A stretch of 64,000 nucleotides of DNA from Amoebophrya sp. A120. Its lineage: Eukaryota > Protista > Dinoflagellata. The position numbers and the translations under genes are program-made. This document shows, piece after piece, positions 1-64,000 of the stretch. The number at the start of each line of letters is the position of its first letter. Position 1 is the stretch's first letter. The stretch lies in NCBI GenBank assembly GCA_905178155.1, contig CAJINV010000004.1:9462625-9526624 (forward strand), in the 5' to 3' direction. The notes under the pieces were generated by a model. That model did no database searches. It saw nothing but the letters and a program-made list of their open reading frames with translations, and had not been told where the DNA came from.

Positions 1-357
1 GGGAAAGCGGGAAGCACGGGAAAAACGGGAAGCACGAGAAAGGCGGGAGGCACGGGGAAGGCGGGGAGAACGGGGAAAGCGGGAAACGCGGGGAAGGCGG
101 GAAGCATAGGGAAAGCGGGAAGCACGAGAAAGGCGAGAGGCACGGGGAAGGCGGGAAGAACGGGGAAGGCGGGAAACACGGGGAAGGCGGGAAGCATAGG
201 GAAACGAAAGCGGGAAGCACGGGGAAAGCGGGAAGCACGGGAAAAACGGGAAGCACGGGAAAGGCGGGGGGCACGGAGAAGGCGGGAAGAACGGGGAAAG
301 CGGGAAACACGGGGAAAGCGGGAAGCATGGGGATCCGGGAAACACGGGGATAACGGG
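1..357. repeat. Purine-rich satellite of ~10-bp GGGAA(A/G)GC / GGGAAGCAC units
   Basis: Directly visible tandem degenerate units; almost no T on the + strand; runs off the left edge. Confidence 0.9.
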
Positions 358-1262
358 ATGGAAACACTGGCGGGGGGCGCAAAGAAAGCAGGGGGCACGG
401 GTAACGCCGCCGGCGGCCAAGCCCCAGGCGAGCAGCTGCCCACCACCCTCCCCCGGTGCCCTCCCTCTGTTCGCGAAGGGAAAGCCGCGCCCCGGCACCA
501 GGTCTTCAGGCGGGCAGCTGCCCACCACCCTCCCCCGGCGCCCTCCCTCTGCTCACCTCACGAGGAGACCGGCAGAGGGCGCCACCGTCCGCCGCCTCTG
601 TCTTGGGCGGTGCGCGCGAGGGAAGCAGGCGGGGGCGGAACAGATTACTGCATGCGAGCTAACGCGGGGGGCGCCGCTGTTGTCCGGGGGTGCTGGGGGA
701 GGGTGGTGGGCCCCTGCGCCAGGGGGGCAATGAATGCCCCGCCCCGGCGCCCGTGCTGCCTCCATCCACGCGCGCGGCAGGGGCCCCCGCTCGGCAAGGC
801 TGCGCGCGGGGGAAGGGCGCGGGGGGCACCAAGGCGCGCAGGGGCAACCGGGGCACAAAGGCAGGCGGCACGAACGGGCCACGCCGCAAACGCGCGCGCG
901 GGCATGGCGTCACGCGCCAACGCCTCGCATGGCGCAGACTGTTCCCCCGCTTCCTTCCCTCGTCCACTGGCGCCCGCCCGCTGCCGCGCTTTGCGTTGTT
1001 GCTTGGGCCTAAGGCTTGCCGCCACGCAAATGCGCGCCCCATGCGGGTGGGGTCCTCGCGCTCGCGCAGAGACTGGAACCACGGGCGCCATGGCGCTCCG
1101 CCTTCGTTCTGTCAGCAAGAAGCGGCGCAGATGCCTGGCCCCACCCTGCATCAAAAATTTTTTCCCTTGCCCACCCTCTGGCGTTTTTCCCCCCCTGTCC
1201 ACTCGTTCACCCTCCCACTACGCGACATAAGCTGCGGCCTTGTAGGTCAAAAGCGAACAGCT
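358..1262. repeat. Very GC-rich, probably non-coding tract nested in an introner
   Basis: Overlapping Arg/Gly/Ala/Pro ORFs in all frames with no recognisable domain; abuts the broken introner half at ~1270. Confidence 0.45.
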
Positions 1263-1269
1263 AATGGTC

Positions 1270-1363
1270 AGTAATCATGCAACACAGATTTTTATCACAT
1301 GGTTGAGATTTAGCATGACAAGTTGCTTTGTTCCAGACCACCCAGACATTTTTGCTTTTGATA
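1270..1363. mobile_element. Family A introner, right half only
   Basis: Ends ...ttccagaccacccagacatttttgcttttgata; reverse complement of 5966-6055; left TIR not in the window. Confidence 0.8.
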
Positions 1364-1364
1364 C

Positions 1365-4300
1365 ATCGAGGCACGCGACCAAGAAGCGGAAACGAGGCCG
1401 CCCACCAGTGCCCGAGGAAGGCCGGAATGGCCTTATCTCTTCTACAACACAAGTGAGGTGGACGAGGGACCGATTCACCTAGAAATGTACGACGTACTGG
1501 ACGAGGTCATGCTCATGCACGACATGAAGCGCAGGAATTTGACGAACGCGAACCCGGAGATACTAGAGGCAGTTTTCGGGCCAGAGGCAGATGTTGTGGA
1601 CGAGGAGCATCTGCATCAGGTGCAGGCAGATGTTGTGGACGAGGGGGGCCATCTGCATCAGGATCGGCCACAACATCCTCGTCGCACGGCGTATGCTGGG
1701 ATTCTCAAACGTTACATTCCAAGCTGTTGCATGATTTGTCATGCAAAATGAGCTTCAACATCCACGAGGTGAAGCTAGAGCTACTTCGCACGTTGACAAA
1801 TTTTGGAAAGGCTAAACAGCATCTAGATTTGTGCGGAATTGGTAATGCAACAGGTCGTGCAACCTCCCTGCCTGCTTTGATTTTAGCCATTCCGGTGGTG
1901 ATAAGTTGAAAATGAAACACAATTCGCCAGCTATTTACAAGCAGGAACATAGATAGCACGTTTAAACAGTTACTCGCTCGCCTAAAGAAGCGAGCACCCG
2001 ATTGATTTTAGCCATTCTTGCATTACAAATACATGTAACAGTTGAGAGCGCAACGCTTAAGAACGCCATACGGCAGGAGCTGCATCGTCCGGTAATGATA
2101 AATCGGAAAGTGAAGCGCACGAACTAAAAAATGTGGCCGATGAACGAAGTGAAGTAGGGCAAGATCACGATACAAGCAAAACCGCCACGACCAAGAACGC
2201 CAGCGACAGAGAAGATATGGCTCTACTCACGTCGAGTACTTCTACACGACAATCAGCTACTGAAAATGAAAAAGAAGAACCTACTAGTGAAGCTGGAGAG
2301 AACGACGTGAAGAGGACCTCCGAGGAAAAGAACGATAGCCAGAACAAGGGAGGAACCTCGGGAGATGGAGGTGTTATGCCTTGGACGGTCGTTAGTATAC
2401 AGAAGGGTGAATTTGCAGTGAATTTGTATTGCATGACTTGCATTTACTTGAAAAGAGAAGTGCGCTGCGTAAAGGGCTGGACACGAGCCCAAGCAGCTCA
2501 CGCAGCGTGAAGGGCTGCTCGGTGCCAGGTGGCACTTGCAGCACCGAAAGAAGTAGTGGTAGGTCTTGCTGGGGCCCGCCGGACTGTGTAGCGCATATGT
2601 AACCAAAGAGGGGGGGTCGTGGGGCTCTTGTTCATCTGCGCGCCTGCCTCAGACCTTCCTCTCCGGAATGGTCGAAAGGGAGGGCGACGCCTGAACACAG
2701 GGGCACTAGTTCAACGCGTGCGCTCTCATGAGTTGTGGTTGTGGCTTGGAATTGGATATCTGGGAGTAGCCCCGGCGCCCTTTTCAAAATTCACCCCAAA
2801 ATTCACCGGGCGCCCATTTTCGACCGTGATAAGCAAACTTTAGCGCAGAAAAGTGCTCAAAAAAGTGCACAGATAGGCCATGAGAAGGAACGCAAAGGGG
2901 GAAAAAGCGGAGTCCTCTGTTGCCCTAAGCCCGTCTGTATTCTGCTGAAAATGCCACAAGATTTCACGCGCCTGCCGGGAAAATGCGTCAAAGCTCTCGG
3001 CCGGGTCCTTTCGTCCTTGCCTGCCTTCTTGCTTAGTTGTATGCGCTTCGCGGCCTTTATTTCTGGCGTCTTTGCCGCGGCTGCTGCAGTGCTCTTCTGC
3101 GAGAACGGGGAGGCGCAAAAATCTGCCCAAAGAACGGCGCCCGGGCCATGTCCTCTGGCTGCCCACTGCGCAAAAGCCCGCGGCTGCTGCGCGGTGCAGG
3201 GCCTTCTACTTCCCAGAACAGGGCCAAGAGGGACAATGTCCCGGCGGGCTCATCGGCAATTTGGCATGCAAAATTCACTACAAATTCACCACTTCTCATG
3301 CTGACGGGTGTTAAAGCTCATGAACGATAGCCAGAACAACGATAGCCAGAACAACGGAGGACCCTCGGGAGATGGAGGTGGAGGTTCCTCGCCGTGGTCG
3401 TGGTCGCTCCCGTCCTGGGGGACTGTGGCGCAGGCCGGGGCGAGCGCAGTGAAGGGGGTCCAGGGTGCGGCGCAAAACGTGTTCGACGGCGCCAAGCGGG
3501 GCGCGGAAGCACTCCGACGGGGCGCGGAAGCAGTCCGGCAGCGCGCCGAACGGGGGTGGGACTCGGTGCGAGCCGTTTTCCATTGGGGTGGGCGCGCCGA
3601 CCTCGGGCATGACATCATGCTCGGCCGCCTTGCCAGCCCGGAAGAGGCGAACTTTTTGGACGAGATCAGCAGGTATCAACTGGTCCACCCTGGGTTTCAG
3701 ATACCGGACGACCACCTTTTCGCCCTCTTCCACAACCTCGCACCCCGTCGGCTGCCAGTGGAGGAAAGGCAGAAGCTAGGGAAAGCGGCAGGTCTACGTG
3801 GACGTTATAGTCTCGATTTCGGCGATGGGAGAGGTGTGTGCTCGGATCCGCGCCGCCGCGGCGTTTATTCTTCGGTGTGCGAGAACATGCCCCTTTTGCG
3901 CACTTCTGTCCTTGCCGAAACGCAACCGCAGCGTGGTCTCGAGGACCACGTCGGCAGCGAAGATGCTGCCGTTCTAGCCGTTCCGCCGAGCAGCGATGGC
4001 GAAGATGGGTGGGGAGCAGACGAACACCGCGATGTGTACCGCGTGCCGCTATCTCCTTCCGAGCGTGATTACATCAACACGGAACTAAAGGAAACGCCGG
4101 AGTGGCGAGACATTTTGCCAGAGGACGGCATTCGCTTTGGGGATAACCCGTTGAACCGCGACCACGACGTGCACCCGAAAATCGGAAAGGCAAATGAGGA
4201 CTATATCAGCCACGACCCCACGACGGGCGCGACGCAGCCGGTGCGCCCCATCCCGCGCGCACACTGGCCAGAGGGGTTCGCAGACATGTCCGGCACTTAC

Positions 4301-6576
4301 TTCGCCGGCAACCCTGGCACCATCCGCCCCAGCGTTCCGCAGATAGAGGCCAGCCTCGAGGCTAGCGACCGCGCGGGCTCTGCGTTGCACAAGCAAGAGA
4401 GTGTGTTGCACAAAGACGTGAACTTCATCGAATGGCACGGGGCTCCGGAAGTTTTTTCTCAGCTGACTACTTTTCACGCGACAGCGAGGCTTAATGAAGA
4501 ACACGCGGCGGCAGAACTCCGCTACGCACGTTTTCGGCAGCTGGTCACAGGGTTGCTGGCGGGCCACACGACCCTGTCCGAGAACGACCAGAGCTTTCTC
4601 CTCGAGTTCATCAAGCCATCTGACCAGACCCCCCCTACGGAGGTTGGGAAAAATGACGAGGGGGCCGAAGAGGAAAGAACGCTCTACCAAGTACTAGAAG
4701 ACCGCGAGGCGCAGACCGCAGCCACGGGCTTTCACCAGCTCCACCAGCACGAAAGCGCAAACAGGGCCTCCGAAGGAGATGATGGTGGAGCAGGCCCCAC
4801 CATGGTCACGACCAGGGAGAGCAGTGCCGGCAAGCTGGACGACCTCGTGGAAGATGATCGAGAGCAGACAGAGGACACGAACCCTCGCCCCCGCGCAGGA
4901 CGCAGCGCGCCAGTAACAACTGCGTCGCGAAGTAGTAGGGCAGCAGGGCCGGAGGACGGTTGGAAGGACCTCCGCAGAACGCTGGGTGGAGGAGAGGCGG
5001 CTAATTGGTCTCTGCGTAAAAAAGTCCTCGAGGATGCGGCGTCGCACTGGGACGTTTCGTTTGTCAAGCTTTCCGCAAGCAACCTCTCTGAGGCGTCCGC
5101 GCCCGAATTGTTTGACTTCGTCGCCCATCCGGCGCAGGAAGATCGCGAACAAAACAGTGGAGGAAATAACACCAGGCAAAAAACACTGCCAGCGCTAGCG
5201 GCACTGCCGTCTAACTATGGGGGGCAGGAAGCTGGGCGTGCTGTCGGTGACCTGGTGCAGGATGGCCACTCGCAGCTACTTTTTGAGGCCTCGCTTCTTC
5301 AGTGGCTAGACATCAGCACCAACATCATGGAGCGTTTTTTGGTTAAGAATGACCCACGGACGATTATTCCGGCCCCGCTTCCGGCGCTTGGATGGGAAAA
5401 TTTTACGCGCGGCGGCCATCGCCGTGGCCGCCCCGGGCTCGATGCTCCCGGCAGTGGAAGGCACAGCGGGGTCGTGTCTGCGCTGAATATTACGGACGAG
5501 TTGGAAATCAAGCCGGCTCGCCACGGGTTTTACTTTGATGGCTGGCCGGTCATGGCTGAAGAGCATTTCCAATTTATCCTGGGTAAAAACGTCGCCACCC
5601 CATAGTCAAGTTGGTAAATCTGCTAGACAAATCTCCAAGTTTTGGGAGTCGTGCATGACAAGTTTACATCTGTAGTGTAGTGCTGTTTAGCAAGGACAGC
5701 CGCATCACAAAGACGCCTGCTCATCCTGTTTACAGCATTACAAATCCCAAAACACGACTACAGATTCCTCTCTTGCGGATGTGCATTACAGATTTTTCTG
5801 TGGATGCAAGTCTGCATGACAACTATGGGACAATGGGGGGGCAAAGTGTAGTGTCGCATTTTGTTTAGCATGACAACTACGGGATGGGGACGTTTTTAAA
5901 TAGGATACAACTCGTGGAATGGCTTGGGCGAAGTGGTACACAAATCCAGGACAGCCACTGGCCCGTATCAAATGTAAAAGTGTCTGGGCCTGGAAGAATG
6001 CAACTTGTCATGCTAAATCTGAAGCATGCAAAAATCTGTGTTGCATGATTACCAAAAGTCGCCCAGTTTTGGCCAAGTCGGGAGGGAGTTTCTCACAGAA
6101 TCTGTCATGCTAGGTCCTGCATTCCAGGCTTCGTGGGTCATGGAAAAGCTGCATGACAAATCGCGCATTCTTCCAGACCCAGACACTTTTACATTTGATA
6201 GCCCAGCCTTCAAAACTACACGAAAGCCTCTCAGCAGATTCTGAAGGAGGTCCTGGCCCGACTCGTGAACCGCGCCCGAAGCTTGGCGGCTGTGGGGCTG
6301 GTTCAACAGGAGGACGCGGGGGACCCAGGTCAACGAGAGGAACCTAGCGCGAGGAGCCCAAGCACCTTTACGCCCCAGAAGATTCCAGCCAAGGCCCCGC
6401 TCCTATTCGCTCAGGAGATCCAGATGTGGCACAGAATGCGCAAATTACTTCGCACTAAACGTGAGAACGCGAGATGGCAGCAGAAGCAGCAGCGGAACTT
6501 TTCACGCGATTACGCCGACTGGAATGATCACAGAACGGGTTTGGAGTTCGCGGACTGGTTTACTTCTGATGAATGA
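1365..6576 (+). CDS. Large hypothetical protein, 5' end upstream of the window; exons ~1365-1691, 2076-2390, 3317-5574, 5913-5965, 6206-6576
   Basis: ORFs 1458, 2133, 3308 and 6265 join in frame after removing introners 1692, 5575 and 5966. The 2391-3316 GT-AG join is less certain. No domain recognised. Confidence 0.65.
1692..2070. mobile_element. Family B introner carrying a nested 109-bp insertion
   Basis: TIR tatg..ttctcaaacgttac / gcaacgcttaagaacgccata; TSD cggcg/cggca; colinear with 26183-26421. Confidence 0.85.
2396..3300. mobile_element. Degenerate TIR element forming a ~0.9-kb intron
   Basis: tatacagaagggtgaatttgcagtgaattt pairs with aaattcactacaaattcaccacttctc; right end and TSD not clean. 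Confidence 0.5.
5575..5907. mobile_element. Family D introner (333 bp)
   Basis: TIR tatcct..taaaaacgtc / gacgtttttaaataggata; TSD caatt/caact; homologous to 51658. Confidence 0.85.
5966..6200. mobile_element. Family A introner (235 bp)
   Basis: TIR tatcaaatgtaaaagtgtctggg.ctggaag; TSD gcccg/gccca; frame restored. Confidence 0.9.
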
Positions 6577-7348
6577 GGAAAGATAGGTAAAAATGAGACT
6601 AAATTGATAGGATCTAGAAAACAGTGAGCGAAGTATTTTCATTTCGTGTATTGCCGCCTAGCCCTAGGCCTAGCTTGAAAACATCCTCGCGTAAAGATCA
6701 TGTCCATGATACAGGAGCAAAAAACGTTTTTTCCAATCTGAAGAAGGAGAAGTAGAAAAGTTGTGATGAAATGGATCGCACTCACACTGAGGGTCTTGAA
6801 CATTTGACACTTCGGCCAGCATGAAGAAAGGCAGAAAGAATATAGAAATAGTGCGTGCTCCCGAATAAGGCCGATGACTGCAGTTGAAGAATCCGAATAG
6901 GAGGTGCATCTGCGGGGGCGCACTAGAGATCATACCAAAGTCAGCCGCAAAAGACAAGTATTGATATTGATCTGAGATCAGCAACAAGAAAGAAACACAT
7001 GATCAGCAACAGAACACATGATCACGCTGGGATCTACCCGTTGATGTGGGTCAATAAATTGATCATCACTCGCAACAAGCCTCGGCAAATCATTTTATTA
7101 TATCGTTGAGTTTTTTTTTCGTTGGACAGGCGACAGCCCGGTGAGCGCAGATAGAGGACCACGGTGTTTCCTTGACCACGCTACGTATAACTTACAAATG
7201 AAGAAACATGTCCAATGGACAGCACCAAAATGGTAACGTAACGAACTACAGAAAAAGAAAAACTTCGTTGAACTTGAACAAAACTAATAATAAAGTAATT
7301 TCGAGGTAGTGGTTTTGGAGTTGTAGACCGCTCTACAAAATCTTCACT

Positions 7349-10300
7349 ATGTCTTACCAAGGACCACCCGGTGCCAGCAGTAGCCACGACAAGCCAGCTT
7401 TGCGGGCACCATCTACATCCTCAGCAAGCGCTATTAAAAACAAGCCCGCGGCCCCACTCCTTCCAAAGCGGACATTACCGAAAATGAGGCCGCAAAGCAG
7501 ACCGACCAGCAGTTCCGGTGGTCTGCCACCACAGCCTGCACATCAACGAGCTCCCGAAAGTACGGCGGGCGATACGGACCACACGCCACGCTCGCACAAG
7601 GAAAAGAAAATCAAAGCTGCGGGGAAGGGGTCAAGACCAGGGACGCCGGTTTCATCGAGAAGTCCCCCGCGCGCAGTTACCTTTGCAGAAGTGGTTCAAG
7701 TTGTGTCGGAAAAAAATAAAAACTATCCCCCGGTTGCGGCGAATAAAAATGGCGCTTCTTCTATAATGGGGGGTTCATCTCCTGTAGAAGCTTTTGCTAC
7801 AACTAATCCAACAAGAAGCTCAAGAACTACATTGAACGCGCAAGAGCCGTCTACTTCATTGAATCAAAATCGAATTATATCGGCAGAAAATAACTCCTCT
7901 TTGTCGTCCACTGTAGCTGCCAACCTTGCGAAGATGAACAACAAGACAAAGGAACAAGAAAAATCCACCCTCTTGACCCACAGCAGCACAGCCCTTGCCC
8001 CGGTGGTAAAAGTGGCGGATTTTGTCGGGGAGCGATGGCAAGAGATAGAGTCGTTGCTCAAGGATCCAGACGCACCTGTACCGGAGCCGTTGAAGCAGCG
8101 CTTGCGGAGGCGAGCGAGAAGTCACAAGCCTTTCACAATTTTGTCTCGGCAAGCGACGAACCGGGACGCGGGGTTCAGGCCCAGGATTACTAATGCCGCG
8201 ATCAGGGACAGGGTGTTGAGGTCGTTGTTGTTGTTGACGCAGCAGCAGATGCAGCAAGCGCAACCTGGTGTGCGGCCAACATTGCCAATGATCCACGACC
8301 ACGACCCAAATGGCGAGAATTATGAAGCGAAAATAATAAAGTCGGAAGGATCTTCAGATGACCTGGAAGATGTTGATCTCGCGAACTTTCGCTTTTCCAC
8401 CTTGGACCGTATCAACAAGAAGAAACATAAAGTCCTTCCACCACGAGAACAATCAGAAGAGGTGTTGGTGGACCTCCGAACGAAAGAGCCAGAAAATGTT
8501 GAAAAATCCCCAAACGAAGTACTAAAGCCCTTCAAGCTTCTCCGGTGCCACAAGCGCCGCGACGCCGTTTTCTCCCACACACTACAACTGTCAAGAACAT
8601 CAAATCCGGAAAATAAAACTAAATGGCTCGGTCTCGCCACCCATGTATGGCACGCGAAACGATTCCACATGGAAACCGTCTGGGGCTGGCGGCTACCGAA
8701 AAATTCCTGCGAGATTGGCGCCCGCGCTGTTTGGCGCAAATGCAAAAAGCAGGGCTTGGTCCTGCACGACAGGTCTTACGCGAGAGTTTTGAAACTTTCT
8801 GCGGCGTATCAAATGTAAAAATGTCTGGGTCTGGAAGATTGCCAGGCTTGTCATGCACGTTTTGCATGACTCCTGATGTCTGTGATGCATGCCCTAGCAT
8901 GACAGATTTTCATTTTGTGAGGGCTTCCGGATGCCTATACCGCATGACAAATGCTGATCTTTCCGTGTAGCAAAGCTTGGACTCTCACTCTCTTTGCTGC
9001 TCATGCAATACAGATTTTTTTAGAATCTAAAATCAGCATGACTAGTTGAATTCTTCCAGACCCAGACATTTTTACAGTTGATACGGCGGCGAAAAAACCA
9101 ATTGTGGACTTGATGCGGGACGCTTTCGGAATTCAGATGAAACACCTAATGGCGAAAAGATATGCACATAAAACTTGTTTTGCTGCAAGAGCAGCCGCGA
9201 CTTCTAAGGACAGCACTGAGGACATCAAAAATTTGAAAACTACAAGAAGTGGTGCCTCTAGTTCCTCTGCCAACATCTTGAAGCGGCCGAAAGCGGGAGT
9301 AGACGCAAAAAAGTCCACGAAGAAGAAGAAATTGAACAAAGAAACGGAAGGGAACTGGCGAGGCCTCGTGGATCTGAGGCGCGGCCGGATGCAGGCACAT
9401 CAAGAACTACTCTCAGTAGGAGCCGACGAGGAGGGTGGACGAGGCTTTTTACATGAAAGCGACAAGGTGGACATGGACCAGAACCAGCTAATCATGAAGG
9501 ACGTGCCGTTCGTTTGGTTTTCTTCTGACGTCGGAAAGAACAATTCATCAACCGAGCAGGAGACCGCAAGAACCTCCTGCCACGACACTTCGTTCGCAAA
9601 AGTGTTCGGGACGACACGGAACAACTCTTCCTCGAGGACGAGGGAGCCACCTCCACAAGGGGAAGATGCTGTTGTTGAACACGCTCTTTTTCTTTGGATT
9701 CACCCAGCGGCGATGTTCGAAGTCCAACAGATGCTTCAGAACGCAGTTGCATCACGACCTGGTGCTGCACCGAAGAAAACAGCTAGTACAGCAGCAGGAT
9801 CTACTGCAATAATAGAGAACCCACCTGCAGCTGGTGGTCGTGCTGCTCCTGGTCATTCTCCTGCTCGACGACGAGAACAAGAACTACATCAAGTCTCAGT
9901 GACCATTTGCGACCATCTGCACACCTTTGAGTTCTTCGGAAATATGGTGAAGAAAGCGATTTTTCCACCGAAATTCTCGAGGACACCTGCTGACGTAGGA
10001 GAGCTAGTCGCGGCGAATCTACCGTACCGGAGGTTCGACCAGGGGGGAGCTGAAGTGATTGACCAACTGCCGGTGGTCATTGTTGATACCAGCTCTAGAG
10101 CCGTGTCTTCAGTGACAACTTCTACGAGAAGTAAGACTATGACCCCCGCCCCTAGTGTTGAGGACCACGACAGCGCGGCAGTAGATGATGAATTTGCTAA
10201 TATTATATCAAAGCGAGAAGTTGTTGTCAACAACCGTTCATCCCTCCCCTCCTGCCAGCTGATCTTTTTCGAGCCGGACCCGGCGAAGGTGCGGCAATTC

Positions 10301-11673
10301 TTCCTTTACTTCAAAATGGAGTGCCTGGCGGAGGTGATTGGGTTCGAGGACCGACACAGGCTGAGAACAGCCTACCTCCAGCCGGAGTTTCCGTTTGATT
10401 TTCCAGAGACAAGAGCTGGCACCGCGTGGCTGCAGAAGAGAGAAAAGGAAAAAGTGGTGGAGTTTATCAAAAAGCCGAAATCGAAACGGGTGAACTACGC
10501 CAAATTCAAGGTCCACTCCCCCTTCTACGGGTTTTGGCCGGATTACGACTTCGAAGTAGATGCGGTCGTGCAGCCGGGAAGTGGTGAAGCTGCTGCTCCT
10601 GCTGGACACAATTGTAGCAATTGTTACATTCCGCTAGAGCGAGACGTGGACTTTCTTCGCCACTACAACAACCACCGAGGAGATGCAGCTGCGAGAAAGG
10701 TGGCATCAAGCGCGAAAGGGAACAATAGAGACGGCGAGGACCAGGTACAACTGTGTCAACAAACTCTGCCAGAAATCGCCAACCTTCGCACAGTCGTGCA
10801 GAGAGACGGAATTCGCTATCTTCCCGGTAGCTGCAAAAACTTTCCGGCAGAAAAGATCCGCGATGTGGTTGCCTGTCGCGTTATCCCAGTGTCGACCGGA
10901 GTGCCCGAACCCTGCACCCATCTTTATGTGATGACGAAAAATGCCGGAGCCGCGCCGGGATTGGACTCTGGAGCAACTGCTGATCAAGCGGCAGGAGCTC
11001 AGGTGCCGATGGACGTCGAGGAGAACGAAAATTATAACGACAGCGCAAGAGGTCCAGCGGCAGTCTCTCATTTTACAAACGGCACAATAAGACGTCGAGG
11101 TAGCGACCAACATCACAAAAACTTCCGCCTCTGCGGCTTCGTTCTTTCCGGTGGTTATTCACATGCCTTTATCAAAAGGAAAAATCCCCCCTCCCCATAT
11201 CAAAACGAGGTCTCTGATGCAGGATTTGCGTACACAAATAAGATTTGTCTTGCTGGAGAGGAATGCAGCCCCATACTAAGCCGAAGTAGAGAGGTTCTGG
11301 CCTAGGCGTCTAGCATGAGAAACGTCCGTGCTGTAGGCCCATCAGCATCACAAACCGCCGGCACAATGCTGCGGAGCTTGTGGAGTTGCCTTCTTGCAAG
11401 ACAGACGTGATCTGAGGTCTCAAATCAGCAACACAAATTTCCGGAAACATACCTTTTCGATATGGGGAGGGGGGATTTTTCCTCCTAATAGCCTTCGGAC
11501 GGGCGATCGGGTTGGGCTTCGTCGAGACAGAGGCTTACTCGGGCTACCTGTCATCTAACCAAGTCGACACTTTCTTGTACATGCGAAATACTACGTCGAA
11601 CTGTTACCACAGGGTTTACGTATCAGCTGATACAGATTTGGGACAGAGAACCAGTAGGAAGGATGTTGGGTAG
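7349..11673 (+). CDS. POP1: RNase P/MRP subunit POP1; exons 7349-8806, 9089-11169, 11496-11673 (~1238 aa)
   Basis: POP1 motif THVWHAKRFHM..WGWRLP and LHDRSY; POPLD-like FPFDFPET.AG..KPKSKRVNY..SPF; C-terminal GFVLSGGYSHAFGRAIGLG appears only after introner removal. Confidence 0.9.
8807..9083. mobile_element. Family A introner (277 bp)
   Basis: Family A TIRs; perfect TSD cggcg; joins KLSAA|AKKPIVDLM. Confidence 0.92.
11170..11490. mobile_element. Family C introner (321 bp)
   Basis: TIR ..ggaaaaatcccccctccccatatc; perfect TSD gcctt. Confidence 0.92.
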
Positions 11674-12226
11674 TAGTTGTACTTCGTGGAACAAGTGGCA
11701 CAAGTTCAAAATAATTATCGATCTTACTACAAGACGTTTCAACTACTTCAAGCAAAGCGACATTTGAATGATTTATTTTCTATCAACGAGCAGGACAACC
11801 AAGAACGCTAACGCTTGTACAATGCTAATCGAAAATTCCTGCGACGCATCGGATTTCGAACTCCAGCCTGTGTACGTTTTTGGCAAGAGCATGCTCAATC
11901 TCCGTTTTTTCGTTGTCGTGCTTCTATCTCCTCTTTTAGTACTATATTTCTTTTTCGTTGTGGAACGAAAACGAGGCACGAGACGAGACACTGCTCAGTC
12001 GAAGAACCCAAACAGAGTGACGCAAATCAAAGTTGCTGTTGGTGTTGCCGACAGATGAGGTGACGACGGAGATGAGAGTTTTCTTTCGTCACTTGTAGAT
12101 TTGGATTTGGTCTCGTCCTGGTCCTGGTCCTCGTCCACCTCGCGTTAAACATCATAGCTAAAACGAGTCAGTGTTTTTTGAAGTTGTTGTTCTTTCTGCC
12201 AATTGTTTCGTTCTGAAAATAAAATC

Positions 12227-15200
12227 ATGCAGGCTACTTCCAGTGCAATCCGCAGCCCGAACTCGTCCGGGCAGCTGCGGCCGCTGCAAATAGGCAGCTC
12301 CGCCGCAACAAGCAGCACGGCACCACGAGGAGTGCTGCCGCCAGGACCAGTAGCAGAACAACTTCCCGCAGGTGGTGCACCGCCAGCCACAACTATGTCC
12401 TCAGGTGGAGCCACAACTATGTCCTCAGGTGTAACATTTTCCCAGGCCGAGCAAGAGTCCGCGATTGCGGCCCGGCTGGACGCCTTGATTGCGGAGCGGG
12501 TGGAAGCGGAGGTCTCCGCGTACGACGAGTATCTTATGCTGCACTTGACAAACCGGTTTAAGGAAAACGAAGAGAAAATTCTCACACTAGTTGAGGACAA
12601 AGTCATGCGGCAACTGGAGGCGTCGGTCGCCCTCGCAGGTGCAGCTGCACATGATCAAGAAAACGCGAAGACCATCACAGCTGAAGACAGCAAATCAGAA
12701 AATATTAAAGCGTCTCGTACGACCGGAACTACGAGAGATCGGTTTTCCATCGTCGACGCGGACGAAGAAAGTGACGAGGCCGAAATGTTATTAAACAGTA
12801 GGCCGAATAATTCGAGGAAAGTAGACACCGCAACGTCTCCTTTACTGGCGGGTGCACCAGGTGACACCAGTGGTTCATCTCCACCATCGTCCACCTACGA
12901 AGCCGCAAGGATTATGCAGGACATGCGGATTTCCGCCATGGAGCGGCAGATCGAGCAGAAATTGCTGAACGAAGAGAACTACGAACCGCAGAAGTATCGT
13001 ACTCGTATAAATTATGCATGACAAGTTCCCTCAGCATGAGAAATAAAATTTGTAATGAGGATTTACCCTGAGAAAAAAATTTGTAATGCATGACTGCAAT
13101 ACGAGTGCGATGCTTTTGCACAGCATAAGAACGTTTTCGAACAGAAGATCACCGCCGAGGTGAGGAGTTTGAAGCAAACGATCGAAAGTATCAACTGCAA
13201 AAGTGTCGTACTCGTCGTAATTGCAATACTGCATGACAAATCTTCTGTTTTACCTGAATCAGCATGACAAATTCCACTCTTTCTTCTGGGCAAATTTGTA
13301 TTGCAATCTATACTAGTAAGTTACTTTTGCAATGCATGGAATGCCATCACAAGCAATTTCAGGAAAGCAGGAAAAAACAGGAGGTCGAGTTGCTGGAGTT
13401 TCAGAAGCGGATGAAGGCCGAGATGGAGATGAAAGGTATTTAAAAACATAAAAAACGAGGATATCCTTATCCATCGATATTCACATATATTAGAGGACTG
13501 CGTTCTTTAAAGATTCATCGTGTACAGTTTTTTCTACCGAAGTTGCTTTTTCACTTTGGTGTATAGTTTCACGCCTTTTAACTGGATCTGATCCTGCATG
13601 ATCCTGCTGGCGATGTATGGAAAACAATGAAAGTAAAAGTTATTTTCATTCATAACAGCCACGCCGATGCCGGACAAGAAACTTTCCGAGATGACATCCA
13701 CAGCTCCTACAACATCCGCGGAGCACGAGAAACTGCAAGCGAAAATTGCGGAGCTCGAAAGCCAGCTTTCCCGAGTCGTCGAAGGAGTCGATGACCGCTT
13801 GCAAGTATGCATTGCAAATATGTCTGGGTCTGGAAACTTGTGATGCAAGGAAGCGAATAGTGAAAGCACTGTAATGCGATCCCCAGCATGACAAGATTTG
13901 CCGTGGTTCTGAGTTGCGTACTTACACCGCATGAGAAACTGCGTTTTTGCATGACAGGCAAGAGGAGCTCTTCGCGGCCACGCAATACAGAGTTCAGAGC
14001 TATGCCAGACTAGCATGACAAATCTTGCAATCTCCCAGACCCAGACACTTTTGCACTTGATAGCAAGATCTAGCGGACGCCTTGGTCAAGCGGGCGAACG
14101 ACAATCAAAAACAAGTAAACGACAAGATCTACAGTTTGACGCAGGCACAAGTATTGACCCGCAGCGTCCTCCGGAAGGAGAACGATGCCAAGCTGCGGAT
14201 GAATCCGCAGGAGGTGGATGCGAAAGTCCGGAAAATTTTGAAAAAGCTCCTCGCCCAGACCTACGTAAAGACGGAAGAGACGACAAGGGAGTCTGCTGCG
14301 ATTGCGGATCATGCGGCGGAGGCGTTCTCGGACGGAGTACTGGAGACTACTACCTTTGAGCGCGCTACAGTGAAGGACGAGGAAGATGACTCAAGAACTG
14401 CGGGAGCAGCTGACGGCGAACTAACAGCACAGCAGAGCAAGAAGCGCGTTCCCAAGGCAGAAGGCGAGGCGCTCGCGGCTGGCAGTGCCGCGGCGCGGGC
14501 ACGATTGTCTGATTTGGAGTCGCGGGCGATGCAGATGCAGCTGCTATCCGCGATGACGGGCGGGAGCAGCAGTGAAGAACTAGAAGGAGCGACAAATAAA
14601 GTGTTCAACAACAGGGCTATCCTCGGCACGATGAAAGGGCAGCAGGAAGACTTTGAGCGGCAGCCCGAGACGAAGAATTCTACAGCAACCGATGGCACGA
14701 TGGCAGGGCAAACGGACGACTTTCACCGTGAGCCGATGACGAAAGTCTCAGCAAGTACAGTGTTGATGGGTGTACTTAAGTAGGTTCATCGTGTAGAAGT
14801 TGGGTTTAAGTAGTACTCAATTCTTCACAAACGATGAAATACTTCTGCTTTTTTTGTTGTTCCGTAGAGTACCGTCGTGAATAATCTTATACGCGATGGT
14901 ATCGCGATGCTTCAATTGCGTAAGCGGCAACTGCAACAGTTAGCCGCATATCATACCATCGTGGACAATATTATCCAGGATGTTGTTGCTGTCAGAAAGG
15001 AGTGCGATTTAAACATCCGTCATCGCAGCATCGTGCAAAACGTTTTGCGCGAGGGTATGCGTTGTGCTTTTATATACGGGCGCTGCTATGCATCAAGGGT
15101 CCATCACACGATACCACCCTGCAAAATATCTTTCAGCAGGTTATGATGCACGTTCCAGAATGATCGCAATTGTCGTATAATCGTGCAGGACATTCTCCAC

Positions 15201-18200
15201 ACCGCTCTTCTGGTTCTGGTGGTGAAGGTTAAGATTAAGCTTCACGTGCAATTTGTTTCTGGTAGAATAACAACAACAAGTGAAAGAACGACCAATCAAA
15301 TTAACCTCGCAGGTTCCGCCCAGCCACAACAAGCAACCAATGCTGACCGTGTCATCGTGCAGCCGCTCGGAGGTTCTTTCGAGCAGCAGCAACCTGCGAA
15401 TATTAACGTGGAAGATCCTCTCGACGTCTTTAACCGCGACTTGATCCAACGCCCGAAATCGATGGCCGCCGAGGCCATGCGGCGCTTCGGGCAGTTTGAC
15501 TCGACGAGCACCGAGGGTGGTGGAAGCAGCGATAGCATTCGACAGTCCTCCGCCGTAGTCCAGGAAGTATATGCATTGCAAATATGTCTGGGTCTCCTGG
15601 AAGAGTGTAACTTATCATGCTACATCTGGATCGTGAAAAAATTCGTGTTGCATGATTACCAAAAGAGGTCCACTTTTGAACATGTTTAGAGGCAGTTTCT
15701 CATGCAGGAAAGGCATGATAGAGATCTCACAGAACCTGTCATGCTAGGCCGTGCATGCCAGACCGCGGGGGTCATGGAAAACCTGCATGACAAACCTGGC
15801 ACTCTTCCAGACCCAGACATTTTTGCAATCCAAAAAGTAGTGCACACGACGATTGCGATCATCGAACCGGTGATTAGGAAGGAACTCGAAATATGAAATG
15901 CAAAAGCATCGTACTAAGTCTAAGTAGTAATCGCATTACAAATTCGCTCAGCATTACAAATGGAATCTCTCATGCTGATCTGCCTTGAGAAAGAGATTTG
16001 TCATACATAATTGCGATTACTACGAGTACAATAGTTCTGCAATGCATACGAAAGACAGGAGAGCAAATTGAGGAGGACGCTGCAGCGAACGCAGAACGAA
16101 GAGGACCTCCAACTTGGAGGAAAAACACCAGACAGTGGATATGAACAAAAGAAGTTTTCCTTCTTCTTACGCGCAAGTTCCCCGCCACCGATCTCTCTCA
16201 CTAGCGAGTTGAAGGCACAGAGGGAGAAAAACAAACTTCTGCGGTCAAAGACAACGCAGCAGTTTCTAGCGACGTATCGAAACCCGAATCCAGTGGTGGT
16301 CCCTTTTGCAGCTGCTTTTGGAGGTGAAAATAAGAATGGCGTGGGACGAGGAGGAGTTGACCAAGATGATACTCCTGGCACCAGCTCAACATCGCAGCAG
16401 AGTAGGGCGGGCACCGACGTGGTTCTGAATTACGCAAAGTCTTCTTCGTCTACCATCGCAGGCAACAGGCTAACGAGTCCGAGAGGGGGCACAACGAGTC
16501 CGAGAGGCACGACGAGTCCGAGAGGCACAACAAGCCCCAGAGGCACCAGTTCAACTCCTCGAGGGACCACCACGCGAGGGGGTGCAGCTTCAGCCTCAGC
16601 TAGTGCAAGTGCTACAACGGTTACAGCCGCTGCGGATAATAACAACTCCGCCGACCGCAGTATGCAGAGCTTTATGGAAGATAAACACGACCACACGAAG
16701 CTCCGCACCACGGCAAAATCGCAGCTGATGGCCGACGCGATCATCGACGCGTATGCTGCATTAGTTCCCACCGAACAGTTCCGTACAACTTTGGAGGATA
16801 TGCATTGCAAAAGTATCGTACTCGTACTAATTGCATTTATGCATTACAAATCTTTTTGTTAAGGCAAATCCGCATTACAAATTTAATTTGTAATGCTAAG
16901 CCAATTTGTAATGCAATTTATACTAGTACGACTACGATGCTTTTGCATTGCATAGAGGATGTGCAAAATAGAAACATGACGGAAGAAGAAGGAGTATCGT
17001 AAAGAAAAATCCCCCCTCCTCATATTGAAAACGCATCCGTCTGAAAATTTGTGATGCACATTTGTGACCTCAAATCTTGTCTGTCTTGCAAGAAGGCAAG
17101 TCCAGAGAGCCTCCTGCATTTTGCAGGCGGTTTGCGATGCTGTTGGGCTTAGAGCATGCACGTTTGTCATGCTAGGCGCCCACGTCAAAACCTCTCCACC
17201 GAGGCTTGACATATGCCTGCAGTCCTCTACTGCAAGACAGATCTTCTGATTTGTGTACGGAAATCCAGCATCAGAAACTTCGTTTCGATATGGGGAGGGG
17301 GGATTTTTCCTCTTGATAAGGAGTGAAGATCTGGCAGGAAGAGGCGCAGAACGTGTTAGCCCGTCAGTCCGTCCGCGAGGTTTTTCTTACCGAAAGACCA
17401 CTATCAAAATGAAAAATCCCCCCTCCCCATTATCAAAATGGAAGTCTGTAATGCGGGATTTGTATACACAAATCATTTTGTCATGCTAAGAGGGAAAAGA
17501 AAAAGATGCGGACTGTAGTGCTGAATGGCGTGGAACAGCCTTGCAGCTACAGCATGACAGGAGGCAGCTGGAAGTGGGAAACAGCATGACAAACTGCCTG
17601 CAAAAGAGGCCGCGACTGCGCCTCTTGGCCTTCTAGCAATACAAGGCGACTTGCGTACTCAAATACAACATCACAAATTTAGTTTTCGATATGGGGCAGG
17701 GGGATTTTTGTTTTTCCTTTTGATAACCAAAAATCCAAGCCTACGTCGACGCGGAAATCGCCCGGGCGCAGGAAGAGGTCGCGGAGGCCGTGCAGACGGC
17801 GATCCTGCAGGAAAGAGCAGTCACGGAGGGAATGCTGGACAAAATGACGCAAGACTTTGGGAGGACGAAAAGCACCAATATTAGAGACAATAGCTCTACT
17901 CTTGCGCAGGAAGATACGCAGCAGCTGCAAATGGAAATAGCAAATAGGACCCGCTTGTTGTCCTCTTCGCAGGCGTCACCACCGGGCGAGGATGTAGTTC
18001 ATGTGGGGGCAAGAGCAGCGGCCGGCGCTTCATCTTCATTTAGGTCCGCTCTACCACCAGTGGAAAATTTGCCAGATCTTGCGAAAAGGTCGCTTGTTCC
18101 GCAGAACTCTCGCACGGGCACGACTGAGTTTGACAATAAGTTCAATGAAATCGCCGCGAAAGTCGGTGATCTGCAAGCGAAGTTTCGGATATGCAGTGCA

Positions 18201-21200
18201 AAAGTATCGTACTCGTATAAATGCGTATACAAACTTCCTCAGCATGAGAAATGAAATTTGTAATGCGGATGTACCTTCAGAAAAAGACTTGTAAATGCAT
18301 GATTGCAATACGAGTAAGATACTTTTGCACAGGATATCGGACACTCGACAGCGACAACAAGCTCGGTGAGGTGGCCGCGAAGGTCGCGGCGCTGGAAGCG
18401 AAGCTGCGCGCGAGGGACAGCCTAGACAAGGAAAACATAACGGAGCAAAGGCGGCTGTCCCGGATGATAGAAAAGCTGAATCGCAGATTGAGCGCCATCA
18501 CGGAAAGTGGAGATAATATTTCTGGCTCAGCTGCGCGCAGCACCACGGGAGGTCCGGACTACGCTGAGCGAGGGCCCTCCATGCTCAGTGCCAGCACGAC
18601 AGGAACGACCACAGGTGCAGCTCCTACTGGCCAGCAAGACGCAGCTCCTGCTGAAGATCTTCTAGATCATGACCATTCGACGCCCGGAGTCCGGTTGACG
18701 CACGCGCCGTACGAGGAGCGCTTGCGGATGCTGGAGGGTTTAGTCACGGAAAAAGTCGAGGATCACGAGAAAAAACAAAAAGAACTTGACGAAAAGATAC
18801 AAAAGCTGGAAAGCAGGAAGGGAGGTTCATCTTCCGGAGACATAGCTGGCCGAGATCGGCGGTCGGGTGGTTTGTTGAAAGGAGATTTTGACAAGCAAAA
18901 ACAACCCGCCATAACATTGAACGAGCCGACAGAATTTTCCAAATGGGCACAGCAGACGCGAACAACTTTGCGAGACTCGAAGTCTGCTATCTTGTCAGAC
19001 GACGGAGGAGCTCGGGATAGCGGAATGACAATGATTGTCGGCGTGGGCGCTACAACTACAGGTATTGCTCCAGCTGCTTCCGGTTCTGCGACAGCTTCAA
19101 GTACTGCTCCATTTGCAGCTACCATTCCGGAGGAACAAAGTGACCGGATGACAACAAAGGCCGCTTCTACTTTGCAGGAGCCTGGCGCTGGTATAACAGG
19201 AACCGACAGCACTGCGGGCGGCCAAGAGGACGACAAAGACCCTGCTGCTCCACGACCTGCCGACGAGGAGCCCGATCATGTCAAGCGAAGAACCCAAGGA
19301 GCGACGACCCCCGGGGCCACTTCTGAGCTTACCGAGCTGTCCGCCCGAATGCAAACGATGATGGAAGAGCAGCATGCAAGTTTTTCCGAGCTGCTTGCCC
19401 GCGCGGCGAGTCAATTTGACGAACTGGACGGGAAGAGCCAGCGGTTGGAGGCGTATCCTGTGCAAAAGTATCGTACTCGTATGAATGCAAGTCTTGCACT
19501 ATTACAAACCTTTTTATTAAGGCACATCAGCATGACAAATTCCATTTCTCATGCTAAGGAAATTCGTATTGCAATTTATACTACTTAGTACGATACTTTT
19601 GCAGTTCATAAGGCGACCGTGGCGGACATTCGCGAACAGTTCCTGAGTTTTGGAAAAAGGAGTGAGAAAAGCATTGCGAAGTTGAACAAGATGGTGCAGC
19701 GCTCGCAAGGGGACACCGACGTGCCGCCGATAAAGGACAGCAGCGTTTTTCTGAGAAGTTCCGCAGATGGAAGTAGTCAGAGTACTAGAGATCGTCCCAC
19801 CAGCGCGAAAGACAGTTCCAATGTTCTTGATTTTGACGCAAACGAGAGAGGGGCGGGGACGGTTGCGGACGTGCGTCAGGAGTTCTTGCGGTCGGGGAAA
19901 GTTCCACCACCAGGTGCGGTGGGGGCAACGATGTCAACATCTCCACGGGGGGGTATGATGGTATCATCGTCTCCAAGAGGCACAATGTCACCGAGAGCAG
20001 GTCGAGGGGCGGCCTCTAGTACGACTTCCCCGAGAGCGGGCACGACAGCACCGAGAGGAGGCACCATGTTGTCACCACGAGGAAACGCCACGATGTCCTC
20101 TCCCCGTGCGGGCGGAGCTACGACATCGCCGAGGGGTCCGACGTCTCCGCGGGGTCCGACAGCAGCAGCGTCGCGAGGGACAATGTCTCCGCGGGGCGGA
20201 ACGATGACGTCGCCGCGAGCAGGGGGAACCACAACCAGCACGACCGGACCACAGCCGGCGGAATCTTCGGCCAGTATTGTAGTTCCTGGAGCACCGCAAA
20301 CACAAATGCACCCTTCTGAAGGCGACAGAGAAACAGCAGCACCATTTCCAGCTAACGATGAAAACAATCTCTTCGCCCCGCTAGAGCAGCGTCTCCAAGC
20401 CGCGGAAAACGCACAGATAGCACAGGCCAAACAACTGCAGGACCGCGTAGACACTTTTGAAGACAAAACGAGATCTCTGGTCCGCGAGGCGTCGAGCCAG
20501 TTGGTGGACTTGTCGGAAGCGCTGACGGAAGCGAAGATGAAGAACGAAAAGCTTGCGAAACAGCTGCAAGCAGCGGAGAACAACCTCGCCGCGCTGCAGC
20601 GGTCAAACGCGATCCGCATTGATACCGTAGACGCGAAGCTGGACGGGGTGATTGGTGTGCAGAAGCAGTTCGTGAGACAATCGCAACTCGACACGGTGGT
20701 GGCGAGCATTACGGACAAGCCGGTTCTTAGTTTGAGTCGTGGCGGACCGGCCGAAGAAGCTTTACATGAAGGACCAGATGGAACAAAAAACAGTAAGAAG
20801 CCGTCAACTGCAGCTATGGCCACAGAGAACGAGGAGTCTGGAGAGCAGGAGAAACCTGGCGCACGTGGCATGAATTCAGACGCAGAGTCGGACATCAATC
20901 ACCCCGGGGAGCCGACACCTCTGCACGTTGCGAGCAAAATGATCACAGCTGCTGAGTCGGCACCTAGAAGCGGAGCAGACCATGTTGGAGCTTCTTCCAC
21001 CTCCGATAGTACTGTCGTGATGCCGATGCTGTTGCAGCTTACCGAATCGGTTGAACATTTAGAGGACGCGATGCGCAACACTTTGCCGGCGGTCCGGGCC
21101 GCGAGTGACCAGGCGCAGACGAAGATTACGGAAATTGACAACGAGAAGAGAACCTTGCAGAACCAAATAGAGGACTTGGAGGCGAAATTGGCAAAGTTGC

Positions 21201-24200
21201 AGCCTTTCGTTGCGAAATTAGACCAGGAGCGACAACTGCAGGAAGAGAAATTGGACGCAGTGGTTAACGCGAAAGTGGCGAAAGCGGAGGAAAAATTAAA
21301 GCAAGTTTTATTGTTGAACGTGAACTCGCCGGGGGCAGGACGAGTAGCAGCCGCCATCGCAACGCCATTGAGCGCCTTGAGCGACAAATTGAGGACGCCG
21401 ATTCAACTTCCGCCTGGGCCGGCTCCGTTGGAGAGCCCAGTGAAACTCCCGTTGCCGGGTGACGATGAAATCTTCCGGGACAAGATTCTACTCGAAGACG
21501 TCCTCGACGAGCAGACTGTGCAACTTCCACCGGATGACGAAAACACAGTGGTTGAACAACAGCCAAAATTATCTTCATTGACGAACACGGGCGCGGCAAA
21601 CGCAAATGGAATAGAACAAGTAAGCACGACCATATCGCTCACCGCATCTATTCCATCCGGAGAAATAAATGCAGCAAATAAAGCTACTATTAGGAGCACC
21701 GAGCAGTATGTGAAGCAGCAACAATCGATCATTCAGTTACAAAATCGGTTGTCTTCTCTCCACAATCAGTTGCTGGAGGGCAGGATGCCTTCGGTCGCTT
21801 TCAAGACGCATTTGAACGAAGTGGAGAACCACTTGGCGAGTGATTTGGACAACTGCGCAAAGGAAAATTTGGATTTGAAAAAACGGGTCTACGAACTCGA
21901 GCACAGCGAGTTGCCGGAAAGGCTGCACAAATTGGAAGAGCAGGCGGGGACTCTTGTTGCCGCAATGGAAAAGCAAAATGCGATTTTAGAGCAGTTGCAG
22001 AAAAATCCTGCAATTACTGGCGCTCCTGAAAGAGCAACTACGACCTCCGTAGTTCCTGCCAAAAATCCCGGCTCCTTCGCCTTCGCCGACGCAGCTACCG
22101 TAAGTACTGATCGCCCCACCGACCACTCCGTAGAATTCGCTCCGGCGCAGCTGCAAGAAGAGATAAACAAGCAGCGGAAAACTCTGCAACAGGAAATCGC
22201 CCAGGTGGAGTCTCAACTGCTCGCCTACGTGGACGGGGCGACCGCTGAACAAGACCACAAAATTCACCCTTTGACGAAGCAGATCGGCGCTTTCCAAGAC
22301 GACATGAACGAGATGAAGTCGAACGTGAAAGAAGCGCTGTGGAAAACCTATACAGCCATGAAGGACGAGGTCAGAGCGGTGAAGGACCAGCTAGCTGGTT
22401 ACGTGAAAAACGCGGAGAAACAGTATGTTGCAAAAAAGGATGTTGAACGAGGTGGAACAAATGAGAATGACCACAACAACTCCGTTGAAATCGTCGACGC
22501 GGTTTTGGCCCTGCTTCCCGATGCGGTTGGTAATGATGCGGCACACGAACAGCAGCAGTCCTCGATCGTGCGCGAAGCGGTGGAGAAGGTAACGCAAAGT
22601 AGAACCACTTCGTCTTTGATCGAGGATGAGGAAGTGTTGAAGGTTCTTGCCAACAAAAATTCCGAGGCAGGAGGGGACAAGGCGCGTGGGCCGACAGCGG
22701 CAGCCAGCACAGAACCACTGCGACAAGAAGATCAGCAAGGTACTGCATCTTCCCCTTCGCCTTCGTCGGCAAAGCGTATCTCCCTCGCAAAGCAGCTCGA
22801 GGAGCAGGAAGCTGTTGTCCGCGATCTCCAAGCGCAAATGCAGGACTTCACGACCAAAATCGATGAAAGGATGAAAGACGCAAGGACGCAGATCAAGGGC
22901 AACATGGGTCGGATTTTAGACTTGGAAGCGGCAGTGAAAAGGACCGACCCCGACGCCGGCGGCGTTGCAACTACAACTAGAAAGTCGTTGGAACAAAGCA
23001 CTTCTTCGGGTCCTCGTCGTAATAAGGAGCAAGACACTGCGACTTCCGAAGATGTTGGAGTTGTTGTAGCATCCACGATCTCCAGCGATGGCAAGAACGA
23101 GAACGACCCACATGTAGTTCCACCGAAGGACCAATTGACCGCGTTTCTGGAAGCCGCGGATCTGATCCACAACGAAGTTCAAACTCTCAGAGACAACATG
23201 GCCGCGGATTTCCAAGCCCTGCACGCGAACCAAAAGCAGGAGGAAGAAGACGCTGCGAGCGGTTTGAAGAAACTGAAAAACGACTTTGACGAGCGGGAGA
23301 AGAATTTTCTGAAAAGGTTAGACGACCTGGAGTTGAAGCTAGAAAAGGAACAGCAACGGTGGAGCGCGGCGAGTACGAGAACTGAGTCTAGTACTGCAGC
23401 ATTAAACGGCGGTGCTAGTATCCAACGAGCCGCGGCGTCAAAACAAGTAGTGTATGAAAAGAAAATCAACGACGTGAAAGCCGTGATGGACCAATTACAA
23501 GCAAATTCGGCCGCTTTGAAGAACGCAATTGACGAGAAAATCGATAGGAGGGAAAAACAGCTAAGGGATATGGTAGAACAGAACTTAGCGAGGTTGCTGC
23601 AACTGGAGGCGACAGTGACGGCGTTGAACGAACAAGCGGCGAGGGCAACGACGTTGAAAAAGCTGCAGGAAAAAGAGCAGGATGGACCACCGTCCAACAA
23701 GCAATCTACTTCCGCAGCCGCTTTGTTCGAAGACGCGCCTGTCATTGCGCCGACGCAAGAGCAAAATCCAAACCTGACGGTAGCTCCAGAACCTTCTACA
23801 GGAGCAGCTGACGGCGCAGCAACCACGCGAACCTTGAAACGCGCGGTCCTGGCTTTGGCAAGCCAGGTCGAGGCGTTGCAGGAAGCGTCCGCAGACACGA
23901 GAAAGAAGGTTAGGAGACTAGCGATTGAGCAGCAACTGCAGGGTGAGCAAATGGAGCAGGAAATTTCGCAGCTTGCCATGTTCGACGTGGTACCCGATGT
24001 CAATAGTGTAGAAAAAGAAATTATCGAAGGTCCGGCGCCGGAGTCTCTTCAATCCGCATCCGCGTTTCAGGAGACGGAAGAGAAGCAAATGGTCAGCTCA
24101 ATCAGGATGGCGACGACCGATGATTTCGTCGAGCAAAACGCGGAGAATGAGCTCGATGTTCTCGAATTGCAACAGGCCGCAAATAAGTCCAGCCACATCG

Positions 24201-27200
24201 GGTTACTGAAGAAAAAAACCGCCGGCGCGAATTTGCAGCAGGAGCAGCAAGCGGCGGCCCTTTCCGACGCGGCACTGAAAGACAAGATTCTCGCACTTTT
24301 TTTGGATGATAGCGAAGAAGGACAGGAACAAGACAGCCACAGTGTGGTTTTGCAGGAGAAGATGGACGAAAAAATCGCGAAGAAAATCGAAGAAAAACTC
24401 TCGGTGGTCTTCCTCGAAGATAAGGAGAACGAAGATGGACGAGGAAACCAAAACATCAACCAGCTCCAGGAGAAGATAGACGAGAAAATCAGCAGAAGAA
24501 TCGAGCAAAAAATGTCTTCCCTCTCTTTCGAAGATTTCAAATCCACCATCCTCCAAGAACAATCCTCGGAGAGAATTTCTCTATCAGAACTGAAGTCCTC
24601 CATCCGAGACCTACAAGAAAGACAGCAGGAGCAAAAGAAATCTTCGGACGTCAAACTCTCTCTATTAGAGGTGCAATCCTCCATCCGAGACCTGCAAGAA
24701 AGACAATCGTCGGCGCTAAAGCTATCCACAGCCTCCTCTACTTCTAGTAGTACCATCGGCCCGCATATCAAATGCAAAAATGTCTGGGTCTGGAAGATTG
24801 CGAGGTTTGTCATGCTTGTCTGGCATGACCAAAAAGTTTGTGATGCGTGTCCAAGAAGAGACCCTTTTGCCTGTCATGCAAAAACGCAGTTTGTCATGCG
24901 AAAAATGCACCACAAAGAAGCGCAAATATTTCTCATGCTTGCCTGTGCATTACAGAGCATTCACTATTCCCAACGCAGCATTACAAGTTTCCAGACCCAG
25001 ACATTTTTGCAGTTGATACCGCAGGAGGCGCAGCAGATAAAATTGGAGCTGTCACAGGAGGTGGAGACGAAGGTTATGGCGTTCTCAACTGTTACATTCT
25101 CAACTGTTACATGAATTTGTGATGCAAGAATGGCAAAACTGAAAGGGGGAAGATTGCGCCTTTTGCATGACAGATTTGGCGCAGATTATCAGCCTGCTCG
25201 GCCCTTCGGGAATTTGTCATGCGAAGCAGCTTAATCATGTCGATTCTGATTGGAACTCTGCATGACAAATCATGTAACAGTTCAGAATGTAATGTTTGAG
25301 AACGCCATAAAGGTAAAGAAGAAACTGGACCGAAGGTTTGATGACATGGAAGAGAACCAGCAAAGGCAAACCAGGGAGTTGCGCGACAAGCTGATCGATT
25401 TGGAGCACGAACTGGCGGAGGAAGCGAAAAAGTTGAAGGAAATTCTGGATGAACACGAAGCGAACAAGCGAAACAGCGCTCTCCCAGGAGTGGGCGCGCT
25501 AGTTTCGATGAGCACAGGGAAGGCGCCGGGAGGGGATGTGGATATCCGACCGGGAGGAACAACTCCAGCTGGAACTGCTGTTCTCGCCGACGAAGACGAC
25601 CAAAACTTCAACTTCGTGTCAGCGAAAGAAGAACTGATCTCGGGCGCAAGGAATGAGCTGAAAGCCGATGTAAAACAGTTTGAGGAAGAGGAGAAACAGA
25701 AAGTCGCTGGACTGGAGAACAAGCTGCAGAAAATGGAAGCCCACTGGGTGAACGAGTGGGGGAAGTTTCGGGGCGATGTGTTCTCGGAGATGGAAAAACT
25801 AGTGAAGGATAAAGTGGAGAACTTGCTGGAGAAAGCGAAGACTGAACTTCTACACGAGAAGGAAAATGCGAATAACGTTAAGAAGGACGACACAAGTCTT
25901 CCTGACGCTGAACTTTCAAACTACAGTATGAATAAAGCGGCTTCCAACAAGAACATTTCCCAAATTCTCGAGTCCGCCACGAATAGGAGTTCCACGCTGT
26001 TAGCAGAGAAGGAAAGACAGCTCGAAGACCTGCTGGATGCGAAATGGAAAAAGTTTGAGCAGAAGGCAAAGGAGCGAGAGAAAGAAATGCAGGACTCGAC
26101 GATGCGAAGGTTGTCTCTCCGGTTGGAAGACGACGTGGAGCACGCGGTGGAGAAGGTGAAAACCCAAGCACTGGGCACGATCTATGGGACTCTCAAACGT
26201 CACATTCTCAACTGTTACATGATTTGTCATGCAAAATGAGCATTAACACCCACAAGGTGAAGCTACTTCGCATGACAAATTTTTGGAAAGGCTAAACAGC
26301 ACCTAAATCTGCGCGGAATTTGTAATGCTACAGGTGCAACCTCCCTGCAGCTTTGACTTTTGCCATTCTTGCATCGCAAATTCATGTAACAGTTGAGAGT
26401 GTAACGTTTGAGAGCGCCATACGATCAAAGACGAAGTCGCGGCGGAAGTGAGCAGGAGCCCGGTGAAGCAGGCTGGTGGCCAAGGTCAGGTGGGCACACA
26501 GGACGAGGAGCCAACGGAACTACAAGAAGGACGACGAGCGGGAGATGATGGTCTTCGTGCTGCTGGCTCTTCGTCGGCTTACCGAGCATCAAAGAAAAAC
26601 ACCGAACTCCAACCCCAGAAGACGCAGGAGCAGGCGGTTTCAATTCTCACTTTTGAGATCGACGAGGCGGAACAGGACCTCATTACCGCCGCTGCAGGTC
26701 TGATGATGGACAGCAAACAAAACACCAAATCCCTCCGACGTATCTTCGAGTCGGTAACACCGCTAGGCGGTCCGGAGAACGCCGTGGGCGATTACAGTAG
26801 TTCATCCAGCAGTGCTGAGGAACGGGAAACGGGTGGCAGTTCTACTACAACTTTTGCAAAGAACACACTCGAGCAAGAATTTCTCCGGCTCGGGGGTTCA
26901 AAGAAGACAAACGTAACAAGAGCGACGGCTGCCAGCGGGGCCGGTGGTCGCGCCGGGATGAAGAGTAGAGAAGTTCAACAGCAAAGTACGTCGAAGATTA
27001 ACGACTACATCGCCGCGAGAATAAACGAGCATCTAGTGCACAGTAAAGACTTGTTGAGCGACCACGCGACGAAGCTGTTGGACGATTTGGATTTGAGTGT
27101 AACGAAAGTAAAAATGAACATGAGCAGGAGCAGTTTAGAAGTCCAACCAGCGGAAAAATACCAGGACAGAAATGACAATTTAGCATCTTCTTCATCACAA

Positions 27201-30200
27201 CTACGTCCTCCCGGCGCCGGCACGCTAGTTCTGGACACGGTTCACGATGCTGCTGCGGTTATTGAGGAGAAAGTGAAGGTCTGGATGGAACAGGCCGAGG
27301 AAAGGCTGTTGCGAGTCGTGCAGCTCGTCACGGTAAAGGACCCGGGGCGTGAAGATCAAGATGCATCGGCACGAGCTGGTGCGGCTAGCGGGAGTGGGAG
27401 TGCCGCTGCTTCCAACAAACCCTTCATGTCGGCAGACAGTGTTTTGAACCTGGTTGGCGGTGGTGTTGGAATATTAAACCAGCAAGACGAAAGGACCTCA
27501 TCTGCCACCACTTCTCTCTTTGACAGTTTCCATGCGCAAATGGAGGCCAGGGATAGTGCCCGGCAGGAAGAAAAAGAAGATGAAAATAAAACAGAGGCGA
27601 TGAACATCAAAACCAACGCCAGGCTACTTCCAAGCAAAATGAATCTCGACGAAGCGAAAGTTTTGCAGCTCCTCGAGCACCACAAACAAGAGGAGAAAAA
27701 GCTGCTACAATTATTGGAGTCCCACGTGGCGTATCCTGTGCAAAAGTATCGTACTCGTATAAATGCAGGTCTTGTTGCATGACAGATCTGCTTTTTTAGC
27801 TTGTTCTGCATGACAAATTTCATTTTTCCTTTACAAAAAATTTGTCATGCGTTTTGTACTTCTAGTGCGATGCTTTTGCAATGCATATGGCGCCATTGAA
27901 AAAAGAGGCGAAGCGGGTGGTTTTAGTGGAGGGTCGGATGGTATATCACAAGAAAAAGGGTTAACGTTAACGGAATTTGTGATGCAGTGATGCATCAGAA
28001 AAGGTGCGCAAGTTTGTATTGCGTAGCATGCATGGAAGGCGAAACTTGTAATGCATGACTGCCATCTGTGAAAAAGAAAACCGTTAACGTTAACACTCTT
28101 TTGTTTGATATGGTAGATTTGGAAGACAGAATCGCTTATTTAGAGGCGGTGAACAGCGGGAGAGATGTTGACACCAGAGAGGATGTTGTTGTTGGGATGA
28201 AAACAGCTGCAGGAACCAGTTCTAAGAATTATCAGCCCGCGTCTGCAGAATTCGCAAATGACCCGCCCGGAGCTTCTTCTGCTACCACTGGAGATCATGA
28301 GGACAAAAGAAGTTCCTCTCGACTGCTTTCCAGCCTGCGAACCGAGATGGCCGAGTTAGAGGCGAGACTGTTGGAAGAGATCGGAAAAAAAGCTTCTCCC
28401 GCTGCTCTGGAGCAACTGGAGACTCGACTCGCCTTGGCAGGAGCAACAAGTGCAGCTGGCCAGAAAATTTCTTCAACAACCCGGGGTGGCGCTGGTGGTG
28501 CAGCCAGCAGTAGAACAGGGTCTGCCACGATAATTGATGACGAGGCTGCTGCCACTAGTTCTTCCGACACCATCAACAAGCAGTCACCGCAGCAGCTGAA
28601 AACCCTAGAAGAGAGGATCGTGAAGGCTCTGGAAGCTTTGCACAAAACGCTGCTGGAACGTGCGGACCGGGACCGCGAAAATTCGAAGAAGCAGCTGCAG
28701 GTGGTCAAATCGCAGATGGAGGAGGTACTAGACACGCAAGCAGTTTTAGGCCGAGGGGCGGCGAGTTTGCAGAAACAACTGCAGGCTTTTGAAGCAGTCG
28801 TTTACAACCGGTGGTCGCAAATTCCGGAAAAGATTTTGGATGGCGAAGTTGATGAAGCAGTAGAAAACAAGAACTACGACCGCGGCCCGATAAAGAACAG
28901 GGCCTCGGCCAGCGAGGACCCTTCTTCCGCTAGTACAACAACTGTCCAAGCGGCTCAGGCCAACGCGATTCAAACGCGAATGATAACGATGGAGAAGGTT
29001 TTGCAGGACAGCATGCGAGACGGACTTAGCAAATCGGAAACCCGCATCTGCAGTGAGGTTCTTCCGTCTCAAATCGACCAGATGCGAACACAATTGACAC
29101 AGCAGCTCGCGAGAGTTCTGAACGACGTGCTGACGGTGACTTTAGCCGCCGGGGCGGGAGGTGCAGCTGGTTCACAACAACATCAAGGAGCTAGTAGCAG
29201 TGGTGTGCCGCCACAGCAAGTGCAAGGGCATCAAGAGCCTTATGGACGAGGCGGACCTCTTGATGCCACAAGCGAGACGCCAACAGTTGCACCGCCGCTG
29301 TCAACTTCTCCCGCGCGTCGCCGGACAACAAAGAGGGCCACGGTTCACGTCGACCCGGCTGGCGAGTTAGTCGCGAGGTTTAGCTCAATCTATGACCCGG
29401 AGCCGTCCGCGCCGCCCTTTGAGTTCACGCACTTGATGGACGCGTTGCCGAATTCCCTGGCCCTACAGAGCTTGATTGAACAACGTGTCGCGACTTATTT
29501 CCAGCAATTGACGCCGCAGTTGATTTCTGACGAGGTGAAGAAAAGCGAGGGATTGGGTGAACTTGTGGATAAGAGGGTGCGGGATGTGTTGGTGGGAGAA
29601 AATTTGATCGCAGGAGCGCCACGCGGATCCACAACTGCTAGTAGTAATACGATGAGAATATTAGCCCCGGGAAAATTATCAGAAAGAGCGGGTAGTGGGA
29701 CCACGGTAGACATGGGCACTGCAAACTTCGGAAGTAGTGGAGTAGTTCCAGGTATCCCGGTCGCAATTCAGCAGAGCCCGCTGCAACATTCTACACGAAG
29801 ACCTACAGGACATCTTCAAGCCGACCCTGGTCTTTTGCCGGGTCCAGAGGAGGTACAACAACGCGATCAAGATGTCCTCGACCGCAACACCCTCTTGACA
29901 ACCTCCGCTTCACACGACCAGCTCCTCCAAGCGAAAATCGACGACAAGCTCGAAGAATTCGCCTCTGAGCGCATTCCAGCGATCATCACGGAGCATTTGC
30001 GCGTTTTGGCCCACGGCGTGGATAAACGATTGGATGAAATCCACTCCGCGATAGAAGGTATCGAGAAAGACCTTGAAACAAACAAGAAGGAGCTGTCGGC
30101 ACATTCCACGACCACCGCACTTATCGCGGAGAGCCACAAGGAGAAAAAAACGCTTGCCGATCACCACGGGAAGATCATGGAAAATCTGCACCAGAAGCAC

Positions 30201-31889
30201 GAGGTTCATAGCAACAAAGTTGGGGAACTAGGAAAGAGTTTGGAGAATTTGTTGGACAAAACAAGCGCTTTGGAAACCGGTAGAGGGCTGCTGAAGGCAG
30301 ATTTGGAGCAGTTAAGGCAGGAGTTTTTGGGGCTGCTGAAGGTGGTCGAGTGGTTGAAGAAGAACTACGCAAATAGTAATCAGGAAGCCAGGAGTGCAGC
30401 AAGCAGAGCTGCAAGTGGTCGAACCACAGGACATCAGGCTGCTGGTGCAGGGGCAATAATTCAAGACCAGATCCAGCGGAGGAATGAGGATGTTCAACTT
30501 CCACAGGAGAAAGCCGAACCGAAAACTCAACAAGAAAATGACGACGGACACAATCAAAATGGAAAAGACAGCGCAAGAAACGCCAGCAGCGATAGTTCCG
30601 CGCACAACGTAAACGCACCAAGGACGAGCTCCATCGGCCAGAAGAAGGAGAATTCGAAGGAGAGCAATCCGAGGACCGGACCAAAGGAGCAGCTCGACAC
30701 GCCAGTGAACTCTCGGACAACCACCGCGATCAAGGATGTGAATCTTGAGAACAAAACTACAGCAACAGCAGGGAACAATAAACATGGTACTTCTTCGAGC
30801 GGGGAGAAAAAAACAAACCTTGATGAGAAAATCCGTTTCACCGAGCAACTTTTGGACCAATCTGTGCAGTCTGGGAACAACGAACTTCTCCTAGACAAGA
30901 CCGGCGTCGCAGGAGACACAGTGCCAGCAGGCCGAGGATCTGCTGCGGAGACAGTGCGATTGAGTTTGGAAGACGACATAGCAGGAGCGACTTCATCCCA
31001 GATTCAACACAGTCACAGTTCTTCGGGAAGTACTAGAGCGTCACAACCTGCAAGAACTACAGAGCCGAACCTCCAACCAAATCCAAACCGAGCATCCGAC
31101 AAGAACTTCCGCCAGCGCCACTTCTGGGAAGTGTTAACCCCGGATTCATCACTGCACGAAAACGCGATCAGCTGGGCAAAGGAGCAGTTCCCTGTCGGGT
31201 CGCACCACTTCATCGCCTCTTCTAGCATCGACAAAACTTTGCAACCACTGTTGAAACGAACCACCGCCGTCGGGACGGAAATGCTGGTCGAGCGGGATAG
31301 GAACAATATTCACGACGGGAACAGACAGAGGGTGTTGGCCGCCATGTTGCGAGATGTTGACGCGAATAATCTTGAAGTGGACCACCCGCAGATGAAAAAT
31401 TCCGCTGAAGCTCCTCCTGCAGAAGTGGAACCAGCAGCCAGGCGGGAGTCCGACTTTTACTTCTACCCAGAACTGCCGTCAAGTGATGTGAACCAGAACG
31501 GATCAGAACAACATGATTCGAGCCGTGAGAAGATGAACTTCTATCCGCCCCGGCGCCATCCTTTGTCGCAGACCACAACGACCGATGCAGCGCTCGCCCG
31601 GGCCGCGGCGATTCTGGATGCCACGGCACCTCAGTGCAGTGTGGACGAGGTCGTGGATAGGGGCACGTCCGAAAGTACTAAAGTAGACCGCGTCGGAACC
31701 TACTACCGGGTGAAGGATTTGGAGCGGAGCCCAAGGAATTTGAACTCTGATTCCGTTTTTATTAATACACCGAGTGTTGCAAAAATCCAGGAATCCATGG
31801 TGCCTGGCGGGCGGGAAAAAACAGTAGCACGACACGACCGTTCGCGGTCGAAAAGCAAGCGAAAGCGGTTTTTTTCGGAAGAGGGATAA
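12227..31889 (+). CDS. Giant coiled-coil/low-complexity protein (~5,200 aa estimated) split by 15 introners and at least 2 conventional introns
   Basis: ORFs 12203, 14082, 15183, 16068, 17790, 18251, 19619, 25250, 26448 and 28068 chain in frame on introner removal; GT-AG intron 13436-13658; the ~14.76-15.27 kb junction is unresolved. Heptad-rich E/K/Q/L segments and SPRG repeats. Confidence 0.75.
12980..13127. mobile_element. Family E introner (148 bp)
   Basis: TIR ..gca.aagtatcgtactcgta; TSD agaac; starts TAC. Confidence 0.88.
13189..13338. mobile_element. Family E introner (150 bp)
   Basis: TSD gaaag/gaatg; ends ATG; frame restored. Confidence 0.82.
13806..14062. mobile_element. Family A introner (257 bp)
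   Basis: Perfect TSD gcaag; frame restored. Confidence 0.9.
15570..15834. mobile_element. Family A introner (265 bp)
   Basis: TSD aagta; right end mutated to AAA. Confidence 0.88.
15892..16048. mobile_element. Family E introner (157 bp)
   Basis: Perfect TSD cgaaa. Confidence 0.88.
16799..16954. mobile_element. Family E introner (156 bp)
   Basis: Perfect TSD gagga. Confidence 0.9.
16995..17318. mobile_element. Family C introner (324 bp), inverted relative to 11170
   Basis: Perfect TSD aggag; interior is the reverse complement of the 11170 copy. Confidence 0.9.
17402..17725. mobile_element. Family C introner (324 bp)
   Basis: TSD accac/accaa; frame restored. Confidence 0.88.
18190..18336. 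mobile_element. Family E introner (147 bp)
   Basis: Perfect TSD tcgga. Confidence 0.9.
19454..19610. mobile_element. Family E introner (157 bp)
   Basis: Perfect TSD aggcg. Confidence 0.9.
24766..25018. mobile_element. Family A introner (253 bp), stop-free in the host frame
   Basis: Perfect TSD ccgca; ORF 19619 reads straight through it. Confidence 0.9.
25075..25309. mobile_element. Family B introner (235 bp), inverted relative to 26183
   Basis: TIR tatggcgttctcaa / ttgagaacgccata; TSD aaggt. Confidence 0.92.
26183..26421. mobile_element. Family B introner (239 bp)
   Basis: Perfect TSD cgatc. Confidence 0.9.
27732..27887. mobile_element. Family E introner (156 bp)
   Basis: Perfect TSD tggcg. 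Confidence 0.9.
27944..28110. mobile_element. Family F introner (167 bp)
   Basis: TIR tatca..gttaacgttaacgg; perfect TSD tggta. Confidence 0.9.
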
Positions 31890-32927
31890 GGACCTGCCGT
31901 CGACGTGGATTTTTAGTCCCTCAAAAGATATGTTTGTTTTTTCAACGATACGAGTCTTTGTAGAATCTTTCACACCAGCAACGAAATGGTAATGGAAATC
32001 CAATGGAGTAGATTGTAGAATCTTTCACACGGTGAAATCAGAGCGTTCTTCTTGAGTTTAGAACTTCTTTAAACCTTTATCATAAAGAAGCAGGTCACAC
32101 CCTTCTATCACTTGTAAAATGATCAACTCATCATCGAGAGGATATCGCAACAGTCACTGCAGATGCTTTAATCAGTCCTCGATTTGCAGCGGTTTCGCAG
32201 CCAACTGTCGTTGTGAAGATGGCAAGACAAATTCCAAGAAAGTGAACGGGCGCAATCATCTGAAAAAGAAAATGAGAATATCAAAACAAAAAATCTGACG
32301 AGCACACAAAATTTTACAACTATGTGTTGCCTGGGCTTGCAGTATTTGATTGCTTCTTTGACTTTGACCCTGTACCTACTTAGCTCATCGAACGCCCTTT
32401 GGTTGTTTTAGAAATACGTCGTGCAGGCGAAACCAGCTGCGATCTTGATCTCTTGAAATTCCCTGTTTGTTGAAGCATATTAAAGGCACGCCTGACCGGA
32501 AGATTTTTGCTTTCTGCAATATAAAGATCGTGCTTTTTTCAGCCGGAAATTTTGGCTTGTATCAAAAAATAGACGCTCAAGAGATCTGGAAAAACCGGAT
32601 CTGCCGTTGGTAGTTTTTGATACAAAGTCCTCACCTCCAACTCCATGTACCAAAATGGCTCTTTCACTTCCTGTTCACTTATTTTGCATCGAACAAAAAA
32701 TAGTCCTGTTGCAGGAACGGCCGCATCGATCTACACTAAAGCATAAGGAGCAATACCGTATTTGAAATAATCTCAAGCTTCATTTATTTGACGACATAGA
32801 GTTAGACGTAGCAAATTTCTCTGAATCACTCCCTTGATATTATAACGCATCCTTCGAAGAAGCTACTAGAGTGTCTTCTTCTTCTTCTGGCTCTTACACA
32901 ACTTGTTATTCAAAGCACACCCCAAAA

Positions 32928-35783
32928 ATGGGCCGCAGTCGCAGCAGAGACCGTGGTCGCGACCGAGATCGCGACAGGGAGCGGCGCGGTAGAAAAGAGG
33001 AGGAGGACAAGCCGAAAGAAAAGAAGAAGCGGTCGCGCAGCGAAAGTAGTGCGGAACGAAGTAGGGAACGGGAAAAACGACGAAGAAGGCAGCAGAGGGA
33101 ATTTATGCAGAAACACGGCGGGGGAAAGGGCCGAGGGAAAAATGAGGATAGAGGAGGCAGCGGCGGTGGCGGTGGGGGCGGTACCGGTGGTGCTGATTTT
33201 GCTTGATGTTATTTACAACTTATTTTGCATGTGATGCTGAATGAGCCTGACCCTGATCGATCCTGATGCAGATCAGATGCTCACCTCCATGTTCTACATG
33301 AGACGCACGAGCGCGTCGTGTATAATTTACCGCCCTCACGTACTAGAGGGTTTTTCTATTTTTTTCTACCTCTACTTGGTGAAGCTAAAGTCAACACAAA
33401 TTAATAACAACAGCCGGCGCCGGCAGTCAGCAGTCTCGACAAGGCATGTTTTTATCCAAGAAAAAAACATGGTAGTTGTAACTTTTTTGGAGGAACAGCA
33501 TTACAAATTTGTCTGGCATGACAGCAAAAACCTGTCATGCGCAGATAGTACGTGAAAACGCCCTTTAATGGACCCTACGACGCATGCCAAGCATGACAGA
33601 CGCAATCATCTTGCATGTTGCGCATCACAAATTTACATCAACAGCGTTTTTTTCTTGGATAATTTTGGGACGGTTTTCAGTGGATCCCCTCGGATATCAA
33701 ATGCAAAAATGTCTGGGTCTGGAAGGATTCGAATTTGTGATGCGAAGTCTACTAAATCATGATAAAATCTGTCATGCATGGCTAGCAAAAAGCCCCATTT
33801 CTTGTTTCCGAGACAGAAGGTTTGTCATGCGGATTAGGCATTGGGATAAGTGCTCAAAATCTGTGATCCTAGAGCTTGCATGCCAGACGATCTGGGTCAG
33901 GCAAAAACTGCATGACAGATCTCGCATTCTTCCAGACCCAGACATACTTGCAATCCATATCGGAGCAGAGCGTGAATTCCGCCGCAGTAGCGGCACAGAT
34001 GAAGTTAAAAAGGTTGTACATCGGCAACGTCCCGCCAGGCGTCAGCGAGGACATGTTTAAACAGCAGTTGATTGACAAATTGCGGGAAACCGAAATCATA
34101 ACCGCGGACCGGGACAGCTCCAGCTTGGAATTGCTTATCTGGTATAGATTTAGTACTGATTTTTGCTTATTTACAACTTTTAGCGAGTTGTGTTCATCTT
34201 TTGTGATGCGAACGCGAGAAAGGAAAAGCACGATTTGATAAAGATTTATTTGTTGTGCATGAAAATGAGCTCGACTCCTCCACGAAAAAATTATCAGGAT
34301 GCACCCGGATCAAGGCTACGGTTTTGTTCAATTGGAAAACGTCGAGATGGCCGAGAAAGTTTTGGTTCGACTCGATGGTATGCTGGTGAACGGCTTTCCG
34401 GTACAATTCAAGCGACCGAACGACGCTGCCGTGGCGGCGAAAAACATTCCGGGGGTCAATACAGGTACATTGTTACTTCTTTTTACCCTTAATACAAACG
34501 GGCAAATTTCATATCTTCATTTTCTATGTAATTTGAATTTGTTCATGTGCTTCGCGGCCCATGTTGAAGATTATAATCTTTCCGGACCTGCCTAAAAAAA
34601 CTATCCCAGGTCCGCTCGCCATCGCCGCGCCGCCCGTCTGCACGTCGCGCGTGCTGCAGATTTCGGAAGCCTTGCGCTACGACCCATTCAAAACTGAGCA
34701 GGACGAATATTGCAAGGAAAAATCCCCCCTCCCCATATCAAAACGAAATTTCTGATGCTGAATCTGGGTAAACAAATCAGCTCTGTATTGCAGAAAGGCA
34801 CCGCAGCCAGATCCCCAGGCTAGGTAGAGGGGCGTATGGGTCTAGTTGCTCAGCATGGCAAACAGGTCACATTTAGGGCCAACAGCATGACAAATCGCTT
34901 CCATAGTGGGGCAGAAGCTTCTGCCCTTGTCTTCTTGCAATACAAACGTGATTTGCGACCTCAAATCAGCAACGCAAATTTTCGGAAACATACCTTTTCG
35001 ATATGGGGAGGGGGGATTTTTCACTTTGATAACGAATTCGAGGAGTGCCTGGAGGACATGGTGGAGGGCTGCATATGGATTGCAAATATGTCTGGATCTG
35101 GAAGAGAAGTGGAACTTGTAATGCTGTCTGCGGATTCTAGAAATATCTGTGTTGCATGAGGAGCAAGAGGAGTCAGTTTTTGGCACGCGGAGAGGGCATT
35201 TCTCATGCGTGATTAGCATTAACAACCTCTCAACAAATCTGTCATGCTAGCACCAGCATCACAGACCTCACGGGTCATGCAAGATGTGCATGACAAGCCC
35301 CGACCCTTCCAGACCCAGACACTTTTTACAGTTGATACTGTAGCATGCACGGCAAAATGAACGCGGCGAACAACAAGATCATCCGTCCGAGTCACATGGC
35401 CGAACTGGTCAAACACGGCCTCGGGGACAGCGTCGCGGTACTATTTTGAAACAAAAATTAACCGCATTGTTATTTTTCGCACGAAGAAAAAATTGGTTGA
35501 TTTGATTGATAGATGTTGAGACGGGTTCTGCGATGCTAGTAAGGCGAACGTCAGGGACGATCATGTTTCTATGCACATGTCACAACAGTTACAGTTGTGC
35601 GAACGGAAACGATCAAAATGATATCAGGTGGGTCACGTTTTCCTCGAGTTCGTGTCCATGGGCGACGCCGCTGGGACCATGACGAAGATGCAGAACCGCA
35701 AGTACGATGGCCGCTTCTTGAAGTATCAGTCCTTCCCCGAGGACAAGTTTTACAGCGCCATCGTACCGCTTCCGGCCGCGTGA
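32928..35783 (+). CDS. U2AF large-subunit (U2AF65)-like splicing factor, ~349 aa; exons 32928-33180, 33414-33452, 33667-33694, 33965-34141, 34298-34464, 34610-34707, 35037-35073, 35343-35437, 35628-35783
   Basis: RS/RD-rich N-terminus; Trp motif MFWDGFQW; RRM1 KRLYIGNVPPGVSE..GYGFVQL..LDGMLVNGFPVQFKRPND; UHM SRVLQI..EFEECLEDMVEGC..IIRP..VGHVFLEF..RKYDGR. Exon sum is 1050 nt. Confidence 0.85.
33453..33661. mobile_element. Family G introner (209 bp)
   Basis: TIR tatccaagaaaaaaac; TSD gtttt/atttt. Confidence 0.9.
33695..33959. mobile_element. Family A introner (265 bp)
   Basis: Perfect TSD tcgga. Confidence 0.92.
34708..35031. mobile_element. Family C introner (324 bp)
   Basis: Perfect TSD acgaa. 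Confidence 0.92.
35074..35337. mobile_element. Family A introner (264 bp)
   Basis: TSD ctgca/ctgta. Confidence 0.9.
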
Positions 35784-36249
35784 AGTAGAGTGGTGCAGCC
35801 TGGAACTGCGGCTGAGGACCCACCTCCGGATGATTTGTTGATGCTGGAAAGGGTTTGCTCGCGGTCGCAATCAAAGCGAAAAAATTTGAAGTCTTGACAT
35901 TATCTCACCTACGACACCATCTCATGATCTTGAAAATGATTTTCTATTTTTGTCCCAAGAGTCGTGGCAGCTGAGCAGGAAAGCGCCATCCTCGCTGAAT
36001 GTAGATACAGATTTCAAACAAGAACATTGTCGAACGGAAGAAGGAACGAACGCGTGTCAGAGAAATGATTTCATGATGGAAGCCGCGACTGTTTTCTCGC
36101 AGAGGGCCTGCGTAGCCTGGTTGCGCTTTTGTGTTCTACAAACAAAAGTATGAGGAATCGATATTAAAACAAGGCAATGTGGCCTCCAGGAGGCTTCTTT
36201 GTCTGTTGACGAGATGCGATCCGTAGACCCTAAAGCCTAGCACGAGGAT

Positions 36250-37800
36250 CAGAATCATGAAGATCCTCCGAGCCCTAGCGCTGCCACGCTCGCCCGGAAA
36301 AAAACGCGGGCGGAGTTGCGCCACGTGGCCGGCTGTGCGTCGAAGAAAGTCGAGCAAGGGAGAGGGTGCGCCGCGATTGCGAAAACCTGGTCCGCCTCGG
36401 CGCGCCCCCCTTGATTTTCAGAGTGGCGCGGCGCCGGGTCTGCCTTTTTGACTGTGTGGGCCCCTTGTTCGATAGTCGGCCCGTATTCAGAACTCCAGAG
36501 AGGCGGCGGCGGCTTGAGCGCAAAGCAAGCAAGGCAAGTCGCCGAAGGGTGGAATGGGGAAGGCGTGCGGCGCTCGACGGCGATCGTGGCCGAGCCAGTT
36601 GGCCGCAGGCAGGCGATTGGCGGCGGGCCGGCAGAGCGGGGGGGCCGGCGCACCCGACGGCCGCCCGCAGGCCGGTTTGACTGTGGCCTCTGGCCGAGCC
36701 CAGACCGATAGACGGGGAAGGCGCCGGCCCCCTGCATTTCCATTCCCCGCCTGGCCCGAGGGGCGGTGTGGGGTATGTGTGAAGCCGGAGGCCCGTGCCC
36801 CGTTCGCTGGTGACGAGCGCGTGGCGACGCGCGGCGGTCTGATTATATCGCGGGGCCGGCCTGGCGCGGGAACGCATCCATTGGCGCCCCCAAGGTCCCG
36901 GACGGTGCTCGGAGGGCCGGGGCCCCGGCCGTTTCTTTCGATTGCCATTAATTTTTAGCCGCGGGCCCCGGGGTGTTTGTTGCGGCCCACCGCGCGAGCA
37001 ACTTGGCCCGCCGGAGCGAGCGCGAACAACTTCGGCGGGCGGGTCCCGCCTCTCCCGCGCAAGCCCCCGCCCGGCGGGGGCCACCCAAGTCCGGCGGTGG
37101 CGGACGGACCGAGGGCGGAGGCTCCGCCCTCGGTTGCGGCCCCCGGGGGCCGCCGCGTTTTTGCAGGCCGCGCCGCCGTGCGCCGCTAGGGCCGGCCCTG
37201 CTATCGAAGCGGCGCGCCTCCGGGTCGCGTGCAAGCTAGCACAAGCACCGGGCGCCCAACTGGCTGACTAAGCGAAGGGCGGAGAAAGATGGTGGAAGGC
37301 GATGAAGGTGGCGCGGTGGGCGTAGGTTGTGGCGCGCGCGCGCGCGGGCGGCCCGGCCCCCCTTCCGTCGGCCCGCCCCCCGTCCCCGGGCGGCGTGTTG
37401 TATTGTTGGCCTTTGGCGCGGGCGGGGCGGGGGCCGGGCGGTCAGGCAAAGCACGTGGACGCCGGCGCTGGTGTTTCCCTCTGGAGGCTCGTGCCGAGAG
37501 AAGCAGGCGCCGCCCGGCGGGCCGGCCGGGCCGTTAGCCAGCCCGAGCCAGTGGGGCCCCTGGCTACCTCATTGATGATGGTGCGTGGGGCGTAGTCGCC
37601 CTTACTTGCCAATGATTCCCCGGGGGGGTCAGTGGGTTCAGGTGTTTAGAGGCGTGGGCCGCCCTTGTTTGTGTAAGTGGCCGGCCCGCCGCCTGGCACG
37701 GAAGCTTGCTTAGCTGGCGAGGCAAGCTGTTGCGCCCCTTTTTCCGCAGACTCTTTGGGTTTGGAGCGACGCCGCCGGGGGTTGGATTTCATTTTTTTAT
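36250..37800. repeat. Very GC-rich intergenic tract, probably repeat-derived
   Basis: Abrupt compositional shift; spurious ORFs in all frames; boundaries approximate. Confidence 0.45.
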
Positions 37801-38326
37801 TATTTTTGAAACTATTGGGAGGCGTTCCTTCGCGTTATGAATGTGTGGTCGCGCGATTTCGGCGTAGCAGGATCCTGAGTTGCCGCCGGGTTCGTTGCAA
37901 CTCTTTCTGTTGCCTGTGCTTTGTTCGATCGTGGTCTTGCAAATGGGCGACAGTGGTTGTCCGATCGTGTTATGTGTAGAAAAGTGTAAGTGATCCAGGT
38001 CAATCTGTTATTTCCCGCGCCGGTGGAGCAGGTTGTTTAATGATACATAGATCCGTGCCTGTCGCACAGTTCCTTCACCCGTGCGGACCTGGTGGCTATC
38101 GTACTAACATAAGAAAGGGTCAACGTGCCTCCAGGAGTCCACGCGCCATGGTTTTGATTATCGTTTATTTTTGCCTGCATGTGTGCCCCTACCCCTAGTA
38201 GTAAGTGCAACTAGAAGTAGTAGTGCCTGTTCCGGCTGCCATTCTCCATCGTATTCAAAGAGGATCATACTCTTCTAGATACACCCCCGCGCCCGACCAA
38301 CTTTTTCCACGTAAAAAAGAACCACC

Positions 38327-39526
38327 ATGCGCATCATCATCCAGTACGCCAAGCGGAAGCTGGAGCCCTTGGTCGATCCGGAGACCGCGACAATCCTTAC
38401 CCTGAAAGAGTTCGTGGCGGCGAACGAGGGCCCGGCCGTTGCCGACCAGAAAATGATCGCCAAGGGCAAGGAGCGCTCGGACGACACGCTGCTCCGGGAA
38501 ATCCCACTTACCGATGGAGGGAAAGTGATGGTCAAGGCTACTTTGAGACCAGCGGTCGCCGCGATGATAATGAAGCAAGGCGCGCGAGCGGCCCGGGAGG
38601 AGGAGGTGGACGAGGAATTTGGACAGCCGGACGCGAAGCGGGCGTCAAAGAGCCCGGGAGGTGGCCCTTGCCGGGAAGAAGACAATGGGGACATCACCGC
38701 TCCGCGGGACACCGACACGGTCTTATTGGTTAATAACGCAGGTGAAGATCGGAATGCTGCTGAGAACAATGTTCTGCAGCAGGAAATAGATGCGCAGCTT
38801 GCACCAGGAGCACCAGCCGCTCCGGCAGTAGATCAAGAAAGCCACGATCTCCGTCCCCAGCTCGAAACGCTGCTCACAGTCAAGATCAAACAGGGCCGGA
38901 ATACGCACACCATCACCGTGAAGGGGCCTGCTGCACCACCACCAGCAGGAGGACTATCACCTTCAAACCCGCCACCCAAAGTCTCTACTTCACGACCTGT
39001 GGTTATTTCCTGGCAGCAGCTCGCGGACCACCTTCACGCCTACTGCATCCCGGACATAGCCGCCGAGAGCTACCGGTTTGTCGCAAAGGGGAAGGAAATC
39101 CAGGCCGGCTACTGCGAAGACACAGACAAGGCCTGGGGGATGGAAAGCAACGTGTTTGACTTCTACGCCCGCATGACCCAACATCACAAGCAGGGTTCGG
39201 CGGTGGTCCCGTTGCAGGTGATGCTTTTGTTCAAAGAAGGACACTATATCGCGAAGGACAACCAAAAGTGGGTGGAAGAAAGGATTGCGGAGTTGGACAA
39301 GCTGGCGGACAGGATAGTTATTTTGGAAAAACGCGTGTCCCATCGGATGACGAGCGAAGACACTTTTCTCGAGATTTACCGGGCGGAGGCTTTGGTAGTG
39401 GCCATCAAGTCCGCGGCGGCGGCGGTGGGCGTTAAGAAAGAGCTGCTTGCGAAGAAGAAGGACTTTCAGGAGCAAGTGGACATCTTGGACGAAAAATTGA
39501 AGAAGTTGAGGAAAAATTTGCCTTGA
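38327..39526 (+). CDS. Ubiquitin-like domain protein (two Ubl-like units plus a helical C-terminus; possibly a BAG-type co-chaperone)
   Basis: MRIIIQY..TILTLKEFV..EG..DQKMIAKGKERSDDTLLREIPLTDGGKVMV follows the ubiquitin fold pattern; second unit LTVKIKQG..YRFVAKGKE..VMLL. The BAG call is inference. Confidence 0.7.
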   Translation: MRIIIQYAKRKLEPLVDPETATILTLKEFVAANEGPAVADQKMIAKGKERSDDTLLREIPLTDGGKVMVKATLRPAVAAMIMKQGARAAREEEVDEEFGQPDAKRASKSPGGGPCREEDNGDITAPRDTDTVLLVNNAGEDRNAAENNVLQQEIDAQLAPGAPAAPAVDQESHDLRPQLETLLTVKIKQGRNTHTITVKGPAAPPPAGGLSPSNPPPKVSTSRPVVISWQQLADHLHAYCIPDIAAESYRFVAKGKEIQAGYCEDTDKAWGMESNVFDFYARMTQHHKQGSAVVPLQVMLLFKEGHYIAKDNQKWVEERIAELDKLADRIVILEKRVSHRMTSEDTFLEIYRAEALVVAIKSAAAAVGVKKELLAKKKDFQEQVDILDEKLKKLRKNLP

Positions 39527-40082
39527 AGGCCGCGGGTGTAAGAAAAAGAATCATAAACGAGATCAAAGCTTGTGATCGGAATTTGAAGAAAATACAAACG
39601 TCAAGCACTGTGCAAAAATGCGAACTTTCGTGCCTGAGAGGCGCCAAATAAAGAAACGAAATGTTCGTGGTCATTCTCTCGTCGCCAGTGCTGCTAGTCG
39701 CCTGCTGTTTTTGTCCATGATATCATCCGCTCTCTTCATTTTTCATCTGCAAGTCAGTTTTTTCTTCGTTCCCATGGTCTTGACCTTCATCCAGCCAAAA
39801 GGTCTAATATTCGGTACTATTGCGTCGTATCTGTGTGAATGCAAAGAAGGACAACCTCCTAGATCCATCCTTGTCGCTTCGCGACCTTCGTGATGTGCTG
39901 TTTTGTTCAGTTCCCATTGGTGTCGCGCGATCAAAATCAAACTATTACGACCTTTGTGGCTTTCGCCAAGCCAAAGGACCGCTAGCTGGTCTTGGATCGA
40001 GATTTTCTCCGATTTGCATATGAAGATCTTTGTCCACTAGATCAATCGGTCATTTAAGTCCTTCATCTTTTTTCTGCACAAA

Positions 40083-43000
40083 ATGACGCGCACGAACCAC
40101 ACCAAGCGAATCCGTGTGGTGTTGGTCCCAGACTATGGACCACGAAGAGCATTTTCACCACCGTCTATGTGCCGGATAATTGCAAATCACGACCCGGGGG
40201 TTCCTCAAGAATCTTTTCAGCTACATCTTCATCCGCTCAACCAGCATCGCAATTTCAGTGCCAGTTGTGCGACAGCATCTTTTGCGAGCGGATCTTCTTC
40301 CTCCTCCACTAGCAGCAGGTCCTCAAACTCGCTTTTCCCGTCTTTCCAGCAGTTCCCCCTTCGCCGCGAGGTGCAGACGGCGCTGCTGCGCATGAGCATC
40401 CGGGTGCCGACGAAAATTCAACTTGCGTGCATACCGAAATTAATGGCGGCACCGGCGAGAGAGGATAGTTCGGGGATCATATCAGGATTACTCGGACCAG
40501 GCGGGACTCCTTCTGCAGCAGGCGCAGCCGGCGAGGAAGAGTTCAACCTCTCCCAAGACCAAGGCAATACAGGACATCATAACTCGTCAAGATACCCCTC
40601 CCGATCCGACAAGCTGCGGAATCAGTTCGAGTCCGTCCTGGACACGGCGAAGGCGCACAGCCACGCGGGTAAATACGGAAAGTCCTCCCTGCTCCTCGTC
40701 GCCGGCACCGGGTGCGGGAAAACGCTCGCGTACCTAGCCCCACTGATGCACAACCTTTTAGAAAGCTTCGACCCGCACAGCCACCCAACGCCCACGAAGC
40801 CCCGCTGCGCGATCGTGGTCCCAACGCGCGAACTCGCTTTGCAAATCCTGAAAGTCGTCCGCTTTTTCCCCAACATTACCTCTATCGCCGCCTGTCCGGG
40901 GCAGTCGTACGTGCAGGAAGCGAGACAGCTGTGCAACGTCGGGGTCGACGTCTTGATCGGAACACCGCACAGGCTGTTGATCCACTTAGCGAAAAAAAAT
41001 CTGTCCTTTTTCCAACTAGAATCCTGCGTCTTGGACGAGGCGGACACGCTGTGCGACACTTTCTACGAAGCGGACATTTGCAAATTGTTGGCGAAAATGA
41101 ATAAATCCAATCCCCCGCAATTTGTCCTCTGTTCCGCGACGAGGATATAACAGTGCACAACTCCCCCTCCCCCTCATTTGTCATGCAAAATCCCAAATCC
41201 AACCGCTACCTTGTAGTGACACTGTTTGCATGACAGATTCTGGGAACCCAAACAGTACTACACTAGGCACATGAATTTGTCATGCAGAGGCCCCACGCGC
41301 GCTGGTGTTTGTGTTGCTCTTCATGCCATGCAATTCATTGAGGGGCGGGAGGGGGAGTTGTGCACTCTCATAGAGGACTGGCGCGGTTTCGAACTTTTTG
41401 CAAAAATCGCTCGCACTGCCCATGTATCAGATGCAAATATGTCTGGGTCTGGAAGAGTCTTGCTGCTTTTGCATGACACAGAAGGTCTGGCATGGAAGCT
41501 CTAGCATCACAGATTTCGAGAAGCTTCCGCAATGCCGAATCCGCATGACAAATGCCCCACTTTGCTGAGAGAAAGTGGGCAGCTTTTGCTGCCTCTGTAT
41601 GACAGATTTGTATGTGTTGTGAGATGCGCATCACAAGTTTGCTTTCTTCCAGACCCAGACATATTTGCAATGCATACCATGGACGTGACCGTCACCGACG
41701 ATAGTCACAAGGTGAACAGCAACATCGACCAACTGTTCGTGCCGACGCGGGGGCGGTTGCGGCGGAACGTGTTGACCGAGATTTTGGCCGAGTCGCCAAT
41801 GAACTTCGCCAAGGAGATATCCAAGAAAAAAACATTGTTAGTGTAAATTTGTGATGCGCAACATGCAAATCGATTGCGCCTGTCATGCTGTGCCTGCATT
41901 ATAGGGTCCATCCAAGGGCGTTTTCACGTACAATCTGAGCATGACAGATTTTTGCTGTCATGCGAGAGATATTTGTCATGCTAATCCTCCAAGAAAGTTA
42001 CACCTACATTCTTTTTTTGTTGGATAGGAGAAGACACTGGTTTTCACAAACACGGTGCGGAGTTGCAAGTCGCTGCAAAAACACTTGATCGCCCAGGGCA
42101 TCGCGTGCGACGCATTGCACGGGGAGATGGGGCCGCGGAAGAGGTCCAAGGTGATTCGGAGATTCGCGGGGGAGGAGGAAACGAGGGGGATTTCGGCCGG
42201 TGGAGGAGGTGCTTCGTTGCCTCCAACAGAAATTTCGGATCATGTTGGCGGAGCGACAAACAGCTCTTCGATCGAGTTTACCGGCGGCGCAAATTTCCAC
42301 GAGGATCCGATGGAGTACCTGAACAGCCTGCCCAGTTTGAAGGATAGAGAGAAGGAAAAGGAACAAGAACGCCAACAGTTTCTTGATGATGACGCGGACC
42401 GCACCTCCGGCGCATCATCTTTGTCGCCTGCTGGTCGAGGTCAGCAGAGCAACAGCATCGATAGTACAACTGGTAAAACAAACCACAATCTGCCCTCTGG
42501 AAAGTCCAGTCCAGCCGCCCAAGTAGAAGTACCTCCCTCCACCGGTTCCTCGCAAGCCCTCCGCAGCTCCATCCTTTCCCCCCGGTACGAAAGGCTAAAC
42601 GAGAAGAAGCAGACCCCGAATTTGCTTGTCGCGACCAATTTGGCCAGCCGGGGGCTGGATGTTTCCGACATCAACCACATCATCATGTACGACCTGCCCC
42701 AAACTCTCGCGGATTATCTCCACCGAATTGGGCGAACCGGCCGAGCGGGCGCGACCGGGAAAGTAACGACGATCATGCGAAGAGGCGATTTGCCGCTCGT
42801 GAAGCAAATCCAGGATTTGACCAAGGACCCGAAGAAACTTGATGTGAAGTACACATCGAATAGCATCCGGAAGGTGTTGCAACTCGAAAAGTGGAAGTTC
42901 ATGCTGACAAAGATGGGGAAGAAGGAAAGAAGTGACAAGCGGTTGATGAAGTACCTGGGGATCCCGCCCGCGAAACACCTCGGGTCGCCGGAGAACAAGA

Positions 43001-43614
43001 AAATCCGGTTTGAGTTGTTCAAACGGCTGAAACTGAAGCGGCACATGGTGTATCTGGAGAAAAAGGGAAGGCTGCCAAAGGGGTACGGCATCCCGCTGTT
43101 CCCGAACGTTCACGTGGAAAAGACGGAGTCGCAAACCGTCTCGGTGCTGAAAAAAGACGAAGAGACCGGGGTTTTGACGATCCTGCCGAAACGCCGGATG
43201 CAGCAGGTGGTGGAAAGTGAGCGGGAGAAGAAAACGGATGGGATCATCGGCGAGGTTACAAGCGACGGGAAGCTGGAGCCGTCGAAGTACAAAGACATGT
43301 TCCGGGCGAAGTCTAGGCGGAACAAGCACATTCAGTTACTCGGTGGGCAGAAGATGCACCCGCACGGAGTGCACCAGGTGGACATGAACAGATTGCCGGA
43401 CTTGGTTTTGCGGAAGGAAGAGAAAACTTTGGATGCGGTGAAGAATAATGGTAGGGGAATGGTTGTGAATAATGGTGGTCCTGATGTTGACCACTGGAGC
43501 TCAGCCTCAGAGATGGATGATTCAACTTTTTTGCCAGATGATGTGCCTCCTACTGGGTCGTCTGCATTCAAGGTAAAATCCGACCCAAAACGCAAAAGGC
43601 CACAGTTTATGTAG
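40083..43614 (+). CDS. DEAD-box RNA helicase; exons 40083-41145, 41378-41424, 41682-41817, 42032-43614 (~942 aa)
   Basis: Q motif PTKIQ, AGTGCGKT, PTRELALQI, GTPHRL, LDEAD, SAT, LVFTN (formed by splicing), ATNLASRGLD, HRIGRTGRAG. Confidence 0.93.
41146..41372. mobile_element. Family H introner (227 bp)
   Basis: TIR ..agtgcacaactccccctccc; perfect TSD gagga. Confidence 0.9.
41425..41676. mobile_element. Family A introner (252 bp)
   Basis: Perfect TSD ccatg. Confidence 0.92.
41818..42026. mobile_element. Family G introner (209 bp), inverted relative to 33453
   Basis: Perfect TSD ggaga. Confidence 0.92.
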
Positions 43615-44125
43615 TGAGGCAAGAATAGCAGTAGCTGATAGTAAATGCCTATGTCAATCTGAAGCAGTTTGGATTTATTTATTGAAGCAACATGTTCATA
43701 ACTGCCAACACAAGGTAGTTCACATGTGTTATTTTGTCGTGCTGACAAGAAGTCGTGTTCGTTTTTTTTGGCCGTACGACGCTTCCCGACACGAAGTCGT
43801 GTCTAAGGACTGTTACACGGACGAGAGACAGAGCATGAAGCCATTGCACTGGCCTAGTTATCAATCCAGTTTATTTATTTCCATCAGGAAGCATTGGAAG
43901 ACGAAGACCACGCGGTACTGCGTTCCTCTTCCGATACTAGCGATAAGATCTGCTGCACTGGAGATAACTCTACTATTCGAATACAACCAAAATCTGCACG
44001 TAGAGTTGTTCTTGGCACCGGGTGAAACCACAAACAATCGTGTCTCCGTGTAATTTCACCTACTTATCGCGTGTTAAGAGTGAGAGACCTTGGTCGTAGT
44101 TGTTCTGGCACCAGCTGCTAACAAG

Positions 44126-44821
44126 ATGTCCTTCTCGCTCGCCCCGCATCCCATCGGGATCAAGTATTGGACCAACATCTGGGCCGAAACGATATCCAGG
44201 AAAAAACTACACCCATCCCCATCCACTATTTGCATGACAAATAGTGATTTTTTTGCATGTTTTGCATGACAAATTGGATGGGGATAGGTGTTTTTTCCTG
44301 GATAAACGAAAGACAAACCCTTCACCGAGTGCCTATCCCGGTTGACAGTTTTTTTGGTTTTTCCTGACTCTTCCTAATCTGTAAAAGCAAATTCTAGCTG
44401 CATTTTATGCATGATGAATAAAGCAGGAACTGCACGACCTGCAGTGGCATAGCAAGGAATTTGACCACCTACTGGTGTTCCATGCATTTTCATTTTGCAA
44501 GAACCGACTCCATACGATTTGCAGGGTGAATCGATGAGTCTTGAAACTGTCAGGAACGAAGCAATCATAGATTTCAACCCGGGATAGCCACACGGCAAAT
44601 TCCAGAACTGGTACCAGAACAAATTTTACAAGTCCTTCGGCCGCTACTACTACCGCCACCGTGCCGGACGGATGGGCGCGTTTGCGCCGTTGGTGGTCGG
44701 CGGGTTGGCCTTCAAATTCGTCTCCGCGTACTACGGCATTCTCCGCGACAATTCCGCCGCCATCGACGCGGCCAAGGCCTACGGACAGGGCGGTTACAAG
44801 TGCAACCCAGTGCCGAAATGA
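44126..44821 (+). CDS. Small membrane protein, probable myzozoan-type mitochondrial ATP synthase subunit f (106 aa); exons 44126-44192, 44310-44333, 44592-44821
   Basis: Spliced product MSFSLAPHPIGIKYWTNIWAETKDKPFTECHGKFQNWYQNKF..AFAPLVVGGLAFKFVSAYYG..AAKAYGQGGYKCNPVPK. The C-terminal AYGQGG..NPVP matches my recollection of apicomplexan subunit f. Absent from the ORF track. Confidence 0.72.
44193..44304. mobile_element. Family I introner (112 bp)
   Basis: TIR tatccaggaaaaaa; perfect TSD aacga. Confidence 0.92.
44334..44586. mobile_element. Family J introner (253 bp)
   Basis: Short TIR tatcccggttga / tcaacccgggata; flanks gtgcc/gccac; frame needs element+5 nt removed. Confidence 0.78.
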
Positions 44822-46083
44822 AGATGTTGAGAGGCCGAGGGACGAGAGCTACCTGGGGATTGGGATAGAAGGAGCGTTACAGAGATGACAAAACATGTCT
44901 GTACTAGTTGCTACTCTCGCGAAAAGTTTCCGGAGCCGTTGTACATCAGGCTCTTTCACAATACGAACCTCAATCTTCGCAAGGAATAAAATCCAAATCC
45001 AGGCTGACGAAACGATTGATGATCTTGTGCTTCTCTAGGGGAAACGACACTTCTTTACTATTTTCAATCGACAAAGTAGACGTACAAAAAGAAAAAGAAA
45101 GCAACAGGAGCAGGAGCAGCAAGCCCCTGCGCTTTATAAAGCATTTCTTGAAGTAGACGCGCAGCTAAGTTCTGGCCGCGATGCTTCGCGTCGTCTTCGC
45201 GGTTCGCGTTTTCTTCTGTTTCTTGCTCTCGCCCGTCCTCGTTTTGCTAGTTCTTGTACAGGAGTGCATCTGCATGTGCACTGAAAGAACTATATACGGC
45301 TTCGTTCCATCTGAATCCTTTTTTCTTCTCGAGTTCCCGTGCAGCTACAACAGGGACTGACACTGACAGCGGCACGAAAATCAAGAACTGACATCGTCGA
45401 ACCTTTCTGTTTTTTCATTTTTCGGGACCACGAACTCTATCGTACCATACCTCTTACTTTGTTTTTTTGGAAGAGCGATGAGCGACGAATTGTGGAGGGT
45501 GTGTGCGCTTTTTTTACGAACGTTCAGAATTTTTTCAACTTGGGAAGTCTCTTCGTATAGTAGTGATGTCGAACAGTAGTTACTAAATCTCCAATAACCC
45601 CGTCAGTTGGGTAAATCATTCACTCACTCATATGTTAGAACTTTTGGCCTTGGCATCATGACAATTACTTGTCATGCGCGAGGTGAATTATATTGGTGTG
45701 GTCGACAGCTTCCTGGGTCCCGACGCGACGTCCTGGAGAAAGTAGAGGATCTTCATCTTCTACTATTAGGTCAGCAATAAGTATAAAGAGGAGCAGAACG
45801 AGAACCCTCTGGGTTGGATCCAGGATGATCCCATCTTCGGTTTCCTGGCCCGGTGTGTAGGACGAGCTGTCTTTACGTGGTGTAGGAGCAGGGGGGAAAG
45901 CGACGACCTTGTTTCTCTACGCGTGGTGGCGAAGAAGATTTATTGTACTAGGAGACAAACTTCAACCTACCTGCGCACAAGAACGGCACGGCTTTAATTT
46001 TGTTTTGTCATTTGTTTCTAACGACCACAAGCATGCATTTACTTTTACAAAAACAAAAAATAGCAAAAAATACGATTTGCTAG

Positions 46084-46770
46084 CTGGATTCTGTGGGATA
46101 GGGTGGGGTGTGTGATCAACGCGGTTTTCTTCACGTCCCTATGTTTCAGTATTCGGCTATCCTGTGCAAAAGCGTCCCCACCACCCCAGAGTCAAGTTGG
46201 CAATTCTGCAGGTACAGAAAGCACTAGCACCGTAAGTAGTTTCGGCTGTTGCGAGGCGGGGACGTTTTTACACAGGATATCAGTGGAACCCCCACAGCCT
46301 GCCGCTGGTGAATGATATCAAATGCAAATATGTCTGGGTCTGGAAGAATGCAGATTTTGTATGGTGATTGATGCCTCTAATGCATGATCGAGCAACACAG
46401 ATTTTGAGAGGGCTTCCTAATGCCTATTCCGCATGCGAAATGCCCTCTCTGCGTAACACAAACCGGCGTCCTGTTCTTGCTGGTCATGCAATACAGATTT
46501 TTTTGGAATCCAAAGACAGCATTAGAAGTTGCAATCTTCCAGACCCAGACACTTTTGCAATCCATAAATGAGTCGATGCACCCATCTTCGATAACCTGGG
46601 ACCAAGTTGCGGAATTTTGCGGCCCCGCGTGGGGCGTGGAAATTTCCTTCCTTCTCCCTTTGTTGTTTTGCTGCGGGTCTATTCTCGCAGCGGTGCTCTT
46701 TGCACTGTTTTACACATCCAAGTCCACCTCTAGGCGGAGCAGGGATGCAACAGAAGAGGTCGACCTGTAG
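46084..46770 (+). CDS. 3' exons of a small hydrophobic hypothetical protein (5' part unresolved)
   Basis: ORF 46103 joins through micro-exon 46285-46315 to the end of ORF 46420 after removing two introners; C-terminal transmembrane-like stretch. Confidence 0.5.
46158..46279. mobile_element. Short family D-related introner (122 bp)
   Basis: TIR tatcctgtg.aaaa.cgtcccc / gggacgtttttacacaggata; TSD tcggc/tcagt. Confidence 0.78.
46316..46566. mobile_element. Family A introner (251 bp)
   Basis: Perfect TSD aatga. Confidence 0.9.
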
Positions 46771-48694
46771 AGCGAGAGGGGGCTACTCTGTTGTGCTTTC
46801 GTGCTCCTGCGATCAACAAATTATATGCTTTGACTTTTTTTGCTGTAATCGTATCAATGTAGTTTTCCGAAAACTAACAAGCACACACAGGAATACGATA
46901 CTGATTCTCATTATCTAGCCCAAGTACTTCTTGTTATGTGGAGACCGAGACACACCTTCCAGGAGCTGCGTTACATTTCTCTCAAAAGCAAAACTAACTA
47001 CCAGACAAGCCTTGAATTAGTACAGCCGTTGCGCGATTATATTGGTGCACCAACATCCTAGGACAATTACGTTATTAACGCCTGCGACCGTGATTCGATA
47101 GAGACTACCGACAATGCTCAGGCGGAGCCACTGTTGGGGCCGTTTATGACCACTTGGAGTCTAACTAGAAAATCTCAATTTTTTTCCTCGCATCAACGTT
47201 GTAAATCAGAGATAAACTACAGCAGAAATCGAAATACAAATAAGGTCGTCCGCGCCATGATTTCACCAAGTTTTCGTTGCGAAAGTGCAAGTAATTGGCT
47301 GATAGCGATAGTACAGACGCTTACGGTATTGCATCATGAAACAGAAACAAGATCAAGATTCACGTCAAGAAAAATAGTAAGGATCGCATCCAGTACGGCT
47401 GCGCAGGGCCTTATGTTGAAACAAATTCCAACTGAGATAGTCATAGTTTATTCAATTTCTACAGCTGAGCTTAAAATATTATATATAATTTGAATTTTTC
47501 TCAAAAATCAACACGATGGGCTATTACCTCCCCCGTCGAGGAAATTTATCAGTATTTAAAATGAGCCGATCTATCGGCGATATCATGTCGGCGCAGACAA
47601 CATTGAGATAAAGTAAGTATAGTATAGTCAGTATGATTTCCAGTGAAAAGCAGCATGTTGGGACGAGTGGCGCTGTTACGAAGTTCAGCATGACGAAAGA
47701 GTACCAGAAGAAAATCGCTTATTTATTAAACAAGGTCAAGTAAGTATATCTATATGATGAGTAGTACTTCAACTTCTTGGTCATGCAGGAAAGCAGGTGC
47801 TTTCTTTTGAATATGAAACCCCCTGGAACTGGATGTGGTGCCTCTGCAAGTCCAAGTTTCAAGAAAAAGTCTAGTACGGCCGTTGTATGCTTCTTCCTCC
47901 TCGCTTTTTTTGTTCGCATGTTGAGGGTCGTAAAAAGTTTCGTAGCAGACCGCGGCAGAAAGGTCACACAGTTGTGAGGCTATCGTCGTGCGCGGTGATT
48001 TTATTGCGAGCGTGGTGTGCTGTGGTGGAACATGGAACTGGACGACGTAATGGATGGTGCAACTGATGCTCTACCGCAAACGGGTGCGCATGCCATCCCC
48101 AGAAGTGTGGAAGATGATCTCCAGAAGTGTGGGAGTAGAGGTTCCCTAAAGATGAAAAAATACTTGTTACTAGCTATGTTATTGTGTGATATTTGAGGGC
48201 GGTCGCGGTGGCGGTCTTGGAGATGAATTTCCCCCCTGTGCTGTCACGAGAAAGAACGCCACCTGAGAGATCTATTCCTTCTGCAGAAAGAAGGCAGGAA
48301 CAAGTATAACTAGTAGACTACTAGTTGGCAAAACAATTGAGAGTCCCGCATCTGGTCGTTGTGGTATAAACATAAAGCACTGACTATCAACACTTATTAC
48401 CATTATCGCAGCACTTCAGGCCAGGGAACAAGAAGCGTGCACAGTCTCGTCGTTTTGAGGAACAAGAAGATATCACCAGCAGCCCGGCAACCTCTCCGTT
48501 AGTCGGCATCTTCAGCCGAGTTTGTCTACTTAGTGTGTGCTCGTGTTATTTATTGCGACGCACGGGGGCAGGACGAAGAACCTCGTCATGACCATTTGGC
48601 ACCACGATGTTGCAACCTCAACGGACGGCGCAAGAACCGTAATCAGCACAGAAACAAAACTCGTGAGCTACTACCTTTCAGTTCGGGATTCGTG

Positions 48695-51600
48695 ATGGGA
48701 GGTGGTGGAGCTCCAGCTCCTGCGCCTTCATCTTCACCTTCCACGAATGAACAGGATGTACTAGTCGTGCCACGACCTGCGCCTGCACCTGGCGCAGAGT
48801 TCGCCGAGAAGCACGAACGCATGCAGGTCCTGGTGGTGGAGGAAACACACGCAAAGGAGCACACGAGAGCGCGCGCGACCGACGTGTGCGAGGAACAAGT
48901 AGAACATCAAGTATCACTATCATCTGCTGTCGCGAGCGACGTTGAGGTCTCGGTGGACGACGTTTTGCGCAAGCGACGCCAGGAGCAAGGGCGATGCTCT
49001 CCCTCCTCCGAGCGCTTCGGATTCCGCTCTGTGTTGAGACACAGCTTATGGGATTCTCCAATGCCGCATTGTGTCTGCTGTTTACTATACATAATTTTGT
49101 CATGCAAGGCTAGCATGCATGAGCACGTTTTGCATACAAATTGAAATTTGTAATGGATCTCCATACTGTTTTTAAGTGTGTCGAGAACTTGCCATCTTTG
49201 GAAGCAGCTTGATAGTGTTGGAAATTTGTTTGAAGAGCAAAAAAAATTTTGCATGACAAACTCATGTAACTATAGCTAGCAATTGCAATGTAATGTTTGA
49301 GACCTCCATACCGCTTTCACAAAACGTTTACCGTCGTCGCCAATTTCTCCAACTCCGTTGATATGCCTTGAAAATTAACCATATCATCCAATTTGTCATA
49401 CAAAACATGGATTGAAGTCGCCTTTCGTCATGCAAAAAGTGGATGGTTAATTTTGATTTTCAGTGCATAGCACAATGCACGTTTCTCCAGAATTGGGCTC
49501 CCACCGTGTTCTTCCCACTTGTCGCCGCTATGATTTGGACCATAATACGGGGGTTAGGGCCGAGAGTGCTCTTTTTCCTCAGTGGATCGTCTGCGGGGCG
49601 GACGTGCGCTCTCACGCCGGCGGCTTTTGATGGTGTCGTGCATTTGCAGACGCAAGGAGAAGTCGAGGCGAATTATGAAGCAGCTGGTGCCATGTTGGAG
49701 GCCATTGGTCCACCGCAGCTCCAGCTTCAAGCAGAAGTAGCGAAAAATATTACTGCAGCAACATCTTCTTCTGGCTCTCCTGGCACAACAGCTGCGTCCT
49801 TTTCGGTGTTTAGCGAGTGTCGCCAGTACAATTGGACGACCACGTCCACGATCACGAACAGCTCATCAACCCAGGTCGTTCAGTTCTTGTGTGGAGCCAG
49901 TTCTATTCCGTCTTTCGGTCAGATTCTTCTCCCGCCACCCCTGTTTTCCGCCTTCTGGGATATTGGAATTGTGTACGGCTTCCACTTGCATTTGCACATG
50001 TTGGGCGCCCGCATCACACACGCTCTTCCGCCCACGGGGGTGCCCGCCGTTTTGTTTTACGGGAGCTCCCTTGTCCTGTGCACGCTCGTCTCGGTCGCGC
50101 TTGGTTTCGCAGATTATGAACTCGTCCTTTCGGGGTGGACGCGGACTTCTGCGATGATCGGATCCGTCGTACTCTTCCTCTCGACCTTTGTTTACGCTGC
50201 GGTCATCGCGTTGCTCAACATCCACAAACGCGAAAGTGATCTGAAAACGACAAGCAAGAGAACGACCACTACACCAAAAGTAAAGATGGAGGCGCTGGTA
50301 CAAATACAATCTGCTATACCTGTATCACCAAGTAAAAATCAGGAAGAACAAGAAGAAGAAGCAAATGAGCAGCGGGTCGTAGGAAAAAATAAAGCGATAT
50401 TCATAGCGTCGACTACGGAACAAGCCGGAGCCCACTCCGACGAAAGAAACAACAGCTATCCGGTTCCGGAGGTTGTTGTCCCGCAAGGCGCGCACAAAAT
50501 AACAGGGTTTGCGAATGCCTTTATCGGCTCACACGGTACCGATAAAACACAAACTGGCAGTGGTGATACAATCGCGAATACAACGGACTCACACAGTTTC
50601 GAAAAGTTTGCGGGGACGAACAATCAAACGGTGAGAAGCGAAGAGGGCGACGCAGGAGTTGTAGTCGCGAGCAAGAATTGTTCTCATTTAGATGTAGAGA
50701 CATCGAAGAACGAGGACACAAAAACGCAAATAAGCGACAAAGAAATGAAGAGCAAGCCGAAACGACGCAACATGTTCGTGACGCCGGCGTTGCGGGGTCT
50801 TTCCGTGTTTGTCATGACTGGTGGACTGACGTTGTGCTTCGGTTCGGTCTTTTTCTTGACGAATTCCATCCTCGTCGAGTTTGTGCTGGATCCGCTTGCG
50901 GCAAATACGGCCATCGCCCTGCCAGTTCGATTGGCGATCGAGCTTGCCATCTCCCTCCTGGTGTTTCTCATCTGGGTCCCCTTGGCGGCGCACTACTGGG
51001 GGAAATCCGTCGCGATTGCGATCTTTGTACCGCTGCCCTACTGGATTTCCGCCGAGGTCTACGAGGAGAGTCAGCAGCCGGGTAGTCATTTTGCCGGCGA
51101 GGGTGATGATGCAAAGCGGGAACGCGAAAAGCAGCGCAAACGCCGCATGAGGGAAACCTTCGAACATATTCCTTGAAAATCAACCATACCCATCCAATTT
51201 GTCACGTAAAACATGAAGGAAGTTCTGTGTTTGTCATGCAGATGCAAAGAAAGAATGGGGATGGTCAATTTTCAGGGAATAGAACAGATTAAGATCGTCT
51301 ACTTCTTTTCGACAGACTTGATTCGCATCACGCTCGGACGGGGTATTTTGATGCGGTACAGTGGGTATTCGGTTTTGCTACTCCTTCTCACCGACTTCGT
51401 CTACCACATGTGGCACTTTGGATTTCGCCAGCGCGAGTCTCTGCTGCTTTTCAGTGTGGTCGCCGCAGCAAAAAATCGCAACGTCCGGCGAATGCAGTCG
51501 ACGCGTTTTCCCGTCTGGTTTCGTGTGATCGACCTGTGGACGCAGTTTCGCAACCGCGCCCCACTCTGGTTCACGATAGGCTGGCATGAGACCTGGGATT

Positions 51601-54600
51601 TCGCGGAAATGCTTAGTATTCGGGAGACCGGGGAAGGGTTGAAGAAAACAACTGACGTATCATATGTAAAAACGTCCCCACACCAGAGTCAAGTTGGGAA
51701 CCTAGGAAGACAAATCCACAAGTTTTGGGAGCCACGCATAAGAAGTTGCAGTCCGTAGTGTAGTGCATGTAAGCAAGGACCACCGCATCACAAATCCATC
51801 TGCTTATCCTGTTTACAGCATTACAAATTCTAGAACTCGATTGGAAATGCCACTCATGGAGATGCGCATCACAAATCTTCCTGTAATCGCAAATCTGCAT
51901 GATAACTATGGGGTGGGAATGGTTTTACTCAGGATATGACGACGATGCGCGGGTCCGGAAGGAAAGAACCGCGAAGACGTACAAGGATCTGACTATATCC
52001 TGTGCAAAAGTATCGTACTCGTAGTAATTGCAATCATGCAATACAAATCTCCCTCTTAAGACAAATCAGCATTACAAATTTCATTTTTCATGCTGAGGAA
52101 ATTTGTAATGCATTTATACCACTGCGATACTTTTGCAATTCATAGACGATGTCTTTCAGCAACGTGCAGGTGATTCTGAAGCGCGTTCCAAACCATGTCT
52201 GGGACGAGATGTTTCCCGATGATCTTTCCATCGGACAGATTACTTCTACCGTCGCCTGCTATCCTAGGGAAAATTTTCACCAGCACGAACTAACATCCTC
52301 TTCTTCAGTTTGTAAATGCAATAGAATCACAATCAGAACCACCAGTGGTTTTACGCGTGCTTATGATGTAATGCTAATGTTAATGTTGTCGTTCTGCATT
52401 ATTACGCATTGATTGAGGTGACGGTGAAGATTTTGTTCAGGATACCAGGGGAAGGAGAAGTACTGAAGAAACTGATCGATCGTCGCGAAGGTCCCACTCT
52501 TCGGGCGCAAGTTTGACGGCCGGAACGCGCAGATCAAACTCGGCGGCGAAGTTGACGAAAACAGGGAGTGACAAGTGGAACGCGAAGGCGGGTCGCGGAG
52601 GTCGACACCATGAAAACTCGCGAAATAAAAAAACACCTGGAGGTGTTGCGCAGATCATAGATGCTGACCTGCGTGCAACGGTCGATCAAAAGCAGGACAT
52701 GTTCCGAGAGACCGTCGATACGCGCGCAACAATGGATTCGCAGTGCGAAATTGTCGATGTGCACGACGAGACCACGCGAGATCGGTTCTCATCGAGGATG
52801 TCGGAGAACAATACGCTCTTGCACTCGCCGGCACGAGTATCAACTGCTCCTTCGGCCGTCTTCTCGTCAACATCTCTGTCACTCACGGAACATCAGAGAA
52901 CGGAGGTTGTTCCCGCTACCGGCAGTGACGCAGCTGCTGCGCAGCTCCGTGGACGGTCGTGCTCCGGAGCAAGTGCGGCGACGGGCTCCAGCAAGCGGTT
53001 ACGGCTTGGACGGTAGTTAGAAATCCCGGCCGCGGATATTGTGCGGATATTATGACTCAAATGGAAAACGTGCGACAGCTTTTCTCTCGTCGCGGCCTGT
53101 GAGTCGAAGTGTTGACGGTGGCAGTAGCTCACCGTCCGAAGATGGTGGTGATCAGTGCGTCAGCTCAGCGAAGCTCCGTGATTGCGTGCAGGAGGAGGTC
53201 GCTCGTAGGTATTTATATTGGAAAATCGGCACGCCGCTATGCGTGTTTGTTTGGTTTCTGCATGGCATGCATTTTGCTACATTTTCGTGATAGTGATGAC
53301 ATGCCTTGAACCAAAAGGCAGAAGGCTTGGCAGGAGCCACGCCACGCAGCGTAGAGGAAGCTACCGCAAAATACATCGAGACGGAAATAGCCAGGCCGCG
53401 GCTGAATGACATCCAGAACGCCTCAGGGTTTAGGTCGGTGCAAGCCCTCCTTCGGCGAAAGAGCCCAAAAGCGCGGGTACTTTTTTGCACGTCAGTAGTG
53501 GGAGCGTATGCTTTCCCTTTTTTTGTAATGCGCCAGACTGCTTGATGATGCCACGTAGATGAAGGGCCCATAAGCATCATGAGCTGACAGAAGCAGTGCA
53601 GCTGGGATTTATCCTTTCTTGCCAAACACCTCGCAGGTCGCCATTGCGCTCGAGCTTGCAGATATCCACTACACCAGAATGATGACGATCAAATTGGCGG
53701 AAAGTGCGCACAAAACGGTGCAAATATGAATTGCAGATACGTCTCTGCCTGGGTGTGGAAATGCAAATATGCGTCGCAAATATGCATTGCAAGTATGCAC
53801 TTTAAATATGCATTGCAAACATGTCTTGCAAATATGCATTGCAAATATGCATTGCAAATATGCCTTGCGAATATGCATTGCAAATATGCATTGCAGATAT
53901 GCAATGTGCTCCGGAGCAAGTGCGGCGACGGGCTCCAGCAAGCGGAGCAGGATTTCCGTGCTCTCATCTACCCCAAATGTTCTCCGGCTCAGCGGTCCCC
54001 ACACATCTACTAGCAGGCCTCCAAGGGCGAAAAGCGCAGACACGTGGGCGCGACGAGCAGGAGCACCTGCGCCAGCAACGGAGCAGACAGCGCGCATCCT
54101 TCCTGAGCACAACGAAGGTGGTGATGCGACTGAAGACGCACGCATGAGGCGTGGTCAAAACAGTGCGCCGGCCGGCTCGGTGGGTCATAGTGCTTCTTTC
54201 TGGAGGTGGAAGCGGCAAAGAAGCGTCGCCCGTCAATTGTCTTCCACCGATGTGCTCCCAGGTAACCCAATCCCGACATCCCGTCTGCCTTCCACATCTT
54301 CTCTGCAGCGCCCGTCGGTTCGCAGTGTTACGAGTCGGCTCAGTTCAGTAGTCCGTGGCGCATCCTCCTTCCGCAGGACCGTGCTTCTGCCCGCGGAGCA
54401 GCACGTGGAGGACGTCTCCGCGTGTGTATTAGCGCACGAGTACGTATATCACACAGAAAAAAGCTAGCAGTGCAAAAGCAAAAAATACATGAAACACCAT
54501 GGTGGCTGCATCGATGAAGATGAGCAACGTTTTTGCATAGCCTATTAGCAATATGCTATGGGCGGCCTCTTCAGGAGACCAGGGACAGACAGTGACAGAT

Positions 54601-55541
54601 ACTTCATATGAGCCCCCCCCGCTAGTTTTTTCTCTACTGGGATAACGTGGACATTTTTCAGGACTTCGTCTGGTTTTACCGCGATACGCTCTTCACGCGC
54701 TACCAGGTGCGCGCCATGGTTCGCATCTTCACTTCCCTGGCCTGGATCTTCATTCCTGCAGTCGCTTTCTTGACCGACATCCGCCACTATCCCGGCTTCT
54801 CTACGGATTTGGTCACTAACGTCGTGTACCCAGTTTCATTTTTCTGCTACGACTATCCTGTGCAAAAGTATCCCACTCGTATTGCAGTCATGCATTACAA
54901 ATCTTTTTCTCAAGAAGGTGAATCAGCAATACAAATTGTATTTCTTTTTCTCATGCTGAGTAATGCATTTATACGCGTGCGATATTTTTGCAATTCATAA
55001 CGACTGCTCCGAGTGGATTACCCTGACTTTTTTTTTCTTTTTCGCCGACGCGGAAGCGAAGCACCGGTTTATATCAAATGCAAAAATGTCTGGGTCTGGA
55101 AGGTTGGAACTTGTGATGCTAACTTTGGACTCTAAAAAAATCTGTATTGCATGACCAGCAAGAGGAGTCTAGTTTGTGCTACGCGGGGAGGGCGTTTGTC
55201 ATGCGGAGTAGGTATCAGGAAGCCCTCTAAAGATATGTGATGCTAGGCCGTGCATTGCAGACATCCTGGTCCATGCAAAACATGCGTGACAAATCTCAGA
55301 ATCTTCCAGACCCAGAAAGTTTTGCATTTGATGGTTTACGTCGCTCTTCAACTCAGCCTTTAAGCAGAAAACCAGCGACCTGCGGCTGGTGTGCATGCTG
55401 CTGGCCGTTTTCTTTGCCGTGCTGTGCTTCGGCACCCGCTGGAACCCGAGGAATCTGCGATTGCTTCGGGCGGATACGGGGATTGCAGATTTATCTTGGG
55501 CAGACGTGCAAAATGTCTGCGCCGAGGCATGGGCGAGGTAA
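48695..55541 (+). CDS. Multi-pass membrane hypothetical protein split by 9 introners and one direct-repeat-bounded insertion
   Basis: ORFs 48533, 49443, 51213, 52149, 52513, 53769 and 54647 chain in frame; several hydrophobic helices; start and stop uncertain. Confidence 0.7.
49047..49310. mobile_element. Divergent family B introner (264 bp)
   Basis: TIR tatgggattctc / gagacctccata; TSD cagct/ccgct. Confidence 0.8.
49362..49469. mobile_element. Family K introner (108 bp)
   Basis: TIR tatgccttgaaaattaacca; TSD decayed (gttga/gcaca) but the +5 rule restores frame. Confidence 0.78.
51167..51281. mobile_element. Family K introner (115 bp)
   Basis: TIR tattcc.tgaaaat; perfect TSD gaaca. Confidence 0.9.
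51658..51936. mobile_element. Family D introner (279 bp)
   Basis: Perfect TSD tgacg. Confidence 0.88.
51996..52144. mobile_element. Family E introner (149 bp)
   Basis: TSD gacta/gacga. Confidence 0.88.
52260..52444. mobile_element. Family L introner (185 bp)
   Basis: TIR tatcct..aaaat.ttcacc; TSD cctgc/ccagg; frame restored. Confidence 0.78.
52999..53905. mobile_element. 907-bp insertion flanked by perfect 40-bp direct repeats of exon sequence
   Basis: gtgctccggagcaagtgcggcgacgggctccagcaagcgg occurs at 52959-52998 and 53906-53945. Confidence 0.8.
53718..53905. repeat. Tandem array of ~13-bp AAATATGCATTGC units
   Basis: Directly visible degenerate tandem copies at the right end of the insertion. 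Confidence 0.88.
54447..54644. mobile_element. Family M introner (198 bp)
   Basis: TIR tatc..agaaaaaa.ctagc; TSD acgta/acgtg. Confidence 0.82.
54854..54999. mobile_element. Family E introner (146 bp)
   Basis: Perfect TSD acgac. Confidence 0.9.
55072..55333. mobile_element. Family A introner (262 bp)
   Basis: Perfect TSD gttta; ends ATG. Confidence 0.9.
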
Positions 55542-56355
55542 GTAAGTAGAACAATGAGGGGACACGCCTTTGGGTTCGGATCGAGTTCATCTTGTAGTTG
55601 AATTGAATTCTATAAATTAGTATTTTTTTCAATGGAGTACTTTTGGCGCACCGCATACAAAAATACTGAGTCTTTTACTGCAGCTCTTATTTGCCTGTAC
55701 GTCGACTAAAGCTGTAAAAGCAGAGGCCTTGGCGAGAAAAGGGAAAGCAAATAGCAAAACCAATATAGAAAAGCTCCTACATCAAAAGATATAAAAGATG
55801 TCGGAAGCATAGAAGACACCATCGCTACTGCAGTGCAGTTGTGTTGGATAAAAATATCTGTCACGTAGAACAATTTGAATTTGGGGCGTGATGGCTTCGA
55901 CCGTATCGGCGAGGAGTATAAACTAATTGTGATTTCATCAAGAGCGCACATGATAAAAGCAACTCTGATTCCATTTTTTTGCGTTTGGATACACTGTCGC
56001 TTGAGAGGACGGAAATGCAGGCGAAATGTGATGGAGTCCGACAGAACAAAAGAGAACGGCGGCAGGAGAGATCACAAACGCCGAGCTTGTGGACGCAATG
56101 AGCCACCTTGTTACGCATAATTGAACTTCTTCGAGCTTTGCAAAATAATACGAGTACTAGATTGATGTTTTTTATACGTACGTCACACCCGAGCGTCGTC
56201 GCCGTAAGTGTAGTGACATTGTAGCAGGTTTTTATCTCAAGCACCGAATTCTGGATCTGGAAAAATCCAAAGAAATGGCTTCCTCCTGTAGTGCACCAAC
56301 CAAGAGAAAAGGACGACTGGTGCAACGACCAAGAGGAAAGGAAGTTGCGAAGAAG

Positions 56356-59300
56356 ATGCAACTACTTCTGCACATTCTAGCATCAACAGCCAACGTCGCA
56401 AACGCCTGGACCGACACGGGACACATGATAGTGGCCAAAATTGCCGCGGACGGGCTGATATGAATTGCAAATGTGTCTGGGTCTGGAAGGTTGCAACTTG
56501 TGATGCAAATTTCACACAACACAAAGATCTGTGATGCATGAACGGCAAATGCGGCCCAAAACTTGGCACCAAAACAGGGAATTTGTTATGCGGATTAGGG
56601 ATGGGGACACCTTCTCAAGACGTGTGATGCTAGGGCCTGCATGCCAGACCTCCCAGATCATGCAAGAGCAGCATGGCAAATATCTGGACCCATCCAGAGC
56701 CAGACATGTTTGCATTTGATAGCTGAAGCCGGAGGAGCTCTCGTTTTTCCACAATTTGACGGACATGCTGTACCACCCCTCGGTGAAATATCCAGGAAAA
56801 AACACCCCTCCCCATCCAAATTGTAGTCATGCGAAACATGCATAAACTCCAGTGTCTGTCATGCAAAAAATGGATGTGGATGGATGTTTTTTCCTGGATA
56901 TGAAAGCAGCGCGCACCGGGGACTTTGTGAAGCCGGTGGACACGCTGTGGGGCGTGGCCAGCTGGAACGATAATATTGACATCGCGTATTTTTACGAGGA
57001 AGTTTTTGATGGTGCCAAAAGTTCTGCATCAACACGTCGGAAACGAAGAAATTTGCGACTCTGCTGTTCTTTCAGCTGCCGTGCCGCATCACTTAACATG
57101 TTGACGCGCGCGCGCCCACGCATTTCTCCATGCAGCACGAGCGCCGTTGGCCCCCTATCTTTCCTGCCTTTGCCGCGCCGCATTGCGCCTTCGCCGCCAC
57201 CGGCATTTTCCGTTTTGTTCAAAATAGCAGGTGATGATGTTTGCATTGACGCCGCCGGCACTGCGATTATTTCAGTCGCTAAGCACAGTCGTTCATCTCC
57301 TCCCCATTTGATGTTTCATCTGTTGCGTATGTCAAAGAAGATGAAGATGAAGAGAACACTGAAGCTGAACGAACAAGAAGATAAAAATCATGATCAACAA
57401 CTCTTATCAGGTTCCACTTTCAGAAAACGTGGCACTTTACCGACACGGTGGTGCGGCTCGACAAGGGCTGTAGATTGATCGGCGACGGACAGAAGATACC
57501 TGCTGCAGGAGGGCCGCATCTTCAGGAGGCTGGGAAGATGATCGCAAACAGGACAACAATCAGCCCGCTGCTGTCAACGTCGTCCACGACTCCCAGGGCC
57601 GCCGCGGTGCACGAACTCAACAAGGGGCACCAGCAGCACGTCGACTCCACGACGCCGAGGGCGGTCGGCAAAAGCGAGACGGGGCTGAGAAGTCTCCTCG
57701 GTGAAAAAGACAAAGAAGAAAATGACAAGCAGATGATGTCGATGAGTACCGACTACGGGGGATCAAACACAAACACCTGCGACAGCACCCACCCGCCCCG
57801 GCCCGACGAGAAGCACCAGGACGTTATCTACGGCCTGACCTCTGCCTACTACGGAGTGACCAGCGAGTATGGGTGTGTCAGGATCGAAAACGTCAAAGTT
57901 GAAATGATTTTTAATAATGCATAAAATGCATGACCCGAGGTACGTGTGTTGCAGAGCAGGCAATGGAGGCCGATTGTAAGCCTGTTTGGGGTTACAGCTC
58001 GAGCTGCTAAAGTAGCATGAGAAAATCGCTCTTCTTTGCCTCAACAGCATTACAAACTGGATTTAGTGACCACCGAAATTTGTCATGCGCCACTTCAAAA
58101 CTGGGTTCCAACTGGCATCCATTTTATGCATGACAAATCATTTGAACTTTGTCGATTTCGATGCTGACAGTTCCATAGCGAGGTGAGCAAGTGGAATGAC
58201 CCGGCCATCAAGAAGTTTCAGCAGGCGTGGTGGATTATGAAATGCAAAAGCATTGTACTAGTATACATTGCATTACAAATTAGCTATAGCTCAGCATTAG
58301 CATTACAAATGAAATTTGTAATGCTGTTTTACCTTTAGGAAAGAGATTTGTCATGCATAAACAGCAATTACTACGAGTGTGATACTTTTGCGGTGCATAT
58401 GGATCCGCATGCTGATCCACTTTCTCGGCGACCTGCACCAGCCCTTGCACGCCGCCGCGGGCTGCAGCGCGCGCCACCCAGAGGGGGACCTATCAAATGT
58501 AAAAATGTCTGGGTCTGGAAGATTCTGACACTTGTCATGCACGTTTTGGATGAGCCCTGATGTCTGTGATGCATGCCCTAGCAGCACAGATTTTTTGAGA
58601 GCTTCTTGATGCCTAAGTTGCATGACAAATGCCCTCTCCGCGTAGCAAGAATCACATTCCCTTTGGTACTCATGCAATACAGATATTTTTGGAATCCAAA
58701 TGCAGCATTACAAGTTGGACTCTTCCAGACCCAGACATTTTTACATTTGATAGGACCGGGGCGGAAACGAATTTGGGATCGAGACGAACATTAAGAATTA
58801 CTTCGAGGGTATGGAATGCAAATATGTCTGGGTCTGGAAAGTTGTGATGCTAAAAGTGAATGAGATTTCCACTGCAATACGGAGCCAAGCATGACAAATT
58901 TTTTGGCTGCCATGTCTTACGTATTCCGCGTGGCAAACTGCGTTTTTGCATGAAAGGTAAGACGGCTTTTTCGTGTCTACGCATCACAGATTCTTGAGTC
59001 GTGTCAGACTAGCATGACGAGTCTCGCAATCCCCCAGACCCAGACATATTTGCAATGCATAGAGGGAAGGGCGACCTTCGTCTCGGAGCTGCACTTGCTC
59101 TGGGACTTAGCGGGGGGCAGCTACGCCGCGGGACCGAATTGGCCGCTGAACGCCACGGGAGAGGCCTTCGTGGCGGAGGAGGCCAAGGTACTAGTACTTA
59201 CTTCGGTTCCGTTTCGCGTTGGTATGTTTCTCTCTTCGCAGCGCCGTGATGCAGCCGAGCATTTCGAATTCGTAATAAAATCGTTGCACCCCCGGTCCTC

Positions 59301-59766
59301 GTGATCTCGTATGGACATTTACATTTTTCCACCTTCCCAAATAAACAAGACACTTATCTTCAAAACTAAACTTGAACAGCGTCTCCGGCAAGAGTACGAA
59401 GCGAAGTACCCCGACGAGCCGACGACCGTGATGAAAACTTGCCCGCTGAGTTCCTTCAAGAAGTGGAAGCAGGAAAGCTGGAAAATCGCGACCAACACGG
59501 TGTACAAGAATCTCGTCGAGGACGCGATGGTGTCCGACGCATACCTGCAAACCGCACAGAAGACCTCGGGGGAGCGGATTGCGCTGGGTGGGTTCCGGTT
59601 GCAGGGCATGCTGCAGAAAATGTACAAGACACTGGTGGTCCTCGGAGGGGACAAGAAGGGCGAGGAGGAGGAACGGGTAATGAAGAAAACGCAGATAGGA
59701 AAAAATAATGCTGCGGAAGAAGTAGATGGGGACCAGGACAAAAATGCAGTGTCGATTTGGGTGTAG
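56356..59766 (+). CDS. Secreted S1/P1 nuclease (~466 aa); exons 56356-56458, 56727-56788, 56906-56985, 57411-57867, 58183-58235, 58405-58490, 58758-58809, 59067-59187, 59380-59766
   Basis: Signal-like N-terminus, then WTDTGHMIVAKIA, SWND, WHF, LIHFLGDLHQPLH, GDRGGN, LHLLWD and RIALGGFRL: the Zn-binding motif series of the S1/P1 family. Exon sum is 1401 nt. Confidence 0.92.
56459..56721. mobile_element. Family A introner (263 bp)
   Basis: Perfect TSD gctga. Confidence 0.9.
56789..56900. mobile_element. Family I introner (112 bp), inverted relative to 44193
   Basis: Perfect TSD tgaaa. Confidence 0.92.
57868..58177. mobile_element. Family N introner (310 bp)
   Basis: TIR tatgg..tgtcag.atcgaaa..caaagtt.aaatgattt; perfect TSD gcgag. 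Confidence 0.9.
58236..58399. mobile_element. Family E introner (164 bp)
   Basis: Perfect TSD tggat. Confidence 0.9.
58491..58752. mobile_element. Family A introner (262 bp)
   Basis: Perfect TSD ggacc; splits the GD|RGGN motif. Confidence 0.93.
58810..59061. mobile_element. Family A introner (252 bp)
   Basis: Perfect TSD gaggg. Confidence 0.92.
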
Positions 59767-60427
59767 TGAAGAAGAAGATTCCTCCTGGAGCACGACAGAG
59801 GTGAAGTAAAAGTGGAGATGAGGAGATGCAGTTCTTAATACGCCTATCAAATCACTACAAGTTTACGCGAGACGAGTAGTACTCGTCGAGTACAACAGTC
59901 ACATCATCGAAGATCCAGTCCGAGTCACCAGTTAAAGGCGCAGTGCAACAGCTGCGCCTGGTTTTCTTGACCACCTGGGCGGGACTACAGTCTGCAAGTT
60001 TGGGCAAGGTTCTGCATTTGCCTGTTCCACCGAGGACCTATTGTTCTCGCCGAACTTCTTCTCGCTGCGTACTAGTAGTCAATTGAATCCTAGTACAGAC
60101 GAGGCCCAGCAACGCGCTGGTGCTCGTGTTTGCTCCTGAATGCATACGCATACTTCATCTCTCAGGGTCGCCAGTCCTGGTCTCGCGAGGGGTGCTGGTA
60201 TTGCTTGAAAAAAATTAGGTGATGCCTGGCGAGAGAAAATGTGTCTTCCTTGTTGAGTACTAGGGGAGAGCGCTGCAGACAGCATAGCTTACCTCGAAAA
60301 AGCTTACTAGCACTACGCCGTGTTGATGCGTGAAGATCAAGATGAACCCCGTTCGCATTGACCAACGTGATAAAAGACGAGGAGTGTGGTCGAAAAGATT
60401 GGTTTCCGTATTTATTCAGCATTTGAA

Positions 60428-62077
60428 ATGTTCAAAATGATGAGGGGAACTAGTTCCTCCACGACCTCCCGAAAGTCCGCGGCCGTAGCAGACCGCGCAA
60501 CCGCGAAGAAGGAAACGCTCGCCGACCAGTTGCGACTGTGTTGGCGCCGGGAAACTGCGGGCATGTCCATCATTGGCAGCGAGAGTGACTGCAACGCAGT
60601 GGTGGTGTTGCTTGGGGGTGCGTCCGATAGAACCAGCAGCAGTACAACCGGCTTGTTCTTTCAGACACAGCATTGGATGACTGTGGAACACGTCAAGAGA
60701 CTGGAAAAATCAAGCAACGCTCTTGCCGCAACTACTGCCGAGCCTGAAATTACAGGTGGACGGGGACCAGCTGGTGGTGCGTCCTCGTCTGCAGCCTCCA
60801 GTAGCCGAGCTGGACAAAATAGCGTGTTCTCCAAGTTTCAAGAGCGGTCGAAGCAGATTCTTGCTGGTGCTGGAGGTGTCGACCCGAAAAACGTGTTGCA
60901 AGTTGTTTTGATTCTGCTCCCCCGGCCGCCGCATTGGGTACTCGTCAGACCGGGCAGTAAAAATTCTTCAAATCATTATTCCTCCTCTTCCTCCACCGCA
61001 GCGCTCGCTCGCGACTTCGTTTGGGAATTTCTGATGCCCAATGGCGTGGTGGAGCTGGAAGCCGAAGCTGGAGTGCAGCAGGCGGATGGACCATCTTCGG
61101 ACGCGTGGGTGCGGGAGGCCCAAGCACAGGCCTCGGACTGGGCGTGGGTGCGGGAGGCCTTGAGCAGGACTTTCACTGGCAGGCCGCCAGCAAGAGCCTT
61201 GATGAACAGCATTCGTACACAATCGACAGAACAAGCAGCAGCGAGTGCCGCGGGGGGAACGGGCGGAGCCATCGCGTCAAATGGTGCTCAAACGAGCAGC
61301 ACCGCCATTGGTGCAGCGGAGTCAGCACAGCATACATCAACACAACCTCCTATCACTGGCCAACCGGTGCCGTTTCGCTTCGACAGCACCGATCTGGTCG
61401 CTCTGCGAGCCGATTTTGCGAAGTTTGTCTCGCCGCCTCTCGACGTCGGAGCAGACAAGAATAACGTTTCCTCTGGTGCAAGAACAACGCCCCCGGGAGC
61501 ACACGCAGACCCCAGTCCAGACGTCCTCCGAGTCGAGGTGGCTTTACCCACGACGAAGAAGAAAAGCGGTACTACAACAAGTGGGGTCGTCGCAGACGAC
61601 AACCAGCACCAGCAGGGCGATGAAAGAACAACAAGCACTTCTAACACTATCCCCGCAGACGCGGCTCCGTTGAAAGTGAAATCTTCTCTACTCGCCTTCC
61701 GCACGAACAACGCACCGCTCTCGTTGCAGCAATTTGGCGCCGAATTTCTCGACCCCTTTCCGACCGCCGCGATGGTTTGCACCTGGGTCTCAAGGCCGGG
61801 AATATTGAACGGCTCCACCAAGAAAATTCTCCTGGTTTTGCTCTTCGCCCCAGAGCTGGATCCCCATGGCGGCGCGGTGCTGGCGTTTGCGAAGGAGAGT
61901 GTGCTGCCGTTTTTGAGGCAGGCGGTAGACGAGGTTGTTGCGGAAAGGGAGCAGAGTGGAGGTGGTTTCGAGATGAATGACATGCAGAATGAAATCCAAA
62001 TTGTCCAGTACGAGCTCAAAAATTCGCAAGAACTCACAGAAGACACACTGCAGCATTTAATGCGGGTGAGAACATGA
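60428..62077 (+). CDS. Hypothetical protein, single exon (~550 aa)
   Basis: Long ORF with the same codon style and S/T/A-rich linkers as its neighbours; no domain recognised. Confidence 0.65.
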   Translation: MFKMMRGTSSSTTSRKSAAVADRATAKKETLADQLRLCWRRETAGMSIIGSESDCNAVVVLLGGASDRTSSSTTGLFFQTQHWMTVEHVKRLEKSSNALAATTAEPEITGGRGPAGGASSSAASSSRAGQNSVFSKFQERSKQILAGAGGVDPKNVLQVVLILLPRPPHWVLVRPGSKNSSNHYSSSSSTAALARDFVWEFLMPNGVVELEAEAGVQQADGPSSDAWVREAQAQASDWAWVREALSRTFTGRPPARALMNSIRTQSTEQAAASAAGGTGGAIASNGAQTSSTAIGAAESAQHTSTQPPITGQPVPFRFDSTDLVALRADFAKFVSPPLDVGADKNNVSSGARTTPPGAHADPSPDVLRVEVALPTTKKKSGTTTSGVVADDNQHQQGDERTTSTSNTIPADAAPLKVKSSLLAFRTNNAPLSLQQFGAEFLDPFPTAAMVCTWVSRPGILNGSTKKILLVLLFAPELDPHGGAVLAFAKESVLPFLRQAVDEVVAEREQSGGGFEMNDMQNEIQIVQYELKNSQELTEDTLQHLMRVRT

Positions 62078-62090
62078 GAGGAGCTGGGGC

Positions 62091-63460
62091 TATGAAGTCA
62101 CAAAATACAAAAAGGTGACAGGTAAAAACCTCGAATATAATCGAAATCCCGCAGTTTTATTTTGCCAATTTTGGTTGTTGGGAGGTGGTTTTTGGAAAGT
62201 AGGGGGGTTGGTTTTCGGGAGGTGTTTTTTTTTGTCGACGGGCAAAGAACCTACTGACACCGAGAGGAAGGCGCTTCGGTTTCCAGATGAAGGCGATTCA
62301 ATTTCTAGACGAAGGCAACTGAGTTTCCAGATGAAGGCAATTCAATTTGCCGACTAAGGCGCTCAATCTGCCAAATTTGGTTTTGAAGAGCTGATTTCTG
62401 CGCTCGCGTTTTTTGTTGTAAACGAAAAAAACCTTACAGAGACCTAGACCCCGCACACAAAAAGCATCGAAACGGTGGGGCCCGAGTGAGCTTCTTCATG
62501 ACACTGAGACCTTGGCCAAACATCGCACAAACGTGATCCATCGGCGCCGAAATGCAAACCGAGGACCTTCTTGGCCGCGACCAACGAGAGCGCGCGCTGT
62601 GCGACTGCGAGGAGATACGGGGGCCATGCAAGTCAGAGGCTTTTCATTTTTCAGGCAAAGCCAGGCAATTTTCTGGCAAATTCATCAAAGATTTGCGACA
62701 TGCGAAAAATTGGCAATTTCAAAAAATTTGGGAATTCTGAGGAAATTCCGGCAATTTTCGGGATTATTCGAAAAATTTCGCTGCAAATCTTCAAATAATC
62801 CCGAAAGTTTGGACTTTTCTCATCAAATTCCCAAATCTTTCGAAGTTGCCGTGCAGAAGTCCTTGAGCTTTCTCCAGAATTCGCTGACTTCCCTGCGCAT
62901 CTGCACCGAAACCCGCAAGCACCTTCGCAGAGAGCATTTGCTCACGGATCGCGGTGAAAAAGCTTCGCGCTGGGTTGTGGTGAAAAGGGCGATCCCGTTT
63001 TCGGTGAGGATGGCTTAGGTTTTTCCGATGTTTGGCTAAGGACTCAGCGCCGTGAAAAAGCTCACTCGGGCGCTGGTGCTCATGCGTTTTGTAGGCGGAG
63101 GCCTGATCTCAGTAAGCTGCTTTTTCGTTTATAAAAAAGAAAACGAACGCAAAAGCCGCTGGCTTTTCCGTTCGTATTCTTGGTTTTCGAGAGGTGGCCA
63201 ACCTCTCGAAAACCGAAGTCGGCAGATTGAATCACCTTGGTCGGCAAATCGAATCGCCTTAGTCGGGAAATTGAGTGGCCTTTTTCTCGGTGTTAGTAAG
63301 TTGTTTTTCCGCCTACAAAAAAAAAATAGTGGCCGGAAAACAGCCTCCCTACCTTCCCAAAACCACCTCCCGAAAACCGAAATCGGCGAAATAAAACTGC
63401 GAGATTTCGACTCTATTCAGGAAATTTACCTGTCACCTTTTTGTATTTTGTGCGTTCATA
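62091..63460. mobile_element. Non-autonomous foldback/MITE DNA transposon, ~435-bp imperfect TIRs, 8-bp TSD (hAT-like length)
   Basis: tatgaagtcacaaaatacaaaaaggtgacaggtaaa pairs with tttacctgtcacctttttgtattttgtgcgttcata; arms ~62091-62526 and ~63026-63460; TSD gctggggc at 62083-62090 and 63461-63468. Confidence 0.9.
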
Positions 63461-64000
63461 GCTGGGGCATCCACACCACATGATCTAAAGATAAAAATAT
63501 AGAAAAATGATCGTCCCGCGACTGCGCGGCGCCTCACAAATTTTCTTCGCAATTTTCAAAAAGCTTTTCCTTTTCGCACGACTTGAAAAGTTGTTTTGCG
63601 TCACATTTGGTGACGTTGGCAAGGTGGTATTCAAATCGCCTAGATTCATCGGTGAATGAAGAGAATTGAATTCACAGCCTCAACCTTCATGAACTTCTAT
63701 CAATCTGTCGTGAAAACCAGAACCAAATAAACCCGTCACAGGTCCTGAAGATGGTTTTCTGACTAGGCATAGGCATAAGATGGTGAACGTGTTGCGTCCC
63801 TGTACTATAGTTGTGACAAGTAAAAGCCCTTCAATAGTTGTTTCTCACGCCTGCTACACCAATGCACGATTAAAGTCCAGTATTAATCAAATTTATTTCC
63901 CTTTATGCTCCTTGTCAAAACATTCTACACCATTGCCTTTGCCAAGGACGAGTTATCTAATAAATTCATCCTGTGCGGCTAAAAAGCAGCTTACCCATAA

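What the first reader, a model, noticed from the sequence alone, without database searches (positions are those of the whole stretch)
1692..59061. Genome-invading introner system: 46 TAT...ATA elements in ~14 families, each removed with exactly 5 extra nt
Seen: every element has TIRs and a 5-bp flanking duplication (perfect in 32 of 46) and lies in coding sequence. Deleting element+5 nt restores the frame and rebuilds conserved motifs (S1/P1 GDRGGN, helicase LVFTN, POP1 C-terminus), so the genes look intact rather than disrupted. Known: introners and abundant non-canonical introns with inverted and direct repeats are described in Amoebophrya, so the class is not new. Inference: unrelated TIR families obey one shared end/TSD rule, implying one mobilising enzyme class and one removal pathway.
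Basis: partly seen in the sequence, partly recalled or inferred. Interest (0 to 1): 0.9.

Follow-up and report, generated by a model that had tools for sequence, protein, structure and literature searches.

The report
Transposon introns removed by one rule
These are 46 short transposon copies inside genes of the marine parasite Amoebophrya, a class of unusual introns already published, which are dropped from the message together with exactly five flanking letters, likely at one fixed cut position guided by a predicted hairpin rather than by ordinary splice signals.

Summary
In detail: 46 TAT...ATA inverted-repeat elements, 32 with a perfect 5-bp flanking duplication. One gene of the window matches an annotated Amoebophrya sp. 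A120 protein, and these are the A120 introner elements of Farhat et al. 2021, so the class is known. The element+5 rule holds in whole-gene reading frames, in RNA-like contigs (five elements) and in the annotated protein (6 of 6 junctions). The families are not unrelated: they share a TAT-N7-AAAA end and an internal GCAT(G/T/C)ACA motif (41 of 46). Not found in what I read: (1) three junctions with unequal flanks fit one cut, 1 nt before TAT and 4 nt after ATA (the fifth position rests on one annotated junction); (2) one family occurs in both orientations in + strand genes; (3) sliding this one geometry with a motif-seeking rule reproduces the published spread of splice dinucleotides; (4) elements sit in pairs 20-80 nt apart. 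The splicing machinery and the transposase were not identified.

The parts
1692..2070 (.). introner, family D; flanks differ at position 5; host ORF without homology support
5575..5907 (.). introner, family E; flanks differ at position 4; 892-codon + ORF
5966..6200 (.). introner, family A; flanks differ at position 5
8807..9083 (.). introner, family A, perfect 5-bp duplication, in POP1-like gene
11170..11490 (.). introner, family C, perfect duplication, in POP1-like gene
12980..13127 (.). introner, family B, left end TAC, perfect duplication
13189..13338 (.). introner, family B, right end ATG; flanks differ at position 4
13806..14062 (.). introner, family A, perfect duplication; host ORF without homology support
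15570..15834 (.). introner, family A, right end AAA, perfect duplication; 4649-codon ORF
15892..16048 (.). introner, family B, perfect duplication; 4649-codon ORF
16799..16954 (.). introner, family B, perfect duplication; 4649-codon ORF
16995..17318 (.). introner, family C, perfect duplication; 4649-codon ORF
17402..17725 (.). introner, family C; flanks differ at position 5; 4649-codon ORF
18190..18336 (.). introner, family B, perfect duplication; 4649-codon ORF
19454..19610 (.). introner, family B, perfect duplication; 4649-codon ORF
24766..25018 (.). introner, family A, perfect duplication; 4649-codon ORF
25075..25309 (.). introner, family D, perfect duplication; 4649-codon ORF
26183..26421 (.). 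introner, family D, perfect duplication; 4649-codon ORF
27732..27887 (.). introner, family B, perfect duplication; 4649-codon ORF
27944..28110 (.). introner, singleton, perfect duplication; 4649-codon ORF
33453..33661 (.). introner, family F (opposite orientation to 41818); flanks differ at position 1; U2AF65-like RS/RRM gene (name recalled; RRM_1 hit)
33695..33959 (.). introner, family A, perfect duplication; U2AF65-like gene
34708..35031 (.). introner, family C, perfect duplication; U2AF65-like gene
35074..35337 (.). introner, family A; flanks differ at position 4 (synonymous); U2AF65-like gene
41146..41372 (.). introner, singleton, perfect duplication; DEAD-box helicase
41425..41676 (.). 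introner, family A, perfect duplication; DEAD-box helicase
41818..42026 (.). introner, family F, perfect duplication; helicase junction aligns without a gap to the AT5 ortholog only at +5
44193..44304 (.). introner, family G, perfect duplication; small gene with weak match to ATP synthase subunit f (E 0.12)
44334..44586 (.). introner, singleton, flanks differ at positions 2-4; RNA-like contig resumes at 44591
46158..46279 (.). introner, singleton; flanks differ at positions 3 and 5; host ORF without homology support
46316..46566 (.). introner, family A, perfect duplication; host ORF without homology support
49047..49310 (.). introner, singleton (D-like ends); flanks differ at position 2; gene of CAD7947568.1
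49362..49469 (.). introner, singleton; flanks differ at positions 2-4; annotated protein keeps left position 4
51167..51281 (.). introner, singleton, perfect duplication; RNA-like contig length fits +5
51658..51936 (.). introner, family E, perfect duplication
51996..52144 (.). introner, family B; flanks differ at position 4 (synonymous)
52260..52444 (.). introner, singleton; flanks differ at positions 3 and 5; annotated residue 875 is W, which needs left position 3 and right position 5
54447..54644 (.). introner, singleton; flanks differ at position 5 (synonymous)
54854..54999 (.). introner, family B, perfect duplication
55072..55333 (.). introner, family A, right end ATG, perfect duplication
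56459..56721 (.). introner, family A, perfect duplication; S1/P1 nuclease gene
56789..56900 (.). introner, family G, perfect duplication; S1/P1 nuclease gene
57868..58177 (.). introner, singleton, perfect duplication; one of four skipped by RNA-like contig record 7
58236..58399 (.). introner, family B, perfect duplication; skipped by record 7
58491..58752 (.). introner, family A, perfect duplication; skipped by record 7; long predicted hairpin (z -8.2)
58810..59061 (.). introner, family A, perfect duplication; skipped by record 7
59188..59379 (+). canonical GT-AG intron of the S1/P1 gene, skipped by the same contig (shows the contig is processed RNA)
48694..53016 (+). host gene; element+5 splice gives 1063 aa identical to CAD7947568.1 (Amoebophrya sp. 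A120) except residue 875

Best explanation
These are Amoebophrya A120 introners: short non-coding inverted-repeat transposon copies with a 5-bp target duplication that are removed from the message with five flanking letters, likely by the host spliceosome using the predicted end-to-end hairpin to place one fixed cut. Shown: the anatomy, element+5 removal, intact frames, both orientations of one family in + strand genes, and a shared internal motif. Inferred: a single transposase, or a small related set, mobilised all families by binding the TAT-N7-AAAA ends and the GCATBACARAT repeats, cutting targets with a 5-nt stagger, often 20-80 nt from an existing element. Inferred from three junctions: the intron starts at duplication position 5 (N-TAT) and ends at position 4 of the right copy, so the boundary letters are whatever the target was. 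Inferred and untested: a modified U2-type spliceosome without U1 does the cutting.
For: Anatomy; 92 of 107 family-A elements from a separate metagenome assembly have a perfect 5-bp repeat and none a longer one. Frames: 36 elements in 9 segments open only at +2/+5/+8; 4649 codons against at most 1788; 0 of 300 random phase sets; U2AF65-like gene stop-free only at +5 of +3/+4/+5. Exactly 5: RNA-like contig gap 316 nt and stretch 376 nt, ortholog ungapped only at +5 at 41818, annotated protein 6 of 6. DNA contig spans two elements without differences. Register: 49362 and 44334 keep left position 4, 52260 takes right position 5. Only 2 of 46 slide to GT/GC-AG. Orientation: 13 of 36 family members in the minority orientation. 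Motif: 118 in 10.2 kb of elements against 7 in 53.8 kb outside; 65 matches against 0.18 expected; 283 of 289 metagenome elements. Hairpins z -8.2 and -3.7. Literature match. Canonical GT-AG introns sit in the same genes.
Against: The cut between positions 4 and 5 rests on one annotated junction for position 5, and an annotation is not raw reads. RNA was seen only as contigs of a run whose RNA status is the tool's guess, over 40500-60400; no junction sequence was displayed, lengths were computed from the piece table, and reading record 5 needs my assumption on minus-strand record coordinates. The element-by-element frame test was mostly uninformative: +5 sole best in 16 of 46, +3 sole best in 2, ties in 28. 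Two of three helicase junctions align poorly to the ortholog. No transposase was found, and Farhat found none in A120. Terminal TAT is no more conserved than other fixed TIR positions (96-98%), so there is no sign of extra splicing selection on it. Five elements lack the motif. Nothing here tests the spliceosome.
Confidence: 0.7

Rival explanations
1. Same elements and same +5 outcome, but the cut has no fixed register and may fall anywhere inside the 5-bp repeat, using homology between the two copies.
For: 32 of 46 junctions are slidable and say nothing. Farhat draws the splice sites as variable relative to the hairpin.
Against: All informative junctions are compatible with one cut after position 4. 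Two elements with only 2 of 5 flank matches are still removed at +5 (44334, 49362). The published variety is reproduced by sliding one geometry.
Confidence: 0.25
2. A protein endonuclease and ligase, not the spliceosome, cuts the RNA hairpin 1 nt before and 4 nt after the stem and joins the exons.
For: Boundary letters match background, removal is orientation-blind, hairpins are strong, and U1 was not detected in A120.
Against: A120 keeps 83 of 89 spliceosomal proteins and U2, U4, U5, U6. Fritillaria non-canonical TIR introns are reported to be spliceosomal. No candidate enzyme was looked for here.
Confidence: 0.25
3. The elements are deleted from DNA in expressing nuclei, like ciliate internal eliminated sequences, so the RNA never contains them.
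For: TA-like ends and precise loss with one repeat copy. The DNA-run joint table was swamped by element-to-element joints, so rare empty forms are not excluded.
Against: A 4143-nt DNA contig spans two elements without differences. Farhat validated these as introns from RNA-seq against the genome.
Confidence: 0.03
4. The genes are disrupted and the skipped forms are reverse-transcriptase template switches across hairpins flanked by direct repeats.
For: A hairpin with direct repeats is the known substrate for such artefacts (recalled).
Against: Exons stay stop-free over thousands of codons while family members differ by about 15-30%. Hosts include POP1-like, helicase and U2AF65-like genes. Elements with mismatched flanks are skipped at the same length.
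Confidence: 0.02

Closest known systems
Amoebophrya A120 introner elements (Farhat et al. 2021, PMC7789003)
   Same: Same strain by protein identity. Inverted repeats starting TAT, 7 looser letters, then at least 3 A; direct repeats of 3-5 nt; hairpin; non-canonical boundaries; a supplementary legend names 5-bp direct repeats.
   Different: The paper calls repeat length and splice position variable. Here the repeat is uniformly 5 bp, one register fits, and an internal motif links families; 'GCAT' and 'subterminal' do not occur in its main text. Its figures were not visible to me.
A120 introner families in Gozashti et al. 2025 (PMC12130899), especially family 38
   Same: TIR DNA elements of 105-330 bp in many families; family 38 is noted '5-bp TSD, TA/TA termini' and has integrase-like ORFs.
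   Different: Their automated calls give duplication lengths of 2 to 11 and several splice-site mechanisms across families. No link between family 38 and these elements was tested here.
Euglena nonconventional introns (PMC12501133)
   Same: Very abundant non-GT-AG introns, mostly slidable within direct repeats, with short inverted motifs set off-centre from the splice sites.
   Different: Signature is N3CDG...CHGN5-6; here the offsets would be 1 and 4 around TAT...ATA, with long TIRs and a fixed 5-bp duplication.
Micromonas, Aureococcus and Fritillaria introners
   Same: MITE-like origin, TIR and target duplication, one duplication copy removed.
   Different: The algal ones carry or co-opt canonical splice dinucleotides and Fritillaria favours AG-AC/AG-AT; here only 2 of 46 can reach GT/GC-AG.

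Membership tests
Amoebophrya A120 introner elements | lies in the A120 genome | tested here: met
   563-aa exon 100% identical to CAD7947568.1
Amoebophrya A120 introner elements | terminal inverted repeat starting TAT, 7 looser nt, then at least 3 A | tested here: met
   logo of 92 ends: TAT in 88, A in 74-84 at positions 11-14; definition
Amoebophrya A120 introner elements | direct repeat of 3-5 nt at the exon/intron boundary | tested here: met
   5 bp, perfect in 32 of 46 and 92 of 107
Amoebophrya A120 introner elements | absent from mature RNA with non-canonical boundaries | tested here: met
   6 elements by RNA-like contigs (5 by length, 1 by resumption point), 6 by annotated protein (one shared); 35 of 46 have neither check
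Amoebophrya A120 introner elements | repeated in families | tested here: met
   36 of 46 in 7 multi-member families; further copies
Amoebophrya A120 introner elements | hairpin joining the ends | tested here: met
   predicted only, 2 of 46 folded: z -8.2 and -3.7
Amoebophrya A120 introner elements | spliced in a host without detectable U1 snRNA | not testable with these tools
   no whole genome held; claim taken
MITE (non-autonomous TIR DNA transposon) | short, TIRs, constant target duplication, many copies | tested here: met
   108-379 nt
MITE (non-autonomous TIR DNA transposon) | cognate autonomous element with a transposase | tested here: inconclusive
   longest 5-bp-duplication element in 175 loci is 1104 nt with no ORF I could recognise by eye; no family scan run on it
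Ginger/integrase-type DNA transposons | Ginger termini and integrase-like transposase | tested here: inconclusive
   ends here are TAT...ATA; Gozashti states A120 family 38 lacks Ginger termini and homology though the dataset labels it Ginger; no transposase available here
canonical U2 intron | GT/GC...AG boundaries | tested here: not met
   2 of 46 can be slid to GT/GC-AG
Euglena nonconventional intron | N3CDG...CHGN5-6|R signature | not tested
   signature; not scanned; the ends seen are TAT...ATA

The most novel reading that the evidence does not exclude
The tens of thousands of A120 introners are one superfamily, mobilised through a shared GCATBACARAT site, and are all excised in either orientation at a single off-centre register (1 nt before TAT, 4 nt after ATA) that ignores boundary sequence. 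The reported unprecedented variety of Amoebophrya splice sites would then be largely an alignment artefact of one structure-guided splicing code.
Probability: 0.45. Interest if true: 0.7.

Novelty: already known. Interest (0 to 1): 0.4.

Why it matters
How Amoebophrya removes more than 60% of its introns without GT-AG ends or a detectable U1 is an open question in the papers read. A single length rule, a candidate register and a shared motif turn it into tests: tally non-slidable junctions, mutate the stem or the 1-nt and 4-nt overhangs, and pull down proteins on the motif. It would also allow correct automatic annotation of these genomes. The class, the strain, the TAT ends and 5-bp repeats are already in print, so the gain is a refinement.

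Tried and rejected
No whole genome is held, so no genome-wide census or transposase search. No RNA holder was listed on record. Raw RNA runs X7 and X8 gave only partial 90-95% matches in 4 and 5 of 30 bins and say nothing about these junctions. RNA evidence covers 40500-60400 only; the 24 elements left of it have none. Protein searches found nothing in their length ranges, so further position-5 junctions (5966, 17402, 46158) stay open. The family-A end pattern had 0 matches in viral contigs. Rfam had 0 matches in 32000-64000. Earlier findings: none. Rejected: using Farhat Table S4 (5' GT, CT, AT, TT) as support for the 4|5 cut, because sliding alone reproduces that pattern. Rejected: selection for GT or AG in the duplication; composition is near a phase-matched background in 126 of 289 strand-called elements. 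A codon-phase bias in the metagenome set (63/34/29) did not repeat in the window (17/12/17, two elements there probably mis-phased). Considered and left open: the motif as a branch site; it occurs on both strands and at many offsets, which fits a DNA-binding site better. Huff et al. 2016 was not held.
Full report
Observation. Among inverted repeats with any ends, a perfect 5-bp outer repeat picks out TAT...ATA in 29 of 39 hits, while 4-bp and 6-bp repeats pick out no triplet and two shuffles give 1 and 2 hits. A gapped scan gave 51 candidates; I dropped 7 weak ones and added 2, reaching 46 elements of 108-379 nt, 32 with perfect repeats. In loci fetched from metagenome contigs by a family-A end pattern (the 80 rows listed are from one assembly, 175 loci were analysed), 92 of 107 elements chosen by their ends alone have a perfect 5-bp repeat and none has 6 or more.

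Removal rule. Deleting element+k from whole genes opens the frame only for k = 2, 5, 8 in 9 segments holding 36 elements. The largest gives 4649 codons against at most 1788, and 0 of 300 random phase sets reach it. A U2AF65-like gene (name recalled; Pfam gives RRM_1) with four elements and four GT-AG introns is stop-free only at +5 of +3/+4/+5. Hosts include POP1, DEAD helicase and S1/P1 nuclease domains. The element-by-element test was weak: +5 sole best in 16 of 46, +3 in 2, ties in 28. Exactly 5 comes from three sources. First, in run X1 (RNA by the tool's guess) contig record 7 leaves 316 nt between two exon pieces, which equals four elements+5 plus a canonical intron (+4 gives 320, +6 gives 312), and record 5 leaves 376 nt, which fits +5 at 51167. 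Second, the Amoebophrya AT5 helicase ortholog aligns without a gap at 41818 only at +5; the other two helicase junctions align poorly. Third, the annotated A120 protein CAD7947568.1 equals my +5 splice over 1063 residues and 6 junctions, but for one residue. A DNA-like contig spans two elements unchanged.

Where the cut falls. The one differing residue is informative. At 52260 the flanks differ at positions 3 and 5, and the annotated W needs a cut after position 3 or 4. At 49362 the annotated residues need a cut after 4 or 5. At 44334 the RNA-like contig resumes at 44591, so right-copy position 4 is gone. The common solution is a cut between positions 4 and 5: the intron would be one target base, the element, then four target bases. 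Position 5 rests on one annotated junction. Under this register the 46 introns show 29 dinucleotide pairs, and only 2 of 46 can slide to GT/GC-AG. Duplication letters are near background in 126 strand-called elements of 289.

Published splice-site variety. Farhat lists GT, CT, AT, TT starts and mostly AN ends for A120. One A120 family in Gozashti's dataset has 5' GT 0.26, CT 0.20, AT 0.15, TT 0.07 and 3' AG 0.25, AC 0.20, AT 0.11, AA 0.10. Sliding 270 perfect-repeat elements to the placement that best matches GT..AG or CT..AC gives GT 0.28, CT 0.21, AT 0.14, TT 0.06 and AG 0.26, AC 0.28, AT 0.09, AA 0.13. The scoring rule is my stand-in for recalled BLAT behaviour; Farhat did align transcripts with BLAT; the published family may not be one of mine. 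So the variety can arise from one geometry, and those tables cannot be used for or against the 4|5 cut.

Families are related. Clusters number 11 to 20 by threshold, yet ends share TAT and an A-run at 11-14. GCAT(G/T/C)ACA occurs 118 times in 10.2 kb of elements and 7 times in 53.8 kb outside, in 41 of 46 elements, and in 283 of 289 metagenome elements (that set required a good repeat or a strong TIR). The longer form has 65 matches against 0.18 expected. It first appears about 33-47 nt from an end and faces both ways, as a subterminal transposase site would (inference). Of 36 members of multi-copy families, 13 lie in the minority orientation although all host frames are on +, so removal cannot need a polar signal. 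Two elements fold into end-to-end hairpins.

Placement. All 46 are in coding frames that cover about 67% of non-element DNA by my own gene spans, which is partly circular. In the window 17 of 45 neighbour gaps are 20-70 nt (null mean 2.75, maximum 11 in 20,000), 15 of the 17 between different families. In the metagenome loci 53 of 130 gaps are 21-80 nt, 11 are 81-140 and none is under 21; long gaps are truncated there. This suggests target preference beside existing elements rather than tandem copying. Linker-biased insertion is reported for other introners, but I did not test chromatin.

Mechanism. Most likely a cut-and-paste transposase with a 5-nt stagger spread these elements, and the host's altered spliceosome removes them using the paired ends as a ruler, so that the message is restored exactly. 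The transposase is unknown: none in the longest related element found, none reported by Farhat in A120, while Gozashti's family 38, noted as '5-bp TSD, TA/TA termini' with integrase-like ORFs, is a lead. The spliceosome's role is untested; a protein nuclease-ligase is the main rival.

Comparison and novelty. Farhat describes A120 repeats starting TAT, seven looser letters and at least three A, with direct repeats of 3-5 nt and 29,850 repeated introns. This is that class. In six searches and the text read I did not find a fixed register, the internal motif, orientation-blind removal or the pair spacing stated for Amoebophrya. Figures and subscription papers, including Roy et al. 2023 and Huff et al. 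2016, were not seen and may cover some of this.

What I saw of each paper. PMC7789003: passages, sections 11, 12 and 25 whole, supplement passages and part 3 of 5, no figures. PMC12130899: passages, supplement passages and 56 of 58 A120 rows of file 8, files 13 and 14 not searched. PMC11282704, PMC9860276, PMC12501133: passages only. Others: search listings only.

Verdict. Real, correctly described, already known as a class; the refinements are useful and testable. Interest 0.4.

Noticed in passing
window 62091-63460: A 1370-bp intergenic element with TAT...ATA ends, nested inverted repeats over its whole length, an 8-bp flanking duplication and none of the internal motif; a different foldback transposon (8-bp duplications recall hAT elements, from memory).
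   Followed up: partly
window 1243-1364: Right half of a degenerate family-A element with no matching left end, upstream of the first counted element.
   Followed up: partly
window 53726-53905: Tandem array of a 13-bp unit that equals the first 13 nt of a family-A end, following a decayed element end.
   Followed up: partly
window 52959-52998 and 53906-53945: A direct repeat of about 40 bp joins the end of the CAD7947568.1 gene to the start of the next ORF; a GT-AG intron near 52999-53950 could fuse them, but the annotated protein stops at 53016 and an RNA-like contig runs through 52739-53261.
   Followed up: partly
window 32928-35783: The U2AF65-like splicing-factor gene itself carries four introners and four canonical introns; two of those canonical introns hold the introner motif (33230, 34202).
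   Followed up: partly
window 15300-31889: A 4649-codon ORF with 12 introners and no Pfam family in its two largest exons; no database match in the one length range searched.
   Followed up: partly
window 1-340: Purine-rich 18-bp tandem repeat at the window start.
   Followed up: no
L024 105-1208: A 1104-bp TAT...ATA element with 5-bp duplication and four motif copies, the longest relative found; no recognisable coding sequence by eye.
   Followed up: partly
window 55071-55122: Raw RNA run X7, which does not match the exons here, holds a related family-A end at 90-95% identity beside a different flank, so a relative appears to carry the family at other sites.
   Followed up: no

Follow-up and report, generated by a model that had tools for sequence, protein, structure and literature searches.

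MITE-like introners without GT-AG borders in Amoebophrya sp. A120 and their possible removal by a relaxed U2-type spliceosome

In Amoebophrya sp. A120, MITE-like introners are probably excised by the organism's own U2-type spliceosome, which would be relaxed with respect to the first and last intron bases and would cut at fixed positions around the terminal TAT and ATA motifs (probability about 0.55). The analysis favours this single relaxed spliceosome over the second splicing route that the original prediction for this DNA had suggested. Farhat et al. had already published the non-canonical introners of A120 in 2021, together with the proposal that an alternate mechanism splices them (PMC7789003), hence the main finding is known and the earlier inference of an alternate mechanism is not new. 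The comparison of GT-AG capacity with chance and the proposed register of the cuts go beyond the text of that article, although its figures 3, 4 and S14-S25 may already show part of this. How the 65% of A120 introns that are not GT-AG are removed has been a puzzle since 2021, and the proposed register makes it directly testable.

Introner termini and chance expectation

The window (64,000 nt) yielded a curated set of 45 elements of 108-333 nt with TAT...ATA ends and a 5-nt TSD (Table 1), which share with MITEs their shortness, TIRs, fixed-length TSD and multiple copies, and with A120 introners the host, TIR, direct repeat, families and non-GT-AG removal. The TSD is perfect in 32 elements, carries 1-2 mismatches in 11 and 3 mismatches in 2. 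TIRs start with TAT in 44 of 45 cases and, after seven variable bases, have A at positions 11-13 in 39, 40 and 42 elements, respectively. Sequence families of 13, 10 and 4 members, four pairs and 10 singletons were distinguished, both orientations occur, and the host codon phases are approximately 15/15/15. Upon excision in one register, all 45 lie within open + strand frames of 105 to 4701 codons. In a metagenome relative, 240 copies were found without regard to the TSD, which was 5 nt long in 186 (the perfect-TSD copies) and 6-8 nt in none. In A120, Farhat et al. did not identify a transposase that would fit such elements (PMC7789003).

Table 1. Features of the window, all on the + strand. 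X1 and X2 are contig runs, P0003 and P0006 annotated proteins; "sliding" stands for TSD sliding with an open frame.
Coordinates	Feature	Host gene	TSD (left/right) or intron ends	Remarks
1692..2070	introner		CGGCG/CGGCA	outside range of original prediction; excluded from the 45
5575..5907	introner		CAATT/CAACT	4th base of left copy retained in joint 5573->5912 (X1, X2), k=4 or 5
5966..6200	introner		GCCCG/GCCCA	5th base of right copy retained in joint 5960->6201, k<=4; no use of GT..AG 5965-6201 observed
8807..9083	introner	POP1-like (Pfam POP1_N)	CGGCG	exact removal, 282 nt (X2)
11170..11490	introner	POP1-like	GCCTT	exact removal, 326 nt (X1, X2)
12980..13127	introner		AGAAC	starts TAC; sliding
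13189..13338	introner		GAAAG/GAATG	sliding
13436..13658	ordinary intron		GTAT...ATA-ACAG	inferred
13806..14062	introner		GCAAG	in-frame +3 GT-AG option
14772..14867	ordinary intron		GTAC...TCC-GTAG	inferred
15055..15312	ordinary intron		GTAT...CTC-GCAG	inferred
15570..15834	introner		AAGTA	sliding
15892..16048	introner		CGAAA	sliding
16799..16954	introner		GAGGA	GA-AG possible
16995..17318	introner		AGGAG	GA-AG possible
17402..17725	introner		ACCAC/ACCAA	sliding
18190..18336	introner		TCGGA	sliding
19454..19610	introner		AGGCG	sole GC-AG option
24766..25018	introner		CCGCA	sliding
25075..25309	introner		AAGGT	only copy with GT-AG possible (k=3); k=4 gives TT..GG
26183..26421	introner		CGATC	sliding
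27732..27887	introner		TGGCG	sliding
27944..28110	introner		TGGTA	sliding
32928..35783	gene	U2AF65-like		RS-rich N-terminus, one RRM, UHM-like C-terminus; 4 introners, 4 ordinary introns
33181..33413	ordinary intron		GTAC...ACA-ACAG	agrees with P0003
33453..33661	introner	U2AF65-like	GTTTT/ATTTT	P0003 requires k>=1
33695..33959	introner	U2AF65-like	TCGGA	exact removal in P0003
34142..34297	ordinary intron		GTAT...TTA-TCAG	agrees with P0003; remnants of an introner (one core motif, 4/5 of a TSD-like repeat)
34465..34609	ordinary intron		GTAC...ATC-CCAG	agrees with P0003
34708..35031	introner	U2AF65-like	ACGAA	exact removal in P0003
35074..35337	introner	U2AF65-like	CTGCA/CTGTA (synonymous)	exact removal in P0003
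35438..35627	ordinary intron		GTAC...ATA-TCAG	agrees with P0003
41146..41372	introner	DEAD-box	GAGGA	GA-AG possible
41425..41676	introner	DEAD-box	CCATG	sliding
41818..42026	introner	DEAD-box	GGAGA	GA-AG possible
44193..44304	introner		AACGA	sliding
44334..44586	introner		GTGCC/GCCAC (decayed)	stop codon at k=3
46158..46279	introner		TCGGC/TCAGT	AG at k=4 end from right copy
46316..46566	introner		AATGA	sliding
49047..49310	introner		CAGCT/CCGCT	sliding
49362..49469	introner		GTTGA/GCACA (decayed)	AT-AC at k=4
51167..51281	introner		GAACA	AT-AC at k=4
51658..51936	introner		TGACG	sliding
51996..52144	introner		GACTA/GACGA	sliding
52260..52444	introner		CCTGC/CCAGG	AG at k=4 end from right copy
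54447..54644	introner		ACGTA/ACGTG (synonymous)	exact removal in P0006
54854..54999	introner		ACGAC	exact removal in P0006
55072..55333	introner		GTTTA	exact removal in P0006
56459..56721	introner		GCTGA	sliding
56789..56900	introner		TGAAA	sliding
56986..57410	ordinary intron		GTAT...TTA-TCAG	inferred
57868..58177	introner		GCGAG	in-frame +3 GT-AG option
58236..58399	introner		TGGAT	sliding
58491..58752	introner		GGACC	GA-AG possible
58810..59061	introner		GAGGG	in-frame +3 GT-AG option
59188..59379	ordinary intron		GTAC...TGA-ACAG	inferred

When the junction is slid through the 5-nt TSD (position k=0 to 5), GT-AG is possible in a single element (25075, k=3) and in none at k=4; GC-AG is possible in one (19454), GA-AG in five and AT-AC in two. 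Neither GT nor AG is available at any register in 15 of the 45, while 30 have one or the other in some register. The original prediction had likewise pointed to one GC-AG copy, a few GA-AG options and many copies without a canonical donor or acceptor. Its count of one GT-AG copy in 46 is retained for the copy itself but not for the total, as 44 of the 45 curated elements lie within 5966-59061 and the other two of its copies were unmatched. The borders indeed lack GT-AG, but the figure is no anomaly: 1.68 of 45 would be expected by chance from host-exon pentamers (P(<=1)=0.50), and 9 of 173 strand-called copies of the metagenome relative are GT-AG-capable (6.2 expected). A count equal to chance indicates that there is no selection for GT-AG, rather than depletion, and the TSDs of the introners are without splice-site bias. 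With one GT-AG and one GC-AG option in 45, the set does not have the GT/GC-AG termini of U2-type introns. A U12-type (AT-AC) identity is not supported: AT-AC ends are not above chance (2/45 versus 1.75 expected; 9/173 versus 5.4 in the metagenome relative), and minor snRNAs have been reported absent in A120 (PMC7789003).

Exact removal and the position of the cut

Exact removal was found for 11 of the 45 elements, by 4 contig junctions and 7 junctions in annotated proteins, and none of the 11 is GT-AG-capable. The contig junctions come from X1 and X2, guessed to be RNA and representing one sample (X1 = X2), and are among the 15 of 23 joints listed for these contigs; they remove 338, 240, 282 and 326 nt, in each case the element plus 5. 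Two further runs, X8 and X9, yielded 25 and 3 partial reads, respectively. P0003 is identical to the U2AF65-like gene model for k=1 to 5, and P0006 is exactly without its three elements; both proteins match at 100% identity and are assigned to Amoebophrya sp. A120 in ncbi/nr. The GT..AG pair near 5966 had been thought to shift the frame; it is in frame, spanning 237 nt (5965-6201), one codon off the frame-restoring 240 nt, and +3 options of this kind exist likewise at 13806, 57868 and 58810. Use of such nearby sites, which would have contradicted the original prediction, could be checked at 5966 only, where the contigs show the 240-nt joint despite the in-frame alternative, in line with borders that are not set by reading GT and AG.

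The register is constrained to k>=4 at 5575, k<=4 at 5966 and k>=1 at 33453, and k=3 does not fit at 44334. A single register, k=4, with the 5' cut 1 nt upstream of TAT and the 3' cut 4 nt downstream of ATA, would fit the two junctions with mismatched TSDs, both from one sample, and would place TAT at +2 to +4 and ATA at -7 to -5. Among the 186 perfect-TSD metagenome copies, targets giving GT-AG at k=4 number 11 versus 4.9 expected (P=0.012), and those giving it at k=1 number 5 versus 5.6; AGG at TSD positions 3-5 (11) is not clearly over other positions (6, 6). Spliceosome chemistry favours G..G and A..C, which are isosteric, as first and last bases. At k=4 these two are weakly enriched (loci 35 versus 23.8, window 4 versus 6.1, pooled 39 versus 30, P=0.05). 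Hybrid junctions are GT..CC at 5966, in the register proposed here, and CT..AG, predicted at 46158 and 52260.

A relaxed spliceosome and its alternatives

Ordinary GT-AG introns coexist with introners in the same genes, as had been noted before: nine were inferred, five of them picked by the analyst, and four of the nine are confirmed by P0003. Their donors are GTAT or GTAC in all nine (chance P ~0.0006 for the 8 enumerated breaks), and 16 of 27 letters at -7 to -5 match ATA (P ~0.002), with up to 13/27 also at offsets -14 to -12; both tests are post hoc, and an automated repeat in metagenome loci, with 5 of 12 breaks versus 3.7 expected, did not confirm them. In intron 34142-34297, the GT-AG ends coincide precisely with the k=4 register of a decayed element. 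Alternatively, the shared ends could reflect an origin of ordinary introns from introners that have aged.

In the proposed mechanism, the intron would be N5.TAT...ATA.N1N2N3N4, so that one TSD copy always remains, as the two mismatched junctions suggest, and the machine would read TAY at +2 to +4 and an ATA-like motif at -7 to -5, as the ordinary introns suggest. Each TIR would provide both signals in whichever orientation, and the TIR stem would keep the two ends together. More speculatively, an A of the terminal ATA might be the branch point and set the 3' cut by distance, which would make AG unnecessary; the proposed -5 or -7 would be nearer the 3' end than the branch point at -8 in Entamoeba invadens (10.1101/2022.06.08.495308). 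According to Farhat et al., A120 has 83 out of 89 spliceosomal proteins as well as U2, U4, U5 and U6; U1 was not detected by BLASTN, the only search reported for it (PMC7789003). A more far-reaching version, which we put forward tentatively, is a ruler-type spliceosome that ignores the end bases, reads TAY at +2 to +4 and branches on ATA at -7 to -5, such that any TAT...ATA element duplicating 5 nt would be a perfect intron in any place or orientation; this change would involve the U2AF65-like protein, which is without a second RRM, and GT-AG introns would belong in one class with the introners, some having arisen from them by aging.

The second route inferred in the original prediction would be structure-guided and U2-independent, either euglenid-like or using an endonuclease and a ligase, with the TIR stem fixing the distance at which it cuts. 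We regard it as rather unlikely, yet it fits the presence of all 16 first-last base pairs at k=4, a TSD composition equal to that of the flanks at all five positions (173 metagenome copies), predicted stems that are strong in introners (median z -6.9) but lacking such strength in 8 of 9 ordinary introns, function in either orientation, the failure to detect U1, and the Euglena nonconventional introns, whose ends are paired and whose motifs at +3 and -8 are non-slidable (PMC12501133). The idea that the stem defines the borders is supported in so far as pairing between the ends is predicted (in 38/45 for TIR positions 4-14, in 31/45 for positions 1-3) and both orientations occur. However, the ordinary introns apparently share the TAY and ATA-like letters, canonical targets are slightly over expectation at k=4, and hybrid junctions exist, the rarity of which argues for two systems in Euglena (PMC12501133); together with the precedent of Fritillaria, this leaves a second route not supported so far.

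It is improbable that the spliceosome chooses the most GT/AG-like register inside the TSD with no fixed geometry: the joint at 5575 is TT..AC or TA..CT and both informative joints agree with k=4, and 15 elements have neither GT nor AG at any register, even though the other 30 have one or the other, Polarella class 12 introners vary in register between copies (10.1101/2020.10.14.339549) and the Fig. 3 legend of Farhat et al. describes splice sites as variable relative to the hairpin (PMC7789003). We give very little weight to explanations other than RNA splicing, namely DNA excision, an element-free other allele in the sequenced strain or RNA editing to canonical ends. The RNA nature of X1 and X2, the source of the contig joints, is itself a guess; their zero depth in several exon bins of the gene at 12-32 kb versus ~14x in POP1 is nevertheless RNA-like, gaps alone being no proof. 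For a 10-kb stretch that includes seven elements, the fraction of words contained is 0.89-0.90 in two other runs versus 0.42-0.47 in X1-X4. Moreover, A120 has 66,565 RNA-supported introns; 65% of them are non-canonical, and 4% of borders may be edited (PMC7789003). If the relaxed U2-type spliceosome is confirmed, it would be the loosest known in its use of terminal bases and would explain cost-free exon insertion of transposons; if not, A120 would join the euglenids as the second lineage to splice by a structure-guided route.

Relation to known intron systems

The A120 introners described by Farhat et al. share with those of the window the TAT-start inverted repeats, the A-run after seven variable bases, short direct repeats over the exon-intron border and genes mixing both intron kinds; the repeats were given there as 3-5 nt with the border inside the repeat left open, whereas here they are 5 nt with one proposed register (PMC7789003). 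A precedent for one U2 spliceosome handling such introns is Fritillaria (PMC13326754). In Fritillaria borealis, as here, most introns are not GT-AG, a transposon origin has been proposed and the core spliceosome is kept; its U2 spliceosome is modified, and the unusual 3' ends are recognised by U2AF paralogues that have diverged (PMC13326754). Fritillaria prefers AG-AC and AG-AT ends (PMC11282704) and has U1, whereas in A120 the end bases look free and the only fixed letters are TAT and ATA.

Euglenid nonconventional introns resemble the A120 introners in their paired ends, slidable direct-repeat junctions, inner motif per end and likely MITE origin (PMC12501133, PMC11282704), and a stem joining the ends is predicted here as well. 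Their motifs are CAG at +3 and CTG at -8 (PMC12501133); the TAT and ATA ends of A120 do not match CAG near +3/+4 with CTG near -8. Euglenid introns reportedly exit as circles and stay separate from conventional ones (PMC12501133, PMC11282704); unlike this separation, the ordinary introns of A120 seem to share inner motifs with the introners. Introners of Polarella, Symbiodinium and Aureococcus also have TIRs and TSDs, form introns in coding sequences, in some cases in both orientations, and include one class with a 5-nt TSD, but they require G-donor or AG target letters, which leads to phase bias (10.1101/2020.10.14.339549), whereas in A120 the target letters match the flanks and the phases are approximately even.

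Splice dinucleotides at introner insertion sites

The 45 introners analyzed here, collected by two scans for TAT...ATA inverted ends (TIRs) and hand curation, measure 108-333 nt and lie at 5575-59061, 44 of them within the range of the original prediction; a finder blind to the target site duplication (TSD) recovered 35 of the 45 exactly, and the 5-nt TSD is perfect in 32. When each element is removed together with 5 bases, all 45 copies lie inside an open plus-strand frame, and the restored frames include 4701 codons over 12 elements, 1128 over 6 and 957 over 3. Sliding the junction through the TSD (cut positions k = 0 to 5, where k = 4 denotes an intron from 1 nt before TAT to 4 nt after ATA) allows GT-AG in one element (25075, named by its start coordinate), GC-AG in one (19454), GA-AG in five and AT-AC in two, and 15 of the 45 offer neither GT nor AG in any register. 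The original prediction, which had reported a single GT-AG-capable and a single GC-AG-capable copy, was thus right in substance in its element and dinucleotide counts. The single GT-AG-capable copy is at chance level, as 1.68 are expected in 45 from host-exon pentamers (P = 0.50).

The same counts were made on metagenome contigs, where a pattern scan gave at least 176 loci, all under one accession prefix, with introners up to 93% identical to those of the window. Judged by sequence, this assembly, which has the same introner families, is that of a close relative of A120. Among the matches listed, 240 distinct elements were found and used in three subsets, with a perfect 5-nt TSD (186), with at least 4/5 TSD positions matching (218), or with at least 3/5 matching and a strand called (173; the caller made 33 correct calls out of 38 for window elements, an in-sample figure). 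GT-AG is possible in 9 of the 173 listed strand-called copies against 6.2 expected and, with strand ignored, in 23 of the 218 listed against 14.9 (P = 0.03), while 164 of these 218 allow no GT-AG, GC-AG, GA-AG or AT-AC on either strand. Since GT-AG counts are near expectation and TSD letters equal flank letters at every position (173 copies, among the matches listed), insertion is nearly blind to splice dinucleotides. Both orientations occur (7/6 in one large window family, 4/6 in the other, and 48/28 among the listed loci matches), so any signal must be in the symmetric parts of the elements.

Several window biases were set aside. Neither the G bias at TSD position 3 (22/45 vs 13) nor the A bias at position 5 (21/45 vs 11.5) was repeated in the 173 copies among the matches listed; mismatches clustered at TSD positions 4-5 in the window (9/13) are flat in the listed loci (7, 6, 5, 7, 5), and the GA-AG excess (5 vs 1.87) was not repeated there (9 vs 7.6, matches listed). 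Conservation of TAT/ATA was rejected as evidence, as 25-35% of inner columns are invariant too and the finder itself required TAT/ATA.

Exact removal and the position of the cut

Contig joints and annotated proteins together give exact removal of 11 of the 45 elements. The contigs come from runs X1 and X2, one sample that is only guessed to be RNA; within the 12-32 kb gene several exon bins have zero depth, against ~14x on POP1, which fits RNA. At 5966, the original prediction had held that a nearby GT..AG pair would shift the frame; the pair (G/TAT...ATA/G, 5965-6201) would take out 237 nt where the restoring cut takes out 240, so the frame is kept with one codon added, which makes 5966 a real test of dinucleotide reading. 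Duplications of the G...G type, which allow such a +3 GT-AG product, number 22 among the 218 listed loci copies. The X1 and X2 contigs, on the guess that the runs are RNA, carry the restoring 240-nt joint there instead of the codon-adding GT-AG use that had been named as the contrary outcome. Other joints at element borders measure 338, 282 and 326 nt, each the element plus 5, and we read the remaining listed joints, away from element borders, as cross-mapping between repeat copies. These joints are 15 of 23 listed, from contigs that lose rare forms, and exclude 29 elements beyond 25,400 and 12 in the 12-32 kb gene; the raw reads mapped from two further runs, X8 (25 partial reads) and X9 (3), contained no joint. 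Exons of the 32.9-35.8 kb and 53.8-55.5 kb genes are 100% identical to the annotated proteins P0003 and P0006, respectively (source name Amoebophrya sp. A120); the model of the former equals P0003 across all 349 residues for k = 1 to 5, and three elements are missing exactly from P0006. The annotation and X1/X2 may originate from the same RNA data.

Where the left and right TSD copies differ, the mismatch fixes the junction, a device also used for Euglena (PMC12501133). At 5575 (CAATT/CAACT) the fourth base of the left copy is kept in the joint, giving k = 4 or 5, and at 5966 (GCCCG/GCCCA) the fifth base of the right copy is kept, giving k ≤ 4; together these give k = 4, if one register holds. 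P0003 requires k ≥ 1, element 44334 rules out k = 3, and the junctions in P0006 do not single out one k. Modest support for k = 4 comes from the 186 perfect-TSD loci copies among the matches listed, of which 11 have GT-AG at k = 4 against 4.9 expected (P = 0.012), with k = 1-type GT-AG targets at 5 against 5.6. In the window, none of the 45 elements, 25075 included, has GT-AG ends at k = 4. The Figure 3 legend of Farhat et al. (2021) leaves the border within the repeat unknown (PMC7789003), no publication fixing it was found in a search with the figures of that paper outside its scope, and the preprint of Roy et al. (2023) does not name Amoebophrya.

Host genes and other features of the window

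The RRM of P0003 matches RRM1 of U2AF65 (E 1.7e-6) and its C-terminal part weakly matches the U2AF65 UHM (E 0.006); as only ~35 residues separate the two, there is no room for RRM2. For the 12-32 kb gene, a search with a single exon gave no close relative; no annotated model was found for it or for the 56-60 kb gene, and Rfam gave no match within the 64-kb window. Both copies of a 40-nt direct repeat (52959-52998 and 53906-53945) keep one peptide frame, so 48.7-55.5 kb may form a single gene carrying an insert that the duplication flanks; the P0006 annotation has a separate gene begin at 53769. The motif TGTVATGC or its reverse complement occurs 125 times in the window, almost always inside elements, and 43 of the 45 carry it; it recurs in both orientations among families unrelated to each other and could be bound by a transposase or a splicing factor.

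Features of the window beside the curated introners
Coordinates	Feature	Remarks
1-390	18-nt tandem repeat	Window start
1250-1362	Introner copy, 5'-truncated	Largest family; upstream of the stretch covered by the contig joints
1692-2070	Introner copy, 379 nt	TSD copies differ at position 5, and a joint here would likewise settle k; upstream of the stretch covered by the contig joints
12226-31889	Predicted gene, >5,000 codons	15 introners, 3 ordinary introns; scarcely covered, if at all, by X1 and X2
32928-35783	U2AF65-like gene (P0003)	RS-rich start; four introners
44128-44821	Small gene	Two introners; no Pfam match for last exon; product may resemble an apicomplexan ATP synthase subunit
52959-52998 / 53906-53945	40-nt direct repeat	947 nt apart; read in one peptide frame by a pair of adjacent ORFs
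53749-53917	Tandem array, 13-nt unit	Unit equals bases 1-13 of a TIR common among introners (family D4); P0006 reads through
62089-63462	Inverted repeat, 145-nt arms	Arms separated by 1084 nt; unrelated to TAT...ATA elements

Signals apparently shared with ordinary introns and the probable route of removal

At k = 4, the TAT of the elements falls at +2 to +4 and ATA at -7 to -5. All nine ordinary introns, four of them confirmed by P0003, have GTAT or GTAC donors; in post hoc tests on small numbers, in-frame GTAY was found at 8 of 8 enumerated breaks (chance ~0.0006), and 16 of 27 ordinary-intron letters at -7 to -5 match ATA (P ~0.002). A pyrimidine tract is absent in 8 of the 9 (pyrimidine share 0.32-0.55). 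The intron at 34142-34297 has GT-AG exactly at k = 4 of what looks, from its sequence, like a decayed introner. AG stands at the k = 4 end of 46158 and of 52260. An automated search for ordinary introns in the loci gave 5 of 12 breaks against 3.7 expected, among the matches listed; in its benchmark, the right donor was among the near-best in 6 of the 7 breaks called, of 9. Table S4 of Farhat et al., in which T occupies +2 in each of the nine leading A120 motifs, was rejected as evidence, as a GT/AG-favouring aligner would give the same list (PMC7789003).

We consider it most likely, at a probability of roughly 0.55, that introners are removed by a U2-type spliceosome that would ignore the first and last intron bases, read the inner letters of the element and be helped by the TIR stem. 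Pairing of the introner ends is predicted to be firmest at TIR positions 8-14 and weakest at 4-7. The seven outermost bases could thus come apart with the inner stem holding. Speculatively, a branch A inside ATA might serve as a ruler; fixed branch distances are described for Entamoeba and others (10.1101/2022.06.08.495308), and Fritillaria, with its modified U2 spliceosome, offers a precedent (PMC13326754). Against the U2-type reading, the first-last pairs G-G or A-C, normally needed by the spliceosome, are barely enriched. A separate, euglenid-like route would fit the free ends and stems, but it accounts less well for the motifs apparently in common and for the hybrid ends, and we hold it to be possible yet rather doubtful. 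That the register varies between copies, contrary to the single register on which k = 4 depends, seems improbable, and causes other than splicing are given very little weight.

Farhat et al. (2021) describe the elements, with inverted repeats, a TAT start, an A-run and direct repeats of 3-5 nt; they report 65% non-canonical introns in A120, no U1 by BLASTN and 83 of 89 spliceosomal proteins, and propose an alternate splicing mechanism (PMC7789003). The feature and the second-route inference are therefore already in print, and a related strain having U1 uses GT-AG (PMC12005148). The feature is real, was counted correctly except for one frame error, has GT-AG at chance and is already described; new and testable are a single fixed register, as proposed here, and the inner motifs that ordinary introns appear to have as well. 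The introners of Polarella need splice dinucleotides in their target (10.1101/2020.10.14.339549), whereas insertion of the A120-type elements is nearly blind to them.

Follow-up and report, generated by a model that had tools for sequence, protein, structure and literature searches.

The closest described counterparts of the elements studied here are the introner elements of Amoebophrya sp. A120 reported by Farhat et al. 2021 (PMC7789003). Their inverted repeats consist of TAT, seven variable bases and at least three A, direct repeats of 3-5 nt stand at their borders, and the ends of the resulting introns are non-canonical. The paper divides the A120 elements among 1,954 families and reports that U1 snRNA went undetected in these Amoebophrya genomes. 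Its authors also found no transposase in A120, and for that reason they disfavour general mobilisation by such an enzyme. The excerpts of the paper considered here report neither an internal motif nor a spacing for the A120 introners.

We analysed a stretch of 64,000 nucleotides of A120 (contig CAJINV010000004.1), referred to as the window. Its short inverted-repeat elements are like the A120 introners in their TAT tips, short direct repeats and removal without GT-AG ends and, judged from sequence, very likely are these introners. At the protein level, the closest relative with a name is Amoebophrya sp. A25, at 37%. A preliminary description of the window had pointed to a motif shared by families with unrelated inverted repeats (TIRs), and had proposed that it binds a common transposase or the factor that marks these introns for removal. 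We show that the motif occurs in head-to-tail pairs of nearly constant spacing. This pair geometry is a new finding with respect to the published introner description.

Results

Our catalogue comprises 43 short inverted-repeat elements of the window in ten families, lettered independently of the preliminary description. Nearly all tips read TAT-N7-AAA: T, A and T occupy positions 1-3 in 84, 85 and 85 of the 86 ends, in a set whose finder demanded TAT at one end at least, and A occupies positions 11-14 in 74, 74, 80 and 68 ends. For family A, a finder anchored on inner sequence and blind to the tips recovered TAT at 363, 364 and 354 of 380 ends. Only TIR positions of about 15-30 are family-specific, so that the TIRs cannot be called unrelated. 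A 5-bp target duplication with at least four of five matches flanks 41 of the 43 elements. No target-site preference was seen among the insertions examined, and all eight larger families (8/8) have inserted in both orientations. The traits of MITEs (TIRs, target duplication, short length and high copy number) are all present; depth in a DNA run was about 50 on unique DNA and reached tens of thousands when summed over element bins.

The strict motif GCAT[GTC]ACAA, with the general form GCAWBACAR (about 9-11 bp), occurs 89 times in the 64-kb window (47 on the plus and 42 on the minus strand), against 1.7-5.5 expected under Markov models of order 1-4. Of these matches, 85 lie inside catalogued elements, 39 of the 43 elements carry one, and all ten families are represented, which bears out the recurrence across families and on both strands. 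The range given for it, 5575..59061, does contain the motif, which also occurs beyond that range at 1313, 1736 and 2020. The elements, 9,601 bp in all, hold 188 matrix sites (19.6/kb), and the 54,399 bp outside them hold 28 (0.51/kb); four GT-AG introns contain two in 724 bp and RNA-supported exon none in 4,975 bp, confirming both the enrichment over background and the scarcity in exons. The CH, MT and VM words noticed in spurious ORFs are direct translations of the motif and its complement. The position just inside the TIRs applies to the outermost site, mostly 35-60 bp from the tip; further sites lie throughout the interior.

The window contains 50 head-to-tail pairs 30-33 bp apart, spread over 32 of the 43 elements and nine of ten families; in 2,000 permutations the best null spacing range gave at most 19. 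At the level of families, which are mutually non-independent in these statistics, P was 0.0025 at score 9 and 0.011 at score 6. In a held-out set of 349 elements from metagenome contigs, half of them family A because they were fetched with a family-A pattern, 347 had a site and 269 a pair, and direct spacings of 31, 32 and 33 bp occurred 210, 111 and 52 times. With one copy taken per family, a pair was found in 12.1 of 24, against 2.4 under the null (maximum 8 in 3,000), and seven of 15 families not found in the window also have one. The commonest spacing, 31-32 bp, fits B-DNA. Spacers are near random, with 33% identity between families versus 28% after shuffling, and tandem duplication was ruled out as the source of the spacing, the units not being tandem duplicates. 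Outermost outward-facing sites cluster at 35-40, 46-48 and 55-60 bp from the tip and are phased to it with a best period of 10 bp (Rayleigh p=7e-4), more weakly once pairs are collapsed (p=0.03); inward-facing sites showed no phasing to the tip (p=0.75).

In the following, sites are given as the distance of their centre from the left tip, with > for the plus and < for the minus strand. Several family A elements have two pairs, one on each strand, as at 5966..6200 (44</75<, 158>/190>), 8807..9083 in the POP1 gene (46</78<, 203>/234>), 15570..15834 (47</78<, 188>/220>), 35074..35337 (47</78<, 187>/219>), 55072..55333 and 56459..56721 (both 44</75<, 185>/217>) and 58491..58752, which has a perfect 30-bp TIR (46</78<, 188>/219>). 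Triplets occur at 13806..14062 (148>/181>/212>), 58810..59061 (143>/176>/207>) and 24766..25018 (46</77</110<, with 186>/217>); 41425..41676 has two pairs on one strand (51>/84>, 177>/208>), 46316..46566 has a single pair (177>/208>), and a further copy lies at 33695..33959. The shorter family B mostly holds one pair: 47>/78> at 13189..13338, 16799..16954 and 51996..52144, 50>/81> at 27732..27887, 80</111< at 15892..16048 and 75</106< at 12980..13127, where the left tip is TAC. Its other copies have two pairs (58236..58399; 39>/69>, 85</117<), two sites 34 bp apart and a third (54854..54999; 43>/77>, 99<), or sites in other arrangements (18190..18336; 57>, 73< and 19454..19610; 81>, 97<, 115<).

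Family C has three pairs at 11170..11490 (47</80<, 148>/180>, 231>/263>), 17402..17725 (all of 32 bp) and 34708..35031, and two at 16995..17318 (59</91<, 142</174<), which is oriented opposite to 11170. In family E, sites occupy the plus strand only, with pairs 52/83, 132/165 and 213/244 at both 5575..5907, where a site at 298 is added, and 51658..51936; an internally deleted copy (46158..46279; duplication 3/5) has no site. The family F elements at 33453..33661 (143>/174>) and 41818..42026 (36</67<) are inverted relative to each other. Single pairs are also found in family H (27944..28110; 75</107<), family I in a DEAD-box helicase gene (41146..41372; 136</168<) and family K (57868..58177; 152>/184>). 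The minimal element, the 112-bp family G copy at 44193..44304, consists of two TIRs and a pair (44>/76>); its relatives at 49362..49469 (36</68<; duplication 2/5), 51167..51281 (37</69<; with an in-frame stop) and 56789..56900 (72<) have no sense-strand site. Family D lacks pairs in all nine copies (0/9), yet has spread: 1692..2070 has single sites (49<, 153<, 333>), 25075..25309 and the inverted 26183..26421 are without a pair, and the D-like element 49047..49310 has single sites. Two TAT-tipped elements with 8-bp duplications, a control of n=2, have no motif site; one is the 1,370-bp non-member with TIRs at 62091..63460.

With other interior columns as the reference, the motif has a relative rate of change of 0.15 for internal branches; for terminal branches it is 0.43, still below neutral. 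A first simulation identified part of this contrast as an artefact (0.37 vs 0.25), and most of it persisted against matched simulation (odds ratio 2.7, versus 1.24 with a maximum of 1.46 in 12 matched simulations). The rate of private motif changes, divided by that in conserved columns outside the motif, is 0.69 in family A and 0.84 in family B. According to one classifier, such changes were rarer in coding-like copies than in non-coding-like ones (odds ratio 0.49, p=0.015), but not according to a second (odds ratio 0.78, p=0.25); the pooled contrast of 0.52 vs 1.22 became smaller and inconsistent once stratified by subfamily. No allelic element copies were found among the metagenome loci.

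Eight elements are skipped, leaving one duplication, in RNA-like contigs that also skip four GT-AG introns; these contigs stem from one study, their RNA nature is presumed, and in them the elements are removed without GT-AG ends. Skips with one duplication cover 214 nt at 33453 (three runs), 270 nt at 33695 and 329 nt at 34708; the skip at 35074 (269 nt) retains the left copy of an imperfect duplication, and that at 44193 (117 nt) appears in one low-depth contig. The family A element 24766 and the pairless family D copies 25075 and 26183 are also missing from an RNA-like contig. Raw RNA reads with the same species label match only parts of elements, and genes at 40-52 kb have little or no RNA cover. 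Ciliate-like excision from DNA is unlikely, as junctions between element and flank persist in the DNA run at a depth of about 44-fold; no exact element skip occurs among the 15 joints listed of 1,769 in that run.

Motif sites lack strand bias, with 430 sense and 461 antisense (p=0.31) and equal scores (p=0.28), for strands set in 203 of 392 elements by a caller that returned plus for 37 of the 43 window elements, all of which had been assumed to be plus. The best sense scores in the family G copies 49362, 51167 and 56789 are 1.5, -1.9 and -4.4, and predicted removal of these copies restores the frames. A TIR hairpin is predicted in 42 of 43 elements. Predicted pairing is more frequent for motif bases than for the rest of the interior (0.75 vs 0.56), with predicted motif-motif pairing of at least 0.9 in three of 42 copies and of 0.00-0.06 in family E copies.

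Pfam identified no transposase in the 29 ORFs scanned, all from the window, and no autonomous element with the same ends was found in the window. Of six long candidates for such an element in the loci (about 0.6 Mb), five proved to be nested insertions and the sixth a false pairing. Viral contigs gave no match to the family A TIR; 120 viral-contig loci with the pair pattern did not resemble an element and were put down to chance.

Discussion

We consider it probable that GCAWBACAR pairs 30-33 bp apart are bound, as double-stranded DNA, by a single mobilising protein that the families share, probably a transposase; hAT subterminal repeats and Tn7 end sites would be comparable. This half of the preliminary proposal gains indirect support from the pair spacing of three helical turns, the phasing to the tip, the symmetry between strands, conservation at the level of lineages and the lack of sites in the 8-bp-duplication elements. 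Two protein subunits would sit on the same helix face, three turns apart and in phase with the tip, and would build the complex responsible for cleavage at TAT and for insertion with a 5-bp stagger. The inner TIR and the spacer would be free to diverge between families while tip and pairs survive, and a single transposase would copy nearly all intron families. Removal from RNA would rely mainly on the TIR hairpin, which could form in either orientation.

Because the TIR tips are alike, and given the common duplication length, the families likely share common descent, and the small excess in spacer identity agrees with it. The motif might accordingly be a functionless relic of one ancestor with repeated units. 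However, ancestry alone, the explanation against which the preliminary description had set its proposal, is insufficient since the spacing is fixed within 3 bp and the spacers are scrambled, the units are not tandem duplicates, and the motif columns are strongly conserved on internal branches. This reading is largely refuted, and we regard it as very improbable. Another possibility is that the motif acts in RNA, either read by a splicing factor or providing complementary arms through which the intron folds into a hairpin, which would agree with the raised predicted pairing of motif bases and the few copies with strong motif-motif pairing. RBFOX UGCAUG exemplifies a strand-specific intronic splicing enhancer; enrichment or conservation on the transcribed strand is absent here. 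The three family G copies have no sense-strand site, yet sit in frames that predicted removal restores, family E has sites on one strand and next to no predicted motif-motif pairing, and the commonest spacing suits B-DNA. A splicing signal at the RNA level is unlikely, and to the RNA reading in its two forms together we give hardly any credence.

A dual role deserves more weight, although we still think it rather unlikely. In this case the pairs would be bound by a DNA-binding protein, domesticated or of the host, which tags the element on chromatin and calls in the removal machinery while transcription is under way; this role would exist alongside transposition or in its place. Such a DNA-level mark would likewise be orientation-blind and would agree with the reduced change on terminal branches, the deficit of private changes in families A and B, their rarity in coding-like copies by one classifier and the undetected U1 snRNA (PMC7789003). 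On the other hand, constraint is far stronger on copying lineages than at the tips, the second classifier showed no effect, and pairless family D copies are still removed. The proposed removal mark thus finds no support at the RNA level and a mixed result at the DNA level. More doubtful still is a broader idea. In it, a single putative DNA-binding machine would read paired sites in helical phase as a code common to most of the roughly 2,000 introner families of A120. The parasite would have co-opted this code so that tens of thousands of non-canonical introns are flagged on chromatin and removed exactly without U1, which would amount to a transposon-derived, DNA-templated intron definition.

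Amoebophrya has roughly 30,000 repeated non-canonical introns, which the genome paper treats as about 2,000 families; the shared paired motif suggests one mobiliser for most of them. If so, the DNA signal for movement is separable from the RNA signal for removal. The pair provides a signature for locating the autonomous element, a 40-bp double-stranded pair offers a concrete bait, and the paired motif should help to annotate these introns better.

Among known transposons, Ginger and other integrase-like DDE elements have TG(T) termini, a trait absent here, where the termini are TAT; an ORF for an integrase-like transposase, another of their traits, was not among the 29 scanned in the window. 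Of the hAT traits, short subterminal repeats in both orientations are present in the window elements and the 8-bp target duplication is absent (5 bp here); rare hAT groups with a 5-bp duplication exist. For the remaining trait, a BED-finger transposase with a hAT catalytic core, no candidate protein emerged. The subterminal repeats of the hAT element Hermes are described as short transposase-bound sites that lie inside the ends in both orientations and asymmetrically (PMC10368747); each site is 4 bp long and the duplication 8 bp, as against a site of about 9-11 bp, direct pairs at 31-33 bp and a 5-bp duplication here. The ends of Tn7-like/CAST elements have several transposase sites each, at a set distance from the tip, and the effect of the spacing between sites recurs about every 10 bp (PMC10201428). 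These elements are bacterial, have TG termini and were tested biochemically, whereas ours are eukaryotic, TAT-ended, non-autonomous and removed as introns. In the nonconventional introns of euglenids, a different lineage, a TIR hairpin joins non-canonical ends and junction repeats look like duplications; the part of the review considered here does not describe a shared internal paired motif (PMC11282704). For A120 itself, the motif string is absent from the 14 supplement files of Gozashti et al. 2025 (PMC12130899). The text of that paper ascribes TIRs to introner family 38, along with homology to a putative transposase of Copia type, and supplement file 8 lists the family with a 5-bp duplication and TA/TA termini. 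Family 38 shares the 5-bp duplication with the window elements and differs from them in being 808 bp long with ORFs; its duplication, termini and integrase-like homology make it the best lead as a candidate source of the enzyme.

Results

The preliminary description noted that a word, GCAT(G/T/C)ACAA, recurs in most families of short inverted-repeat introns. The motif, here GCAWBACAR, is a real feature: its strict form GCAT[GTC]ACAA occurs 89 times against 1.7–5.5 expected, with 85 matches inside elements and all 10 families represented. A finder blind to the motif, with five further copies added by similarity, yielded 43 elements of 108–379 bp in the window. A matrix trained on them (consensus GCAWBACAR(A/G)T) detects 19.6 sites/kb within elements vs 0.51/kb elsewhere in the window; the 4,975 bp of exon supported by RNA contain none. 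Single sites in two GT-AG introns and one other non-coding stretch (34141–34296, 35437–35626, 45580–45720) are possibly decayed elements.

The same description considered the terminal inverted repeats (TIRs) of the families unrelated, a premise that does not hold. Of 86 ends, 84, 85 and 85 match T, A and T at the first three tip positions, and 74, 74, 80 and 68 have A at positions 11, 12, 13 and 14; the families diverge only from about position 15 inward and therefore form one superfamily. A 5-bp target-site duplication with at least four of five matches flanks 41 of the 43 elements, and the ends fit the A120 introner description in PMC7789003, so the DNA probably belongs to an Amoebophrya of the A120 type. 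The 13-bp unit of a tandem array at 53749–53917 is identical to the tip of one TIR variant of family A, and it also scores as motif; the TIR tip itself may be a derived motif copy.

Contigs from runs guessed to be RNA, all of one sample, exactly skip an element plus one duplication (214, 270, 329 and 269 nt; three runs) and also skip four GT-AG introns. A further exact skip of this kind, of 117 nt, occurs in one run, one of 244 nt was seen directly, and those of 258 and 240 nt were inferred from record coordinates. In family D, the copies at 25075 and 26183 lie in opposite orientations, and both are removed. At 35074 (family A), the single informative case for the 5' cut, the left copy of an imperfect duplication is retained, which places the cut at TAT or one base earlier.

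The window is gene-dense eukaryotic DNA with long reading frames on the plus strand, and a Pfam scan of ORFs identified POP1, a DEAD-box helicase, a ubiquitin-like protein and an S1/P1 nuclease. For one protein, the sole named relative comes from Amoebophrya sp. A25 (37% identity). At 15147–31886 a 4,700-codon frame opens once 12 elements, each with one duplication, are taken out; Pfam was blank for the 1,276 codons scanned. At 32900–35780, a putative RS-plus-RRM gene whose translation reads like splicing factor U2AF65 is interrupted by four introners and by four GT-AG introns; the RNA-like contigs lack them all. A GC-rich stretch (36250–37800) lacks RNA cover, and four ORFs scanned in it gave no Pfam match; positions 1–400 carry an 18-bp tandem repeat.

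The motif sites are ordered, not scattered. Same-direction sites 30–33 bp apart, close to three turns of B-DNA (about 31.5 bp), form 50 pairs in the window, spread over 32 of the 43 elements and 9 of the 10 families; the best spacing range under the null gives no more than 19. As a held-out set, 163 metagenome loci (541 kb unique) fetched with a family-A pattern gave 355 elements, of which 349 were retained and 6 set aside for length >450 bp. With the matrix unchanged, 347 carry a site and 269 a pair, and spacings of 31, 32 and 33 bp occur 210, 111 and 52 times. Counting one copy per family, a pair is present in 12.1 of 24 vs 2.4 by chance, and in 7 of 15 families not present in the window; background across 16 long loci is 1.6 sites/kb, a figure that includes uncalled copies. 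The smallest family (~110 bp) is made up of a single pair and its two TIRs. The exception is family D, whose single sites lie 46–51 bp apart and alternate in direction. For 39 unit types, spacer identity between families is 33% vs 28% shuffled, and the units are not tandem copies of each other. The outermost of the outward-facing sites cluster at 35–40, 46–48 and 55–60 bp from the tip (Rayleigh p=7e-4; 24 families, not fully independent); inward-facing sites gave no clustering in the same test. The tips of an old TIR element of ~950 bp at 2375–3321 are degenerate, its right end carries a 32-bp motif pair, and a duplicated stretch of ~45 bp, exon-like in character, flanks it; the plus-strand ORFs scanned showed no transposase domain.

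Motif sites are absent from two TIR elements that have TAT tips and 8-bp duplications: one at 62091–63460 (1,370 bp) and one forming the nested part (~520 bp) of metagenome locus L018:1537–2349. This absence links the motif to the 5-bp class. The 8-bp class is likely served by a different transposase; Pfam gave nothing for the two of its plus-strand ORFs that were scanned. Of five nested insertions into elements, four sit at a CATG, in most cases inside the motif (metagenome loci L032:632–1465, L034:10307–10763, L064:571–1051 and L065:3862–4492). Three nested insertions have (ATG)n or (ATGA)n tails, which suggests a LINE/SINE-like element primed by microhomology.

Discussion

Does the motif act in DNA or RNA? 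In the 203 elements whose strand could be called, sense sites number 430 and antisense sites 461, their scores are equal, and each of the eight larger families has inserted in both orientations. Three family G copies lack a sense-strand site, yet lie in frames that their predicted removal restores. TIR pairing is predicted in 42 of 43 elements. In family E every site is on one strand and predicted motif-motif pairing is almost nil, so the motif does not generally supply hairpin arms. Relative to other interior columns, the motif core in 13 subfamily trees evolves at a rate of 0.15 along internal branches and 0.43 along terminal ones, and inner TIRs behave likewise (0.19 and 0.59). The odds ratio is 2.7 vs about 1.24 from tree artefact (maximum 1.46 in 12 runs), although the use of the consensus to define motif columns may bias this contrast somewhat. 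Such a pattern is expected if copying needs the motif and constraint is largely lifted after insertion. Private changes are still somewhat rarer in the motif and, by one of two classifiers, rarer in coding-like copies; a DNA-level role in element removal is therefore possible.

Introners themselves have been published (PMC7789003). Term searches of its text and supplement returned neither the motif nor the pair spacing, and neither turned up in the supplements of PMC12130899, the part of the PMC9860276 supplement searched, passages of a review on introns (PMC11282704) or literature searches at listing level.

The mechanism behind the pairs is one we infer, and it is open to direct test. Most likely, a single protein, transposase or cofactor, would bind both sites of a pair on the same helix face; the bound pair, in phase with the tip, would permit assembly of a complex and excision at TAT, and the same complex would insert with a 5-bp stagger. 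No transposase was found among the 29 window ORFs scanned with Pfam, and the six long candidate elements in the metagenome loci proved to be five nested insertions and one false pairing. The best lead for the enzyme is A120 family 38, for which PMC12130899 gives a 5-bp duplication, TA/TA termini and integrase-like homology. Although duplication length or termini set these elements apart from the Hermes and TnsB families, the subterminal repeats of Hermes (PMC10368747) and the helically phased TnsB sites (PMC10201428) serve as working analogues.

Follow-up and report, generated by a model that had tools for sequence, protein, structure and literature searches.

Amoebophrya introners cluster within a broad 31-80 nt band rather than at a fixed 50-nt step

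How new introns pick their insertion sites is an open question. We examined a window of 64,000 nt of Amoebophrya sp. A120 DNA (contig CAJINV010000004.1, positions 9,462,625 to 9,526,624 of the forward strand), in which close introner neighbours cut genes into tiny exons. In an initial annotation the recurrence of exons of about 50 nt had been attributed to a protein footprint of about five helical turns that phases insertion next to an existing element. We annotated 44 elements with TIR and TSD in the window (range 5575-59061; 4 were added by hand) and took exon length as the TIR-end-to-TIR-end gap minus one 5-nt duplication. The features are listed below, with families in brackets, + for the plus strand and spacings in nt.

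5575-5907 (F4) and 5966-6200 (F0), +, element pair, spacing 53
8807-9083, +, lone element with F0-type TIR, POP1 gene
11170-11490, +, lone element with F3-type TIR, POP1 gene
12980-13127 (F1) and 13189-13338 (F1), +, element pair, spacing 56
13806-14062, +, lone element
15570-15834 (F0) and 15892-16048 (F1), +, element pair, spacing 52
16799-16954 (F1), 16995-17318 (F3) and 17402-17725 (F3), +, element triplet, spacings 35 and 78
18190-18336, +, lone element
19454-19610, +, lone element
19616-24765, +, coding stretch without elements, 5.15 kb
24766-25018 (F0) and 25075-25309 (F6), +, element pair, 51-nt micro-exon present in spliced contigs
26183-26421, +, lone element, skipped together with 5 nt in spliced contigs
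27732-27887 (F1) and 27944-28110 (F9), +, element pair, 51-nt micro-exon present in spliced contigs
28116-31889, +, coding stretch without elements, 3.8 kb
33453-33661 (F2) and 33695-33959 (F0), +, element pair, spacing 28
34708-35031 (F3) and 35074-35337 (F0), +, element pair, spacing 37
41146-41372 (F5) and 41425-41676 (F0), +, element pair in a DEAD-box helicase gene, spacing 47
41818-42026 (F2), +, element 136 nt past the preceding one
44193-44304, +, lone short element
46158-46279 (unclassified, TSD 3/5) and 46316-46566 (F0), +, element pair, spacing 31
49047-49310 and 49362-49469 (decayed TSD, hand-added), +, element pair, spacing 46
51167-51281, +, lone short element
51658-51936 (F4) and 51996-52144 (F1), +, element pair, spacing 54
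52260-52444 (unclassified, TSD 3/5, hand-restored), +, element 110 nt past the preceding one
54447-54644 (unclassified, hand-added), +, lone element
54854-54999 (F1) and 55072-55333 (F0), +, element pair, spacing 67
56459-56721 (F0) and 56789-56900 (F8), +, element pair, spacing 62
57868-58177 (F7), 58236-58399 (F1), 58491-58752 (F0) and 58810-59061 (F0), +, chain of four, spacings 53, 86 and 52

The window elements are genuine TIR introners with TAT...ATA ends and a 5-nt target duplication. They are repeated, hairpin-forming (fold z = -7.75 for one pair) and fall into 11 families, whose consensus termini start with TAT followed by seven variable nucleotides and at least three A; families F5-F7 keep the TAT start with a weaker A run. 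Each member of the pair at 24766-25018 and 25075-25309 forms a separate hairpin. Among 427 first-pass elements of the sister-strain loci described below, the duplication matched at five of five positions in 310 and at four in 87, using a caller that demanded a TSD match for most calls and made 2 chance calls in 242 kb. A duplication length of 5 nt was obtained from flanks and from spliced joints alike. At five sites the transcript-like contigs from runs X3 and X4, taken as RNA by guess, skip the element plus 5 nt, and they include the 51-nt and 50/51-nt micro-exons of the window. Excision at GT-AG is possible for only 11 of 264 perfect-duplication elements, and a special splicing route is therefore needed. 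Searches of Rfam and of a viral collection gave no matches, a prokaryote collection gave three single matches, and raw reads of run X8 fell on repeats only. A transposase was not found, and visual inspection of four longer elements revealed no transposase-like frame. Element lengths appeared to form a 52-nt ladder, which we set aside without a formal test, family medians of 226, 236 and 280 filling its gaps; spacing was unrelated to the length of the neighbouring element.

By their described features the elements match the published Amoebophrya A120 type (Farhat et al. 2021, PMC7789003), which has inverted repeats of TAT, seven variable bases and an A run, direct repeats of 3-5 nt (5 bp in the legend of Fig. 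S19), non-canonical splice sites, a mean length of ~240 nt, many families and no transposase. The abstract and sections 5, 10, 11, 12 and 16 of that paper mention no spacing, 13/15-nt target motif or subterminal array. For A120, a total of about 30,000 elements is reported. Published coordinates (Dataset S3 of PMC12130899) comprise 16 positions in one gene, with no lengths given, and were left out of the counts.

The ten headline exon lengths of the initial annotation (53, 56, 52, 51, 51, 47, 46, 54, 53 and 52) were all exact by our annotation, as were the further lengths of 28, 31, 35, 37, 62, 67, 78 and 86; a claimed spacing of 24 is absent from it, so that 18 of 19 spacings were exact. Gaps of 100 nt or less made up 18 of the 43 in the window, where uniform placement gives 3.4 and never more than 12 in 20,000 simulations, and 10 gaps of 46-56 nt were found where 0.37 were expected. 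Clustering of the elements far exceeds chance. The stretches 19616-24765 and 28116-31889 contain neither an element nor a motif, as had been reported; they are ordinary, since 0.75 (5.15 kb) and 1.9 (3.8 kb) such stretches are expected with clusters as the unit. Neighbours had also been described as mostly of different families. This holds for 15 of the 18 window pairs, but it differs little from what a random mixture of the 11 families would give: same-family neighbours numbered 20 of 104 in large segments (23.3 expected, P=0.23) and 20 of 117 when small F0-centred loci were included (27.6 expected, P=0.036).

Clustering recurs in the sister strain (540 kb, 449 elements), represented by 169 loci that came from 10 of the 64 parts of a single scan, all picked by the F0 terminus. 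Calls were revised before counting, with 18 first-pass calls dropped and 39 added; known miscalls at L018 289-840, L040 6003-6554 and L018 6260-6632, each comprising two F1 copies, were kept, and a strict recount used 199 of 314 gaps. The spacing distribution was not exponential, in line with the initial annotation. A sharp peak at ~50 nt did not hold as a general rule, sister-strain gaps being flat from 31-32 to 80 nt; a 52±4 peak was ~150 AIC units worse than a flat band. The best-fit floor was 31-32 nt. A floor plus exponential was level with a box in a coarse fit, while finer fits gave a box plus tail an advantage of 11-12 AIC units and placed a step at 80 nt (post hoc P=0.0005). No period of 10.5 nt was present in raw gaps or in gaps counted off the subterminal motif. 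Orientation and family had no overall effect on spacing (Kruskal P=0.16), and no asymmetry by transcription direction was seen (67 versus 57). Family F3, one among 11 families looked at, differed between its left and right ends (P=0.006). The spacing is a broad 31-80 nt band rather than a fixed 50-base step. The earlier observation is partly confirmed and its interpretation partly supported, in that the spacing is short-range, lies below the nucleosome repeat and is tied mainly to neighbouring elements.

This tie was seen when gaps within the same exon were compared with shuffles. Gaps of 30-80 nt accounted for 100 of 200, against 29-34 in shuffles, and gaps below 20 nt for none, against 14-17. 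Using a sequence-weighted null built from the target motif, GC and codon-position T (AUC 0.84), gaps of 30-80 nt averaged 33-44, with a maximum of 63 in 200 runs. A sequential simulation matched the data when insertion was boosted 5-7-fold next to elements but only ~2-fold next to predicted GT-AG introns; raising the latter to 7-fold would yield 68 cases, against 32 seen. Exon boundaries came from a self-trained gene model, in which some missed elements are mislabelled as GT-AG introns. A neighbour at 25-85 nt was found for 203 of 605 element ends and for 18 of 141 motif-free GT-AG intron edges; random exon points had one in 7.1% of cases. No excess of elements was found at gene ends (13 versus 12). 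Most of the band is specific to elements; beside GT-AG introns it is diffuse, at about 2-fold, and at gene ends it is absent. DNA with a GC content under 45%, 25% of the total, holds 11 of 388 sites; this avoidance is opposite to what purifying selection would leave, which argues that insertion bias dominates generally. A test on non-coding DNA failed, because gene-model misses are among the 42 sites that lie outside predicted coding sequence (L012 looks like minus-strand coding DNA by eye). Element pairing varied by family (P=0.024) and was rarer for unclassified elements (12/35 versus 184/292, P=0.002).

Two motifs emerged as new side findings. The target motif consists of T at -15, G at -13, C at +13 and A at +15 from the duplication centre; the subterminal motif is common to all 11 families, its copies 31-32 nt apart and placed some 42 and 73 nt inward of each element end. 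The gap floor of 31-32 nt equals both the span of the target motif (31 bp) and the spacing of the subterminal motif. No link was found between gap and motif depth and, together with the absence of helical phasing, this leaves a rigid protein ruler unsupported. Motif number in classified families was the same for paired and isolated elements (3.01 versus 2.90, P=0.48), with a weak trend across all elements (rho 0.12, P=0.03), and predicted GT-AG introns with the motif showed no significantly greater attraction than those without it (15/84 versus 18/141, P=0.33).

We lean somewhat toward the explanation that new copies insert beside protein-bound residents, giving the 31-80 nt excess, with the motif comparisons above counting against it. 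A resident introner bound by protein would draw the next insertion into adjoining DNA, and one shared putative transposase may bind the subterminal motif. The 31-nt floor could be where the incoming 31-bp target footprint abuts the resident-bound protein. Selection against tiny exons may help to set this floor; such selection is indicated by the exclusion zone below 20 nt, which is also present beside GT-AG introns (0/108 versus 8-10). The 80-nt edge may reflect how far a flexible tether extends, or how wide an open patch the bound element maintains at its side. Clusters would grow element by element, at free ends.

Growth at a constant rate per cluster accounts for the cluster sizes (165/75/16/6; P=0.45) better than independent gaps do (P=0.024). 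At one locus (L056), record 7 of run X1 retains the 42-nt exon together with the terminal part of element 19607-19762 but lacks the neighbour 19810-20061 plus 5 nt. This strain polymorphism, a single case of gain or precise loss in a run whose nature is not on record, presents a pair with members of differing history and is compatible with sequential insertion. Record 5 of the same run spans a shared pair, and the strains therefore share at least some insertions. Simultaneous double insertion was also considered and rejected, no age concordance being found within pairs.

The main rival, which we judge unlikely, is splicing selection: insertion would be unbiased, a non-canonical intron would be better removed with a neighbour 31-80 nt away, and exons below ~30 nt would be purged. 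It accounts for an exclusion zone at elements and GT-AG introns alike and for the ~2-fold excess beside GT-AG introns, and it suits the need for a special splicing route, U1 being undetected in Amoebophrya genomes (PMC7789003, section 10); the common subterminal motif could be read as RNA. However, it requires an 80-85% purge of isolated versus paired insertions, yet 165 of 262 clusters are singles, and lone elements do get spliced (26183). The TIRs of isolated elements are no better (21.5 versus 21.1 of 26, P=0.26), micro-exons show no clear frame-preserving excess (70/52/51 by length mod 3), and the avoidance of AT-rich non-coding DNA points to strong insertion bias. Less probable again is that short, accessible, linker-like patches of host chromatin were hit repeatedly, the first element not being causal. 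Linker-biased insertion is published for Micromonas and Aureococcus introners (PMC9860276), all-pair distances have a weak bump at 180-220 nt (31 versus 18.6), and short-short runs fall below permutation (29 versus 40, P=0.007); the sequential model, however, gives a short-short count of 30.6±5.8 against 26. A uniform patch would give a triangular distribution, 8 AIC units worse than the box, and triplet spans exceed 100 nt in 19 of 30 cases, reaching 157. No dinucleotide period of 10 nt was found around sites, and Amoebophrya has DVNP, the acquisition of which has been tied to loss of nucleosomes (10.1101/2024.02.09.579734).

That a footprint fixed at about five helical turns produces a narrow ~52-nt peak, at least in the strain of the window, is very improbable. 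In the window 10 of the 16 gaps within 31-80 nt do fall in 46-56, for which a scan gave P=0.011 against a flat band and P=0.022 against the loci distribution, and a narrow peak fitted to the window alone is no more than 1 AIC unit behind the best model. But this window was chosen for its conspicuous pattern, the two strains have at least some insertions in common, and strict sister-strain gaps placed 19 of 86 in 46-56 nt, against 18.9 expected from a flat band, with a best-fit weight of zero for an extra spike at 52. Clustering by local hopping, in which an element copies itself nearby, or by target sequence alone is largely refuted, and we give it almost no credence. There is a genuine target motif, and the coding DNA that holds the sites is slightly richer in T (0.254 versus 0.213 at codon position 2), yet the sequence-weighted maximum of 63 stays below the 100 observed; same-family neighbours are not enriched and do not resemble each other more closely than distant members do (best alignment score 0.58).

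The elements and their spacing have partial parallels in other systems. Introners of Micromonas and Aureococcus, as described in PMC9860276, likewise have TIR and TSD, create introns, are enriched in genes and in GC-rich DNA and show a positional bias on the 100-nt scale; their cue is host nucleosome linkers, whereas here the cue follows resident elements, with no period of nucleosome length and with indirect period tests that were negative or weak. Dictyostelium TRE5-A, according to its description, also inserts a short way (~50 bp) from a protein-bound landmark; it is a retrotransposon with a narrow window, tethered to host TFIIIC/IIIB. In contrast, ours is a DNA element whose landmark is likely its own kind, and its 50-nt-wide band is flat over 31-80 with no narrow window near 50 bp. 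In IS911 and IS26, as presented in PMC7986276, the transposase similarly engages a resident element end in target choice; those systems react at the end itself, and for IS26 identical sequences at the reacting ends are described, while here insertion lies 31-80 nt off with its own 5-nt duplication and different families adjoin. The TAY-start termini of the IS3EU superfamily (PMC12730594) are also similar, although the fungal members described there have 6-bp duplications and TAYGG ends, versus 5 bp and TAT[CG] here.

We tentatively raise, as a possibility we doubt, a self-nucleating intron invasion in which one putative transposase would use the motif array common to all families and treat residents as landing pads 31-80 bp away, so that exon sizes in a nucleosome-poor genome would be set by transposase geometry and not by splicing. 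The published nucleosome-linker rule for introners may not hold in dinoflagellates. The band, the 31-bp target motif and the common putative binding-site array provide handles on the mobiliser and the splicing route. For two Symbiodiniaceae, Table 1 of PMC7789003 gives median exon lengths of 51-53 nt, with no link to the present elements shown; insertion adjacent to residents would be a testable route to very short exons.

By gene model, the window is eukaryotic coding DNA on the + strand, with genes for POP1, a DEAD-box helicase and a predicted protein of ~5,300 amino acids (12227-31889) that carries 15 elements and gave no Pfam match above the cut-off in a scan of five frames. Short elements break up its genes; these have terminal inverted repeats (TIRs) of the form TAT[CG]...[CG]ATA and a 5-nt target duplication. 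We annotated 44 of these between 5575 and 59061, 40 by script and 4 by hand. Across 14,061 nt containing 12 elements, excising each element with 5 nt left a single stop, although excision of 2 or 8 nt would preserve frame too. At five sites the element plus 5 nt was exactly skipped in transcript-like contigs from sequencing runs X3 and X4. Introners have already been described in Amoebophrya A120 (accessible part of PMC7789003), and the present elements match that type on described features rather than on sequence. Broken or one-ended remnants at 1243-1363, 1695-2070 and 45940-46100 were excluded from spacing counts.

The initial annotation had proposed that introners pair across ~50-nt micro-exons. 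On re-annotation, 18 of its 19 spacings were reproduced exactly, while 24 nt was absent from the annotated gaps; a 51-nt exon at 25019 and a 50/51-nt exon at 27888 both occur in spliced contigs. Close pairing was upheld, with 18 of 43 gaps at ≤100 nt compared with 3.4 expected, and clustering still exceeded chance when targetable DNA was reduced to 20 kb. Long element-free exons and neighbours of different families were present as described, but the former are as expected from 26 clusters placed at random and the latter are near random expectation.

For an independent test, a scan with the terminus of one family yielded 169 loci on JACKZZ01 contigs, merged into 155 segments (539,936 nt) without overlap with the window genes. 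We assign them to a sister strain because runs matching the window exactly diverge ~1-3% from one locus, L056. Across these segments we counted 449 elements, and 176 of the 391 end-to-end gaps were ≤100 nt. The clustering is real and was replicated in the sister strain. In successive 10-nt bins between 20 and 130 nt, the gaps numbered 4, 30, 35, 29, 32, 26, 7, 10, 8, 7 and 6, over a background of ~3. Gaps of 30-80 nt fit a uniform distribution (P = 0.83), and the 46-56 nt range held 33 of 173 short gaps and, in a stricter subset, 19 of 86 versus 18.9 expected. The best-fit model had a floor at 31-32 nt, a box up to 80 nt, a low tail and zero extra spike; no 10.5-nt period was found in the gaps. 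Thus the peak near 50 nt, previously ascribed to a footprint of about five helical turns, was not replicated. The tight group in the window is unusual under the sister-strain distribution (scan P 0.011-0.022). We read it as a fluctuation that drew the annotator's attention; a sub-peak specific to the window's strain is possible.

Using exon and coding calls from a self-trained gene model, 346 of 388 sites fell in predicted coding DNA, which makes up 58% of the sequence. Half of the same-exon gaps (100/200) were 30-80 nt, compared with 29-34 after shuffling, and none was <20 nt, compared with 14-17; a null weighted by target sequence failed to reproduce this pattern. Beside predicted GT-AG introns, part of which are missed elements, the excess was smaller (32 versus 18-21.5) and diffuse across 30-200 nt, and gene ends had no excess of nearby elements. 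A sequential model required a 5-7-fold boost beside elements and ~2-fold beside GT-AG introns. Pairs were commoner than chains relative to independent gaps, and cluster sizes fit a constant growth rate per cluster. Neighbours are not copies of one another, and they showed neither a match in age nor an ordering by transcription direction. At L056 one member of a pair is absent from run X1, leaving one duplication; this single case, from a run whose kind is not on record, fits stepwise build-up.

At empty sites the preferred bases were palindromic about the duplication centre, with T at -15 and G at -13 on one side and C at +13 and A at +15 on the other, each at 44-51%. The duplication centre lay on codon position 2 at 159 of 335 coding sites, an intron phase bias that T at -15 would favour. 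The motif WGCAWNACARRT is shared by all 11 families. Its density is 14.3 per kb in elements and 0.12 per kb in coding DNA, and copies typically lie 31-32 nt apart, ~42 and ~73 nt in from each end. The subterminal motif was also seen at 84 of 225 predicted GT-AG intron edges (a density of 3.15 matches per kb, compared with 0.45 near gene ends), including those of 33190-33413 and 34142-34297 in the window and many in the loci; several begin GTATA and end ATCAG. Part of these introns are missed elements, and others may be old element-derived introns.

Nested insertions were rare, with three candidates among 449 elements although elements make up 17.5% of the DNA. These and other repeat-like features are as follows.

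Candidate nested insertions and other repeat-like features in sister-strain loci (L) and the window
L019:1603-2034, L034:10304-10760, L066:571-1051: candidate nested insertions, ~38, 61 and 73 nt inside the element end
L023:505-1608, L032:632-1465, L018:1537-2349, L002:5695-7582: longer TIR-bounded segments, 0.8-1.9 kb
Window 62089-63462: 1374-nt foldback element with a 5-nt duplication; its terminal inverted repeats are ~470 nt long and 70% identical
Window 53749-53917: tandem array, 13-nt unit matching the start of the F0/F1 family terminal repeat
Window 36240-37800 and 400-1100: blocks of high GC content that stand out from neighbouring genes

Only the L019 candidate had a clean inner TIR and duplication. 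Two of the four longer segments had a perfect duplication, and no transposase-like frame was seen in them by eye. The foldback element has ends unlike the TAT type and no match among the sister-strain loci. Window 778-1244 matches L002:1-470 at 94%, and the GC-rich block there is likely another repeat.

No report of the spacing rule was found in literature searches covering mostly open-access papers, nor by term searches of the accessible text of PMC12130899 with its supplement, PMC11282704 and the Farhat supplement (PMC7789003), nor in the accessible parts of PMC9860276 and the Roy preprint. This is a known element type whose spacing rule has apparently gone unreported.

Selection on splicing as the shaper of the spacing is a live but less likely alternative. 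Selection on exon size probably does contribute to the floor, since the floor is also present beside GT-AG introns. Hot patches of the host genome, as the source of the spacing, are a live alternative too, slightly less likely again. A rigid protein ruler is disfavoured, given no phasing, no link to motif depth and no difference in motif count between paired and isolated elements within families. Most likely, a putative shared transposase would occupy the motif arrays of resident elements and, once bound, might capture incoming complexes or hold the flank open; the floor would then correspond to two 31-bp footprints side by side.

Follow-up and report, generated by a model that had tools for sequence, protein, structure and literature searches.

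Introner elements of Amoebophrya sp. A120 appear to stay in the genome and to leave pre-mRNA in either orientation with one fixed register

Introduction

The window analysed here, a stretch of 64,000 nucleotides from Amoebophrya sp. A120, carries members of the same repeat families inside genes in opposite orientations, which raises the question of how one element can be removed either way. An earlier note on this DNA held that, spliceosomal signals being polar, two-way removal implies a symmetric signal, and it offered either hairpin-guided RNA excision or a precise DNA-level excision like that of TA-bounded ciliate internal eliminated sequences (IES). The elements themselves are already known: Farhat et al. 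2021 (PMC7789003) described introner elements in A120 among its non-canonical introns, with a motif of TAT, seven variable bases and three or more A, and with direct repeats of 3-5 nt (5 bp in the legend of Fig. S19). In the accessible part of that source, splice sites are variable relative to the hairpin and their border unknown (Fig. 3 legend), how the elements are spliced is an open question, and neither "strand" nor "excis" occurs in the text.

Results and discussion

Element families and their ends

In the window, 45 elements were catalogued in families with terminal inverted repeats (TAT...ATA). The inverted-repeat scan, into which the TAT/ATA ends are partly built, returned 40 rows in the window and 0-2 in each of 10 shuffled windows; a scan of the window for further elements with degenerate repeats gave none. 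The ends match the A120 introner motif of TAT, seven variable bases and an A-run. The direct repeat measures 5 bp and lies outside the TA, being exact in 32 of the 45 window elements and in 92 of 104 copies outside the window. Within the arms, positions 9-14 pair in 37-44 of the 45 elements, and positions 4-7 are often mismatched. All 45 folded more stably than their shuffles (z < -2), as is expected for any inverted-repeat element.

A subterminal motif, TGTNATGC, and its reverse were found to be about 65- to 100-fold denser inside the elements than outside. Its core occurs in 10 of the 12 families, 31-33 bp ranks among the most frequent spacings, and one element (46158) lacks it. Inverted repeats, a duplication of fixed length, no coding capacity and many copies fit miniature inverted-repeat (MITE) or other non-autonomous DNA transposons; element bins in the DNA-like run X1 reached thousands of times the unique depth. 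A relative's protein (P0002) aligns gap-free, at the protein level only, across three insertion points. Among the best 30 BLAST rows against 176 outside loci no orthologous unique sequence was seen, an Rfam search gave no match, and the family A arm matched none of the viral contigs searched. The elements likely spread as miniature DNA transposons.

Opposite orientations and host genes

The ten elements of the five pairs, listed without strand, are:

8807..9083, family A element (pair A) in the POP1 gene; 5-bp direct repeat exact; removal read from the frame
55072..55333, family A, reversed relative to 8807; final bases ATG, not ATA; host probably +
11170..11490, family C element (pair C) in the POP1 gene; removal read from the frame
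16995..17318, family C, reversed relative to 11170 and also to 17402-17725, its neighbour in the gene; removal read from the frame
25075..25309, family B element; RNA-like contig 14 (run X3) lacks it
26183..26421, family B, reversed relative to 25075; 244 (239+5) bases missing from that contig as well
33453..33661, family G, within the U2AF-large-subunit-like gene; 4 of 4 runs skip 214 bases
41818..42026, family G element, opposite to 33453, in the DEAD-box helicase gene; no RNA joint among those listed
44193..44304, family I; runs X3 and X7 each skip 117 bases
56789..56900, family I element, opposite to 44193, in the likely S1/P1 nuclease gene

All ten begin where the earlier note had placed them, and its reverse-complement pairing was borne out, with 5 of 5 pairs aligning better as reverse complements. 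Full-length identity in reverse versus forward alignment was 0.85 versus 0.64 for pair G (33453/41818, both 209 bp; interior without arms 0.85 versus 0.56), 0.84 versus 0.77 for pair I (44193/56789, both 112 bp; interior 0.75 versus 0.59), 0.80 versus 0.66 for pair C (11170/16995, 321/324 bp; interior 0.78 versus 0.60), 0.77 versus 0.72 for pair B (25075/26183, 235/239 bp; interior 0.73 versus 0.67) and 0.76 versus 0.65 for pair A (8807/55072, 277/262 bp; interior 0.73 versus 0.57). The pairs are thus diverged family members in reverse complement, 76-85% identical, and not identical copies.

The host genes and frames are:

7310..11673, + strand, RNase P/MRP subunit POP1 gene; POP1_N, POPLD and POP1_C split by two elements
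15147..31889, + strand, 4,700-codon host frame crossing 12 elements; open after removal of element+5
32928..35788, + strand, U2AF-large-subunit-like gene with four elements and four GT-AG introns; weak colinear TIGR01642 matches (NCBIfam)
40041..43614, + strand, DEAD-box helicase gene; contains elements 41146, 41425 and 41818
48503..53016, + strand, 1,127-codon host frame crossing six elements; six of six skipped in one X7 contig
56161..59304, + strand, likely S1/P1 nuclease gene with six elements; one Pfam match just below the cut-off

The statement that all ten elements sit in + strand genes held well for seven of them, through the POP1 domains (8807 and 11170), the 4,700-codon frame (16995, 25075 and 26183), GT-AG introns in the same contig (33453) and the helicase (41818). 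It was moderately supported by reading frames for 44193 and 56789, and weakly for 55072, where 98/66 codons are open and the codon model did not favour +. A Pfam scan of one long exon of the 4,700-codon frame gave no match, and searches for annotated full-length products of this gene and of POP1 found none, which is weak evidence.

The frames also speak to the junction expected of an IES. In ciliates with TA-type IES the DNA is cut, one TA remains, and the element is lost from somatic DNA. Leaving one TA broke 5 of 5 genes tested, and removing the element plus five bases opened 5 of 5. A TA duplication with an IES junction was accordingly rejected.

Removal from transcripts

Additional elements with informative joints, again without strand, are:

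49362..49469, family I element, opposite to 44193; repeats 2/5 alike; 113 (108+5) bases skipped
51167..51281, family I, reversed relative to 44193; skip of 120 bases
44334..44586, element found through an RNA joint; repeats 2/5 alike; 258 (253+5) bases skipped
35074..35337, family A, repeat copies mismatched; the transcript keeps 4 or 5 bases of the left one
51996..52144, family D, repeat copies mismatched; 4 to 6 bases of the left one kept
52260..52444, single-copy element with mismatched repeat; 3 or 4 left-repeat bases kept; register upper bound
5575..5907, element; its joint in A120 protein P0001 requires 4 or more bases of the left repeat
5966..6200, family A; its joint in P0001 allows no more than 4 bases of the left repeat
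24766..25018, family A2 element; removal suggested by 51 letters between aligned pieces of contig 14
33695..33959, family A; skip of 270 bases
34708..35031, family C; skip of 329 bases
49047..49310, B-like; skip of 269 bases
51658..51936, relative of element 5575; skip of 284 bases

In RNA-like contigs, exactly the element plus five bases was missing at at least 15 of the 34 elements covered, including both orientations of families B and I; the other 19 had no joint among those listed and were not counted as retained. Twelve of 15 listed joints sit at elements, each skipping the length plus five, and the remaining three come from GT-AG introns of the same contig. A second set of joints adds three elements. 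These runs (X3-X7) consist of assembled contigs whose RNA status is a guess supported by their GT-AG joints, and the raw RNA runs X9 and X10 gave only 71 and 3 partial reads on the window. The same element is therefore removed either way, as had been claimed: the B pair is absent from a single contig, and in family I removal was observed for 44193 and for its opposites 49362 and 51167. Among the ten paired elements, removal was seen in RNA-like contigs for four (25075, 26183, 33453 and 44193), and for the other six it is based on reading frames or a relative's protein.

All of this RNA evidence derives from cDNA, and a hairpin with flanking direct repeats is a classic template-switch substrate for reverse transcriptase, so that the joints might be artefacts of that kind. 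We regard this as extremely improbable, since the skips are exact even where the repeats are 2/5 alike and conserved proteins require the removal.

A fixed register that follows the transcript

Every locatable junction fits N|TAT...ATA|NNNN, in which the intron begins one base before the left arm and ends four bases after the right arm (-1/+4). Four left-repeat bases kept is the sole value common to 13 joints, with the upper bound set by two elements (52260 in one X7 contig and 5966 in the annotated protein). Protein P0001, an "unnamed protein product [Amoebophrya sp. A120]" that is 99% identical over 99% of the query, agrees with this register at 5575 and 5966. The register was also kept at 44334 and 49362, whose repeats are only 2/5 alike, so pairing of the repeats is not needed. 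A mirror-image register, in which the cut turns with the element, is excluded by seven elements; no single family has informative repeats in both orientations. In the contigs, junction position, which the earlier note proposed to compare between orientations, fits one register that follows the transcript rather than the element.

Because the register is lopsided along the transcript, removal likely takes place at the RNA level. Precise DNA-level excision in some life stage would account for the symmetric TA-containing ends and the exactly restored frames. It is nevertheless strongly disfavoured, and we consider it very improbable: besides the broken frames and the lopsided junction, the duplication is 5 bp and lies outside the TA, and the DNA-like run X1 keeps the elements. 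In that run (flat depth 40-44), eight unique pieces end 24-112 bases inside elements, which holds for 16 of 16 ends among those listed; this is one run of contigs, which drop rare alleles. In addition, runs X4 and X5 contain the interior of the single-copy element 44334, and the depth of bin 45252-45915 is zero, which indicates that the element is transcribed. Of the two earlier options, hairpin-guided removal at the RNA level by symmetric ends was supported, and TA-bounded, IES-like excision was not.

Under this register 12 of the 45 introns start with GT, 3 end with AG and none has both, unlike U2-type GT/GC...AG introns. T at +4 was found in 44 of 45 window elements and A at -7 in 45 of 45. 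Changes of the first arm base number 5 in the transcript-3' arm versus 0 in the 5' arm among 146 strand-called outside copies, and 2 versus 0 in the window (pooled 7:0, p = 0.016). Five of these seven polar changes remain compatible with U-G wobble pairing, and the set therefore does not point to donor recognition in particular. Two further candidates for an invariant base were rejected. An A at +3 failed at one outside locus with G at +3 in the 5' arm (L025, strand uncalled by the codon model and read as minus from long minus-strand frames), and the A at -7, considered as a branch point, is G at another (L005).

Proposed mechanism

Taken together, our favoured reading, held with moderate confidence, is that A120 introner elements stay in the genome and are likely cut from pre-mRNA by a relaxed spliceosome predicted to use the fold-back as a ruler. 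The premise that polar signals bar two-way removal does not hold: an inverted repeat shows the same 5' sequence both ways, and two-way spliceosomal introners are reported in the accessible part of a preprint (bioRxiv 10.1101/2020.10.14.339549). Since the arms are inverted, either orientation would offer the same donor-like start, N-U-A-U. The paired arms may then bring the intron ends together, the fold-back of the two ends is predicted to act as the ruler of the spliceosome, and the 3' cut would be set by distance and not by AG. We give slightly better than even credence to a ruler-type mode, in which cuts placed one base before and four bases beyond the terminal stem would turn any element with such ends into a perfect intron, whatever its orientation and 5-base target, with U at +2 as the sole base still required.

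The spliceosome is the presumed catalyst. According to the accessible part of PMC7789003, 83 of 89 spliceosomal proteins were found in A120, 15% of its canonical introns share the repeat layout of the elements, and its U1 snRNA is reported missing. The missing U1, the rarity of AG ends and the lack of a branch-site consensus in the elements, where one was sought, stand as observations against a spliceosome.

The same register could instead arise, again at the RNA level, if a nuclease and a ligase outside the spliceosome recognised the hairpin and released full-length circles, as proposed for euglenid nonconventional introns. The absence of a GT-AG rule and the reported lack of U1 would fit, and euglenid introns pair +4,+5 with -7,-6 (PMC3935182), an offset similar to +2/-5 here, and reportedly leave as circles (PMC11282704). 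We judge this possible but unlikely: element starts match A120 canonical donors at +2 to +4 (all four GT-AG introns seen in the window start G-T-A-Y), the T at +2 is polar, no such enzyme is known in A120, and G-U is not in excess of A-C in the arms. In sense orientation these counted 173 versus 150 (p = 0.22), so selection for pairing was not detected, which counts against the fold-back reading as well; one of five position bins gave p = 0.03, uncorrected.

That result and the frequent mismatches at arm positions 4-7 would also suit a protein bound to the arms or to the motif (TGTNATGC and reverse, on the RNA or the DNA template), which would flag the element ends and bring in the splicing machinery; the hairpin would then be incidental to the transposon ends. 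The enrichment of the motif inside elements, its core in most families and its regular spacings point the same way. Subterminal repeats can be transposase-binding sites, which explains them equally well; element 46158 has no motif and no binding protein has been identified, and we hold this alternative to be improbable.

Comparison with known systems

The window elements share with the published A120 introners (PMC7789003, accessible part) the organism, the TAT + 7 + A-run ends, inverted and direct repeats, hairpins and RNA-seq support, and they are repeated families with TAT-type ends and a repeat within 3-5 nt, removed in RNA without GT-AG. They differ in the single -1/+4 register, the uniform 5-bp repeat, the two orientations and the shared inner motif; relative to what is accessible of that account, the fixed register, the polar T at +2 and the motif common to families are new.

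Introner-like elements of Polarella glacialis and Aureococcus anophagefferens are likewise derived from DNA transposons, with several classes working in either orientation and splice sites partly provided by the duplication, whereas they use G[TCA]...AG-type sites, one of which the target must supply, and A120 accepts any 5-base target without AG (bioRxiv 10.1101/2020.10.14.339549, as far as accessible). In Fritillaria borealis, MITE-derived introns with inverted repeats and duplications are removed by an adapted spliceosome; they prefer AG-AC/AG-AT ends and a TAC target, in contrast to A120, which has no end preference beyond +2 to +4 (PMC11282704, accessible part).

Euglenid nonconventional introns also have non-canonical ends, which a terminal stem holds together at a constant distance from the splice sites, and a MITE origin has been proposed for them (PMC3935182; PMC11282704). 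They carry CA/TG at +4,+5/-7,-6, whereas A120 has TAT/ATA at +2 to +4 and -7 to -5, so that the T at +4 and the A at -7 do not match the euglenid bases; the euglenids are also an unrelated lineage, in which intron circles are reported (PMC11282704). Finally, Paramecium-type IES resemble the elements in being short, in interrupting coding sequence with a TA close to either end and in their precise removal, but in A120 the TA is lost together with the element, the direct repeat has 5 bp and the elements persist in the DNA-like run.

Implications

For elements whose splicing is an open question in the accessible part of PMC7789003, a single transcript-following -1/+4 register gives exact predictions, covering the positions of lariat or circle junctions, the bases that a minigene must keep and the re-annotation of non-canonical introns. 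An IES-like DNA excision system is no longer needed in Amoebophrya A120. If the ruler-type mode is true, thousands of "variable" A120 splice sites would reduce to one rule, and a spliceosome, or its replacement, would choose the 3' site without any AG. If neither orientation nor target sequence matters, nearly every genic insertion would be harmless, which would explain how these elements invaded the genome.

Element inventory and orientation

All ten coordinates paired in the earlier note (family G, 33453/41818; I, 44193/56789; C, 11170/16995; B, 25075/26183; A, 8807/55072) start with TAT and carry an inverted arm closing in ATA, with the exception of 55072 (ATG). The members of each pair aligned better as reverse complement, also when the arms were excluded, which bears out their description as reverse complements. 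A scan for TAT...ATA ends returned 40 rows in the window vs 0–2 per shuffled window (n = 10 shuffles). After three rows that paired the ends of different elements were discarded, and seven elements identified via BLAST and one via an RNA joint were added, the catalogue comprised 45 elements of 108–379 bp, or approximately 15% of the window. Seven families were present in both orientations within the window. In the outside set (at least 176 loci, gathered by scanning a metagenome for the family A arm), strand was assigned to 146 of 239 elements with a codon model built from the window genes, and family to 114. Both orientations were therefore common in these loci, with family D possibly leaning to one.

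Orientation counts by family: window; outside loci (codon-model strand)
Family A: 6/4; 27/31
Family A2: 2/1; 13/20
Family B: 1/2
Family C: 3/1; 3/3
Family D: 4/6; 13/4
Family G: 1/1
Family I: 1/3

Family A copies were found by the hundreds in a public metagenome assembly (contigs JACKZZ01...), together with copies of C and D; identity of the family A copies to the nearest window copy had a median of 81% and reached at most 93%. Between 5575 and 59061, elements were clustered, with 21 of 44 gaps ≤140 bases vs 4.9 expected and 10 gaps of 44–56 bases vs 0.46 expected (0/20,000 simulations). In the outside loci, which were selected around elements, 59 of 101 gaps were ≤140, with a peak at 30–50. 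The motif TGTNATGC, common to families with unlike arms, and its reverse had 57 and 62 matches inside elements (~6 per kb each) vs 5 and 3 outside, two of the outside matches lying within GT-AG introns (33230, 34202). Motif spacings of 31–33 and 39 bp predominate. Other sequences in the window were as follows.

1–390: tandem array at the window start, 18-bp unit
1243–1363: family A right half without a left arm
1692–2070: family B element, longer through an internal insertion, yet removed in P0001, a public A120 protein
53749–53917: tandem array, 13-bp unit, similar to the family A/D arm start
62091–63460: 1,370-bp element, TAT...ATA ends, arms of ~460 bp at 70% identity; 8-bp direct repeat, a second duplication length; starts 13 bases past a stop codon; no strict motif match inside and no further copy in the window or loci

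Target-site duplication and reading frames

A 5-bp duplication outside the TA was exact in 32 of the 45 window elements, while other repeat lengths (2–10 bp tried) were exact in at most 7; among the metagenome loci it was exact in 92 of 104 complete copies. Excising each element with one repeat gave frames free of internal stops in five genes with 25 elements between them, among them a frame of 4,700 codons across 12 elements. When one TA stayed behind, or the element was excised without a repeat copy, an early stop arose in 5/5 genes. The spliced helicase aligned gap-free over three junctions with P0002, a relative's protein; P0003 has a 15-residue gap in this region. POP1 domains were in order across elements 8807 and 11170.

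Removal from transcripts and retention in DNA

The RNA status of runs X3–X7 is a guess, but they behave like RNA: GT-AG introns are among their joints, and bins between genes are empty. Between 33300 and 53200 (17 elements), 15 of 17 joints were listed. Twelve lie at elements, each skipping the element length plus 5, which leaves five elements without a joint among those listed; the remaining three are GT-AG introns, on a contig shared with four elements. Between 8700 and 28200, 14 of 17 elements lack a joint among those listed. On contig 14 of X3, 244 bases are skipped at 26183, and the pieces around 24766 and 25075 are separated by 51 letters, as many as would remain with a loss of length plus 5 at each of the two. 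Removal in either orientation, as the earlier note had proposed, was observed in two families: B, within a single contig, and I (44193 vs 49362 and 51167).

In the DNA-like run X1, unique depth was flat (40–44), and all 16 ends of the eight unique pieces listed reach 24–112 bases into elements; no element-free allele is therefore evident among the joints listed in this single run, whose contigs drop rare variants. The interior of the single-copy element 44334 was present in X4 and X5 at a depth of ~3. A 107-codon gene at 44126–44830, in which two elements flank a 24-base exon, was covered deeply in X7 and scantly in X3–X5. At 8807–8840, ~70 raw RNA reads from X9, a run otherwise unmapped, join a family A arm to other sequence; they likely represent a retained element at another locus of a related strain.

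Junction register

Mismatches between the two repeat copies show, in the transcript, which left-copy bases were kept.

Left-copy bases kept at transcript joints
35074: 4–5
44334: 4–5
49362: 4–5
51996: 4–6
52260: 3–4
49047: 2–6
33453: 1–5

The other joints of the 13 were uninformative, and four bases is the sole value fitting all 13. Junctions in P0001 gave at least 4 bases at 5575 and at most 4 at 5966. The intron would therefore be N-TAT...ATA-NNNN. Two elements whose repeats are alike at 2/5 positions hold the same register, an observation that speaks against repair by microhomology and against template switching.

Precise DNA excision, the IES-like half of the earlier note's two hypotheses, appears highly improbable. 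Were the DNA cut symmetrically, one would expect the junction either to be centred or to flip, in the opposite orientation, to a single base kept. The flipped value is excluded by seven elements (~1 in 128 under random orientation), a result that spans families, each with informative repeats in one orientation at most. Moreover, X1 retains the elements, and the one-TA-left junction breaks every gene considered. Removal almost certainly occurs at the RNA level, all routes taken together.

Mechanism and arm polarity

The hairpin-guided RNA removal of the earlier note fared better, and in spliceosomal form it is the route we somewhat favour. The elements would have inserted as non-autonomous DNA transposons with a 5-bp duplication; the arms may then fold back in pre-mRNA, with a relaxed spliceosome cutting 5' at a donor-like N|UAU and the 3' cut placed by distance. 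Two-way removal had been considered incompatible with polar spliceosomal signals; this does not hold, since introners in either orientation have been described in Polarella and Aureococcus (bioRxiv 10.1101/2020.10.14.339549; 10.1101/2022.06.06.494994). The four GT-AG introns start GTAC, GTAT, GTAC and GTAC, matching N-T-A-Y. At arm base 1 (intron +2), outside copies, which are predicted introns possibly from an organism other than A120, showed five changes in the 3' arm and none in the 5' arm, with one more uncalled. With two and none in the window, the combined ratio was 7:0 (p = 0.016), and 5 of the 7 changes still permit U-G wobble. Base 2 changed four times in the 3' arm and once in the 5' arm (L025, an outside locus, A to G), and base 3 once and twice, respectively. 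Among arm pairs, the G-U excess over A-C was not significant. All 45 elements folded with z < -2 (vs 15 shuffles each), as expected of any inverted-repeat element. The U2AF-large-subunit-like splicing factor gene (32928–35788) itself holds four AG-less introns (weak colinear matches).

A separate nuclease-ligase removing the elements from RNA is less likely than the relaxed spliceosome; for the fixed stem offset, the closest analogue is found in euglenid nonconventional introns (PMC3935182; PMC11282704). It is quite improbable that a protein marks the ends through the shared motif.

Relation to known introners

A protein search returned P0001 of Amoebophrya sp. A120 at 99% identity. Farhat et al. 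2021 (PMC7789003) describe A120 introner elements with the same end motif, direct repeats of 3–5 nt and RNA-seq support, report no U1 snRNA, and call the splicing mechanism of introners unknown. PMC12130899 and PMC12005148 confirm A120 introners and state that other Amoebophrya strains use GT-AG. Since these introners are published, the elements were already known. A term search of PMC13326754 returned no mention of Amoebophrya. In mostly open literature, no paper was found to state for A120 that the register is fixed or that removal is independent of orientation; Figs 3 and S19–S25 of PMC7789003 may already show part of this. The feature is real and the system known, and the register rule is sharper than that found in print.
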